This document shows, one piece after another, positions 1-64,000 of a stretch of DNA of 64,000 nt (positions are counted from its first letter, which is position 1; each line of letters opens with the position of its first letter). The notes beneath the pieces were generated by a model, which searched no databases, had not been told where the DNA came from, and was given only the letters and a program-made list of their open reading frames with translations. The DNA lies in contig NC_057721.1 of assembly GCF_004010195.1 (NCBI RefSeq), positions 60,952,156 to 61,016,155 on the forward strand. Reading direction: 5' to 3'. Source of the DNA: Chiloscyllium plagiosum (Eukaryota). A program made the position numbers and the translations under genes.

Positions 1-892
1 TGGCTTAGATTCCCCAGTGCAAAACATTTTAACAATGAGAGCAAATTGAATAGAAGAAAAAAAGAGTGCCTTCCTGTACTGGGGAGAGGGGTGGGTAATA
101 AATACCTGAGAGAAGTAAGTGTTTCAAAACCTGTGAGGGATGAAGGGGGGAAAAAACCTGCCTGCAAGATCTGGGTGGACAATATGAATAAATATATCTT
201 GTTGAGGAGAAGCATAGGAAGGAGGGCGATACAAATTCAATGGGAAACAGAGGATGACCAACTCCATGGATTACTGAGTGGGATGGGAAAAAGGAGAAGA
301 ACAATTCCATAATGTGCATTGCAATAGAACTAACAGTTCCTCATATTATTGCTTACACTGCACAGTGCAATTTCATACTGCTGATATCAATTTGGGAATT
401 TCAAACTTCAGGGTCACCAATACGTTTGGTCAGCTGATGTCCAGTAAGATTAATTACATCCATGTGGCACAGTGCATAGCATCCCTGCATCTAAGTGAGA
501 AGCTTTGAAACCAAATCCCACTCCATGGCTACAGAAGGTGTGTTCAAGACATGATCAAACAGGTTAAAAGTATCAGCCTGCAAATCTTTTCCTTTCAAGC
601 CAAGGGCAAACAGTAACAGCATGAAACACTATTGAATATCCAAGTGATGGAAAGAAAGTTGGACATTCTACCATTATAACCATAACTCCAGGTTGCAATT
701 TCAATGTTAAAGATGCATACATTGTTGCAGCAACTCATACCCCCTGAGCAAATTGTAAGAAAGTTTTAAACGTTCCCCTCCGACCTCTCACCATCCTTAC
801 ATGATAATGTGGAGGAGCCGGTGTTGGACCGGGGAGGACAAAGTTAAAAATCACACAACACCAGGTTATAGTCCAATAGGTTTATTTGAAAG

Positions 893-927
893 TACTAGCT
901 TTCCGAGTGCTGCTCCTTCATCAGGTA
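893..927 (-). ncRNA. Minimal hammerhead ribozyme-like motif (PLE family A)
   Basis: Minus strand: UAC-CUGAUGA-A-GGAG cagca CUCG-GAAA-GC-UA/GUA. Stem I UAC:GUA; base of stem II mismatched. Confidence 0.55.
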
Positions 928-3382
928 GCTGTAGAGCAGGATCATAAGACCTCGAATTTATAACAGTGTCATGCATGCAATTGATAACAATAATCTAGGT
1001 TTGTTTGATATATTGTAAGTCTTTCATCTTTTAGAATGGGTTGCAGGTTCCTTGCAGTAGCATTGTCATTCAGAATAGAACAGACTACTGCAAGGAAGTG
1101 TACCGACCACTGAGCAACCAGGAAAACTATAGACAACTACCGGCCAACCCAACCAAAGAATACACCCGTGAACAAAACAGATTAATCAAGACTTTTGATC
1201 CAGTTCTTCATAGTACCCTGTGCACTCTCATCCCACGTACTTCTCGTGCAGAGGACCCCTACTGCCTTCTGAAGACACACAAAGCTAACACACCTTGTTG
1301 CCCCATTGTGCCAGGCAATGGGACCCTGTGTGAGAACCTCTCTGGCTATGTCGACATCTTGAAACCCATTGTACAGAGGGCCCCCAGCTTCTACCATGAC
1401 AATACAGATTTCTTACAGAAACTCAGCACCACTCAGCACCCACAGACTAGTCGAACCAGGAACATTTCTCACCACAATGGATCTTTCGTCACTCTACACC
1501 AGCCTACCCGATGATAACAGCATCGTGGCAACAGCCTCAGTGCTCAATACCAAGAACTGCCGATCTCTGAGCATCATCCTACAACTCAACGGCTTCACAA
1601 TGTTTTCACCTTTGACAACCAGTTCTTCATCCAAACATACGGAACTGCCATAAGAACCAAATTTGCGCCCCTGCAGGCCAACATTTTCATGCACAAGTTC
1701 GAGCAAGACTTCTTTACTGCACAGGACCTCCAACTAGCGCTGTACACCAGCTATATTGATGACATTTTTTTCCTCTGGACCAATAGTGAGGAATCACTGA
1801 AACAACTACAGAGTGAAATCAACAGGTTTCATCCTACCATCAGACTTACCATGGACTACTCTTCAGTGTATGTTTCATTCTTGGACAGATGCATCTCCAT
1901 CAAGGACGGGCACCTCAGTATCTTTCTCTACTGCAAGCCCACTGATAACAGCATGATGCTACACTTCTCTAGCTTTCACGCTCAATGTATTAAAACAGCC
2001 ATCCCCTATGGACAAGCTCTACACATACACATGATCTGTTCAGATGAGGAGGATCGCAACACACACCTAAAGGTGCTGAAGGATGCTCTCATAAGGACAG
2101 AGTACGTGTTCAATTTATCGATCGCCAGTTCTGACATGCCACAGCAAGAAATCATAATGACCTCCTCAGGGACAAACACGGGATGCGACCGATAGAGTAC
2201 CCTTCGTTGTCTTGTACTTCCTGGGAGCAGAGAAACTACACCATGTTATTCACAGCCTGCAACACATTATTGAGCACCTCACCAAGACCTCACCTACACC
2301 TCTATTTCTCATCTTTAAACACCCATCAAACATTAAACACACCATTATTCGCAGCAATCTGCCCAGCCTTCAGGACAGCATCAACCAAAACACCTTGCAA
2401 CACTGTCAAGGCAGTCACTGCGAGGCATGTCGACACAGATACCACCATTACGTGGGGACACCATCCACCATCTACACAGCAGGTACTCATGTAAGTCAGC
2501 CAAGTAGATGCTACAACAACGGATGAATGGACACTGCGCTGCCATCACCAGAAAGGGGTGTTCCCTCCCAGTCGGGGAACACTTCAGCGGTCAGAGGCAC
2601 TCGGCCTCGGATCTTCGGGTGACTGTTCTCCAAGGTGAACTTCAGGATACACAACAACACAGAGTGACCGAGCAGAGGCTGATAGCCAAGTCTGGCACCC
2701 ATGAGGATGGCCTCAACCAGGACCTTGGGTTCATGTCACACTACAAGTGACCCCATACACTATACACTCTCACACACACACTCATACACATGCACATTCT
2801 TACATACTTATGCAGACCATCCTTCATATACACACACACTCTCTCAGACACACAAACCCATGAGGCACGCACACACGCAAAATCAACAAACTCACACACA
2901 GACACACTCTATCTCTCCTTCACATATGCGCATGCACACACACAAACTCACCCCATAGGCTTGTGTGTATGTGCATTTGCAGAATTGTAATTGCAGATAC
3001 ATTCTATTTTGTTCAAAAGGCACACAGTATGCAGGCAGTCAATCCTTGTAATATTTATTATAATATTTATTAAATAACTACTTTGGAAATAAAACCAGTC
3101 TGACCCAACATTGGGAAACCGACAGACTAATCTCACACCTTTAGTGCATAGTCTGAGCTGAGATGTCACCTTTTTTTTTAATAACACTTCAAGTTATCTC
3201 GAGAATGTGATTTGAAAGAAGTGCTGGAATTTACATATTAATGAACCGAAACCTGCAACCAATTCTAAAAGTTGAAAAGTTTAACAGCAATCTGGGTTTG
3301 TTCAATATATTGTATCAATTGCATGTGTGACACTGTGATCTTGTGCTATAACATCGGTGTCTTAGGACTCTGCTCCACAGCC

Positions 3383-3415
3383 ACCTGACGAAGGAGCAGC
3401 ACTCTGAAAGCTAGT
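3383..3415 (+). ncRNA. Minimal hammerhead ribozyme-like motif (PLE family A)
   Basis: AC-CUGACGA-A-GGAG cagca CUCU-GAAA-GC-UA/GU. Confidence 0.55.
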
Positions 3416-3738
3416 ACTTCCATATAAACCTGTTGGACTATAGCCTGATGTTGTGTGATTTTTAACTCGGAAACATATTACCAATCCTCCCTGTCGCTGG
3501 ATACAAGTACTGAAATTGCATTTAGGGTCTACCTACAGCACATGGTCTGCAGCAACTCCAGAAGGCTGCACACCATCATCTTCTAAGTCACTTCTTGTAT
3601 CTAAATGTAAACCTCAATGGCATTGTGGAACGGCCAATAAATATTGACCAGCCAGCGACGCCCATGCTCGGTCAGTGAAAAAAAAAGACCACGAGGAAAA
3701 CATATTAAGTACTCCACAATGTATTAATTTCACAATGT

Positions 3739-3956
3739 CAAGAGTGTGGTGCAGGTCAGGCAGCATCTGAGGAGCAAGAAGATCGACATTTTGGGCATGA
3801 GCCCTTCATCAGACTTATGCCTGAAACGTCGATTCTCCTGCTCCTCGGAAGCTGCCTGACCTGCTGTGCTTTTCCAGCACCACACTCTTCTGTGCTTTTC
3901 CAGCACCACACTCTTGACTCTGATCTCCAGCATCTGTAGTCCTCACTTTCTCCTCG
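3739..3956. mobile_element. Short PLE terminal-repeat fold-back insertion
   Basis: Minus then plus copies of the CCCGAAACGTCGATT..GATGCTGCCTGACCTGC tail, with an internal tandem duplication of about 27 bp. Flanked by tttcac(a/a)atgt / tttcacactgt (3728-3738, 3957-3967). Confidence 0.7.
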
Positions 3957-4399
3957 TTTCACACTGTGTTAGGAAACTAATTCTCACAGCTGGATTTCTC
4001 TTTACCACTTGACTCTGACAGTGTGTCATTCTTCATGGAATTCAGTTGAAATTTCACCCATCTATTCTCAGATGCACTGTTGAGCACAATGTGTGACAAA
4101 TCATGCTTTTTTTGCACCTTCATGAATTTCACTGATTTGATTTCATGTCATTTGCTTTTAATCATTGCTTTGCTTTGCAGTGTCAGGAACAATCCAAAAC
4201 ACCATTGACAATTCACTCTGCTACTACTTTCTGTGGAAGTCTTTACCAGTTGCTTGTCTCCAAACTAGTGAACTGTAAGACAATTATAAACAGTGAATTG
4301 AAAGAAAAAAAGTGATTTTTTTAAAAACTACAAATACTGCAAAAGTACAAGTCAATGTGCATTTGCAAAGATTTCAACTTATGGACAAAAGGGCTTCCA

Positions 4400-4725
4400 T
4401 AGAATCCCTACAGTGTGGAAACAGGCCCTTCAGCCCAACAAGTTCATACCAAACCTCCAAAGAATAACCCACCCAGACCCATTCCCCTACCTTATTACTC
4501 TGCATTTACCCCTAACTAATGCACCTAATCTACACATCCCTGAATACTATGGGCAATTTAGCATGGCCAATTCACCTAAACCTGCGCATCTTTGGATTGT
4601 GAGAGGAAAGTCATGCAGACACAGGGAGAATATGCAAACTCCATATAGAGTGTTACCCAAGGTGGGAATTGAACCTGCAGGTCCCTGGTGCTGTGAGGCA
4701 GCAGTGCTAACCACTGAGCCATCTG
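4400..4725 (-). mobile_element. HE1-type tRNA-derived V-SINE
   Basis: Reverse complement of GGCTCAGTGGTTAGCACTGCTGCCTCACAGC..GGAGTTTGCA..CCTGTTTCCACACTGTAGGGATTCTA. Confidence 0.85.
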
Positions 4726-5601
4726 CTTCAGAATTAGTGATAGTGGACAAGGCACCTCAAACAGTTAACCATTATTATGCTTTATGCAGCAACAATTTGC
4801 TTGCAGTATAACAGTATTACCAGTATAACAGTTCAGAAAGAAGAACATTTCAGCAAATACATTAGAAACCTAAAGCTAGCTTTAAAGGTTATTTATTCAA
4901 AGTTGAGCATACTGTACAAGATTGTAATACATTCATGGATAGAGTAGAGAATATTAGGACAGATGATAGATGTGTACAGTCCCAGATAATATGATGAGAG
5001 CTTGCAATTGTAAGGAAGACCACTACATAAAGATTCTAAATACTTTTGAATGTTATTTCCTTAGAAGCCCCAATTCCTCGTCCAGTTAATCCCAAAATTG
5101 GTCAAATATTTTAGGGCACATCCCCTCTGGAAGAAGGGAGGTTGAGAGTGGAGAGACAGCGGGTACTCCAGAAGCAAGGGTCCAAAGAGCTGACTAAGGC
5201 ACGTTATTTAAATAAAGCGAAGAGGCCAGAATAGGAGTTGCACAGTAAAGCTGTGCCATCAGAGCATGTTCCGGACCCTGGAACTAACCCACATCAGTCC
5301 TCCCTACACTTTCAAAACTCACAGATTAAATAGCGGATAAAACAAACTTTCACATTAACAAACATTCGCAGTACCCAGAAAACCTTCCGATTGAGAAATA
5401 ACTGAGACCATCGCTGTCTGTTTAATTAGGTTAAACAATCAGTTTACGGTATGAGATAAAAGTTTGTAATTGAGACGATACATCTTGTGGGTGTGAACAT
5501 GAACAATCACAAAGCCCACTCAGTGACACAGCGCTCAGCGTGATCTCTTTAGTAGCCCGGGACATGGCACACTAACAGAAATATTGAATGGAGACACTTA
5601 C

Positions 5602-5734
5602 ACTTGTTCGCTTTAAGACCTTCAAAAGAAATGTCCAATTCGTAATATTCATATTCGTACTCATAAATCTGACCGTTCATCAACGACTCCTCGGAAGAGT
5701 TTTTGGACCCTGCCAGGGCTCTAATCTCGGTCAT
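5602..5734 (-). CDS. MRAP: Melanocortin-2 receptor accessory protein (MRAP1), first coding exon
   Basis: Translation MTEIRALAGSKNSSEESLMNGQIYEYEYEYYELDISFEGLKANK contains the MRAP-family YEYY...LKA(N/H)K motif and an N-S-S sequon. Kozak context accATG. Phase-1 donor AAG T|GTAAGT at 5602/5601, where the expected next residues are Y-SIVI (TM exon). Divergent to MIS18A as MRAP1 is in mammals. TM exon not found in the window. Confidence 0.88.
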
Positions 5735-6201
5735 GGTGATATCCAGGCTCTAACAGAGAGAGTACACCGACCGCCGACCAGACACACCATCCAGCGAGAG
5801 GAGTCTGTCCCAGTTCAGCTGCTGCTGCTGCTGGTGGTCACTGTAACTGAGTCAGGCACCGTGCCTGAAATCCCTGTTAGACTGGAAACTCCCTCTGCTG
5901 GCCAGCTCTCACTTTACAATGTTCAATCAGATACATCACGGAATTAACCCAGAGAAAAGTGACAGCGCGAGAAGGGGCCATCCAGCCCATCATTTTACTC
6001 CTGTTGATTAAACGGGCAGCCCGTTCTAATCACACTTTCCAGCACCTGGTCCGTACGGTCTCATGTTATAGCGCTTAGTGTTTTTTTCAAAGACATTTTG
6101 AATGTACGTCACACCTCTCTGACTAGGTTAAAAAATCACACAAGTTGAAACTTTATTGCTGGAACAGCACAGCAGGTCAGGCAGCATCCAGGGAACAGGA
6201 G

Positions 6202-6237
6202 ATTCGACGTTTCGGGCACAGGCCCTTCTTCAGGAAT
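6202..6237 (-). ncRNA. Minimal type-I hammerhead ribozyme (PLE family B), intact core
   Basis: Minus strand: AUUC-CUGAAGA-A-GGGC cugu GCCC-GAAA-CG-UC/GAAU. Confidence 0.7.
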
Positions 6238-6978
6238 GAGCAGAGAGTGTTCAGCAGGAGAAGATAAAAGGTAGGGAGGAGGGACCTGGAGGAGGGGAGT
6301 TGGAAACGCGATAGGTGGAAAGAGGTCAAGGTGAAGGTGATAGGTCGGAGTAGGATGGAGGCGGAGAGGTCAAGAAGAAGACTGCAGGTCAGGAAGGCGG
6401 CGCCGGGCTGGAAGGATCCGGCTGAGACAAGGTGGGGGGAGGGGGGATGAAGAAACTGGTGAAGTCCAAGTTCATCCCCTGCGGGTGGAGGGTTCCCAGT
6501 CGGAAGATAAGACGCTCCTCCTCCGACCGTCGCGTTGTTGTGGATTGGCGGTGGATGAGTCCAATGACCTACATATCCTCGGTGGAGTGGGAGGGGGAGT
6601 TGAAATGCCCCTCCCCCTTCCCCTCCCACTCCACCGAGGATATGCAGGTCATTGGACTCATCCACCGCCAAACCACAACAACCCGACGGTCGGAGGAGGA
6701 GCGTCTTATCTTCCGACTGGGAACCCTCCAACCACAGGGGAAGAACTTGGACTTCACCAGTTTCTTCATCCCCCCTCCCCCCAACTTGTCTCAGCCGAAT
6801 CCCTCCAGCCCGGCACCGCCTTCCTGACCTGCAGTCTTCTTCTTGACCTCCCCGCCTCCATCCTACTCCGACCTATCACCCTCACCTTGACCTCTTTCCA
6901 CCTATCACATTTCCAACGCCCCTCCTCCAAGTCCCTCCTCCCTACCTTTTATCTTCTCCTGCTGAACACTCTCTGCTC

Positions 6979-7014
6979 ATTCCTGAAGAAGGGCATGTGC
7001 CCGAAACGTCGAAT
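6979..7014 (+). ncRNA. Minimal type-I hammerhead ribozyme (PLE family B), intact core
   Basis: AUUC-CUGAAGA-A-GGGC augu GCCC-GAAA-CG-UC/GAAU. Stem I AUUC:GAAU, stem II GGGC:GCCC, palindromic ACGU in place of stem III. Predicted cleavage after 7010. Confidence 0.7.
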
Positions 7015-7119
7015 CTTCTGTTCCCTAGATGCTGCCTGACCTGCTGTGCAGTTCCAGCAATAAAGTTTCAGCTTTGACCTCCAGCGTCTGCAGACCTCAC
7101 TTTCTCCACAACTTGTTGA

Positions 7120-7470
7120 GGCCAAACCTAGGGTAGTGCCTACAATTTTGGACTCTACAATTAAGAAAGGATATATTGGCAGAGGATGCAGTACAAGAGA
7201 GATTCATTTGGCTGATTCGCAGGATGAGGAGGTTGACTTACCAAGAACAGTTAAATAGTTTAGGCATTTTCTATTTTAGAAGAGCTTAAAAGAGGTTACT
7301 CTTATTGTAACATACAAGATTCTGAGGGAGACTGACAGAATAGATGTTGAGAAGATACTTCCACTTGTGAGGAATCTTGAAATAGGAGACAGTTACAGAG
7401 TAAGAGGACACTTCTTTAAAACTGAGGAACAATGGATCGTGAAAAATAGAATTCTTCACACCAGACAGTT
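7120..7470 (+). mobile_element. Old CR1 LINE 3' fragment
   Basis: Degenerate CR1 ORF2 C-terminus (aaggatatattggc..gaaacatacaagattctgaggg-like). Confidence 0.6.
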
Positions 7471-7699
7471 TTAATTGATGAGGTTTTTAATTAAATGGAT
7501 TTATTGCAAGGTGAGGTAATATGTAATATACAAACTTTGTTAGCATACCAAGATTTTAATATATCAAAACAATGTACTGAGTTGTCAAGCATCCTTTATC
7601 GAGTTTCAGAATTCCATCTGAAACCCTTGCAAAAATCAATATAGTACAATTATCTCGAAAATGGTGCACAAAGATATCAGCAGTCCTACCTCAATTTCA

Positions 7700-8125
7700 A
7701 GGCTGTTGATAGTTTAAATCCCACTTCAGGTATTGAGAAAAAAAACAAAGTGACATACCAGTGTAGTACTGAGAGAGTGCTACACTATCAAGGTGTCAAT
7801 TTTCAAAGCGTTGTTAAAACAAGGACCCATCGGAGTGTCATCAAACTGAGAGGAAATCCCATGGTACAAATTCCAAGAGTAGCAGAATTATTCCTGCTGC
7901 TCTGTCCAATATTTATCCTTCAATCAGTGCCACTAAAATCAAATTATACTTTCAAGAATCATTTCTACATTTTGTGCCATCAGATGTACACTCTACCAGC
8001 ACTAATCAAAATTGAAATACTGTTGTTCGCAGGAGTTTACCATGGTGTCTTTTTGTAACAGAGACTACATTTTAAAAGCTCTTCTTCAGATGTAAAATGC
8101 TTTGGGCATCCTAGATAATGTAGAA
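7700..8125 (+). mobile_element. Deu-domain SINE (SacSINE1/AmnSINE1-like)
   Basis: cagtgtagtactgagagagtgct..atcccatgg..ccaatatttatccttcaa..tgtaaaatgctttggg resembles the DeuSINE consensus as recalled. Confidence 0.65.
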
Positions 8126-8870
8126 AGTAGCTAAGTGAGCCATTCAATCCATCGACCCAGTGATGCAATTTAACATGAATACGGCTGATTCTCTGCTGCA
8201 ACGCTATACTCCCATTCTCTCTTGACAACCTTTGATGTCTTTTGTTTATAAAATGCCTTTTTTGACTGTGGTTGTGAAAGACACTACATAGACGTAATGT
8301 TTTTTGTTTTAAAATTGATCAAGGATTCTAAACAAAACATGATGCTTTTTATAAATTTACCATGTTGATTTGAGAGAGAAAATGAAAGAAAACAGTATAT
8401 TTTCATTAATACTTTTCTTTTAAAGATGAGCCAATCCACAATACTCTGCATATAATTGAGTGACATATAATTCTGGATTTCTCAAACATATTGACAGCAG
8501 AGCTTGCTATTTAATTGTACTCTCAATCATCATTTCTATAATTTGCAAGTTCAGAAATGTGTTTTAACAGCACTAATCAAAAGCTAAACACTTCATGTGT
8601 TGATCTGGTTCTTGTCTTTAACACTTAGCATGATAAACACATTTCTTACAGCAATGGTTTCTTTTCATTTACAGAACGCTCTGAATGCAACAGATGAGTA
8701 TAACAGTGATCGCTCCATCATAGGTACTCCTACATGACTCACATGATCTTTTCCTATGCGCACAGTAATAAAATTAAAAATAGTTCTCATTATTAGAATT
8801 TAAAAGCTGCAGCCTCCCTGCCTTCACAGATAGATCAAATATTTTATAAAAACTACCATATCTAAATTAC

Positions 8871-9548
8871 ATGATGGAGATCGCTATACAAAATGTATCT
8901 TCCACATCTGCAATTGTGACGTGGTCTTCAACTGTTAACTGTGCTGAGAATTTTTACAGCATCATGTACCATCCAAACTGGAATACTCTACTGTCTGGAT
9001 ACCCAAGGAAAAATTTTCAGAAAGAAGAAAAAGTGCCAATCAGTCAGAATTGGCTGGCAATTGAGAAGCTGACTCCGCTGACCATGTACATCTTGTGCAT
9101 CACCTGCCAGCCAGCCAATCCTACCAATGAGCAATGTACAATTTTTAGTACGGCACCCCAAAATGCTGCTGCAGTTACCAGCAGGAAGAAAGACCTTGCT
9201 CTGGGAATATGGTTGACAAGCAGCATTCTTCTCCTTATCATTGCTGGTATACTATTATATGGCTGCCTCCACATTTGGTGTTGCAAGAGACGAGAACACC
9301 CTGAAGGCTTGAGTATGAGCTCTGATCATGCAGGAACACAAGCTTGGAAGACACAAGTGATGGAAACAGCACTTGAAGATAACTTAGATATGCCCTGCAA
9401 TGTTATTCTCAGTGCTGATAGCAGAACAAGAGAGAATTCTCAGCTGAACGCTATAACTGAAAACCCTTTCACTTCAAAAAATGCATTACCACTTCGCACA
9501 CAAGCTGAGAAATTATCTGCAAGCAGCAGTAATGAAAATAATGGATGA
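8871..9548 (+). CDS. FNDC9: Fibronectin type III domain-containing protein 9-like, single coding exon (FN3, TM helix, cytoplasmic tail)
   Basis: Intact 225-aa ORF. MEIAIQNVSSTSAIVTWSS..FYSIMYHPNWNTLLSGY..EEKVP..LTPLTMYILCITC matches the FNDC9 pattern as recalled (MNIEVGNISYTGAIISWSS..YHIMYRPNWNSIFSGY..EEKVP). Hydrophobic LALGIWLTSSILLLIIAGILLYGCLHIW is followed by CCKRR. Candidate upstream acceptors end at 8673 and 8829. Orthologue versus paralogue is unresolved. Confidence 0.85.
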   Translation: MMEIAIQNVSSTSAIVTWSSTVNCAENFYSIMYHPNWNTLLSGYPRKNFQKEEKVPISQNWLAIEKLTPLTMYILCITCQPANPTNEQCTIFSTAPQNAAAVTSRKKDLALGIWLTSSILLLIIAGILLYGCLHIWCCKRREHPEGLSMSSDHAGTQAWKTQVMETALEDNLDMPCNVILSADSRTRENSQLNAITENPFTSKNALPLRTQAEKLSASSSNENNG

Positions 9549-9961
9549 TAATCAACATCATGGTAATTAAACAGCAAATATCTCTGACCAATTAAAGTAT
9601 TGGAATTTCTGAATAATTGCAATTTTGGTAGTCTGGTCATAGTATCCTTTGTCGGGTGGATTATTTTAGATCAAAATGCTTTTTGGTTGGCTGTCTTTTC
9701 CAGTTTATGGTAATTTTGAATTGGTTTTAATGCAAAAGCCAGAAATGTTCACATTTTCTTTTGGCAATTTACATGTAATTTTATCAAATGCTTATGGTGT
9801 TTACATTGTGAATTGGCAGAATTGAAACAGATGTGGAATCTTACCTTTTATTTCTGTGTTTAAATTGGTTTAATTTGCGTGCAGCAATTTCATCCTATTG
9901 TATTATTTCCCTGAAGCTAGATGCTAGTATGTTAAACTGTGAACACCAATATTAACATAAA

Positions 9962-9967
9962 AATAAA
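9962..9967 (+). terminator. Candidate polyadenylation signal of the FNDC9-like gene
   Basis: AATAAA about 415 nt after the stop, at the end of a repeat-free AT-rich 3' region. Confidence 0.5.
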
Positions 9968-10122
9968 GCAAATGTGTAAAGAGTATCAGTTTGTGGCCCA
10001 TTATATACATTATCCAAGTTTGAAATTTAAAAAAGGGAAGTGAGACATTTTATTAAAGGGCAATCACAACATTGAAGTAACATAGTCACTAATTTATAAA
10101 TAAGGAATGATGTCAAATTTTC

Positions 10123-10197
10123 TGCCCGAAACGTCGAATCTCCTGTTCCCTGGATGCTGCCTGACCTGCTGTGCTGTTCCAGCAATAAAGTTTCAAC
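10123..10197 (+). mobile_element. Short PLE terminal-repeat tail, 5' end within the hammerhead motif
   Basis: TGCCCGAAACGTCGAATCTCCTGTTCCCTGGATGCTGCCTGACC..CCAGCAATAAAGTTTCAAC matches the end of the 6144 arm. Confidence 0.75.
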
Positions 10198-11329
10198 TGA
10201 ATACAATCTGTTCCCTATCAGTTACTAAAGGGACATACTGTTTGATTTGATCAGCCAATTATTGGAACTGATATACACCAGCACTGAAATTGATACACAA
10301 TGTCGCTCAACTGTGTCATAGGCAGAATGAATTTTGGACTGTTAGTAGAAAATGCCATTCATTACACCACTGCATAGAGGAGCCCTGTTTAAACTGTTGC
10401 CCAAATTTTTGAAATACTTTATCTTTCCAGGGTAATGTGAGGAAGAGCAGGCACTTTTCAAACCCAAAGGTGGCAGCCTTTGGCTTTTTTCTGAGTTTGC
10501 ACGATATACAGTGAGCAATAGTGATGATCCATTATCCCTCAGGATAGCTTTGATATGTTCTACTACTGCAGCAAAATTGCAGGATGAGCAAATGGCTATG
10601 TCCTATTTGCAAGATTGCTGATGAAACCAATCTTATAGCATGTGGAACTATACACACCCTCATGTGTACAGTGACTGATGAAGTTTGGCTTATGGTAGGC
10701 AACAGTGTGGAACCCATGGGCAGATTTCCTAACTAGCACATGTAGGAAATAAAAGTGGAATCTTTAATCTAATTGGCTTCCTTCAGATTCAGGTGATGCC
10801 AGCAACCTGTGTCCAGTTTTAATGACTGTACGCATGCCCAAATAAATGCTGTAGTCATAGGATTGCTCCTAAATCCACCACTCACAGACATTTTGGGTCA
10901 ATCTCCATGAACAATATGTTCTTAATGGAGTAAGTCCTCACCTCCTACCTCCCGTATATTTCCAGTACGTTGTTGACATATGTACAATCTTTAAACATGC
11001 ATTCACATATAAAAAATTTCTTATATATTTTAATATACTTTATACTGTGTTCACATTCACTTTAAGATGAAACAGATTCATTTAAATAATTGTTTTTAAA
11101 CTCACCAGTTACAGAATTGGATGTGAAGTTATGCATTGGGATTATTAGTCTAGAGATACAGCCAGTATATAAAAGACAAGACTCAAAACATTAACTCTTT
11201 TTCTCTCTCCATATCTTGCTATTTGACCTGCTAACGTGGTCCAGTATTTTCTGTTTTTATTTCAGAATTTCAGTCTCTGCAGTATTTTGTTTTTATACCA
11301 CCATGATACTGTTCCTTTACAGTCAATAA

Positions 11330-11620
11330 GGTATTTTCCAGGTGTAGTCAACATTGTGAATGCAAGAAAAATAGCAGCCAATTTGCTCATGGATACATCC
11401 TACAAAATGCTAATAAAATAGAATCTGGTTTTAGACATTGTTTGGAGGGATGGGAGAGTTAAATGTTCGGCAAAAGTCCTCCAGTCTTTTTCAAAACAGT
11501 CTATCAGATGTCACCTCTGATTGTGTAATACATTGGACATTTCAGCCAAATATATGTGCACAAGTTCCAAAAATGGAACTTGAAACTTTCTGAATCAGAG
11601 ATAAGTGTGTTGAACTTTGA
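11330..11620 (-). mobile_element. Degenerate Deu-domain SINE
   Basis: tgtagtca..gcagccaatttgc..tcttttcaaaacag resembles the reverse complement of the DeuSINE core. Confidence 0.4.
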
Positions 11621-12427
11621 TACATTTGGGCATTGTATCACCAATCAATAATCTTCATCACACAACTTCATGAGAAAGTTTTGCTTGTTTTATCTAAACT
11701 ACTCACATGCTTCACATACCACCATTAACTTTCCAAGGCTGAATTCAGAATCCTTACCAATTTTAGCTATCTTCATCAACTCCCAAATATAGCTGACTAG
11801 TTACTTGAACAAACTCTGATACCAGCTCTTTATTTAAGTCATTAAGGCCTGAAGCTAACAGATACAACTTGTTATCATTGTAAAATACAAACTTTGGAAG
11901 TATTACAGAATAAATAAATCTCCTCCTCTTTCCCAGCTAACTAGAAGTAAATGCCAAGAAAAATGGAAGTGCAAAATATGTTTTTAAAAAATTATTTTGT
12001 CTTAAAACAAGCATTTCTTTATGTTTGTAACAGGTCACCCTATCAAAATTACAGTAGCAGATAGCAAGAGAATGTCCCAAGTTTGTAATTATCATACAGT
12101 TTAGGCAAAGGTTTGTACTGGGATGGCGTGTTACATTTTTCTCGAGCCAACCATCTTTTTATAATGTAAGTCAGCTTCATGTTTATTTTCCCACTGGATT
12201 TGATGGCTTACATTGCAAGAGACAACTTTTTTTGGAAGTCAACACAGCTCCAAGTTTGTTTGTCAATTCCTGGCAGTACACCAATCTATTCTTATCTTTT
12301 AAAATGTTATATCTTTTGTTGGACTCATACTGGCTTCTAAAGGTTTAGAAATAAACTTCTATTTGTGAACATTTTACCAGGCTCATGCAGTTCCTCTCAA
12401 ACACAGCAATGGAGGAGAGCTACTTGG

Positions 12428-13410
12428 AGTCAAAGAGTCATACAGCTTGGAAACAGACCCTTCAGACCAATCAGTCCATGCTAATCATGTTCCCAAACTA
12501 AACTAGTCCCATCTGCCTGTGCTTGGCCCATATGACTCCAAACCTTTCCCATTCATGAACGTGTCCAAATGTCTTTTAAATGTTGTAACTGTACCTGCAT
12601 CCTTCACTTTCGCTGGCAGTTCATTTCACACATGAACTACACTCCGTGTAAAATCATTGTCCCTCATATCCTTTTTAAATATTTCTCTTCTCATGTTAAA
12701 AATATGCCCCCTAGTTTTGAATTCCCCCCCCCAGTGAAAGGATCCTTGTCATTCACCTTATCTATGCCGGTCATGATTTTATGAACCACAATAAGTTCAC
12801 CCCTCAAGCTTCTATGCTCCAGTGAAAAAAGTCAGAGCCTTTTCAGTCAATTTCCATATCTCAAATGCTCCATTCCTGGCAACATCCTAGTAAATCTTTT
12901 CTGAACCCTCTCCAGCTTCATAATCTCCTTCCTATAACAGGGCGGCACGGTGGCTCAGTGGTTGGCACTGCTGCCTCACAGCAACAGCGTCCCAGGATTG
13001 ATTCTGGCCTTGGGCGACTGTCTGTGTGGAGTTTGCACATTCTCCCTGTGTCTGCGTGGGTTTCCCCTGGGTGCTCCGATTTCCTCCCACAATCCATAGA
13101 TGTGCAAGTCAGGTGAATTGGTTGTGCTAAAATGCCCATAATGTTAGGTGATTAGTCAGAGGGAAATGGGACTGGGTGAGTTGCTCTTCGAAAGGTCGGT
13201 GTGGACTTGTTGGGCCAAAGGGCCTGTTTCCACACTGTAGGGAATCTAATCTAATCTAACAGAGTGACCAGAACTGCACACAGCCTCCAGAAGAGGTCTC
13301 ACCAACATCCAGTAAAACCTCAACATGACGTACAGACTTCTATACTCAAAGATCTGAGCAATTAAATCAAGTGTGCTAAATGTCTTCATAACCACCCTGT
13401 ATACCACTTA
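12428..13410 (-). mobile_element. CR1 (HER1-like) LINE 3' fragment, interrupted by a SINE
   Basis: agagtcatacagc..gaaacagaccc tail and reverse CR1 ORF2 C-terminus. Confidence 0.8.
12941..13258 (+). mobile_element. HE1-type V-SINE, full length
   Basis: GGCGGCACGGTGGCTCAGTGG head, (AATCT)n tail, TAACAG on both sides. Confidence 0.9.
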
Positions 13411-13589
13411 TCAGAAAGTTAATAGCTGGATCAATTCAAATAGCAAGATCCAGCTGGATACAATTAATAATAGAAGCATGAATTCAAAAGTTGTTTTCAA
13501 GAGCGGCCCTCTCTTTATGGCTCAGCCTGTAAACACAACATGCAAAGCATATAGATATTTAACAGCAATGAGTCAAAATACAGAAGGAA

Positions 13590-14355
13590 AATAGAGGATT
13601 TGGTGACATGGTGCAATAAGAACAACCTCTCTCTCAACATTGGCAAAACTAAAGAACTGATCATTTACTTTAGTAAGAAAGGAGGAGAGAATGGAACTGA
13701 GGTTGAGAAAGTGGAGAGCTTCAAGCTCCTCAGAGTGATGATAACGAACAACCTGTCCTGGTCTTCCCATGTAGTTGAGACAGCCAAGGTGGCACAACAA
13801 TGCCTCTTCTTCCTCAGGTGGCTCAGAAAATTTGACATTTCCATAAGGACCCTCTCCAACTTCTTCTGATGTACAATTGAAAGCACACTGTCTGGGTGCA
13901 TAACGGCCTGGTATACCAACGGCTGTGCGCAGGACCATGCAAAACTACAGAGAGTGGTGTGCACAGACCAAGCCATCACAGAAGCCAATCTTCCATCAAT
14001 GGATCCACTTACATGGTTCACAGCTGCCGAATGGCTGCCAACATCATCAAAGACCCTTTGCACCCCGGTAATGATCTCCTACAACCTCTTCCATCAGGCA
14101 GAAGATACAGAAGCCTGAACACATGCACCAGCAGATTCAGGAACACCCCTTCTTCCCCAGCCATTATTAAACTATTGAATGGACTCTCTCACCTCAAATA
14201 ATGCTGATCTTGCTAATGTTGATCTCTCTTGCGTGCCCTGTTACCTGTATGCCTCTGTCTAAATTTTTTGTTGTGTACATCCTTGCTTATTATGATCTGC
14301 TTGTATGGCTCATAAACAAAGCTTTTCACTGTACACATGACAATAAATCAATCAG
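13590..14355 (+). mobile_element. Rex1/Babar-like LINE 3' fragment
   Basis: WCNKNNLSLNIGKTKELII..NNLSWSSH..KVAQQCLFFLRWLRKF; DPLHPGNDLLQPLPSGRRYRS; aataaatcaatca tail. Confidence 0.8.
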
Positions 14356-15289
14356 TATGGACTAGGGAGGTTTCAGCTGACACGCCATTTATGGTGTGAT
14401 ATTCAAAGAAGGTTTCCAAATTGTTGCACAGCTAAGCAACTAAGGAATTCCAATTCAGCCGCCCAACAGGTGAGACAACAGTGGGGATTGAATTCTTGTC
14501 TGTTCTAACAAACCAAATTACTTTTACTTACAAAAGGAATATTATTGCTCTGATGAAGGGTCATTAACTAAAACACCAACTGAGATTTGAAGACCTATAT
14601 CACTTTTCTAGGCCTGATGCTCATTCCATTTGAACATTTGTATGGGCAGAGGGACTCATTTTAGACTAAGGGTGGGGGTTAGGTGGAGCTGCCCTGAGCA
14701 ATCAGATATTGGCAGCTCTCCAGTATGAGTAGCTACCAAAGAGAGTGGTGGTCCCTGCTATTACTACCTGGGGACTTCATCACGAATTAATGATGAATCC
14801 CTGGAGGAAGTTATATGCAGATGAGATGAAGGATATAGAGAGGAGCTGCCAGTAGTGGGGTGAGGGGAGTTTGGAGGCAAGTGCACAGTATGGCTTTCCA
14901 ATAGTAAATCCCTCGATCTGCATAGAGTACCCAACAGATTTTGCCAGGTTTCCTTCCTGGATGTTGAGACCCTGAATTCTGTGAGTTGAAAATCAGCAGC
15001 TGCCAGATGATACAGTGTTAACACATCTATTTTTATTTGATTCTCGAGTGGCAATTAAGTGCTTCAATTGGTCTCTAGGTAAGTTGCCCTCCCTCAAACT
15101 TTCCCATTCTGAACTTGATTGGAAGGCCCACAGAATCTTCAACCCTCACCCTCCCCCTCCCACCTGATCACATGGCATACCCAATTCTGAATTCACCTGA
15201 GGCAGGGATTGGGCATTAAATTCCACCCATTATTTCTATTTCTCTCCACAGATATTGTCTGAATTGTTGAATACATCCAGCATTTTAAA

Positions 15290-15605
15290 CTCCCTACAGT
15301 ATGGAAGCAGGCCCTACCATACTGGAAACAAGTCCACACCAACCCTCTGAAGAGTAATCCACCCAGACCCATTCCCCTACATTTATCCCTGACAAACGCA
15401 CCTAACACTATGTGCAATTTAGCATGGCCAATTCACCTAACCTGCACATCTTTGGACTGTTGGAGGAAACCGGAGCACCCGGAGGAAACCCACACACACA
15501 GGAGGAGAATGTGCAAACTCCACACTGACAGTCACCCGAGGCTGGAATTGAACCTGGGACCCTGGTGCTATGAGGCAACAGTGCTAACCACTGAGCCATC
15601 GTGCC
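15290..15605 (-). mobile_element. HE1-type V-SINE
   Basis: Reverse complement of the 12941 element. Confidence 0.88.
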
Positions 15606-16920
15606 GAATAAAAATTTTCTATTTTTATCTCATTTTCTAGCAGCTGCATTATTTTCCTTTTGTAATTTTCTTTATATGAAATTATTTCATAGCTATATTA
15701 GTGTACAAGCATTTAATACAGTTATCTTAAGCTGTCTTTTCCATTGCTTTTTTACAGGGTTAACACATTTGTTTTAAATGCTCCTGGTATTCCATGATAT
15801 AATGGTTATCTAACTAAAAGTACAAATGGAAAGACACAATGATCCAAATAAATTTTCTCAGTCATTCTGTGCCTTCTTTTGATTAGGTAACTATTTGCCT
15901 TTTAGTCTCTCCCTCTTATTCATTAAAGGTCATTTAAGGAGTCTGCACTAGCTGCCAGGAAGAAACCTTGCCTGAAGCAATCCATGATGTGGTTGGAAAA
16001 TTGTAGCCAATGGGTGCCTGAGTTTCCAATATTCAGCGTCAGCAAGATACATTTATAAAATTATTCTGTCTGTCAAGATATTTCCATCTTGCTCTGATGA
16101 CAAGACATGATTGATAATTTAATTTAGAGGTCATTTTTTTCAAAGATTCTCCTCAGTACAACCATTGTCATAAGCTTATGTCTTATTTAATGTTCATTTC
16201 TCTCACTTTGGTTCATCGTGCAAATATTGTATTCTTAGTATTGTTGTCCTAAAGGAGAACTCAAATCTTTCATCCAGGTAGTCTACCATTATGTGAGGGA
16301 GTTGATTCACACTTTAATTAAGCGAACCTTTATTTAATTCTTTTGGTGTAAGTACTCACTATAAACATACGTTTATTGCAACATTCAAGTTTTACTTCAA
16401 CTAACCTACTTTCAACATTAACTCATTCATTTAACTTTGCTTCTCCTTGTATTAACTTAATCCACATTTCTCTAACTCGAACTTCAACTCTATAAGGTTG
16501 GCTTGAAACAAATATGATCCCAGTTCAAGTGAAGTGGCCAACTTTGCTCTTGGTGTAGATCTTATCTCATGGTTCTTTGACTGAAGATAACTTCAGGGCA
16601 TGTAAAGCTCATTCCTACAAAATCCTAAGTACTACTAACTTTTATCCCAAAGTGTGCTCACCCTTCTAGAAACATCTCTGGCATTCAGCCAAAGAATTGA
16701 CCAAACCTGATCACAATGTTTGATTCCAACCAATGGAGTTGACTGATAAGCAACTCCCAAATGTTTATACCAAGTCATAAACAGCCACATTCCATGCTCT
16801 ATGTAAGGTAATATGGTGGCAGCCTTATTTAGTCAACACAGGAAACTGCGGGACACAGGTTATAGGACAGGCCACAACATGTCCTGGCTGCAATTTAACC
16901 CAGGTCAGACATTAAACTAG

Positions 16921-17572
16921 CGCGTTTGGTATGCTTTCTTTTATTGGTCAGAGTATTGAGTACAGGAGTTAGGAGGTCATGTTGAGGCTGGATAGGACAT
17001 TCGTTAGGCCACTGTTGGAATATTGCGTGCAATTCTGGTCTCCTTCCTATCGGAAAGATGTTGTGAAACTTGAAAGGTTCAGAAAAGATTTACAAGGATG
17101 TGGCCAGTGTTGGAGGATTTGAGCTATAGGGAGAGGTTGAATAGGCTAGGGCTGTTTTCCTGGAGCGTCGGAGGCTAAGGGGTGACCTTACAGAGGTTTA
17201 TAAAATCATGAGGGGCATGGATAAGGTAAATGGGCAATGTCTTTTCCCTGGGGAGGGGGAGGAGTCCAGAACTAGAGGGCATAGGTTTAGGGTGAGAGGA
17301 GAAAGATATAAAAGAGACCTAAGGGGCAACCTTTTCACACAGAGGGTGGTACATGTATGGAATGAGCTGCCAAAGGAAGAGGTGGAGGCTGGTACAATTG
17401 CCACATTTAAAAGGCATCTGGATGGGTATATGAATAGGAAGGGTTTGGAGGGATATGGGCCAGGTGCTGGCAGGTGGGACTAGATTTGGTTGGGATATCT
17501 GGTTGGCATGGACATGTTGGACCGAAGGTTCTGTTTCCATGCTGTACACCTCTATGACTCTTTGATTCTATG
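16921..17572 (+). mobile_element. CR1 LINE 3' fragment (young)
   Basis: ESRTRGHRFRVRGERYKRDLRGNLFTQRVVHVWNELP; ctctatgactct tail. Confidence 0.9.
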
Positions 17573-18109
17573 ACCAAAATTCCCAGCATGCTTGATTGTT
17601 GCTCTTAACCTCAGTCTCATGGCCACTTCCACTGCTAGACACCTGATCACAGTGTGAACACAACAGTCTAACTAACCACAAGCATGTGCCCTTCTGTACC
17701 ATTTCTTTTCTTTCATCTTCATTTTTTCACAAGATATGGGTAGGACTGGCAAGTCCAATACTTGTTGCCTCATCCTGAATTGCTCTTGAACTGAATGGCT
17801 TGCAAGGACTTTTCAGAGAGCAGGTAAGCACTGCAATGTGTCTGGAGCCACTTGTAGGCCAGACCAGATAAGGATGACAAATTTCCTTCTGTAAGGACAT
17901 CAATGAACTAGCTAGGTTTATACAGTCATTCCTCAGTTTAACTCAGAGCATTCGCCTGAGCATCTGGATTACTAGTTATCTCTATATACACCATAAAATT
18001 GAAATTTATTTTTCTTCTGAACATCTAAAGTTAGATCCCTAATTTTTTGCAATCTCCTCATGATTGTGCCTAGCCTTTTAGTATGCTATGCAGAACAGTT
18101 CTTTGCATA

Positions 18110-18423
18110 GAGAGGCATAGATAGAGTTGATAGCCAGAGACTTTTTCCCAGGGCAGAAATTGTTAACACGAGGGGTCATACAGAGGGGATGTCAGAGGTG
18201 GGTTCTTTACGCAGAAAGTTGTGAGAGCATGGAATACATTGCCAGCAAGCAGTTGTGGAAGCGAGGTCATTGGGGATATTTAAGAGACTGCTGGACATGC
18301 ATATGGTCACAGAAATTTGAGGGTTCGTACATTAGGTTTACCTTACATGAGGATCAATGGTCGGCACAACATCATGGGCTGAAGGGCCTGTTCTGTGCTG
18401 TACTGTTCTATGTTCTATGTTCT
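18110..18423 (+). mobile_element. CR1 LINE 3' end (second subfamily)
   Basis: ggcatagatagagttgatagccagagactttttcccaggg..(gttctat)n tail. Confidence 0.75.
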
Positions 18424-19179
18424 TAATTCACCAGCTTTATTTTGCTTAGGAACAGAATACACTACCACTCTATTTCTGTTTAAACATGCTTGTCGCCTTG
18501 CATTTCTATCCAGTTGCAATTAGTGTTGCACCAACATGTGTAGCATTAGGGGGGGTTCAGTCTGACTGTAATATGAGACTCACTATCTATCATCACATGA
18601 GAAGTGATTCAACATCAAATGATCTTGCTCTTTCCTGCAGTTTTATAGCATGATGAAGCTACAGTAACATGGTTACTGATAAAGTTTATATTTCCTTACC
18701 TCAACAGACTTTGTCAATATTGCTTAGTTGCACAACAAGGCCAAGAATACTAGGGCATCATATGTAAAAGATAGATAAATTGGAGCTCACTCCATTTGCA
18801 CACTGACAGCCCTTCATCACTGAACAAGAATTACTCATTGTTAAAGGCACATGCTCAATTAAACAGTTCTGTCTTTTATTAGTTCACTCATTTCGCTTCA
18901 CCTCTAATTCAACTCAATGCTATGACTCAGTTGCTGGTTAACCTTCGCTTCTATATTCCCTGGCTGTCTATGGCCAATTATTGTGGTTTCTGCAGCATTG
19001 CTTCTATACTTCTTTCAATTTATATTAAACCCAAACAACCTTTTCTGTTTCTGATCAGTTCTTTTTAACATAACATTCAAACCATCAACTTTTATGCTCA
19101 ATATGAGGCATTTTCCACCTATGGAGTTTCGCCTTGACAAGTGTGTTAGAAAAGAAAGCAGTATAAACTAGCCATTTCT

Positions 19180-20590
19180 AAAATTCACTTGTGGTACGTG
19201 GATATCGCTGGCTGACTAGTGTTTGTTGCCTGCCCCTAGTTGCCCTTGGGAAGGTGATGGTGAGCTGCCTTCTTAAACTGCTGCACTTCATCTGTTATAG
19301 GTATACTGACTGGTGTCTCTCAGTCCCCTCTCTCTCTCAGGGATATATCTGTACACTAGCTGGTGTTTCTCAGTCCCCTCTCTCTCATGGAGATATCTGT
19401 ACACTGACTGGTGTCTCTCAGTCCTCTCTCTCAGGGAGATATCTGTACACTGACTGGTGTCTCTCAGTCCCCTCTCTCTCATGGAGATATCTGTACACTG
19501 ACTGGTGTCTCTCAATGACATTAGGAAGTGAATTCCAGGATTTTGACCCAGTGGCAGTGAAAGAACAGCGATTTATTTCCCAGTCAGGATGATGAGTGGC
19601 TTGGAGGGGAACTTGCAGATGGTGGTATTCCCATGTAATTGCTACCTTTGTCCTTCTAGATAGAGGCGATGATGGGTTTGTAATGTGCTGCCAAGTGATC
19701 TTTGGTGAATTTCTGCAAAGCATCTTGTAGGTTGGATGCACTGCTGCTACCGAGCAGTGAAAGTGGAAGGAGTGGGTGCTTGTGGATGTGGTGCCAATCA
19801 AATGGGCTGTTTTGGCCTGGATGGTGTCAAGCTCCTTGGGTGTTGTTGGAGCTGCACACAGCCAGGGAAGTGGGGACTATTCTATCACAGTCCTGATTTG
19901 TGCCTTTGGATGGTAGACAGGCTTTGAGGAGTCAGGAAGTGAGTTATTCACTGCAGGATTCCAGGCCTCTAACTTGCTTTTGTATCCACTGTGTTTATCT
20001 GATGAATCCAGTTGATTTTCTGGTCAATGATGACCTCCAGGGTGTTGATGGTGGGGGATTCAGTGATGGTAACACCACTAAAGGAGTGGTGGTTAAATTA
20101 TCTCATGATTGTAATGGTCATTTGTGTGGCATGAGTATTGTCCAGATCTTGTCGCATTTGCGCATTGGCTGCTTCAGTATCTGAGGAGTCACAAATGGTG
20201 CTGAACATCAGCAGACATCCCCACTTCTGATCTTATGATGGAGGGAAGGTTGTTTGATGATGCAGCTGAACATGTTTGGGCCTAGGATACTACCCTGAGA
20301 AACTCCTGCAGGTTGAGATGACTGACCTCCAACAATCACAACTATCTTCCTATATGCCAGGTAGGCCTCCAACCAGCAGAACATTTGTCCCTGATACCCA
20401 ACGATTCCAGCTTGCTGGCGCTTCTTGATACCACACTCAGTCAAAAGCATCCTCAATGTCAAGGGCTGTCACTCGCACCTCACATCTGGAATTCAGCTCT
20501 CTTGTCTATGTTTGAACCAAGGCTGTAATGAGGCGAGGAGCTGAGTGGCCCGGCAGATTGATGTGGAGATAATTGGCCGGGTTGGATATG
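19180..20590 (-). mobile_element. L2/CR1-superfamily LINE fragment
   Basis: Minus RT piece WLEAYLAYRKIVVIVGGQSSQPAGVSQGSILGPNMFSC. Related pieces lie at about 28420-28950, 30800-31130 and 32740-34010. Confidence 0.7.
19303..19514. repeat. Minisatellite, about 44-50 bp unit, about 4.5 copies
   Basis: Unit ggagatatctgtacactgactggtgtctctcagtcccctctctctca(t). Confidence 0.9.
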
Positions 20591-21552
20591 TCATAGAGTC
20601 AAAGAGTCATAGATATGTACAGCTTGGAAACAGACCCTTCAGTCCAACCCGGCCATACCGACCAGATATCCTAACCCAAACTAGTCCCACCTGCCAGCAC
20701 CCGGCTCATATACCTCCAAACCCTTCCTATTCATATACCCATCCAAATGTCTCTTAAATGTTGCAATTGTACCAGCCTCCACCACTTCCTCTGGCAGCTC
20801 ATTCCATAGACATACCACCCTCTGCATGAAAAAGTTGCCCCTTAGGTCTCTTTTATATCTTTCCCCTCTCACCCTAAACCTATGCCCTCTAGTTCTGGAC
20901 TCCCTGACCTCAGGGAAAAGACGTTGTCCATTTATCCTATCTATGCCCCTCATGATTTTGTAAACCTCTATAAGGTCACCCCTCAGCCTCCAACGCTCCA
21001 GGGAAAACAGCCCCAACCTTTTCAGCCTCTCCCTGTAGCTCAGATCCTCCAACTCTGGCAACATCCTTGAAAAATCTTTTCTGAACCCTTTCAAGTATCA
21101 CAACATCTTTCCGATAGGAAGGAGACCAGAATTGCACGCAATATTCCAACAGTGGCCTAACCAATGTCCTTTAGAGCCACAACATGTCCTCCCAACTGCT
21201 GTACTCAATACTCTGACCAATAAAGGAAAGCATACCAAACGCCTTCTTCACTATCCTATCTACCTGTGAACTATGAACCTGCACTCCAAGGTCTCTTTGT
21301 TCAGCAACGCTCCCTCGGACCTTACAATTATGTGTATAAGTCCTGCTAAGATTTGCTTTCCAAAAATGCAGCACCTCGCATTTATCTGAATTAAACTCCA
21401 TTTGCCACTTCTCAGCCTATTGGCCCATCTGGTCCAGATCCTGTTGTAATCTGAGGTAACCCTCTTCGCTGTCCAGTACACCTCCAATTTTGGTGTCATC
21501 TGCAAACTTACTAACTGTACCTCTTATGCTCGCATCCAAATCATTTATGTAA
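20590..21552 (-). mobile_element. CR1 LINE 3' fragment
   Basis: Minus ORFs [36 protein letters not shown]; KFADDTK region. Confidence 0.9.
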
Positions 21553-21709
21553 ACCTGCTTTACCTGGGCAATCTTTCAGACTTCCAATTTGCCTGAGCAA
21601 GTTTTAATTATATTTTGAACTTGTTCATCTACTTTTAACATTCTTTAATTTCAAGAATTGAATACTGGTTGCTTTTAATTCCATTTGTAAATGTTTTCTA
21701 TCCCCACAG

Positions 21710-22457
21710 CCTCACAGCACCTTCCCATTCACCTCCCTCCTCTGTATCCAAGGTCCTAAGTACACTTTTCAGTTGAAGCAGCACTTTATCCGCATTTCAC
21801 TCCATCTAGCCTACTGTATTCACAATGTGGTCTCTTCAAATTGGGGAAACGAAGCACAGCCTGGGTGACCGCTTTGCAGAATATCTACATTCTGCCTCAA
21901 AAGAGATGGTGAGCTTCCAGTTCCCTGCCACTTCAACACATCACCCTGTTCTCTGTTTCAGACTTGCTGCAGTGCTCCAGAGAAGTTTAACGCAAGCTGA
22001 AAGATCAGCACCAGACTTTCTGCTTGAAGACCTTGCAGCCTTCTGGACTTAACATCGAGTTCAACAATTTTGGGGCCTGAGGTCATGTCCTTATCCTCAC
22101 ACCCACACACCAGACCTTGTCATCACATGGAGTGCTACCACACACACAGTTACTAATAGTGTCCATTAGCAATTATTCATTCCTCCCCAGGCTGACTTTG
22201 AACCACCCATTTGTCTGTCCAATTGTTTTTTCCTCTCTTTGGAATGTATCTCCACCTATCATTTACTCTTCCACCCAACCCCCTTGCCTTCCATCCCACC
22301 CCACCCCCACACCCTATCTTCTATGTAAATGTCAAGCTTTTCCTAGCTACCATCAGTTCTGAAGAAGGGTCCCCGGATCCCAAAACATTAACAGATTTGT
22401 CTCCACTAATACTGCCAGACCTGCTGAGATTTTCCAGCAGTTTCTGTTTCTGCTTTC
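21710..22457 (+). mobile_element. PLE 3' fragment (GIY-YIG + terminal repeat, family D)
   Basis: IGETKHSLGDRFAEYL; degenerate hammerhead agttCTGAAGAagggtc..ccc(a)aaacattaac at about 22356-22392. Confidence 0.7.
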
Positions 22458-22499
22458 ATAGAGTCGTAGAGTCATAGAGATGGACAGCACGAAAACAGC

Positions 22500-23762
22500 A
22501 TCTGCATTTCTTTCATTTTTTCCACAGCTGCAATATATTGTTCGAGCACTTGGAGATGAGGCCATCTGGTGTGTGTTCTGTAGTGGAACTGGTCGTCCTG
22601 GGAACAGATGCGGCAGAGGCAAAGGAATTGGGAATGTAGGATAGCATTTTTGCAGGAAGTAGGGTGGGAGGAAGTGTAATCCAGGTTCCATCACAGAACA
22701 CACCAGATGGCCTCCATCTTAAAAGACCGAAATTTCCCCTCCCACGTGGTTGAAGATCCCTCCAATGAATCTCATCCACGTCTCGCACCTCCACCCTCGA
22801 ACCCCACCCCTCCAACCGGAACAAGGACAGAACCCCCCTGTTCCTTGCCTTCCATCCTTCCAAACTCTGCATAAATCACATCATCCGCCAATATTTCCGT
22901 CATCTAAAAATGGACCCCACCACCAGGGATATATTTCCCTCCCCACCCCTATCCGCTTTCCACAAAGACCATTCCCTCTGTGACTACCTGGTCAGGTCCA
23001 TGCCCCCAAACAAGCCACCCTCCTCTCCCAGCACCTTGCTCTGCCACTACAGGAATTGCAAAACCTGCGCACACACCTCCCCCCTCACTTCCACCAAGGC
23101 CCCAAAGGAGCCTTCCACATCCATCAAAGTTTCAACTGCATTTCAACACATGTCATCTACTGTATCCGTTGCACCTGATGTGGTCTCCTTTACAATGGAG
23201 AGACTGGGATGCCTTCTCGCAGAGCCTTTTAGGGAACATCTCTGGGACACCCACACCAATCAACCCCACCACCCTGTGGCCGAACATTTCAACTTCCCCT
23301 CTGACTCTGCCGAGGACATGCGGGTCCTGGCCTCCTCCATCTCACCACTCCCTCACTACCCGATGCCTGGAGGAAGAAAACCTCATCTTCTGCCTCAGGA
23401 CCCTTCAACCCCAGGACACATCAATGTGGACTTCACCAGTTTCCTCATTTCCCCCCCCCCCCCACTTTTCCCCAGTTCCAACCTTCCAGCTCAGCACCAT
23501 CCTCATGACCTGTTCCACCTGTGATTCTTCCTTCCCACCTATCTGCTCCACCCTCCTCTCTGACCTATCATCTTTACCCACCATCTCCATCCACCTAATG
23601 CACTCTCAGCTACCTTCTCCCCAGCCCCACCCCAGTCCCATTTATCTCTCCACTCCCGAGGCTCCCAGCCTCATTCCTGATGAAGGGTTCCGGCCCGAAA
23701 CGTCAATTCTCCTGCTCTCAGATGCTGCCTGACCTGCTGTGTTTTTCCAGCAACACACTCTT
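22500..23762 (+). mobile_element. PLE fragment with 5' inverted piece (22500-22690)
   Basis: DPTTRDIFPSPPLSAFHKDHSL, FREHL..HPVAEHFN, EEENLIFCLRTLQPQ; hammerhead ATTC-CTGATGA-A-GGG ttccgg CCC-GAAACGTC at 23673-23708. Confidence 0.8.
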
Positions 23763-23883
23763 GGTCAATATTCAGGTTCCACCTCCTCTAGGGGCGGGTA
23801 ATAACATCTCTGAACAGATTGAATAGAAAAAAAATTAAATAAATAAAACTATTCAAAGAAATTGAAAAACTAGCAAATATTTA

Positions 23884-24000
23884 TGGTCTCTTGTGGTGCC
23901 ATGGTATTGTCCCCATCTCTGAGCCAAGAGACCTGGGTTCAAGTTCTACCTGCTTGTGAGTTGTGTACTAACACATCTGGACAGCCTGATTTAAAATATC
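23884..24000 (+). mobile_element. tRNA-derived SINE head fragment
   Basis: A/B-box-like tggtgccatgg..gacctgggttcaagtt; similar copy at about 48390-48505. Confidence 0.5.
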
Positions 24001-25259
24001 ATGCCTCTCCCTCCCTCACCTTTGATGTCATTGTACTGCCCTTAACACATTCTGCAATTTAAATGGAAACACAAGTGATTTACTGGTGGTAGATAACAAG
24101 TTAAAGTATCCTATATATAGAAAGGAAATAAAAGACAAATATATGCTGGTAAATTATGAGAATTAGAAAAAAATAAGGATTTATTACACATGTTTTATTG
24201 GAATGAAATGGTAAAAGAAAAATCTGGGGATTGTCTACTGTTTACAAAAAAATCCAAGAGTTTTAAAAAGAAAAGCTTTTAAAATAGGGTTAAGAGATTG
24301 TTTTATGATCTCAATTGCTAGACATTAGACTGAGAGTTAGAAATGCCCTAGTGGTGAATTATACCTAGCAATTGCCTCTTGCTGGTTTTTGATGTCTGTT
24401 TATCCACAGACCTGAGAGTTGTTCAGTTGTAAATAGATTTGCAAAGAAGCAATGCCAACTCCCTCTCTATGAGTAAAAATAAAGCCCTTAAAGAAAGCTA
24501 GAGAAATAGCTCTGTGAAGTATTTCCTGAGAATCAGAAAAAGTTACAGGAAAATTTACCTCTGATTGTCACATAAACTCTGAAAGTCAAACTGTTATCTC
24601 AGTCATGAAACCCAAGTCTAACTGGTCTCCTTTCAGAATTGAGGATATTCCATTGCTCTGCAGCTGACAACAACCATGATTACATTGAAAGTAAATTGAA
24701 GGAACTATGAGAAAGTCATCTCATTTTGCCCTTTTGATCAACAGGGTTTTCCCTATTTCTTCCATTCAAAATTTTTCATCCATTCATTTTAATAGAAAGT
24801 TATAGGAGAAAGTACTAGAAATCCTGATATGCATTCCACAGGATAGTATATTTTTGAGTCTTGTAAGGAAGCATATATTGTGCATTTCTGTTTACAAATT
24901 CACATTTAAAATATTTAGTACAGGTACCTCAACAATGTGTTAAGCATTTGCGCATAAAAATGAATCAAAAGATGAAAGAATAATTGCCTAATTTTGATTT
25001 TATGTATCTTCATTAACAATTTGCAGAGTAGATAAAAGATGATTCACCAATCTGATCTCAGGGGCGGTGATTGGTGATAGTTATACTAATTTTAACAGCA
25101 GTGAATCAACACAATAATTGTCGAACAAAAACACTACTCATGCAATGTTATGCAAAAGTGAGTATGAGTTGTATTAATGCATGGAGTTCAATTGGATCTT
25201 TAGGACTGATAATCATAACTGTGCCAAACACTCATAAATCCAAAAGAAATTCCCTAGGA

Positions 25260-27330
25260 CCATAGATATAGAAGCAGAATTAGGCTATTTGACCCACTGC
25301 TCCACCAATCGATCATGCTAAGTTTCTTTACTCTATTCTCCTGCCTTCTCCCCATAAGGTTTGACCACCCCCCTTACTAATCAAGAACCTATCTATCTCT
25401 GTCTTAAATACATCCAATGACTTGGTCTTCATAGCCTTCTGTGGCTGAGTTCCACAGATTAATCACCCTCTGGCTGAAGAAATTTCTCCTCATCTCAATT
25501 CTAAAGGATTGTCCCTTCACTCCAGGTTGTGAGTTCAGGTCTTAGTCTCACCAACTAGTGGATACATCTTCTCCATGTCCACTCTACCCAGGGCTCTGAG
25601 TATTCTGTAAGTTTCAATGAGATTCCTCCTCATCCTTCTGAACTCCATCCAGTACAAACCCAGAGTCCTCAACTGCTCTTCATATGACAAGCCTTTCATC
25701 CCAGGATCATTCTTGTAAACTTCCTCTGGAACACCTCCAACACCAGCATATCCTCCCTTAGATAAGGTGTCCAAAACTGCTCACAATACTCCAAATGCAG
25801 TTTGACCAGAGCCTTACACAACCTCAGGACTACATCCCTACACTTGTATTCTAGCTGTCTCATAATGAATACTAACACTGTATTTGCCTTCCTAACTGCC
25901 AACTGAATTTGCATGTTAACAGAGAATAGTACAGTACTGGAACAGACCCTTAGGCCCACCAAGCCTGTGCTAACATTATGCCTTTCTAAATTAAAAACCT
26001 TTTTCCTCTATGGAATCTTTATCCCTATATTTCCTGCCTATTCATGTAGCTGTTAAAATGCCTCCTAAATATTGCCATTATATTTGCTTCTATCATGTCC
26101 TCTGGCAGCACATTCTAGGCACTTACCACCCTTTGTGTAAAAAAAAACTTGCCTCTTACATCTTCTTTAAACTTGCCCCCTTTTACCATGTTGGCTTGCG
26201 CCTGACTCCAGATCAGAAGGTTCTGTATTCAAATCACATCAGCCTCATGGTATTTGACTGTAAATCTATGACTCTGTACTCCCTACAAATTTATATTTCT
26301 CCCCTGGAACAAAGGAGGACTATTCATTCTTACATGCTTCTAACAATTTTGTAAACTTCTATCTGATTGTCCATCAGCATCTGACATTCAAGTGAAAACA
26401 AACCAAGTTTGTCCCATCTGTCCTAATAGCTAATACCCACCAAATCAGGCAACAATTGGGTAAACATTTTCTGTATCCTCTTCAAAGCCTCCACATTCTT
26501 CTGGTAATATGATGACCAGAACTGTACACAATACTCCAAATGTGGCCTAACTAAAGTTCTATACTTGAGTATAATTTTTATACTCAATGTCCCAGCTGAT
26601 GAAGAAGAGCATACCATATGCCTTTTTGTCCATCTGATCCACTTGTGTTGCCACTCGACTGTATGTTAATGCCACTAAGGGTTCTACCATTTACTGTACA
26701 TTTCCCTCCTGCATAAGACTTTTCAAAATGCACCACCTGCATTTGTCCAAATTAAATTTAATGTACCATTTCTCCACCCAAGCCTCCAGCCTATCTACAT
26801 TCTGCTGTATCCTCTAGCAATTCTGCTCACTATCTGCAGCTCCCCATTCTTTGTATTGTCTACAAACTCACTAATCAGACCACCTAGATGCTCTTCAGAG
26901 CATCGGTGTGGTTTTGATGGGCTGAATGGCCTGCTACCACAATCTAGGGATTCTATGGTTCTATACATTCTCCTACAGATTATTTATAGGGATCCTAACA
27001 CTGATCGCTGTGGAGTACCACAGGTCACAGATCTTCAGTGAGAAAAACATCCTTCCACTGCTACTTTGTCTTCTGTGACCAAGCTGGTTTTGCATCCATT
27101 TTACCAGTTCACTGTGGAATCCATGTGACTTTACCTTCTGTATCAGTCTGCCCTGAGGGACCTTGCTAAATGTAGACATATAGACAACATCCATCGCTCT
27201 TCCTTCATCAATCATCTGTCACTTCCTCAGGAAACTCAATCAAGTTGTGATAGATAACCTCCCCAGTACAAAGCCATGCTTCCTATTGCTAATAAATTCA
27301 TATGTTTCCAAATGTGAGTAAATCCAAACC
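25260..27330 (-). mobile_element. Two adjacent CR1 LINE fragments
   Basis: Minus ORFs [54 protein letters not shown]; separate 3' tails at about 25260 and 25925. Confidence 0.8.
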
Positions 27331-29939
27331 CTAACAGTTTTCTCTTAACCTTTAGGGAATCTTGTACTGGAACTCTTAAGTCCATTTGTGCTTCAGACCT
27401 TCAAGGCTTTTCCCAGTTTAGAAATTTTTCTACACTCTATTCAACTGATCTACGCAAACAATGTTCCCAAGCTAAACCAGTCCCACCTGCCTGTGTTTCG
27501 CCCATATCCCTCCAAATCTTTCCTATTCATGTACTTATCTAACTGTACCTGCTTCCATCATTTCCTCTGGCAATTCATTCCATGCACTAACTCCTGAACT
27601 ACAATGATCTTTACCTCGGTTGTTTTTTAAAAATACTACTGTGAAAGTTATTTGAACTTCAAAGCATTTAAAAGATATATTGTATAAAAATAAAAAATAT
27701 AAATGCAGTTATGGAACTGCATTTAAAATAAATAATCCAGCTATAAATATCCTTCTCCAGATGATCCAGGCTCCCATGTGAACTGTTAGTGTATGGTCTT
27801 GTCATTATGGATCATTGGAATTAAACTGTTTTCCAGAACCATTTAAAACCATTGCCAGAAATACATTTTAATTTTGGCTCATTTAAATGGGAATATGCTG
27901 TAGTACCAAGAAAGGGAAGGAAAAATATAAACTAAGCTGGATGGTTCCAAAGGGAATGCAGGAGCAGCAATACCTGGGCATACATGCCCACAATTTGTTG
28001 AAGGTGGTGGGGTGGGTTGACAAAGTGATTAAGAAGGTGTGCAGAATCCTAGGTTTTATAAAAGGATCAATGGGTGAAATCTTATTTTGGATCGGGGTCT
28101 CATGTGGCTGAGAGACCCAGCTGCCTATTTGTGGAATGATCTCTCCACCATTAGCCAATAAGGCAGCCTGCAGAGCAGAAAACAGTTACAGGAAACTTTG
28201 GGGCTTATTGGGCACTTATTGTGTTTAGTAATTCCTCATTCAGATTTCTTTTGCAATTTGTGACAGTAGACCATTGGACTTCAAAGGGTCAATGCTTTTG
28301 GTTCCTCCATGTTGAGAGTGAATATTATAAATGAATCTAAATTGTCTTCATAATTGATCTGTTTCACTTCTACATTTTCTGTAAGAATGCCTGAGACTAT
28401 CTGTTATTTGAGGTTTTGCTTTTCATTTATGAGAAAAGGCTTTGCTGGCTGGCCAGCATTTATTTCACATCCGTAAATGCCCTTGAGGAGGTAGTGGTAA
28501 GTTGCTTTCTTAAATCACAGCAATTCATGTGCTATAGGGAGACCTTAGGGAAGGCGTTCCAGGATTTTGACAAGTGACAGTAAAGGAATGGCAACGAGTT
28601 TGTAAGTCAGAATGATGAGGGGCGTAGAGGGGAACTTGGCCATATACCTGTTGCACATGAACTTCCAGATGGTAGTAATCGTGGGATTATAATGTGCTGT
28701 CTAAAGGACCTTGATGAATTTCTGTGTGCATCTTATATACATGGCACACACTGCTGCTATGAGCATTGGTGGTGGAGTGACTGAATGTTTATGGATTTGG
28801 TACCAGTCAAGTGGGCTGCTTTGTCCTAGATGACGTCAAGCTTCTTCAGTGTTGTTGGACTGCACTCATGTAGGCAGGTGTGGATTTTTCCATCATATTC
28901 CAGATGTCTGCCTCTTATATAGTACCAGCTTTTAGGACATCAAGAGATTACTGACACTCGGCTACTTTAGAGACGCTTTGAAACTCTCACCAGCTGTTCC
29001 GATAATAAAGCTACTGCTGTTGTACAGAAAACTTGTGTCATCTGGATTTGTGGAACAAAATAGACATCAACAAGGATGGATATGAGTGATCTTCAGGGTG
29101 TGGAGTACAGACTTACTGGAGTGGTTCACTGATGAAGAAAATGCAGTCACTGGATTGATTTGAAGAAATTGCTATTTTCTTTGAAGTAAACAAGTTAAAT
29201 ATATTTTTGATAGAGCTGTATAAGATTATAACAGACCTAGATATAACAGACAAAAATGTATGTATTTGATAGGTGATGGCACAAGGATTAAGATCAGACA
29301 TAAGGTTTTGAGACAGTGGGAGATGAGCAAGTGTTTCTGCTGACTGTATTGGCTGGAAATATGCAGAACATGCTGCCTATTATGGTGGTACAAGCAGAGA
29401 AGATGAATGATTGATAAAAACAATTATATCAGATCTGAGGGAAATAAAATTGCAGAGTTTGGGGAATGTATGGGGAATGAGAATGTGGGATTCTGCTACA
29501 GAGAGCCAGCTTGGATTTGATGGGCCTCTTTCTGTGCTATAATGCATTTTAGTTGGACTTGCTTAACTTGCTCTGGTCACCGAATAAATTGTCATTTAGA
29601 TAAATCTGCTCAGTGTTCCTACTCAGACCAATACAGGCTGTCCTTCCACAGCAGGAGATAATGTTTACTGCTTTATACTGGGCTCTGGTGTAATGGTGTG
29701 TGTAATAGTCTGCCAGCATTTATCTGAAATGGTAGAACACCAGTGCAGCAACACTAGGGACAGACTCTGGAAATGTGGGGAATGCCAGAAGGGAATTCTT
29801 TATTTTTTCTCTTGTTCACACCAAGTAATGAACAATGGTTTTGGCAGTTCATAAAGTTTTGCACATAGAGAACTTAGTTTTAGAAATGTTCACATCGTTG
29901 AACATGTACAGATTCACACAGGGTAGAGACTTTTATTTT

Positions 29940-30290
29940 CCTTTATTCATTCACAGGATGAGGGTGTCACTAGCCCAGCAGCATTTACTGCCCATCCCTA
30001 ATTGCCCAGAGGGCAGGTAAGAGTCGACCACATTGCTGTGGGTCTGAAGCCACAATGTAGGCCAGACCAGGTAAGGATGGCAGCTTCCTTTCTGAAAGGG
30101 CATTAGTGAACCAGATGGGTTTTTCTGACAATCGATCAATGATCATCATTAGACTCTTTAGAGGTTTTTTTTATTAAACTCAAATTCCCCCATCTGTTGC
30201 AGCAGGCTTTGAACTCAGGTCTCCAGAACACTATCTGGGGTTTTGGATTAACTGTCTAGTGACAAAACCACTAGGTCAATACTTCCCCAC
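29940..30290. repeat. Interspersed repeat, probably a LINE-3'-derived short element
   Basis: attcacaggatgaggg..cagcatttactgcccatccctaattgccc..cattagtgaaccagatggg recurs at about 17730, 34025 and 35550. Confidence 0.6.
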
Positions 30291-31129
30291 ATCGCTGTCC
30301 ACCTGCACAGAGTGAGCAGAGATTTTCTGGTTCATCAGGACTGGTTAATCACATATAAGTTTGCTGAATAATTGCAGGATTTGGATGTAGATGGGCTATT
30401 GACATTCATCTCCGAACCATGTATTCTGGGGTTTGTTTCTGATGATAATTGGAAACACCATCAGTCTTGTTATCTTTTGGGAATAAAAGCAGTTTCAATT
30501 AGCTTTCTGTTAAATGCATGGCAATCAAGTCTATCTCATAACTCTCAGGCAGATTAGTTTCTTTTGAAGGGCTCTCCATCTCCCCAACCTTCTCCATCCT
30601 CACCTCCAACAATACAATAATCTCATAGAGTCTCTTTATGACTATGAATGAGACAATCTGATCAGCTGCTTCTTTCCCTACTCAAATGTCAAGTTGGCTC
30701 TTAATCTCCCCTTGCTGCAGTTGTGAGCCTGCATCATTGTACAGTGTTGCTCATATTTCCTGTCTTGGCCTATCAGTGTTCATGATACTGCATGTAGCTT
30801 CTTGTATATGGGGCCGACTGTGTAAGAGTTTAGCTCTTTCCTTCCAACAACAGCAGTAGAATTGTACTCCAACAAAACTTACAGAATCACCGCCCAGCAT
30901 ATTCCCCAACTTACCTCTTACCATCAAACCAGAGGATCAATCCTCATTCAACTGAGAGAATTCAGGAGGGCATGCCAGTAACAGCAGCATGAATACCTAA
31001 ACATTAGGTGTTAACCTAATGAAGTTACCAAAGAGAACTACTTGTGTGCTAAACAGCATAAGCAGCAAGTGATAGACAGAGCAAAACAATCCAGTAAACA
31101 ACAGAACAGATCTAAGATCTGCAGTCCAG

Positions 31130-32732
31130 CCACATCATGAGATAGTTTTGGCAAGTAGAATTAAGGAGAATCCAAAGGGTTTTTACAAATATATTAAGGA
31201 CAAAAGGGTAACTAGGGAGAGAATAGGGCCCCTCAAAGATCAGCAAGGTGGTCTTTGTGTGGAGCAATAGAAAATGGGGAGATACTAAATGAATATTTTG
31301 CATCAGTATTTACTGTGGAAAAGGATATGGAATGTAGGGAAATAGGTGGTGACATCTTGCAAAATGTCCAGATTACAGAGGAGGAAGTGCTGTATGTCTT
31401 GAAACAGTTAAAGGTGGATAAATCCCCAGGATCTGATCAGGTGTACCCAAGAACTCTGTGGGAAGCCAGAGAAGTGATTGCTGGGCCTCATGCTGAGATA
31501 TTTGTATCATCGATAGTCACAGGTGAGGTGCCGGAAGACTGGAGGTTGGCAAACGTGGTGCCACTGTTTAAGAAGGGTGGTAAGGACAAGCCAGGGAACT
31601 ATAGACCGNNNNNNNNNNNNNNNNNNNNNNNNNNNNNNNNNNNNNNNNNNNNNNNNNNNNNNNNNNNNNNNNNNNNNNNNNNNNNNNNNNNNNNNNNNNN
31701 NNNNNNNNNNNNNNNNNNNNNNNNNNNNNNNNNNNNNNNNNNNNNNNNNNNNNNNNNNNNNNNNNNNNNNNNNNNNNNNNNNNNNNNNNNNNNNNNNNNN
31801 NNNNNNNNNNNNNNNNNNNNNNNNNNNNNNNNNNNNNNNNNNNNNNNNNNNNNNNNNNNNNNNNNNNNNNNNNNNNNNNNNNNNNNNNNNNNNNNNNNNN
31901 NNNNNNNNNNNNNNNNNNNNNNNNTTCAGATAAATGCGAGGTGCTGCATTTTGGGAAAGCAAATCTTAGCAGGACTTATACACTTAATGGTAAGGTCCTA
32001 GGGAGTGTTGATGAACAAAGAGACCTTGGAGTGCAGGTTCATAGCTCCTTGAAAGTGGAGTTGCAGGTCGATAGGAGAGTGAAGAAGGCATTTGGTATGC
32101 TTTCCTTTATTGGTCAGAGTATTGAGTACTGGAGTTGGGAGGTCATGTTGCGGTTGTACAGGACATTGGTTAGGCCACCATTGTAATATTGCATGCAATT
32201 GTGGTCTCCTCCCTATCAGAAAGATGTTGTGAAACTTGAAAGGGTTCAGAAAAGATTTACATGGGTGTTGCCAGAGTTGGAGGATTTGAGCTGTAGGGAG
32301 AGGCTGAACAGGCTGGGGCTGTTTTCCCTGGAGCATCGGAGGCTTAGGGGTGACCTTATAGAGGTTTACAAAATTATGAGGCGTATGGATAGGATAAATA
32401 GACAAAGTCTTTTCCCTGGGGTCAGGGAGTCCAGAACTAGAGGGCATAGGTTTAGGGTGAGAGGGGAAAGATATAAAAGAGACCTAAGGGGCAACCTTTT
32501 CACGCAGAAGATGATACGTGTATGGAATGAGCTGCCAGAGAATGTGGCGGAGGCTGGTAAAATTGCAACATTTAAGAGGCATTTCGATGGGTATATGAAT
32601 AGGAAGGGTTTGGAAGGATATGAGCCAGGTGCTGGGAGGTGGGACTAGACTGGGTAGGGATATCTGGTCAGCATGGACAGGTTGGACTGAAGGGTCTGTT
32701 TCCATGCTGTACATCTCTATAACTCTATGACT
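31130..32732 (+). mobile_element. CR1 LINE ORF2 fragment (gap inside)
   Basis: KSPGSDQVYPRTL..VPEDWRLANVVPLFKKGGKDKPGNYRP, then C-terminus and tail. Confidence 0.92.
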
Positions 32733-33334
32733 CTACTCACTGCAAGTTGCCTAGTCTCTGAGCTGTTCTTGTAGCACAGTATCTACATAACTAGTTCAGT
32801 TCATTTTCTGGTTAAAATTAACAAGCAGAATGTTGATAGTGGAGGAATTCAGTGATGCCATTCAATCTCAACGGGTAATGGTTACATATTTGACATAAGG
32901 CTGCAATGAGGTCAGGAACTGAGTTTCTTAACGGAACAAATTGGGTGTCAGTCAGCTGGTTATCGCTAAGTAAGTGCTACTTGATTTCATTTTTGATGAT
33001 CCTTTCCATCACTTTGCTGATTATCAAATGTAGACTCATAGGGCAGTAATTGTCTGGGTTGGATATGTCCTTTTTTTCTGCATAGGACATCCTTGGGCAA
33101 TTTTCCACATTGCCAGATCGAAATGACTGATGTAGCTGTACTAGGAGAGCTTACTAGGGATGCAGCAAGCTGTCCAGCACAAGTCTCCAGTACTATTGCT
33201 GGATTGTCATTGCCTTTGTGTTATCCAATACAATTCCTTGATATCATATAGAGTGAAATGAATGGGCTGAAAATTGGCATCTGTGATGTTGGGATCTGTA
33301 GAGGAGACTGAAATGGAGCATCCACTCGGCACTT

Positions 33335-33565
33335 AGAGTCATAGAGATGTATAGCATGGAAACAGACCCTTTGGTCGAACTCATCCATACTTGAGTTTTT
33401 GCTAGCATTTGCCCCATATCCCTCTAAACCCTTCCTATTCATGTACCTATCCAGATACCTTTTAAATGTTGCAATCGTACCAGCCTCCACCATTTCCTCT
33501 GGCAGCTCATTCCATACATGTACCACCCTCTGCGTGAAAACGTTGTCCCTCTTATATTTTTCACC
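33335..33565 (-). mobile_element. CR1 3' end
   Basis: FTQRVVHVWNELPEEMVEAGTIATFKR. Confidence 0.8.
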
Positions 33566-33619
33566 AGAATTGCACACAACATTCCATTCTGGATGAGGAC
33601 TGTTGCACTGAGGTATTGG

Positions 33620-33794
33620 AAAAAGTGAGGACTGCAGATGCTGGAGATCAGAGCTGAAAATGTGTTGCTGGAAAAGTGCAGCAGGTCAGGCAGCATCCAA
33701 GGAGTAGGAGAATCGATGTTTCGGGCTTGAGCCCTTCTTCAGGGAGGGCTCCTGATTCCTGAAGAAGGGCTCATGCCCAAAACGTCGATTCTCC
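33620..33794. mobile_element. 175-bp non-autonomous PLE-derived insertion with two opposed hammerhead-like cores
   Basis: Perfect 16-bp TSD TGCACTGAGGTATTGG (33604-33619, 33795-33810); cores at 33711-33745 (-) and 33755-33790 (+). Confidence 0.85.
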
Positions 33795-34084
33795 TGCACT
33801 GAGGTATTGGGCAACCAGTCAAAGATGGGGATATTTCTAAAGTGTCTTCCTCTTCAATGGAGCTTTTTAATTGTCCACCACTATTCATGACTAGATGCAG
33901 ACTACAGAACGTAGTTATGATTTTTTGGATGTGGAATTGCTGAGCCCTGTTTAACACTCACAGTTTAAGCTGCTTGGAAAATAAGTGGACTTGTATTGTG
34001 GTTTAACAAGGTATTTTTAATTTATTCACAGGATGAGGGCATCGTTGGTTAGGCCAGCATTTATTACCCACCCATAATTGCCAG

Positions 34085-35545
34085 GCCAGATTTATCCTGG
34101 GCTGCTCCAGGAAGTGTGAAAGGAGGTTGCTAAGCTGCGGGCGAAGATCTTTGCCTCCTCACTCTCCACGGGAGTCATACTGGAGGTTTGGAAAGAGGTG
34201 AATGTTGTTCCTCTTTTCAAGAAGGGTAATAGGGAAATCCCTGGCAATTACAGACCAGTCAGTCTTACCTCTGTGATCAGTAAAGTTTTGGAAAGAATTC
34301 TGAGGCATAGGATTTATGACTATTTAGAAAAGCATAGCGTTATTAAAGGCAGTCAGCATGGCTTTGTGAGGAACAGGTCATGCCTCACAAATCCTATTGA
34401 GTTCTTTGAGGAGGTGACAGACTTTAGCAAGGCATTTGAAAAGGTTCCCCATGGCAGGCTCATGCATAAAGTCCTGAAGTATGAGATACAGGGAGATTTG
34501 GCTATCTGGATTCAGAAGTGGCTGGCTGACAGAAGGCAGAGAGTGGTTGTAGATGGAAAGTATTCTGCCTGGAGGACAGTGTTAAGTGGCATCCCACAGG
34601 GCTCTGTTCTTGGGTCTCTGCTCTTTGTAGTTTTTATAAATGACTTGGATGAGGAGGTTGAGGGGTGGGTTAGTAAATTTGCAGATGACACAAAGGTGGA
34701 GGTGCCGTTGAAAATATCGAGGCTGCAGTGCAGCACAGGATGCAGAGCTGGGCTGAGAAATGGCAAATGGAGTTCAACGTGGATAAATGCGAAGTGATGC
34801 ATTTTGGAAGGTCGAACTTGAATGCTGAATACAGATTAAAGACAGGATTCTTGGCAGTGTGGAGGAACAAAGGGATCTTGGTGTTCAAATACATAGATCC
34901 CTCAAAGTTGCCACCCAAGTGGATAGGGTTGTTAAGAAAGCATATGGTGTTTTGGCTTTCATTAACGGGGGGATCGAGTTTAAGAGCCGCGAGGTTTTGC
35001 TGCAGCTCTACAAGTCCCTGGTGAGACCATACTTGGAATATTGTGTCCAGTTCTGGTTGTCCTACCATAGGAAAGATACAGAGGCTTTGGCGAGGTGCAA
35101 AGAAAGTTTACCAGGATGCTGCCTGGACTGGAGGGCTTGCTTTATAAAGAAAGGTTGACTAAGCTCAGTCTTTTCTCTCTGGCAAGAAGGAGGAAGAGTG
35201 ACCTGATCGAGATATATAAGATAATGAGAAGAATGGATAGAGTCAATAGCCAGAGATTGTTCCCCAGGGCAGGATTGACTGGCACGAGAAGTCATAGTTT
35301 GAAGATATTAGGAGAAAGGTATAGAGGGGACGTCAGAGGAAGGTTCTTTACGCAGAGAGTTGTGAATGCATGGAATGCGTTGCCAGCGGTGGTGGTGGAA
35401 ACAGATTCATTAGGGACATTTAAGCGACTGTTGGACATGCACAGGGATAGTAGTGAGTTGAGGGGTGTGTCGGTTAAGTTATTTTATTTTACATTAGGAT
35501 TAATCCTCGGCACAACATTCTGTGGAGTACTTTTCTATGTTCTAT
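34085..35545 (+). mobile_element. CR1 LINE RT and 3' end
   Basis: NYRPVSLTSV, DFSKAFEKVPH, GIPQGSVLG, KFADDTK. Confidence 0.93.
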
Positions 35546-37746
35546 AATTGGATTTATTGCCCATCCCTAACTACCTAAAGGATGCATAAGAGACAACTAC
35601 ATTGCTGTGGATGTGGGTTGGAGTTACGTGTAGCCAGACTGGATAAGTATGGCAATTTCCTTCCTAAAAGGACATTAGTGAACCAGATGGATTTTTCTGA
35701 CAATGGATTCATGATCATTGTTATAATCTTAATCCTGGTTTTTTATTGAATTCAAATTCCACCATCTGCCATGGCAAGATTCAAACCCAGGGCCCCCGAC
35801 CATTACCTGGGTTTTGGGATTAACAACCCAGCAATAATACCATTAGACCACCACGTCCCCTGGACTGAGTTAACCACTCACTTTTATGAACAAAAAACAG
35901 AAATTGCTGGAAAAGCTCAGCAGGTCGGGCATGCATCTCTGGACAGAAATCAGAGTTAACGTTTTAGGTCCAGTGACCCTTCCTCAGAACTAGGAATGTG
36001 CAGGTTAGAGGCATTAACCATGGGGATAAGGTTGGAGCTGGATCTTGGTGGGATGCTCTTTGGAGAGTCATTGTAGATGCAATGGGCTGAATGGCCTCTT
36101 TCTCCACTGCAGGGATTCTATTACATGAGTAAACCAATTGTTTAATGGTTATCTTTTAATTCCAGATTTTATTGAAATCAAATTTCATCATTTGTTGTGG
36201 TGGGATTCAAACTTGGGTCACCAGGAATTTACCTGGGTCTCTGGATTAGTAGAGAGTAGAAAGAAAGAACAAGGTTAAGTTAAACATTGCAGTAACTGCA
36301 CACCAACATAATGCTCACCTTGAGGTTAGCCATGACTGCAGTCAAGTAAGAATCTGTTAAAAAAAAATGCAGTCCTTCAAAAACTTTGCTGGTGTCCAAG
36401 TCAAGTTAGTGTCACTACCAGGAGGATTTTCATCAACTTTATGGAACAGAGACCCTTAGCAAATTAAATAGGGACCCAGTAGCAGCTGCCAAAGCACGCT
36501 GACAGCTCAGACAGAGGTTTTACGTCAAGCATCACAGATAACTTCTACAGGAAGCATGGCTCAGCCTGGGTAATGTTTCATTGTGAATGAGATTATGTAG
36601 TCTGGATTAGTAGTCTAGTTACAATACCTTCACTTCTCACCTGCCCTGTCACAGAACTGTTGATTTTGATATGGAGAGGCAGAATGGCTGATGATGATAT
36701 GAGGACACTTTTCTATTTTTAATGGAAATCTTCAGGGTTGCATCCTCATCCTGCTGATACCAGGGAGAAACCTCTATTACAGTCAATGCTGTGGCAGCTG
36801 TATCTGTCCAACAGCTTGATGTTATGTATTTAGGTTAACAGCAATATGAATCCATCAGTACCTAGCCTCTCCATTGACAATACCTCAGCTGTGTATCACC
36901 TTGGTAACACACGAAACTTGTTTCTTCATGGCCCCAGGCTCATCTTTTGAGGATCTCATAGGAGGCTTTGACCTCAGACCTGCGGCATGCCGGCCCACGG
37001 GTATAATGATGGTGAGGCACTTACAGCAATCTCTTCTGTGAATATCTCCTCTGCCTGATGGATGCTTTGGGAGAAGTGACGGCCAGTAAACCATGGCAAA
37101 AAAACCAGGAGTGCACTGATCTAAACTGTCACTTTTCTGAACGTCCTGAAATCAGGCCAACTGTAGTGCTGTGTGTTCCGTATCAGACGTAACTAAACCT
37201 GGAGGTTTGAGTGGGGGTCTTTGATGTGTGGGTAGGCCAGGGTTTCTATAGCTTTTGCCCTAGATAAGAGCATTCTCAGAACAGATAGCTGACACTGCAT
37301 TCAATCTGCCCAAAACATCTTATATGGTTTTATAATGCTCAGGAAAGCAATTATTTCCTCCAATATAAAACAAAGAACTGAAGATACAGCAAATTTGAAA
37401 TGAAAACAGAAAACGTTAAGAAACTCAATAGATCTCAATGCTGCCTCACAATGTCAAGGACCTGGGTTTCATTCCAGCCTTGGATGACTTATCTGTGTGT
37501 TCTCCCTGTACATTTGCGGGTTTCTGTCAGGTGTTCTGTTTTCCTTTTACAGTCCAAAATGTGCTGACTGGGTGAATTGCCCATGCTAAAATTGTCTGAT
37601 GTGTAGGTTAGGTGGATTAGCCATGGTAAATTAGGGAGCTGGGGCTGGGTGGGATGCTCTTTGGAGCCAAAAGGCTTTTTTCTGCACTGTAGGGATTCTG
37701 AGGTCTGTTGGCATCTCTGGAGGGGAAATAGAGTTAGCATAGTGGA

Positions 37747-38042
37747 GCATGGTGGCTCAGTGGTTAGCACGAGGGACCTGGGTTTGATTCCAGCCTCAGG
37801 TGACTGTGTGGAGTTTGCACATTCTCCCTGTGTCTGTGTGGGTTTCCTCCAGGTGCTCTGGTTTCCTCCCACAATCCAAAGATGTGCAGGTCAGGTGGAT
37901 CAGTCATGCTAAGTTGCCCATAGTGTTAGGTGCATCAGTCAGAGGGAAATGGGTCTGGGTGGGTTACTCTTTGGAGGGTTGGTGTGTTGTGGACTGGTTG
38001 GGGCAAATGGCCTGTTCGCACACTGTAGGGAATCTAACCTAA
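37747..38042 (+). mobile_element. HE1-type V-SINE, about 270 bp upstream of the MIS18A ATG
   Basis: gcatggtggctcagtggttagcac..cacactgtagggaatctaacctaa; another degenerate SINE at about 37440-37700. Confidence 0.85.
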
Positions 38043-38159
38043 TTTCAGGTCCAGAACTATTTGACCAGCTGACATTGTGTTTTATCATGATATTATCCTC
38101 CTGCTGACTAAGTACCACTGGAGTGGGATGTGGGTGGAACATCTAAAATTGCTCTTTAA

Positions 38160-38325
38160 CTTCAAACAAACTTTAACCAGCGGAAACTAGATACTCTGTA
38201 AAGGAACTGCGCACGCGTAGGTGTACGTTCAACGATGGCTTCGTGCGCAGGCGTGCAGCCGGCGACCTGACGTTCTCTGCGCCTGCTCAGTGTGGTCCTG
38301 GTGGACGGTTTGAAAGATGGCGGGA
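38160..38325 (+). promoter_or_regulatory. MIS18A CpG-rich promoter / 5'UTR
   Basis: Local CpG enrichment in a CpG-depleted window. NRF1-like TGCGCACGCG, TGCGCAGGCG and TGCGCCTGC. CHR-like TTTGAA at 38309-38314 and TTCAAA at 38161-38166. YY1-like AAGATGGCGG over the ATG. Confidence 0.65.
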
Positions 38326-38494
38326 GTGACGGTGGATCTGGTAACGGACGATGAAGCGGACAACAGGGATTCGGGTACTTTCATCAGCGGGGATTTGCCG
38401 GTCGTGTTCCTCTGCTCCCAATGTCGGCTGCCGGTGGGAGACTCGCTGGCCTGGGTCGGAGCAAACCCGAAGGAGGACATGATCTACCTGAGCA
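38317..38494 (+). CDS. MIS18A: MIS18A exon 1 (CDS part)
   Basis: MAGVTVDLVTDDEADNRDSGTFISGDLPVVFLCSQCRLPVGDSLAWVGANPKEDMIYLS: first CxxC of the Yippee/Mis18 domain (P.VFLCxxCR.P.GDSL.WV). Donor A|GTGAGT, phase 1. Confidence 0.93.
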
Positions 38495-39684
38495 GTGAGT
38501 GGGAGAGGGGGAAGAGAGAGGGAGAAGGGNNNNNNNNNNNNNNNNNNNNNNNNNNNNNNNNNNNNNNNNNNNNNNNNNNNNNNNNNNNNNNNNNNNNNNN
38601 NNNNNNNNNNNNNNNNNNNNNNNNNNNNNNNNNNNNNNNNNNNNNNNNNNNNNNNNNGTGTTGCAGGTGGAGTGTGTTTTGGAGGGTGGGGTTCTGGATT
38701 TGTTGGGGTGATGGGGTGAACCAGGTATGTTGGGAGAGGAGGGGACTCGGTGAAGGGACCTGGGTGCGATGGGGAAGGGAGCAATCTTGATGTGTTTTGA
38801 GAGGGGTCTCTGGGTCATGGGGATCTGGGTGTGTAGGGGAGGGCAGGGATTTGGGGGTGAGTGGGATGTTGGTGGCAGAAGGATGTTTCTGAGGGAATGG
38901 ACTAGATGGCGAGAATCAGAGAAGGAGTTGTGGGATAGGGGCAGAGGGGTGATTGGAAGGTGTAGGAGAGCAGTGAGAAGGAGCAAAGTGAGCTATCGAA
39001 GTGGAGGACAAAGGTAACATTAGTTTTAAATATCCAGTCCACAGGCAGTGCTGGAGAGATTTCCTGTAATAATGCCAGAAATTGGATCTTTGGGGAAACA
39101 TTTAAGTTTTTAAATTGGTGTACAGAGTGTTAAATATTTTTAAGTGTTTAAAATTCAGAGATTTTAATAAAATAAAACTAAACAAGTTATTGAAACAGGT
39201 GAGTTAGTAATTTTATTCAGTAAAGAGAGTAGTTGGGTGATTTTTTTCTGTTGGAATTCCTTTTATGATGTGGAAATTGAAGAAAAAGTGACAGTTTATA
39301 CTGTACATGTTTGACATTGTTTTATTTTCATCGTGGTACGTTAACAAGCTCTAATTTTAGTGAGCATAGTGGGATTCAATTCAACATAGTACCAATTTTG
39401 TCAAATGAGAAACAATTTTGAAGCATCCACTCACTTTCTAATCACAATTGTTACACTGCACGTGGAGACCATTCAGCTTATTGTATCTAGACCAATTCTG
39501 TTACCTAGTGTCACACTTCTATCTTTTCCTTCCCTGCACATGTCCACTGATGTGTGGCTTCTCTCCATCCATGATCCTCTGATTTGTAGCCACTCCATTC
39601 TTCTTGATCCATTCTTATGCTGAATCACCTACGACATTCCTTAACTGATGCTGGAGCTCTGGGTTTGAGGGAGTCTAGACAATA

Positions 39685-40310
39685 ACCAAAAGAACTATGG
39701 ATGCTGTGAATAGGAAACAAAAACAGATTGCTGGAGATGCTCAGAAGGTCTAGCAGCATCTGTGGACAGAAATCAGAATTAATGTTTCAAATTGAGTGAC
39801 CCTTCCTCAGAACTGATGGTAGCTAGGAGAATTTCAGTTTATATACAGAAAAACAGATTGCTGGAGATGCTCAGAAGGTCTAGCAGCATCTGTGGGCAGA
39901 AATATGAATTAGTGTTTCAGATTGAGTGACCCTTCCTCAGAACTGATGGTAGCTAGGAGAATTTCAGTTGATATACAGAAGATGGGGTGGGGGGAGAGGG
40001 TAAGGAGTAAATGATAGGTGTGGATAGAGCCCAAAATGAAAAGAACAGTTGGACAGACAAAGGCATGGATAATGATCTGGCTAGGAGGATGAATAGCTAT
40101 TAATGGGGACTGTCTGCAAAAAAAAACAGAGCTTCCAGTTAACTTCTACTTTATCACACCACCATGTTCCCTCTGCAGCGTCTCTGTCTGAGGCTTGCTA
40201 CAGCGCTCCAACGAAGCTCAGCACAAGCTGGAAGAACAGCACCTCATTTTCCACTAGAGGGCACTGCAGCCTTGTGCACTCAGTATCAAGTTCAATAACT
40301 TTAGGGCTTG
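39685..40310. mobile_element. PLE terminal-repeat fragments (family D) with a tandem duplication of about 130 bp
   Basis: 39719-39848 is repeated at 39849-39978; both carry a degenerate hammerhead on the minus strand. Confidence 0.7.
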
Positions 40311-40379
40311 AGCTCTCCTATGTCCTGACTCTCATAACTACCTTCACTACTGCTCTTCCCACCCCACATACTGCAAGGA

Positions 40380-41670
40380 TTCTATCCTCTCCCAGTTCAT
40401 CTGCCGACTTCATATCTGTTCAGATAATGCATCTTCCAAAACAGTGCTGCTGACATATCTTCCTTCTGCCATTAGTGGTTTCCTGCCCACTGCAGTTGAC
40501 AGACTCTCAACCACATTCAATCTATCACTTGTGCTTCCGCCCTTGCCCCTTCCCACTATGCAACATTGTGATTGGGTCCTCCTCCTTCTCACTTTTCATC
40601 CCACCAGCCTCTGCATTGACAGGATCATTCTCTGCCATTTCAGACAACTCCAGCAGAATGCTACCACCAAACACATCTTCCTCGCACTCCTCCTGCCTAC
40701 ATTTCGGAGGGATTATTCCTTCTGGGGCATCCTAGTGCATTACTCGACCCCCGTTTCCCACGGCAACTTCTCATGTAACTGCAGAAGGTGCAGCACCTGC
40801 CCCTTCACCACCTCCCTGCTCACCATCCAAGGGCCTAAACAGTCTTTTTAGGTGGAGCAGCCTTTCACTTGTGTCTCCTCTGATCTTGTGTATATTATCT
40901 GCTGTACCCCAATGTGGCCTAGTCGCCACTGGAGAAACAAAACACAGACAGGCTGACTGCTTTGCAGAACAGATTAGAGTGGTGCTGGAAAAGCACAGCA
41001 GGTCAGGCAGCATCCGAGGAACAGGAAAATTGACTTTTCGGGCAAAAGCCCTTCATCGGGACTGCTTTGAAGAACACCTCAGTTCTGTGTGCAAGCATGA
41101 CCCAACTTTCCCATATCTGCTCATTTTAAGTGTCCTGCTCACATGCCCACTTGTCTGTCCTTGACATGCTGTGATGTTCCAGTGAATCATAGCACAAATT
41201 GGAGGAGCAACATCTCATCTTCGAACTAGGCAGTTTACAGCTTTCTAGGCTCAATATTGAATTCAACATCTTCAAATTGTGAACCCATTCTCTCCCTTTC
41301 ATTTAGATTTGCTTGTTACTTTGTCTGTCACCATGTCCTCTCTTTCCTGCCACCCCTGCATTGGGACTATCTGTTCTTTCCAGTGTGGCAGTTAGACACA
41401 CCGTTATTCTGCCATTCTCACCTTCTGATCACCTAATCTAAACTATCAACATCCTTTTCCCTTCAACATTCCAAACCACGCTGCCCGCCCCCCCCCCCCC
41501 CCGCCAATGCATAAATGCTGTCCCCTCCACATCTCACTTCAGCTCTGATGAAGAGAAATCTAGTTTTGAAATGTTAGCTTGCTTTCTCTCCATGGATACC
41601 CTTGACCCTCTGATCTCCAGCATTTTTTGTTTTCAGTACAGATTTCAGCATCTGCAGTAATTTGCTCCTA
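40380..41670 (+). mobile_element. Decayed PLE fragment
   Basis: LTFHPTSL..ILCHFRQLQQNATTKHIF..CNCRRCSTCPFT, GETK; terminal CTGATGAAG..GAAATGTTAGCT at about 41540-41580. Confidence 0.75.
40972..41059 (-). mobile_element. 88-bp PLE terminal-repeat tail insertion
   Basis: 17-bp TSD GACTGCTTTG(C/A)AGAACA (40955-40971, 41060-41076). Confidence 0.8.
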
Positions 41671-41782
41671 GTCTTGTTATTGCATAGACTGCTATTATAT
41701 ACTACCCAGTGTTAGCCACTGACAATCCCCATTAGTTATTCAGTTTACTAGCCAGATGGTTATCTACTCCTTTGTCTGTCCA

Positions 41783-41863
41783 TATCAATGATATGGAGCT
41801 GGAAAAGCAGAGCAGGTCAGACAGCATCCGAGGAGCAGTAAAGTCAATATTTCGGGCCAAAAC
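41783..41863 (-). mobile_element. 81-bp PLE terminal-repeat tail insertion
   Basis: 14-bp TSD CCTTTGTCTGTCCA (41769-41782, 41864-41877). Confidence 0.8.
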
Positions 41864-41956
41864 CCTTTGTCTGTCCAACTGTTCTTCTCTCTCTTTGGGG
41901 TCTATCCCCACCTATTGTTTACCATACCCTCCCCACCTTGGTCCTATTTTTTTTAT

Positions 41957-42277
41957 AGATTAGTTTAGATTAGTTACAGTGTGGAAACAGGCCCTTTGGC
42001 CCAACAAGTCCACACCGACCCGCCGAAGCGCAACCCACCCAGACCCATTCACCTACATTTACTCCTTCACCTAACACTACGGGCAATTTAGCATGGCCAA
42101 TTCACCTAACCTGCACATTTTTTGGACTGGGAGGAAAGCGGAGCACCCAAAGGAAACCCACGCAGACATGGGGAGAATGTGCAAACTCCACACAGTCAGT
42201 CACCTTAGGTGGGAATTGAACCCGGGTCTCTAGCGCTGTGAGGCAGCAGTGCTACCACTGTGCCACCGTGCTGCCCA
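41957..42277 (-). mobile_element. HE1-type V-SINE
   Basis: (agatt)n tail then reverse V-SINE body ending ccaccgtgctgccc. Confidence 0.9.
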
Positions 42278-43730
42278 TAAACTGACTCTTTCCTAGCTAC
42301 AATCCGTTTTGAGGAAGGGTCACTTGACCCAAAATATTAACTCTTATTTCTCTCTACAGATGCTGCCAGATCTGAGCTTTACCAGCAATTTCTGTTTTTT
42401 GTTTTGTGGGAATCTAGGTTGTATTAGTGCAGAAATGCTGAGCTGGGCTGTTACAACTCGCAGCCAAAGCTGCTCCACCTGCCACTTGCTGGCACTGTTC
42501 ACCTTTACAACCTTTATTCAGAAAGACTGAAGCAGTGAACAGGAATTTTTTTTAAAAGCATGGATTAGAAAGCTCCCAGCTCACTGTTTTTGTCCCATCA
42601 GCACTTTCGTAACCTCTTACTTCAGGTATTAAATTGAGATTTTGTGCATGAATGCAAGGACAGTGGAGGGAATAGGTACAAGGACAGCCAGGGAGTGGTA
42701 GATTTGGTGAAACATTATTTGGGGAGGGAGAGCAGCTGTAAGTCAGAGAAAGGAAGGATCTCCAGTGACTAGATGATTTGAGGAGCAGGAAGCACTAAAT
42801 ATTCTGTATTTGTACATTTATTTCAAGTTATTTCACTTACCATTGTAGGAATTTTATAATGTTGATTAGTTTACTTTGCTAGTTGTAGTGTTTTGTTTCT
42901 TTAACGAGGAAAGTTTTCAACCTAATTGCAGCTTTTGTATTGATTTTAATGGAAAATGGTTTAAGTCATTTTATTTGAAGTCCTGATTTTCAGGTACAGT
43001 CGCAATCTTTGGTGAGGGCTTGATGTGCTGCTGATCTTCCAGTTTGTTGTCATTGCAAAACAACTGCACTATTTATTTTACTATCCACATAGTTAATCTT
43101 CTGTTATTTATTAATATACTTTTTACGCAATTGAATAGATAAAGACTTGATAAAAGCACAAACAAAAATGGGCCTCATAAAGTCTTTGATAATTTGACTG
43201 AGTCTTACAGTGTAGCAGGGGCAGGGAAAAGTCATGTACAGTACACCGAGTGATGGTTACATAGGATAATGACCATTGTATTGTTGGGTTGACCAACTGA
43301 AAAAGCCAATAAAGCATATAACTTTGCGAGTGGGACATCATTCAAGTAAGCACTGTTGAAATTACTTTGAACCTTTTATTATAGCTGTTGGTTAAGCCAT
43401 AGTAGAATGGATTTCTGCATTTGTATGTCAGATCTAATGAAGCTTAATATTTGTTTTGGATGTTTAAGTTATTACTTTGCGTGATTTTTGTCTGGACCAT
43501 AGAGTAACCTGTCAGGGATTAGAAGACTATGTCCTGGAATATGTTATTAAGGTGAGGTACGACAAGGTTATAAATGACATTTTATCCTCTTTTGAAGATA
43601 GATCCACTTATTCTGATCTTGAGTACTTTAAGTAGTTGAACACACAAAGAACGTGGTCTTGTGTGTGGGTGACTAATCATTGTGCCTGAATTTTGAACTC
43701 CTAAGCTGATAACCTGTTGCTCTTCTATAG

Positions 43731-43794
43731 GTGTTACTAAAAATATTAAAGTAGACAAAGAACAGAAGGTAGACACTGCTGATGAGTCTGGTTG
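43731..43794 (+). CDS. MIS18A: MIS18A exon 2
   Basis: Acceptor tcttctatag|; (S)VTKNIKVDKEQKVDTADESG(C) resembles human VSCNVSVDKEQK. Donor TG|GTAAGT. Phase 1 to 2 is consistent. Confidence 0.92.
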
Positions 43795-44208
43795 GTAAGT
43801 ATACTCATGATTGCAGATTTTTGAACTCATTGTTGAAGATAAATTAAGAAAAATGATTTTTTTGTGGCTTCCCTACAGAGAATATTTTCATTCTATCAAA
43901 TAATTTTTCTAGCCGTTAGAATGTACTTTTATAAGCATGTCCCTTAGATTACATTTAGACTTTAATTGTTTGAAATTATTTTTGGAAAGATTACTTTTTC
44001 TTTTGGCCTTATCTCTGTCTCTTAATTCCATTTTTCTTTTCCCCTCTCTACATGATTTGACTTTTTTAATACAAAATTCAAGCTTGTACCTTCTAGTACT
44101 GTGTGCCTCAGTAGGAACTGTTTAGTTTCCTGGAGATATGCTCTTCAAGCTAGTCCCAGATCCACCATAGAGTGCCACAGTAAAATAGATGTCTAATTGC
44201 TTTGAGCT

Positions 44209-45095
44209 ATGGTTAGCAAGTTTGCAGGTGATACCAAAATTGGAGCTGTAGTGAATAGCAAGCAAGGTTATCTCAGAGTACAACGGGATTTTAATCAGGT
44301 GGAGTTTAATTTAGATAAATGTGAGGTGCTACATTTTGGAAAGGCAAATCAGGACTGGACTTATACATTTAAGGTCCTAGGGAGTGTTGCTGAACAACAA
44401 GACCTTGAATGTTGGTTCATAGTTCCTTGAGAGTGAAGTCGCAGGTAAATTGAATAGTGAAGAAAGCGTTTACTATATTTGCCTTTATTGGTCAGTGCAT
44501 TGAGTATAGGAGTTGGGAGGTGGTCTTGTGATTGTACAGCACATTGGTTAGGCTATTTTCAGAATACTGCATTCAATTCGGACCTCCCTACTACAGGAAG
44601 GATGCTGTGGAAGTTGAAAGAGTTCAGAACAGATTTATAAGGATGTTGCCAGAGTTGCTGGGTTTGAGCTATAGGGACAGGCTGAGTAGGCTGGGTATTT
44701 TACCTGGAGTGTCAGAGACTGAGAGGTGATCTTCTAGAGGTTTATAAAATCATGAGGGGCTTGGATAAGGTAAATAGATGAAGTCATTTCCCTGGGGTAG
44801 GGGAGTCCAAAACTAGAGGGCATTGTTTTAAAGGTGAGAGGGAAAAGATTTAAAAGGGTCTAAGAGGCAACTGTATCACTCAGAAGATGGTGTGTACAGA
44901 ATGAACTGCCAGAGGAAGTGATGGAGGCTGTACAATTATAATCTTTTAAAAGGCATCTGGATGGGTTTATGAAAAAGGGTTTCGAGGAATATGGATCAAT
45001 TGCTGGCAAATGGGACTAGATTAACTTGGGATATCTAGTCAGCATGGATGAATTGGACCGAAGTGTCTGTTTCTTTTCTGTACGTTTCTATGACT
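44209..45095 (+). mobile_element. CR1 LINE 3' fragment
   Basis: VSKFAGDTKIG, EFNLDKCEVLHFGKAN, tail ctatgact. Confidence 0.88.
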
Positions 45096-46979
45096 ACTGC
45101 ATTAAAAAAATCCACTAAAATATCTGGGCAGCTTTTTGCCTAATAAATTGTGAGCCCTTTGTTTGCCTTTGATTGCAAAATCCATGCAGATATATTCGAT
45201 TTGTAGAGTTTGATGGATGTTGCAAGTAAATTTTCAACTGAAACCCATGTGACCTTTCTTATGGCATCAATAAGTCAGAACGTTCAGAACATGGGCCTGA
45301 TAGGCTAGCTATGAACAAAATAGCACTCATTCCCTGTTACACGGTATTTATTTTACTGAGCAGTGCTCTAATTTTCTTAACATAACCTTTTTCCATATTG
45401 GAAAATTCTTTCATTTCATTCCAGTGAGGCTGTGTGCTAAACGTATGTTTGCTCTATGTCCACATGTTCTCATCCTTCAAATTTCTATGAAGTTCAGACT
45501 TTTACTTTTTGCCCCAATACTGGTCACAGGGAGCACACTTGACCAAGAACACACTTTTTAGATTTGGCTGGGGGGAGGGGGAAAGTGGGATCATTTCCTT
45601 TGATCTTTTTAAAAATGTGCTCATTGCTTTTGTTTTTAGGATGCCAGTGAATATAGGTAATAACTTTCGTGTATGTCCATTGATAGATGTACAGTCACTT
45701 CTTTGTGACAATGGATTAGAAATACAATTCTGCAAATTAATTCAAATACTGTAAAGGATGCAATATCTTATTCTTTGTGGATGAACTTGAGAATAAAATA
45801 TCAGTTTCTAGAACTGGATGAGTCGAGTGTCTGGGGTTCCTGAACAAATTATCACACATCCTGTACAAATGACAATAACCAATCTACAAAATCTTTTTTA
45901 AAAAATGGGTAATCTAAACAAAAGCAAGGCTCCAATGAATAATAAATGCTCTCTATCCGGCACAAAGACCATATCATATAGCAGTAGAATGACGCCATTC
46001 AGCCCATCGAGTCTGCTCCACTAATCATGGCTGTTATGTTTCTCAACTCCACTCTCTTGCCCTCTCTCCACAACTTTTGATACCCTTGCAAATCAAGAAC
46101 TTTTCTATCGCTGAATAATATCCACTCAATGACTTGCCGTCCAAAGCTTTCTGCAGATTTCCTACCCTCTCGCTCAAGAAATTCCACCTCCTCTCTCTTC
46201 TAAAGGTTTGTCCTTTCACTCTGAAGCACTGCTGTCATCCTATGAACTTTTTAAAATTTGTCCATTCACTCTAGTTTGCCTAACTATTGATTCAATAAAT
46301 TTAATATTATTTGTGCTATTTGCCTTTTTAGAAAACGTTTATCAACCTTTTTATAAGTTTTCATTTCTGAATATCTGTCTTTTCTGCACCTCTACTTTTT
46401 ATTTCCATTTTGTGTCCCCTTTTTTTCATAAAAAATTATTGCCTAATGTTTCACTATCAGGTTTCATGAGACATTTTTTTAAAAAATACTATATCTACTT
46501 TTGATGGCTTTATATGGTAGGTGGTCGGAACCTTAAAAATGGTTCAAAAGAGCACTGCTAGATTGAGTTCTCTTCAAGCCTTTCTCTGATCGTAGGTTTA
46601 GAAAATTGCGTAATTGAACTATAAAAGTGTAGTTTTCAAGGAAATTTGATTCAAGGCCTTAAATAATAAAAGGATTAGTCAATCTTTGTGGATTGTGGAT
46701 ATCTATTCATGTTGGATAGTTTAGGGAGAATGAGGAGGAACAAGTAAAAATTCTACAAGTGTCGCATTTAAATATTAGGTCCCATTTTTCACACAGGATC
46801 TTAGACTTTTGGAATATATTGCCAGCTTATTTAGATGAGATTCACTAAATGTTCTGTTTGTTTCTTCTAAGAGCTAATGTGATAAGTAAGTGTAGGAATT
46901 AGGTAATATGCAGAAATCATACTGGAACGTGATTGGCTTGATGGTCCAGCTGGTCTTTAACTTGGGTTATTATTACAGT

Positions 46980-48120
46980 TCTTTTGAGGAAGTAACTACC
47001 AACCTGGCTAAAGAGAGAATTATGGATGTGGTGTACTTGGGTTTCCAAAATGCTTTTTATACTGTGCCATACCAAAGGTTACGATGCAAGTGAGAATTCA
47101 TGGTGTATGAGATAACATTATCATGGATAAAGGATTAGTTAACTAACAGAATGGACAGTATGGAAAATTGGATCATTTCACCTTAGCCAGCTTTAACGAG
47201 TAAAGTGTCAGAATTAATAATGAGTGATGGTGCTTCAATTATTTACAGTTCACATTAATAACTTGAAGGTAGCTAAATTTTCTGATGACACAAGATAGGC
47301 AAGAGTAATTTGTGCAAAGGACTTGGGAGTCTGCAACGAGGTTGGATTAGTGGATGGGCACAAACTTGGCAGGTGGATTATAATATGGAAAGATGTAAAT
47401 TTGTCAATTTGGGCAGGAAGAATAGAATATTAGTTACTTGACTAGAGAAAGACTGTAGAACTCTATGGTACGGAGGAATCCTTGTACGTGATTAATCAAG
47501 TTAGCATGCAAGCACAGCAAGTAATTCTGAAAGGAAATGGAAAATTGTTCATTGAAAGGGGAATACCATAAATGTATGGAGGTTATGCAAGAGTTATATA
47601 GAGTGTTGATGAGACCACATTATGAATACTGTGCACAATTTTGGACTCCTTACTTACAAAGGATCTTATTGTATTAGAAGCAGCTCCGAGAAGGTTTGTT
47701 CAACTGATTTCTGGGATTAGGATTATCTTATTAGGAAACATTGAGCCTGCATTCATTAGAGATTACAAGAATGGTAAGTGATCTTATTGAAACATGCAAG
47801 ATCCTTGGGACTTTTAAAAATCGACAAAAGTATGTTTCCCTTTATGGGAGACATTGGAACTAAGGGACACTTCAGAATAAGGGCCTTCCATTTAAGGTGC
47901 AAATATGATTCTTTTTCTTTCTCAGAGGGTCATTAATCTGTGGAATTCTTTTCTTCAGAGATCAATGGAGGTGTGGCTCTTAAATATTTTTAAGCCTGAA
48001 TTTGATTGACTTGTCTGACAATCAATAATCAAAGAGTAAAGGTGGTAGACAAAGTTGAATTGAAGCCTTAATTAATCATAAACTTATGAAATCAAATATC
48101 TCTTGCTTCTAATTTGCATG
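46980..48120 (+). mobile_element. Old CR1 LINE fragment
   Basis: FEEVT..MDVVYLGFQNAFYTVPYQRL; aaattttctgatgacaca. Confidence 0.75.
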
Positions 48121-48181
48121 TTTGTTCATCAATATTTATGTAATTTATATCTGTAATAATTTTATTTTTCTTTCTTTACAG

Positions 48182-48304
48182 CATTTATGTGTTGTTATCC
48201 TGTAGTGGCTGCTCTCTGTTGCTGGGTAGAATGTATCATTGCACTCCAGTCCACCTTGACTACAAACGGAATGTATACTGCTTGTCCGTAGCCTATATTG
48301 AAAG
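48182..48304 (+). CDS. MIS18A: MIS18A exon 3
   Basis: Acceptor tttctttacag|; (C)IYVLLSCSGCSLLLGRMYHCTPVHLDYKRNVYCLSVAYIE(S) has the second CxxC and LDYKR. 123 nt. Donor AG|GCAAGT (GC-AG). Confidence 0.92.
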
Positions 48305-49714
48305 GCAAGTTTGTGTATCACAAACAAGATCTTAATGAACCACTTTCCCATGTAAAATCTATCTAGTTTTACAAAAAACATAAAATACAGAGCTCTTGTG
48401 ACACAGGTAATGACCCTAACCTCTGATTCAAGAGACCTGGGTTCAAATTCCACCTGTCCCCATAATCGTGTAATAAAAATCTCTGAATAGACTGATTAGG
48501 AAATATCTGGATAACATGAGTTCTTCAAAACTAGAATACGTTGCCTGGAAGTGTAGTGGAGCCAAGTTACATTTGGCCACTCAACACTAGATGATTATTT
48601 GAAGAGAAATGTTGTGTAGCTATACAGGGAAAAGGCAGGAGATTAGTATTAATCAAAATGTTCATTAGTGGTTATTCTGATAAATGTATATACCTACAGC
48701 CTGCTATTAGAAAGAAAACCTTTGCCATCTGTATGAATCCCAAAATCAAGTTAGATAAACCATACATTTGCAAGTAGGGTTTCTGGTTGTATGATGTGGA
48801 ATCTGCATGCACACTCTCTTGGGGACAGTACCTAACTAAACCCAGAGAGCCTAAGTGCAGGAACTTTGCTTTCATTCCCTAGTCTTTTTACATTGTGTTA
48901 AACAAATAATATTGAGAGTAGCATGTTTCCCCTACAAGCTGGTTCTGTCATCCCGTTTCTCCCCTCAGTCAAAGCAAAACACTCGAAGACACAGTATAGT
49001 TTTACCTCCTTCGTCTTTATTCTGGCCCACGTGCACAGAGACATGATTTCTCGGTCTTCTCTTGAACAGCAGTTTATTAGTGAATTATATAGTTACTTTA
49101 CAGGGAGGAGCACCCAGATAAGGCAACATACATATTAATTGGGTGACCGTTTCAATCAGCAAGTTCAATAGTAGAGATAAAGCCATCTGCGTTATACAAT
49201 GAATAACTGGCTTAACATAATGAATACTTTTCACCTCATTAACTGACTTTACATACTGAGTGCTTCCCCATCTTGTTAAATGGCTCTACATAATGAATGC
49301 TTTTCCACCTTGTCAACAAATCACCCTTGCCTCCAGTCCCCCATTGTTAACTGCAAGTTATATGATCTGAGTCATGCTCAGCTGAACATTTTGTTAGCAA
49401 GTTTTGAGAAGATATGTAGCTCAGGTTGAGGTTCTGGATGTAGGTTGCTCGCTGAGCTGGTTGGTGGGCATTTGATGCCAAGGGATCTGAGTAGTAGCCC
49501 ACAAACCCACTAACACACTAAAAACTGTAGCTACTGAACTTGAAAGACCCTGTACAGTCAACAAGCAAAACTAATATCATTTACAAAATACCGTGCAAGG
49601 ACTGTAATAAACACTATATTGGACAAACGAGCAGAAAACTAGCCACCAGGATACATGAACATCAACTAGTCACAAAACGACATGACCCTCTCTCACTAGT
49701 ATCCTTACATACAG

Positions 49715-50680
49715 ATTCATAGCTCCTTGAAAGTGGAGTCGCAGGTAGATAGGATAATGAAGAAGGCGTTTGGTATGCTTTCTTTTATTGGTGAGAGTAT
49801 TGAGTACAGGAGTTGGGAGGTCATGGTGCGGCTGTACAGGACATTGGTTAGGCCACGTTGGAATATTGCATACAATTCTGGTCTCCTTCCTATCGGAAAG
49901 ATGTTGTGAAACTTGAAAGGGTTTACAAGAAAAGATTTACAAGGATGTTGCCAGGGTTGGAGGATTTGAGCTATAGGGAGAGGCTGAACAGGCTAGGGCT
50001 GTTTTCCCTGGAGCGTTGGAGGCTGAAGAGTGACCTTATAGAGGTTTACAAAATTGAGGGACATGGATAGGGTAAATAGGCAAAGTCTTTTCCCTGGGGT
50101 CGGAGAGTCCAGAACTAGAGGGCATAGGTTTAGGGTGAGAGGGGAAAGATATAAAAGAGACCTAAGGGGCAACTTTTTCACACAGANNNNNNNNNNNNNN
50201 NNNNNNNNNNNNNNNNNNNNNNNNNNNNNNNNNNNNNNNNNNNNNNNNNNNNNNNNNNNNNNNNNNNNNNNNNNNNNNNNNNNNNNNNNNNNNNNNNNNN
50301 NNNNNNNNNNNNNNNNNNNNNNNNNNNNNNNNNNNNNNNNGAAGAGTGACCTTATAGAGGTTTACAAAATTGAGGGACATGGATAGGGTAAATAGGCAAA
50401 GTCTTTTCCCTGGGGTCGGAGAGTCCAGAACTAGAGGGCATAGGTTTAGGGTGAGAGGGGAAAGATATAAAAGAGACCTTAGGGGCAACTTTTTCACACA
50501 GAGAGTGGTACGGGTATAGAATGAGCTGCCAGAGGATGTGGTGGAGGCTGGTACAATTGCAACATTTAAGAGGCAATTGGAATGGTATATGAATAGGAAG
50601 GGTTTGGAGGGATATAGGCCAGGTGATGACAGGTGGGACTAGATTGGGTTGGGATATCTGGTTGGCATGGACGGGTTGGA
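49715..50680 (+). mobile_element. CR1 LINE 3' fragment nested in a PLE
   Basis: [30 protein letters not shown]; gap inside. Confidence 0.9.
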
Positions 50681-50854
50681 CAAACATGAGAATTCCTAGA
50701 AGCATGGCATTCCAACTGCAACTCTTAACAAACACATTGAATTGGACACAATTTACTACCCCTGAGAAAAAACTGGAAATGACATCACCAACCCAAAGAA
50801 TCCCAAACATATAAATAGAAAGCAGGAATCATCAGCAATACTTCATCTGGAGGC

Positions 50855-50894
50855 TCACTGAAGATGTTACCTAGTATGGTGATGAAACGTCTGA
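50855..50894 (+). ncRNA. Minimal hammerhead ribozyme-like motif (PLE family C)
   Basis: UCA-CUGAAGA-U-GUUACC uaguau GGUGAU-GAAA-CG-UC/UGA. Confidence 0.6.
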
Positions 50895-52310
50895 AATTGA
50901 ACCTTCCAGCTCAGTGAGCAAACCTACATCCTGAACCTTTTGTTTCACAAAACGTAGCTCTTTCCCTAGCTGCTCATACCCTATACACATTCTCATTCCT
51001 TCCATTATCATTTCATGATAACCACCTAGATGGCACTACCAGCTTTCATAAGACTCTGACAGCCAATATTTAAGCAAATTATTGACACAGAGCATACAAT
51101 TATTATAACAACAAAATTATTAGTCCATTACAATAAATAGAATTTGAAGAATCATCCCATGTGGAAAGAATTCACCAGTAAAGTTCTTAAATCCACACTC
51201 CATCCCCTCCAAGTTGAGTGGAAATGAGTCAGTTCTCTAAATTCTCCTTCAGTAAAGTCCAACCTGAAAACAAAATTCCGTCTGACCTTGCACAGCACTC
51301 CACGGAGAAATCTGAATTCTTGGGTAAGGGCAGTTAAATACTTAAAGCTGACTAGACTTCCATCGTTCAGAAGATGCTTCAGATGGAGGATACCAGCGCA
51401 TCTGAGTGTGCAGTGCAGCAGCTGCAGCTGCAGGCTAGGTGAATGCAGCATTCTTTGTTGTTTCTGCTCCTGCTTGCTGTTAAATGTAACAAAGCCAACT
51501 GGCTATTATGATGTGAGCTTGATCAATGAACCTTCATATCCCTTAAATGATCGAAAGGCAACAAAACTCACTTGGTTTAATGTCCGTAGGAAGGCCACTG
51601 ACAAAAAATGTTGTTGTTAGCTCCTTCACTTTTCAAGCAATTGTTGTACAATTTCAATGTAAAAACAAAATCTGCCCCATTACATAACTCACAAAACACA
51701 TTGAATTGAGATCCTATTCAAACAAGGTAAAACAGTTACTTAAAAGGATTTTCTGAACCAGCATTTTAACAAACCAAAATTTTTAAACATCAAAGACTTG
51801 TCAGCATGGCACGATTTACATTGAAACTTTCCTTTTCCAACCCAAATATTAATACAACCTTTATTTCAGCATTTCTCTTTTTTTGCATCTTCTCAGTGAA
51901 ATTACATTTATAACCCTCGCAGCGGATCACATGGCACCACAGTCCAAACTCCTCACCTCCCCCACTCCCCCCAGGCCTATTCAGCCTCGATCCCTGAGAG
52001 CATCCTTGTAAATCCTTTCAAGTTTCACAACATCCTCCTTTATAGCAGGGAGATCAGAATTGTATGCAGTTTTCCAAAAGTGGTCTAACCAATGTTTCTT
52101 ATCACAGTCTGGTTAATGTCATGTTTGAAAGCTGTTATGAATTTTCTCCTTTCTACTGACCTACCTAATAGCATGTTGTTCATCTCTGGTTCTTAACCCT
52201 GGATTTAAGCTAGAATGTTGCAACTGTGTCAAAGATAACTCCATATCCATGAAGAACATTCTGTTTTGTTTATCAAATTGTACACTGTCATCTTTGCTTC
52301 ATTTTATTAG

Positions 52311-52410
52311 TTATGTCCTTGGCTCCACCATGAAAGCAGAATTTGTAGATGAGAAGAAAAAGCCAGTTGTCTTAGAAACTCAAGTTGAAGTTCTTGAAGA
52401 ATTGACAAAG
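52311..52410 (+). CDS. MIS18A: MIS18A exon 4
   Basis: Acceptor attttattag|; (S)YVLGSTMKAEFVDEKKKPVVLETQVEVLEELTK, conserved SYVLGS. Donor AAG|GTAGTT, phase 0. Confidence 0.92.
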
Positions 52411-52929
52411 GTAGTTTCTGATGTGATTGGATATTCAGCTTAAGGTTATCTTCAGTAGATTTATTTTTGTTGATTTGAACTTAAATTTTGCTTTTCTATC
52501 AGTTACTTTTTAAAAAATGATTCACATTATTTTCAAATTAGATTGTTGAGGAATAATTTTGAAATTCAGGTTCTACAATATGCATTTGGAACTTGCATTT
52601 TATTGTGTTAGACATTAATTGCATCTGTTTAGTAATAAAGTTTAACTTGACAAAGGATTCTTCTAATTACTATTTCTTTGTATCACCTAAAAAACTAAAT
52701 GATCAGTTAACCTTTAGGGGTAAACGTATACTATCACAGGTACTGTACAAAAAGCAAAGGAATATTCCTATTGATATGCACAGATTTTCATTCAGTTTAA
52801 TTTTAGATTATTCTTTTAGTATCAGTTTCTCAAATAGTTAATTTCTGTGACAAGAAATAATGCTGCTTTTATTTCTGGATGTTGCTCTTTGTTATTTTTA
52901 TATTGCTGAACCTTATGAGAGAATTTCGT

Positions 52930-53176
52930 GGGCGGCACGGTGGCACAGTGGTTAGAACTGCTGCCTCGCAGCGCCAGAGACCCGGGTTCAATTCCCGCCT
53001 CAGGCGACTGACTGTGTGGAGTTTGCACGTTCTCCCTGTGTCTGCGTGGGTTTCCTCCGGGTAAGGGGTAAATGTAGGGGTAGGGGTGGGTTACACTTCG
53101 GCGGGTCGGTGTGGATTTGTTGGGCCGAAGGGCCTGTTTCCACACTGTAAAGTAATCTAATCTAATCTAATCTAAC
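52930..53176 (+). mobile_element. HE1-type V-SINE, internally deleted, abutting the MIS18A exon 5 acceptor
   Basis: GGGCGGCACGGTGGCACAGTGG head with CpGs retained; (AATCT)n tail at 53154-53176. Confidence 0.9.
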
Positions 53177-53190
53177 TTTCCTTCCAACAG

Positions 53191-53271
53191 TCACAAACTG
53201 TGCTGGATCTAATGCTCGCAAGACTTGCTGCTGTTGAAGAAAAGATAGAATCATTGCAGAATAAAGAATAA
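53191..53271 (+). CDS. MIS18A: MIS18A exon 5 (C-terminal helix, stop)
   Basis: Acceptor ctttccttccaacag|; SQTVLDLMLARLAAVEEKIESLQNKE*. Joined CDS 178+64+123+100+81 = 546 nt = 181 aa + stop. Confidence 0.88.
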   Translation, partial: SQTVLDLMLARLAAVEEKIESLQNKE

Positions 53272-53736
53272 TTCTGACAAGTATGACATTCAAAATTTAT
53301 AATATAGATGCCTCATATTGAAGGTATGAGCAGACGGCAGATGTCCACACTCAGAATTAATTCATTACAAGCAATCTTTGAGGAAGTTGTTTTCTTTCTT
53401 CCTGTGTCTGGTTGTATGCTGACTTTGTTGTCTAAATTCAAACCTTAGCTCATGTTTGTCAAATATTTTATATGTTATGCATTGTTCTAACTTCTGAACT
53501 TTAATTTCAATTCTTAGTCCTAAGCTGTGCATAAAAGATAAAAATTGCAATTAATCAAAATTATCACTTGTAAGATACATCCTGTGTAAAATTTAACTGT
53601 TGATATAATTATTGTTTCTAATTAAAGTTTAAAGTGCAGTCTCTAACCATTTCACCTTGCTCCATAACTGTCATCATGGAATTGTTTTAATTATGGTTCT
53701 CTTGTTTTGGAAACGTGTGATCATATTAATCTGAAA

Positions 53737-53742
53737 AATAAA
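53737..53742 (+). terminator. Candidate MIS18A polyadenylation signal
   Basis: AATAAA about 465 nt after the stop, followed by T/GT-rich sequence. Alternative ATTAAA at 53621. Confidence 0.5.
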
Positions 53743-55109
53743 GCTGTATTGTATAATTTTGATCCATGCAAGCTACTGTTTAATTATATACATTCTACAA
53801 TATTTATCTTCCAATTTCATTTTGAATGAAATGAGTGCAGTTTTGAAATCCCCTTGTTAGAAGTAAGATTACCCCAGTTTATAATTACTTTTTAATTTTG
53901 AGTAATCTGCGAGTATATTGAAATACTTATTTGAGTTTCATGCACAATGTGACTGTATTGACCAACAGTAAAAAAGACATGTTAACCTGTTTTAATTAAT
54001 TTCATATTAAACACTGCATTATGCAGTAACTTCAAGCTTGCAATGTTGTATTCCAACAATTCCAAATGCATTTTGTAAAAAACATCCTGTTTTCATTGGG
54101 GGTACAGGGGGAATGCATTCGCCTGGACTTTGAAAACGGAGCAGGATTGTGGACTTAACAACATAAAAGGAAGCAGTTGTGAGGGGAATCAGGCTGTGGT
54201 CGAAGTTAGGGAAGAACAGCATGCACCAGAGAGTGAACCAAGAGCAATGGTCATGGCGGGACTCAGGCCATAGCTGATGGCTGAAGAGGGGAGTACTCAC
54301 CCGAAAACTTAGCAAAATCATCGTGGAGAGCCTTCATGAGGGGAATTGGCCTGTGAACAACACCAGGGAAAAATGGTACATGAGCATAGTTGGTGAGGGA
54401 GAGGCCCATGTGGGAGTGTTTACTGAGGGGAACTCTGATTGCAAACAGCTACTACCCTCAACTGGCTGGAAAAGTTCCCACCAGCAGGGAAACAAAATGG
54501 TGGGCCAGATTGGGACCATTTGATGAAGAGAAGAAAGTTAGATTCTTTGTAATGCTTACTTAAGGGGGACCAATGTTTCTGAAGACATAATGGTACTGGT
54601 TTTCTTGAGTACTGGGAATAAAATCTTCATGATTCTGATGAATCTGGTACAATCAGAGAAACCCACAGAAAACATACCGAGAACTATGCAGTGTTGGAAA
54701 GTTATTTTGTACCCAAACCACTGATCATAGAACATTTCCATTTTGAAAAACCATGAAGGGGCATCCAGTGTCCAATTTGTGGCCTCTTTAAAGAGATTAG
54801 TGGAACGTTGCAAGTTCAGAGGGTTCCTCCAAGGAGTCTTGCAGATCTTTTTGGTTTGTGGCCTCTGACACAAAGCCATCCAACAACAGCCACCAACAAG
54901 GAGAGACTTGGATTTCAAGGCAGGTTTCAAAATTGCTATCTCGATGGAGTTGGCTGCCAGCGAAGCAACACAGTTGGGTGATGTCACATAAAGTAGTGGG
55001 CACTCAGCAGAGTGCAGTATCAATCGTAGAATGCTGCCGATATAGCAGGGGTGACCACAAGAAGTCAACGTGTTAGATTCAAGAAGCCCAGTGCCGCAGG
55101 TGTAAGCAA

Positions 55110-56632
55110 GTGAGCCATAAAAACACAAAACATAAATGGAGCAGGCCATCTGCCATTCAATGAGATCATGGCTGATCTTTTCTTTTTTTTTTCTTTTAAC
55201 CCCCACACTACCACCTAAGTGCGGTAGTGCTTATTTTTTTCCCCAGCACCCATGGTGTGTGTGCACAGGTCTGAGACACAGTGAAAGACACAAAGTGCAC
55301 CAATCTTTATTCAATTTCCACCACCAGGAAGATAGGAAAACACCCAGGTAGCCAGTGACAAACACTGCCCTTCACATCAAAGGGCAGTGCTGTGTGATCA
55401 AAACAGTGAAGGGGAGGGTAGGGACTAAATCAAGCTGATCTTTTCATTGATTCAGATCCACTTACCCGCGCTCTCACCGTTTCCCTTAAATCCTTTATTG
55501 TTCAAAACAAAATCTATCTTTGCTTTAAAAACATTTACTGAAGTGGTGTCAACTACTTTACTGGGCAAAGCATTCCCTCTGGGTGAAGAAGTTCCTTATC
55601 AATTCAGTCCTAAATCTGCTCCCTCTAATCTTCAGGCTATGCCCGCTTGTCCTAGTTTCACCTACCAGTGGAAATATCCTCTCTAATTCTATCTTGGTTA
55701 TTCCCTTCATAATTTTATGTTTCTATAAGATTCCCCCTCATTCATCTGAATTTCAATGAATATAATCCCAGTGTACTTAATCTCTCCTCATAAGCCAACC
55801 TTGTCAACTCTGGAAGCAACCTAATGAACCTCTTCTGCACCCTCATTAGTGTCAGTACATCCTCTCTCAAGTAAGGAGACCAAAATTGCACGCAGTACTC
55901 TAGGTGTGGCCTCAGCAGCATCCTGTACAGCTGCAACATAACCTCCCTGCTTTTAAAACTCAATCCCTTCATCAAGAAGGACAAAATTCCATTGGCCTTC
56001 CTAATTACTTGTTGTACCTGCAGACCAACCCTGTGTGATTTATGTGCAAGGACACCCAGGTCCCTCTGCATAGTAGAATGCTGCAACTTTTTACCATTCA
56101 AGTAATAATCCTTTTTATTGTTATTCCTGCCAAAAGATTGACTTCACATTTATTAACATTGTATTCCATCTGCCAGACCTTTGCCCACTCATTTAAAGAT
56201 TCGATGTTCCTCTTCAAAGTTCCACAGTCCTGTGCACACTTTGTTCTGCCACTCATCTTAGTGTCATCTGCAAACTTTGACACACTACACGTGGTCATCA
56301 ACTCCAAATTATCTATGTAAATTGCAAACAACACTGATTCCTGAGGCACATCAAGAGTTACTGATGGCCAACCAGAACAGCACTCATTTATCCCCTCTCT
56401 TTATTTCCTGTTAGTCAACCAATTCACTATCCATGCTAATACTTTACCCGTAACACCATGCATCTTTATCTTATGCAGCAGCCTCTTTTCTGGCACCTTG
56501 TCAAATGCTTTTTGGAAATCTAAGTACACCACATCTACTGAGTCCCATTGTCCACCTTGCTTGTAATGTCTTCATAGGATTCCAAAAGATTTGTTAAGCA
56601 TGTCCTGCCCTTCATGAGCCCATGCTGCATCT
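55110..56632 (-). mobile_element. CR1 LINE fragment nested in Gypsy gag
   Basis: [31 protein letters not shown]. Confidence 0.9.
55183..55433 (-). mobile_element. Poly(A)-tailed, 5'-truncated retroposon 3' end (L1/Tx1-like mechanism)
   Basis: 12-bp TSD GCTGATCTTTTC (55171-55182, 55434-55445); T-run at the left end; AATAAA on minus at 55306-55311; two hairpins. Confidence 0.7.
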
Positions 56633-57088
56633 GTTCAAAATTGTTGAGTACAGCTCAAGCAAGAGAAGGGGTATTTAAATGAGCCAGTTCAGAGGGCAAG
56701 GCATAAGGTATATGCCACCAATCAGGGCGCAGATAGGAATTCTGCGGGAGTAGCAGAAGGTCTAGATTCAACAAAGGTTTTGTTAAACATCTTGTCATGT
56801 GGAGTGAAGCTGTGATCTCAAATTAGAGGGTAAGACAGTAAAGATGAAAGTGGATGCGGTGCATTTGGGAAAAGTTAAAGGCACTATCACTGAAATCTGC
56901 CAATACTGCGCTATCAATATCCATGGAACTAGTGGTGCTACTGAAGGGCTAGTACTTGTAAAAAGTACAGCTAAGGGACCACAGCGTGCCAAACTGCTTC
57001 TGAACATAGTGAAAGGCAACCATGCTGCGTTATTCAGACACCCCTGGTTACAGGAATTAAGGTTAAATTGTGGCATGGTTAATAGACT

Positions 57089-58989
57089 TGTGGTTCTGTT
57101 CGCCGAGCTGGAAATTTTTGTTGCAAACGTTTTGTCCCCTGTCTAGGTGACATCCTCAGTGCTTGGAAGCCTCCTGTGAAGCGCTTCTGTGGTGTTTCCT
57201 CCGGCATTTATAGTGGCCTGTCCCTGCCGCTTCCGGTTGTCAGTTTCAGCTGTCCGCTGTAGTGGCCGGTATATTGGGTCCAGGTCGATGTGTTTGTTGA
57301 TGGAGATTGTGGATGGCACTCTATAAATGCCGGAGGAAACACCACAGAAGCGCTCCACAGGAGGCTCCCAAGCACTGAGGATGCCACCGAGACAGGGGAC
57401 GAAACGTTTGCAACAAAAACATCCNNNNNNNNNNNNNNNNNNNNNNNNNNNNNNNNNNNNNNNNNNNNNNNNNNNNNNNNNNNNNNNNNNNNNNNNNNNN
57501 NNNNNNNNNNNNNNNNNNNNNNNNNNNNNNNNNNNNNNNNNNNNNNNNNNNNNNNNNNNNNNNNNNNNNNNNNNNNNNNNNNNNNNNNNNNNNNNNNNNN
57601 NNNNNNNNNNNNNNNNNNNNNNNNNNNNNNNNNNNNNNNNNNNNNNNNNNNNNNNNNNNNNNNNNNNNNNNNNNNNNNNNNNNNNNNNNNNNNNNNNNNN
57701 NNNNNNNNNNNNNNNNNNNNNNNNNNNNNNNNNNNNNNNNNNNNNNNNNNNNNNNNNNNNNNNNNNNNNNNNNNNNNNNNNNNNNNNNNNNNNNNNNNNN
57801 NNNNNNNNNNNNNNNNNNNNNNNNNNNNNNNNNNNNNNNNNNNNNNNNNNNNNNNNNNNNNNNNNNNNNNNNNNNNNNNNNNNNNNNNNNNNNNNNNNNN
57901 NNNNNNNNNNNNNNNNNNNNNNNNNNNNNNNNNNNNNNNNNNNNNNNNNNNNNNNNNNNNNNNNNNNNNNNNNNNNNNNNNNNNNNNNNNNNNNNNNNNN
58001 NNNNNNNNNNNNNNNNNNNNNNNNNNNNNNNNNNNNNNNNNNNNNNNNNNNNNNNNNNNNNNNNNNNNNNNNNNNNNNNNNNNNNNNNNNNNNNNNNNNN
58101 NNNNNNNNNNNNNNNNNNNNNNNNNNNNNNNNNNNNNNTTGTTGAAGTTGCGCGGGTATCCGTTTTTGGTGAATACCTTGTATAGGTGTTCCTCTTCTTT
58201 TTGCAGTTCTGGTGTGCTGCAGTGTGTTGTGGCCCTTTTGAATAGTGTCCTGATGCAGCTTCGTTTGTGTGTGTTGGGGTGGTTACTTTCATAGTTTAGG
58301 ACTTGGTCTGTGTGTGTGGCTTTCCTGTATACCTTTGTGGTGGATTCTCCGTTCGGTGTTCTCTGTACCATCACGTCTAGGAATGGGAGTTGGTTGTCCT
58401 TTTCTTCTTCTCTCGTGAATCGGATTCCTCTGAGTGTGGCGTTGATGATCCGGTGTGTTTTCTCTATTTCTGTGTTTTTAATGATTACAAAGGTGTCACC
58501 AAACTCTGGGTCAGAATCATTAAAAACACAGAAATAGAGAAAACACACCGGATCATCAACGCCACACTGGCATGATGGTACAGAGAACACCGAACGGAGA
58601 ATTCACCACAAAGGTATACAGGAAAGCCACACACACAGACCAAGTCCTGAACTATGAAAGCAACCACCTCAACACACACAAACGAAGTTGTATCAGATAC
58701 TATTCAAAAGGGCCACAACACACTGCAGCATACCAGAACTGTAAAAAGAGGAAGACCTGGACCCAATATACCGGCCACTACAGCGGACAGCTGAAACTGA
58801 CAACCGGAAGCAACAGGGACAGGCCACTATAAATGCCAGAGGAAACATCACAGAAGCGCTTCACAGGAGGCTCCCAAGCACTGAGGATGTCACCTAGACA
58901 GGGGACGAAACGTTTGCAACAAAAATTTCCAGCTCGGCGAACAGAATCACAGCAACGAGCACCCGAGCTACAAATCTTCTCCCAAACTT
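57089..58989. mobile_element. Multi-inverted PLE (family C) insertion into Gypsy
   Basis: 13-bp TSD TGGTTAATAGACT (57076-57088, 58990-59002); RT thumb LPFLDVMV..TKVYRKATHTDQVLNYESNHP; alternating orientations. Confidence 0.88.
58878..58917 (+). ncRNA. Hammerhead-like motif (PLE family C, U at cleavage position)
   Basis: GCA-CUGAGGA-U-GUCaCCU agac AGGgGAC-GAAA-CG-UU/UGC; further copies at 57372-57411 (+) and 57123-57162 (-, GAAA mutated). Confidence 0.55.
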
Positions 58990-61861
58990 TGGTTAATAGA
59001 CTGTCAGACTCAAAAACAAGTTTGCAAGAGATTTTAGACAGGTATAAAGATGTGTTCAAGGGAACCCTTGGGGAAATGAAAAGTACAGAAATTAAACTTT
59101 GATTGAAGTAGGTGTCTTGTCCAAGGAGTCTAAAGGTGTGTCCAGGACTGTATGCCATCCATTTTAAAGTGGAGGCAGCACTGGAACAGGGGTGAACCTA
59201 GAGGCATTGGAACCAGTAACCACCCATTCGTTCCTTCTTAAAAACTGATGGTGTGGTGAGGATTTGTGGTGACTTTAAGGTCGCAGTCAACTCAGCCATG
59301 TGTGTGGATCAATACCCACTTCCACCCATTGAGGACCTGTTCAATAGATTGTCCGGGGCAAAGAAATTCTCAAAAATTGATCGGTCACAGTCTGACTTGC
59401 AGATGGAGGTCACAGAGGAGTCCCAGCCGCCAATGACTATAATGGCACACAGAACTGTTCCGCTATAAGCTACTTCCTTTTTACATCATATCAGTTCCAA
59501 CTAAACCAGGGGGCCATGGACCAAATTTTGAGTGGATTGTCAGTATTATCTGGATGATTTGGTTATTGGTCTCTCTAACGAGGACCTTTTGAAAAACCTA
59601 GTAGAAACTCTTAAAATCATTGCAGGATCGCAGTCTACAAGTATAAAGAGAGAATGTGAGTTTTTAAAGACTTAGTGTCTGGATCATGAATTGATGGTGA
59701 GGGACTGCATGTGGTGGCCAAGAAGATGGAGACTGTTATGAAGGCCCCTAGACCAGACCATGTGTCTCAACTGAGATAACCTTGGGGTTATGAATTACTG
59801 TGGTAAGTTCATGTCTGATCTGGCAACCATGCTTAAATTCCTGCGTTGGTTGTTTGGAAAATGGCAGGCATTGAAATGTGAGGAGACTTACTTGGAGGTT
59901 AAGCAAGCCTTAATAAGGTCAGATGTATTAACGCATTTTGACCCGAAGTTGCCACTGCAGTTTCCGTGTGACACTTTGCCTTGTGGAATGGTACTGTCAC
60001 ACATCTAACTGAATCTGGAAGAAAGGCCCATTGTGTTCACCAAGGTCACTAATGAAGACAGAAGAGAAGTACGTCCAAGTGGATATGGAAACATTGGGCA
60101 TTGTGTTTGGTGTTAAGTTCATCTATTTCCTTTATGCTGCTGACAGATTGCTAATCTCCATTTTGTGCCCGTACACTGGGATTCCATCAATGGTGGCAGC
60201 ATAGGCACTGGCTTTGTCAGCTTATTCATGTGAACTCAGATATTGACAGACAGAGAAACACAGCAATGCAAATGCTTTGTCAGGGAGACCACATCTGGAA
60301 AATAAGGTTGTTCCCGACTGGAACCTGAAAATCATGTACTTTTCCCTGGGAAACAAGATACCTATGTCAGCAAGGCAGACGCTATCTGAAGTTACCTGGT
60401 CTTAATCCTAGTGATGGAGTTTGTCCTAAGAGGGAGGCCTTATCATAGAAACCGCTCAATTACATCCTTACCTGTCCAGGCGTTGGGCATTCATTTCAGA
60501 TAGGTGTTTATTGTGGGGAATGGGAGCTATTATCCTCCTCCTGTTAAGTAGAAAAATGCTAAACAAGTGTATCCTGGTGTGGTGCAAATTAAATAGCCAG
60601 GAGCTACGTTTGGTGGCTATGATGGACTTCCAGATTGAGGAGAAATTGGAATCGTGTGAATCCTGCGTAAGGAAGGTTCTGTCGTTGTCAACCCTTCACC
60701 TATAGAATGGCCTCAATCACAGTGGCAGTGGATTCCCATCAATTTCACAAGGACCTGTAGAGGGACGGATATTACTCATGGTCGTGGATGTCCAGTCCAA
60801 CTGGCTTGGTGTGGTGCTCATGAAGTTGGTATCAGCGGGACCAATGATAGACCGACTGGATGAAATATTTATCAAGTTTGGGAAACCCCAAACAATTCAT
60901 GAGTGACAAAGGTCCACAGTTTATGGCGCAAAGGTTTGAGAAGTATCTGGAAAATCACCAAATCAGACATGTGAGATAGGCTTTATATCACCCTGTGACA
61001 AACAGCCAGGCAGAGAGATTTGTACAAACCTTGAAGCAGGCCTTAAAGGTTTCACAAGGGGAGGGTCCACTAGAATGGTGAGTCAACAAATTCCTCAGTA
61101 TGTATAGGAACATGCTATATGCAATGACTCAGTGTTCACTGGTGACCTGAATGTTCAACTACCATGTTTCACTTAAATTGTTTCTTTCAGGTCGTCCATA
61201 TATCCGGTCGGGATAACACTACAAAACAACATTCCCTCTTATTAATTGTTGCATTGACTATTAATTTTAAGTCCATGGGACTTAGAAATTTTATGTTTTA
61301 AGAAGCTTTACTGGTGTCAATTTGAAGGTAGCATGGATGGTAAACACATTGTGTAGGGGATTTCTCGATAGATGTATCCAGCAGATGGAGCTCATGACAA
61401 AACAAGGTGTTCCTTTGCTCAGTCCCTTTCTTGGAAATAAATTATATTCAGCACCTCTCAAATGTGTGTCGTATTTGTGTATAGTAGTCTTTTGACATTG
61501 CTAAGTAGTCTTTTGACATTGCTATCTGATTGATATAGAAATCTATAAATTAAAGTATAATGGGTGCAGCATTACTAATTAGGTGTGTGAAGTCAAATTT
61601 AAGTTGAGCTGGTCCCAGTTTCACTGGATCTTTGCACCCTTTCAAAATGCACTAGTCTTTCACTGGTTGTGTGGTTGGCACTTTTGTATAGTACTTAGGG
61701 TTAAGGGATCAAGGGGTCAGAGAAGAAAGTAGGGGTAAAATATTAAACTGGATGATCAGCCGTGATAAATTAAACAACAAGAGTAGGCTTAAAGGCTTAC
61801 TTTGGCCTATTGTGAACCTATTTTCTGTGTTTGTATCTTCTCCCATTTGTCCTGGCACAAT

Positions 61862-63420
61862 TCAAAGAGTCGGTGTCATACAGCATGGAAACAGACCCTT
61901 CAGTCCAACTCATCCATGCCGACCAAAGTTCCCAGAACTAAAGTCCCACTTGACTGCATTTGGCCTCTAAACCTCTATTTACGTATCTATCCGAATATCT
62001 TTTAGCTGTTATCACTGTACCTGCATCTACCATTTCCTCTGGCAATTTATTCCACAAATGAACCGCCCTTTGTGAGAAAAGGTTGCCCATCAGATCCCTT
62101 TAAAATCTTCCCCTCTGTCATCTTAAAAATATGCCCCCAGTTTTGAACTCCCCCACCCTAGGAAAAGTCCTTAGATATGCCCCTCATGATTTTATAAACC
62201 TCTTATAAGGTCACCCCTCAACCTCCTATGCTGTAGTGAAAGAGGTCCCAACCTCACCTTGTCATTGAAACTCTCCAGTCTCGGTAACATCCTGGTAAAT
62301 CTCTTCTGCACCCTCTCAAATTAAATAATATCCTTCCTACAGCAGGGTGACCAGAACTGGACACAGTACTCCAAGAGTGGCCGCACCAATGACCTGTACA
62401 ATCTCAACATGATGTTCCAACTCCTATACTCAATCATCTGAGTAAAGACGCCAAGCATGATAAATGTCTCCTTGACTACCCTGTCTACCTGAATGCAACT
62501 ACCATAGAACTATGTACCTGAACCCCTAGTCTCGCAGTTCAACAACACTACCCAAGGCCGTGTCATTGCCTATCATTAACTGTATAAGTCCGACCCTTGT
62601 GTGTTTTACCAAAATGCAATACCTCACATTTATCCAAATTAAACTCCATCTACCACTCCTCAGCCCATTGGACCAGTTGATTAAGATTCCTTTGTAATTT
62701 TAAATAACCTTCTTCTCTAAGGAGAAAGTGAGGACTGCAGATGCTGGAGATCAGAGCTGAAAGAATCCGACGTTTTGGGCATGTCCTTGGCGGAGTGGGA
62801 GAGGGAGTTAACCAACCCAACCACCCTGTGGCTGAACACTTTAACTCCTCCTCCCACTCCACCAAGGGCATGCAGGTCCTTGGCCTCCTCCATCGCCATA
62901 CCATGGCAACACAACGCCTGGAGGAAGAGCGCCTTATCTTCCGCCTAGGAACCCTCCAACCACAAGGGATGAATGCAGATTTCTGCAGCTTCCTCATTTT
63001 CCATCCCCCCACCATATCTCAGTCCCAACCCTCGGACTCAGCACCGCCTTCTTGACCTGCAATCTTCTTCCTGACCTCTCCTCCCCCACCCTCTCTCCGG
63101 CCTATCACCCTCACCTTAACCTCCTTCCACCTACCGCATTCCCAACGCCCCTCCCCAAGCCCCTCCTCCCTACCTTTTATCTTAGTCTGCTTGGCATACC
63201 TTCCTCATTCCTGAAGAAGGGCTTATGCCCGAAACGTCGATTCTCCTGCTCCTTGGATGCTGCCTGACCTGCTGCGCTTTTCCAGCAACACATTTTTCAG
63301 CTCTAACCTTCTTCTCTGTCAACTATACCACTAATTTTAGTGTCATCCACAAACTTATTAACTCTAAATTCTCATTCAAATCATTTCTATAAATGACAAA
63401 CAACAGTGGACTCAGCACCA
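61862..63420 (-). mobile_element. CR1 LINE 3' fragment interrupted by a PLE
   Basis: gtcatacagcatggaaacagaccc tail; EEGYLKLQRNLNQLVQWAEEW; gtgtcatccacaaactt. Confidence 0.85.
62719..63303 (+). mobile_element. PLE (family B) 3' fragment with short 5' inversion
   Basis: 14-bp TSD TAACCTTCTTCTCT (62705-62718, 63304-63317); HPVAEHFNSSSHS..EEERLIFRLGTLQPQG; hammerhead at 63207-63242. Confidence 0.88.
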
Positions 63421-64000
63421 CTCTGCAGAAGGAATTGCCATGAACAATATAATGCAACACATCAGCCTTTCCATGAGCTTTACTCAATGTAATGGATTCC
63501 AGTATAAAGCTCTGAATGTGGGGCTGACAATCTGAAAATGCATTTATTTTTGGCAGGCAGTTACGAAGAGTTGGCTCTTTCGGAAACAGGTTGGTTTCTG
63601 TCGGCCAGGAAAATCTTGATTAGCCTTTTCCACTCCCTTTGATTGCATACCATGAACACCTTTGCCATGTAATCTCTCTTGCTCTCCATTCTGTTGCAGA
63701 TCTTCCCTTCTGTCCAGCGTCCCACCCTCGAAACTTGTTCATTTCTAACTTTTCAGGTGAAAAGTCACACGCACACAATTCTAATTCTGTATCACTCTCT
63801 GCAGATGCTACCTGACCTATTCTAGTATTTCCAGAATGTTCTGTTTTTATTTCAGGTTTCCAGCATCTGCAGTATTTTGATTTTGTAAGCTGACAATTAC
63901 TCTCAGGTTTAGATCAGTGTCAGCTGGAAATTAGTCACTCGTAAGTATTGGAAGAAAAGCCTGTACTCATCCATCACTTCACTGGTTGCCATTTTCTAAC

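What the first reader, a model, noticed from the sequence alone, without database searches (positions are those of the whole stretch)
893..63242. At least four PLE terminal-repeat families carry covarying minimal hammerhead ribozyme folds
Seen: the same architecture recurs with different helix sequences: stem I, CUGA(U/C/A/G)GA, one extra nt, stem II, GAAA, palindromic centre, UH, stem I'. Family A (893, 3383): GGAG/CUCY, AGCU, UA. Family B (6202, 6979, 23673, 63207): AUUC/GAAU, GGGC/GCCC, ACGU, UC. Family C (50855, 57372, 58878): UCA/UGA or GCA/UGC, longer stem II, extra U. Family D (22356, about 35955, about 39770): AGUU/AACU, GGGUC/GACCC, mostly decayed. Helices change together while the core stays fixed. 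Known: Penelope-like elements carry minimal type-I hammerheads that cleave as dimers via a palindromic stem III. Inference: these shark families are ribozyme-processed, and more than 15 motif copies in 64 kb would imply a very large genomic population.
Basis: partly seen in the sequence, partly recalled or inferred. Interest (0 to 1): 0.7.

Follow-up and report, generated by a model that had tools for sequence, protein, structure and literature searches.

The report
Shark Penelope retroelement minimal hammerheads
These are real copies of a tiny RNA motif of the self-cutting hammerhead type, already known from Penelope-like jumping genes, here in huge numbers as short end-pieces in a likely shark genome; they are predicted to cut only weakly and in pairs, and the DNA copies examined show no sign of having been made from cut RNA.

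Summary
The window carries 23 copies of minimal type I hammerhead motifs from five sequence groups (A, B, C, D, plus an unlisted E); 9 keep an exact core and palindromic centre. Each group sits downstream of Penelope-like (PLE) RT and/or GIY-YIG remnants: A, B, D, E Neptune-like, C Penelope/Poseidon-like. Stem I covaries (31 of 33 Watson-Crick pairs over 11 subfamily consensuses; permuted mean 11.2). Five exact core patterns give 210,349 genome-wide matches against 494 in controls. This is the known PLE min-HHR (Cervera and De la Pena 2014). Corrections: B and D share a tail; the commonest B subfamilies have a U-U mismatch in stem I; the 'extra U' of C is the U of the ORF start codon. 'Ribozyme-processed' is not supported by the DNA: Neptune-like copies break off at the motif's front edge. 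A 3.7-fold excess at the cut site in B comes from fold-backs joined through stem I microhomology; plain truncations show no excess. Cleavage was not tested. The scan found the same motif population and front-edge pile-up before, in this genome and others.

The parts
842..965 (-). Family A inverted 5'-truncated end copy with hammerhead motif (C3 at 924; exact core; G-G mismatch closing stem II)
   Evidence: (I24)
1035..2726 (+). Family A decayed PLE ORF: RT, cysteine linker, endonuclease remnant (Neptune-like)
   Evidence: (RVT_1 E 6e-4, below cut-off)
3344..3467 (+). Family A 3' terminal repeat with hammerhead motif (C3 at 3385; exact core; C-A mismatch in stem I)
3722..3915 (.). Family B back-to-back stub pair (3755-3812 minus, 3812-3860 plus), decayed
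6142..7074 (.). Family B1 young inverted pair, arms 458 nt and 95% complementary, each with the endonuclease C-terminus and a fully paired hammerhead motif (C3 6233 minus; C3 6983 plus, predicted cut 7010/7011)
   Evidence: (I1)
10123..10198 (+). Family B1 stub beginning inside stem II
21719..22460 (+). Family D element end: endonuclease remnant 21719-22071, then decayed motif 22354-22416 (G12 lost)
22571..23770 (+). Family B3-type element end: RT thumb, cysteine linker, GIY-YIG remnant, motif with C3 at 23677 (exact core, stem I closing pair lost); short inverted piece 22571-22684
33617..33801 (.). Family B2 back-to-back stub pair joined at the motif's front edge (33686-33743 minus, 33754-33801 plus)
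35885..35991 (-). Family D stub (C3 35987; G12 lost)
39719..39980 (-). Family D direct tandem, period 130 nt, two motifs (C3 39810 and 39940), centres decayed
40327..41645 (+).
41798..41867 (-). Family B stub beginning inside the motif
42277..42404 (+). Family D decayed copy
49395..50958 (+). Family C element end: inverted tail 49395-49460, GIY-YIG remnant 49564-49719, an intervening repeat, motif with C3 at 50858 (exact core, 6-bp stem II)
57089..58951 (.). Family C complex inverted insertion: motifs at C3 57159 (minus, G12 lost), 57375 (plus), 58881 (plus); RT thumb remnants on both strands; N gap 57425-58138
   Evidence: (I6, I18)
62756..63309 (+). Family B2 element end: endonuclease C-terminus, motif with C3 at 63211 (exact core, U-U in stem I)

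Best explanation
The motifs are minimal type I hammerhead sequences in the terminal repeats of several Penelope-like retrotransposon lineages, left by the hundred thousand as short end copies that are likely dead; in the parent elements they are predicted to cleave weakly, as dimers or with protein help, while the inserted DNA was likely copied from uncut RNA. Shown: position about 30-125 nt inside the element's 3' end, downstream of RT and GIY-YIG; direct terminal repeats each with a motif in two full-length loci; compensatory changes in stems I and II between subfamilies; decay of inserted B copies at the same rate in core and tail; 5' ends of Neptune-like copies piling up at the motif's front edge; no excess of plain truncations at the cut in B1/B2. 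Inferred: selection on the catalytic core acts in the mobile parent elements; the palindromic centre forms stem III between two motifs; reverse transcription starts in the tail and runs off the RNA 5' end at or just before stem I, giving stubs and back-to-back pairs; cleavage, if it occurs, trims or inactivates the transcript and does not define the copied template.
For: Link to PLE ORFs found without using the motif: 17 of 20 B, 12 of 15 C, 7 of 15 A loci; RVT_1 above cut-off and GIY-YIG just below in the 893-aa frame of L206. Direct terminal motifs 3.49 kb apart in L209 and 2.38 kb apart in L252. Stem I: 31 of 33 Watson-Crick pairs over 11 consensuses, permuted mean 11.2, 0 of 20,000 permutations reach it; one consensus per lineage 15 of 15, 1 of 120 permutations. 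Family C alignment, 25 distinct rows: 91.1% paired, covariation score 0.304, 0 of 500 shuffles; slid controls 28-45% paired. Counts 130,619 + 48,431 + 26,506 + 3,936 + 857 vs controls 112 + 11 + 127 + 103 + 141. Mismatch rate in 76 B copies: non-CpG core 0-4.6%, tail 2.7-4.7%, CpG centre 15.8%. Front-edge pile-up: B 74 of 168 at -5..+7, A 16 of 41 at -12..+7, D 15 of 40 at -8..0; C 0 of 25 at -30..0. Cut-site test. Same architecture and low dimer-only activity in PMC4209133; uncut RNA as template and protein-assisted cleavage in PMC11167929.
Against: No cleavage assay was possible. The two most abundant B groups have only 2 bp + U-U + 1 bp in stem I, and the minimum-energy fold of none of five window copies tested as monomers was the full hammerhead fold, so activity may be very low. 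In one search two of five measures were not above shuffles (pairs with double change 305 of 500; further pair types 480 of 500), and related sequences inflate the others. Subfamilies were split partly by the 3' strand of stem I and the core was fixed by my patterns. Family C stem II is also coding sequence. That the RNA starts at the front edge is not shown: a test for an extra G there was confounded and inconclusive. The raw count at the cut site is 3.7 times its neighbours (363 vs 97 and 97), and part of the fold-back class could come from cut RNA.
Confidence: 0.78

Rival explanations
1. Ribozyme processing makes the transposition template: tandem terminal motifs cleave as a dimer, release unit-length or circular RNA, and this is reverse transcribed (first reader; model proposed in PMC4209133).
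For: Core and helices are conserved across Neptune-like and Poseidon-like lineages; full-length elements carry two direct motifs (L209, L252); 363 junction matches at the B cut site vs 97 and 97 two bases either side; earlier scan notes on other genomes report such an excess.
Against: 19 of 30 cut-site loci are an inverted arm ending at the motif's front edge joined through stem I microhomology; plain flank junctions are 4 of 30, 15 of 30 and 12 of 30, that is about 48, 48 and 39 genome-wide. In 8 of those 19, all with B2-type arms by my reading of the listing, the junction carries the arm's version of stem I, so the direct part begins 3-4 bases past the cut. All copies extend 50-95 nt past the cut at their 3' end. 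In the unbiased sample 6 of 168 B copies start at +27..+30 against 74 at the front edge. Hammerhead mutants of anole PAc insert normally in vitro and no RNA-seq reads ended at its cut.
Confidence: 0.15
2. The motif is kept for a non-catalytic job (internal promoter, start-codon context, binding site or folding aid for the element's protein) and cleavage is vestigial.
For: In family C the A9, extra U and G10.1 form the in-frame ATG of the ORF, as described for PAc. The sequence around the first base of stem I in B and D resembles an initiator (consensus recalled, not tested). Drosophila Penelope has an internal promoter with a downstream element containing ACGT (PMC2377424 passages). Stem I is weak in B2 and B3/4. 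8 of 9 Xenopus dimer elements did not cleave in vitro (bioRxiv 10.64898/2026.07.22.740005).
Against: Family A has a different palindromic centre, which fits pairing and not a fixed promoter word; compensatory helix changes and a full catalytic core downstream of ORFs of both clades; PAc cleaves in a core-dependent way when protein is added.
Confidence: 0.12
3. Chance matches or an assembly artefact of inverted repeats.
For: The 57089-58951 insertion spans an N gap and may be misassembled.
Against: 210,349 vs 494 control matches; 0 palindromic descriptor hits in 60 shuffles; RNA reads of one run carry the B and C motifs.
Confidence: 0.01

Closest known systems
[quoted passage not shown]
   Same: Type I, no loop 3, palindromic 15.2-16.2, extra base between A9 and 10.1, G10.1-C11.1, several covarying families per genome, mostly single truncated copies, close pairs on opposite strands, found in fish Poseidon and Neptune PLEs.
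   Different: Sharks are not named in the parts read or the two supplements searched. Copy number here is far higher: about 4,000 (coelacanth) and 9,000 (Xenopus) there vs 210,349 exact-core matches here, by different search rules. Front-edge truncation is not described in the parts read.
PAc, Poseidon element of Anolis carolinensis; Frangieh et al. 2024, PMC11167929 (parts 1-2 of 4 read: whole main text, start of methods)
   Same: Family C has the same layout: ORF starts at the start of stem II, cut site shortly downstream of the start codon, no cysteine linker seen before GIY-YIG, tail beyond the motif.
   Different: PAc activity was measured (protein-assisted, dispensable for insertion in vitro); nothing was measured here. 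Families A, B, D, E are Neptune-like; the B ORF does not start in the motif (L209).
Complex insertions of endonuclease-bearing PLEs; Craig et al. 2021, PMC8557442 (passages and section 6 read)
   Same: 5' truncation, partial tandems, adjacent inverted copy, 30-40 bp tail; CX2-5CXXC linker in Neptune and Nematis, absent from Penelope/Poseidon.
   Different: Here many insertions are reduced to 90-130 nt stubs that end at the motif.
Non-LTR retrozymes; Cervera and De la Pena 2020, PMC7229834 (passages) and Li et al. bioRxiv 10.64898/2026.07.22.740005 (parts 1-3 of 5 read; supplements closed)
   Same: Type I hammerheads in animal repeats tied to PLEs; the preprint reports retrozymes in its one chondrichthyan species; axolotl holds 126,247 type I motifs.
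   Different: Retrozymes are head-to-tail tandems, and the 2020 ones are canonical motifs with loop-loop contacts. Here 12 of 188 sampled copies have a same-strand neighbour within 1 kb, 87 an opposite-strand one, 95 none; only 39719-39980 is a direct tandem in the window.

Membership tests
PLE minimal hammerhead (min-HHR) | Core CUGANGA ... GAAA ... UH with type I topology | tested here: met
   9 of 23 window copies exact; same core (up to 2 mismatches) downstream of protein-found ORFs
PLE minimal hammerhead (min-HHR) | No helix III or loop 3; palindromic 15.1-16.1 stretch | tested here: met
   ACGU in B, C, D, E and AGCU in A; commonest centres in the unbiased sample, where the centre was not fixed
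PLE minimal hammerhead (min-HHR) | One unpaired base between A9 and 10.1, and G10.1-C11.1 pair | tested here: met
   All 11 consensuses; G-U at 10.1-11.1 in some, consistent with CpG decay
PLE minimal hammerhead (min-HHR) | Covarying stems I and II between families | tested here: met
   31 of 33 pairs; family C 0 of 500 shuffles on three measures, not on two
PLE minimal hammerhead (min-HHR) | Located in PLE terminal repeats | tested here: met
   for D and E only from window remnants
PLE minimal hammerhead (min-HHR) | Site-specific self-cleavage as a dimer | not testable with these tools
   Needs a bench assay; available RNA reads are poly(A) single-cell libraries
Endonuclease-bearing PLE | RT followed by C-terminal GIY-YIG in one ORF | tested here: met
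   L206: RVT_1 33 bits (cut-off 29.6), GIY-YIG 21.2 bits (cut-off 22.6); L246 GIY-YIG weak, E 0.048; motif order
Neptune or Nematis clade (A, B, D, E) | CX2-5CXXC linker between RT and endonuclease | tested here: met
   Present in A, B and the element upstream of E; not seen directly for D, which is placed by its shared tail with B
Neptune clade versus Nematis clade | RT phylogeny with named references | not tested
   No reference set fetched; hence 'Neptune-like'
Penelope/Poseidon clade (C) | No cysteine linker; ORF starts at stem II as in PAc | tested here: met
   L246 331-aa frame from RT to endonuclease has no linker; in-frame ATG in L252; no tree built
Non-LTR retrozyme | Head-to-tail tandem units each with a motif | tested here: not met
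   12 of 188 with a same-strand neighbour within 1 kb
Rfam hammerhead families | Match to a curated covariance model | tested here: not met
   No hammerhead family among 19 matches at E up to 1

The most novel reading that the evidence does not exclude
This genome holds one of the largest and densest hammerhead populations on record (210,349 exact cores, 59 per Mb; roughly a million recognisable copies by extrapolation), because in Neptune-like elements the transcript begins at the first base of stem I and reverse transcription from the nearby tail runs off that end. The hammerhead then shapes the copies by its pairing and not by its cut: the mirror image of stem I lets the new DNA snap back and prime itself, and this fold-back can mimic a 'cleavage footprint' in genome surveys.
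Probability: 0.4. Interest if true: 0.55.

Novelty: new member of a known kind. Interest (0 to 1): 0.32.

Why it matters
The role of PLE hammerheads is an open question (stated in PMC7761336 passages, and PMC8557442). The motif class is published, so finding it in a shark is incremental. Two things are useful. First, more than 200,000 exact-core copies in young and old subfamilies give a single-base record of where reverse transcription starts and stops relative to the ribozyme; that record points to uncut RNA, in line with the one in vitro system. Second, the apparent excess at the cut site is shown, for B1/B2 in this genome, to be a stem I fold-back class, which warns against reading such peaks as cleavage in vivo. 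B1 (12,517 fully paired copies; an 893-aa open frame at L206) is a ready substrate for a Neptune-type assay.

Tried and rejected
Rfam scan: no hammerhead model matched; the microRNA-precursor matches at 6548-6668 and 58424-58573 are below gathering scores and lie on the centres of PLE inverted repeats. Lunse, Weinberg and Breaker (RNA Biol 14:1499) is not held; I saw only its title in reference lists, so its species list and counts may bear on novelty. Supplements of the 2026 preprint are closed, so its chondrichthyan species and counts were not seen; one supplementary file of PMC4209133 was not searchable. Literature searches for sharks plus PLE hammerheads listed no paper devoted to them; Repbase and Dfam could not be searched. 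Sequencing runs: no RNA holder listed among indexed runs. Reads of run X20 cover both B1 and C motifs on both strands with no place where many molecules begin or end; X21 laid nothing; these poly(A) single-cell libraries cannot be expected to show cut ends, so this is not used as evidence on cleavage. Extra-G test at the B front edge: 29 of 68 stubs have G before stem I (background 0.24), but about 10 are the fold-back class drawn in by my own cut-site search; without them the excess is weak, so inconclusive. First D boundary count (114 copies) was contaminated by B cross-hits and replaced by 40 D-assigned copies. The cluster rule meant to split subfamily A2 failed, so A2 is merged into A1 (it is separate); groups Cx, Dx, Ex were left out of the permutation. 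Energy folding of short monomers and dimers did not return the hammerhead as minimum and is not informative for such motifs. Core-only matches at 1866, 54281 and others had no second copy in the window (for those two) and were not counted.
Full report
Observation. All twelve cited positions hold the motif. An exact-core descriptor with paired stems I and II finds 6 sites in the window, 4 with a palindromic centre, against a mean of 0.05 and none palindromic in 60 dinucleotide shuffles. Profiles built from real genomic copies find 23 copies in the window (2 A, 11 B, 4 C, 5 D, 1 of an unlisted group E at 41545), 20 covering the whole core; 9 keep the exact core and palindrome. Several helix descriptions are inexact for individual copies: both A copies have a broken pair, AUUC/GAAU is true only of subfamily B1, and the D copies are decayed. 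B and D share their downstream tail. Rfam has no matching hammerhead model at E up to 1.

What carries the motifs. They lie near the 3' ends of Penelope-like retrotransposons. In the window, RT and/or GIY-YIG remnants precede the A (3385), B (6983, 23677, 63211), C (50858), D (22360) and E (41545) motifs on the same strand. Loci found by protein search, without the motif, carry the family's motif downstream on the same strand in 17 of 20 (B), 12 of 15 (C) and 7 of 15 (A) cases (loci reach only 1.5 kb beyond the match). L206 has an 893-aa open frame with RVT_1 above and GIY-YIG just below the Pfam cut-off. A, B and the element before E have the CX2-5CXXC linker that marks Neptune and Nematis in PMC8557442; C lacks it and is Penelope/Poseidon-like. 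No tree was built. L209 (B) and L252 (C) are full-length with direct terminal motifs 3.49 and 2.38 kb apart. In L252 the A9, the extra U and G10.1 form the in-frame ATG of the long ORF, so the 'extra U' of family C is part of the start codon, the layout reported for anole PAc (PMC11167929). The closest named proteins are from Chiloscyllium and Stegostoma, consistent with a shark; the species was not determined.

Covariation. Over 11 subfamily consensuses the first three pairs of stem I are Watson-Crick in 31 of 33 cases (permuted mean 11.2; 0 of 20,000 permutations reach 31); taking one consensus per lineage, 15 of 15, reached by 1 of 120 permutations. Pair types switch at all three positions. 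The two exceptions are a U-U in B2 and B3/4, the most numerous groups in my loci. Within family C (33 copies, 25 distinct) 91.1% of cells pair and the covariation score exceeds all 500 shuffles, with G-C, C-G and U-A at one stem I pair and C-G, U-G, U-A at one stem II pair; two of five measures were not above shuffles, and relatedness inflates the rest. Inserted copies are not visibly under selection: in 76 B copies non-CpG core positions differ at 0-4.6%, the tail at 2.7-4.7%, the CpG centre at 15.8%. Selection on the fold is therefore inferred for the mobile parents only.

Population. Exact core-plus-centre patterns in the 3.556-Gb genome give 130,619 (B), 48,431 (A), 26,506 (C), 3,936 (D) and 857 (E spacing), in all 210,349, against 494 for the reversed patterns; a few sites may be counted under two spacings. 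In 80 stretches of 10 kb from contigs C1-C20 (766,945 non-N bases), 42 of 59 exact-core copies also keep both stems under a lenient rule, which suggests about 150,000 foldable copies; 12,517 match a fully paired B1-type pattern. Profiles find 248 copies in that sample, 323 per Mb, or about a million if the sample is typical. Published figures, by other search rules, are about 4,000 in coelacanth and 9,000 in Xenopus (PMC4209133) and 126,247 type I motifs in axolotl (PMC7229834).

Is the element ribozyme-processed? Three results speak against cut RNA as the copied template. First, with copies anchored on the tail, 5' ends pile up at the motif's front edge: B 74 of 168 at -5..+7 relative to C3 (6 at +27..+30, where the cut lies; the 168 include a few D cross-hits), A 16 of 41 at -12..+7, D 15 of 40 at -8..0, but C 0 of 25 at -30..0. 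Second, earlier scan notes on other genomes reported an excess at the cut, so I tested it with three matched junction patterns for B1/B2: 363 at the cut, 97 and 97 two bases either side. Of the first 30 loci of each, 19 cut-site loci are an inverted arm ending at the motif's front edge and joined through the complementarity of stem I; plain flank junctions are 4, 15 and 12 of 30, about 48, 48 and 39 genome-wide. In 8 of the 19, read by eye, a B2-type arm supplies its own version of stem I, so the direct part starts past the cut. The excess is thus explained by fold-back; a contribution of cut RNA to that class is not excluded, and only B1/B2 in this genome was tested. Third, only 12 of 188 whole-core copies have a same-strand family neighbour within 1 kb, 87 have an opposite-strand one and 95 none, so most copies lack a partner in cis, and read-through of pairs such as 6142-7074 would form a long hairpin (inference). 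This agrees with PAc, where core mutants abolished protein-assisted cleavage but not insertion. RNA reads of one poly(A) single-cell run show the B1 and C motifs transcribed, C with about a sevenfold strand bias, but cannot test cleavage.

Mechanism. Most likely the parent elements keep a weak, dimer- or protein-dependent hammerhead near the start of their RNA (inferred from covariation and from PMC4209133 and PMC11167929). Reverse transcription begins in the tail, 50-95 nt past the cut (two 3' end classes, near +77..+92 and near +125), and in Neptune-like families likely runs off the RNA 5' end at stem I, leaving stubs and back-to-back pairs. That the RNA starts there is not shown; the extra-G test was inconclusive. 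Cleavage, if it happens, would trim or inactivate transcripts. Rivals are processing into the template (0.15) and a non-catalytic role such as promoter or start-codon context (0.12; Drosophila Penelope has an internal promoter).

Comparison and verdict. Every sequence-level defining feature of the PLE min-HHR is met; cleavage could not be tested. It is not a tandem retrozyme. Six literature searches listed no paper on shark PLE hammerheads, but a 2026 preprint reports retrozymes in one chondrichthyan genome, and Lunse et al. could not be read. The scan has already noted this population and the front-edge pile-up in this and other genomes; those are unchecked AI notes and not independent support. 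Verdict: real, new member of a known kind, notable for scale and for what the copy ends say about the ribozyme; interest 0.32.

Noticed in passing
window 8850-9548 (+): Open frame of 232 codons with a fibronectin type III domain and a hydrophobic stretch; best Atlas clusters are FNDC9 (score 0.99). That FNDC9 is nested in an intron of CYFIP2 is recalled, not tested; the motifs may thus lie in introns.
   Followed up: partly
window 38314-38500 (+): Short frame with a Yippee/Mis18 match (E 2e-5, below cut-off), perhaps a first exon or a processed copy of a Mis18 gene, next to an N gap.
   Followed up: no
L252:52 and window 50858, 58881: Family C start codon overlaps the hammerhead (A9, extra U, G10.1); the frame runs open into a long N-terminal domain in L252.
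   Followed up: yes
L271-L300: Fold-back class in which an inverted arm ending at the motif's front edge is joined to the tail through stem I complementarity (19 of 30 loci); looks like self-priming of the new DNA.
   Followed up: partly
L209:317-345, L220, L155 (B tail end, about +125): The long B tail ends in a pyrimidine run followed shortly by AG in the few copies that continue into the element's 5' part, which resembles a splice acceptor; no donor was identified.
   Followed up: no
window 39719-39980 (-): Two D motifs in direct tandem, period 130 nt, 95% alike: the only retrozyme-like arrangement in the window; both centres are decayed.
   Followed up: partly
window 40970-41065 inside 40327-41645; L209:608: PLE stubs inserted inside other PLEs (B within E; A within B), which could order the families in time.
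   Followed up: no
window 31216-32735, 34120-35547 and other copies: Abundant LINE remnants with RT (RVT_1 E 6e-21 at 34120-34794); CR1/L2 type by recall; one splits the family C element at about 49707-50720.
   Followed up: no
window 19301-19514: Tandem repeat, period 46-48 nt, 4.5 copies.
   Followed up: no
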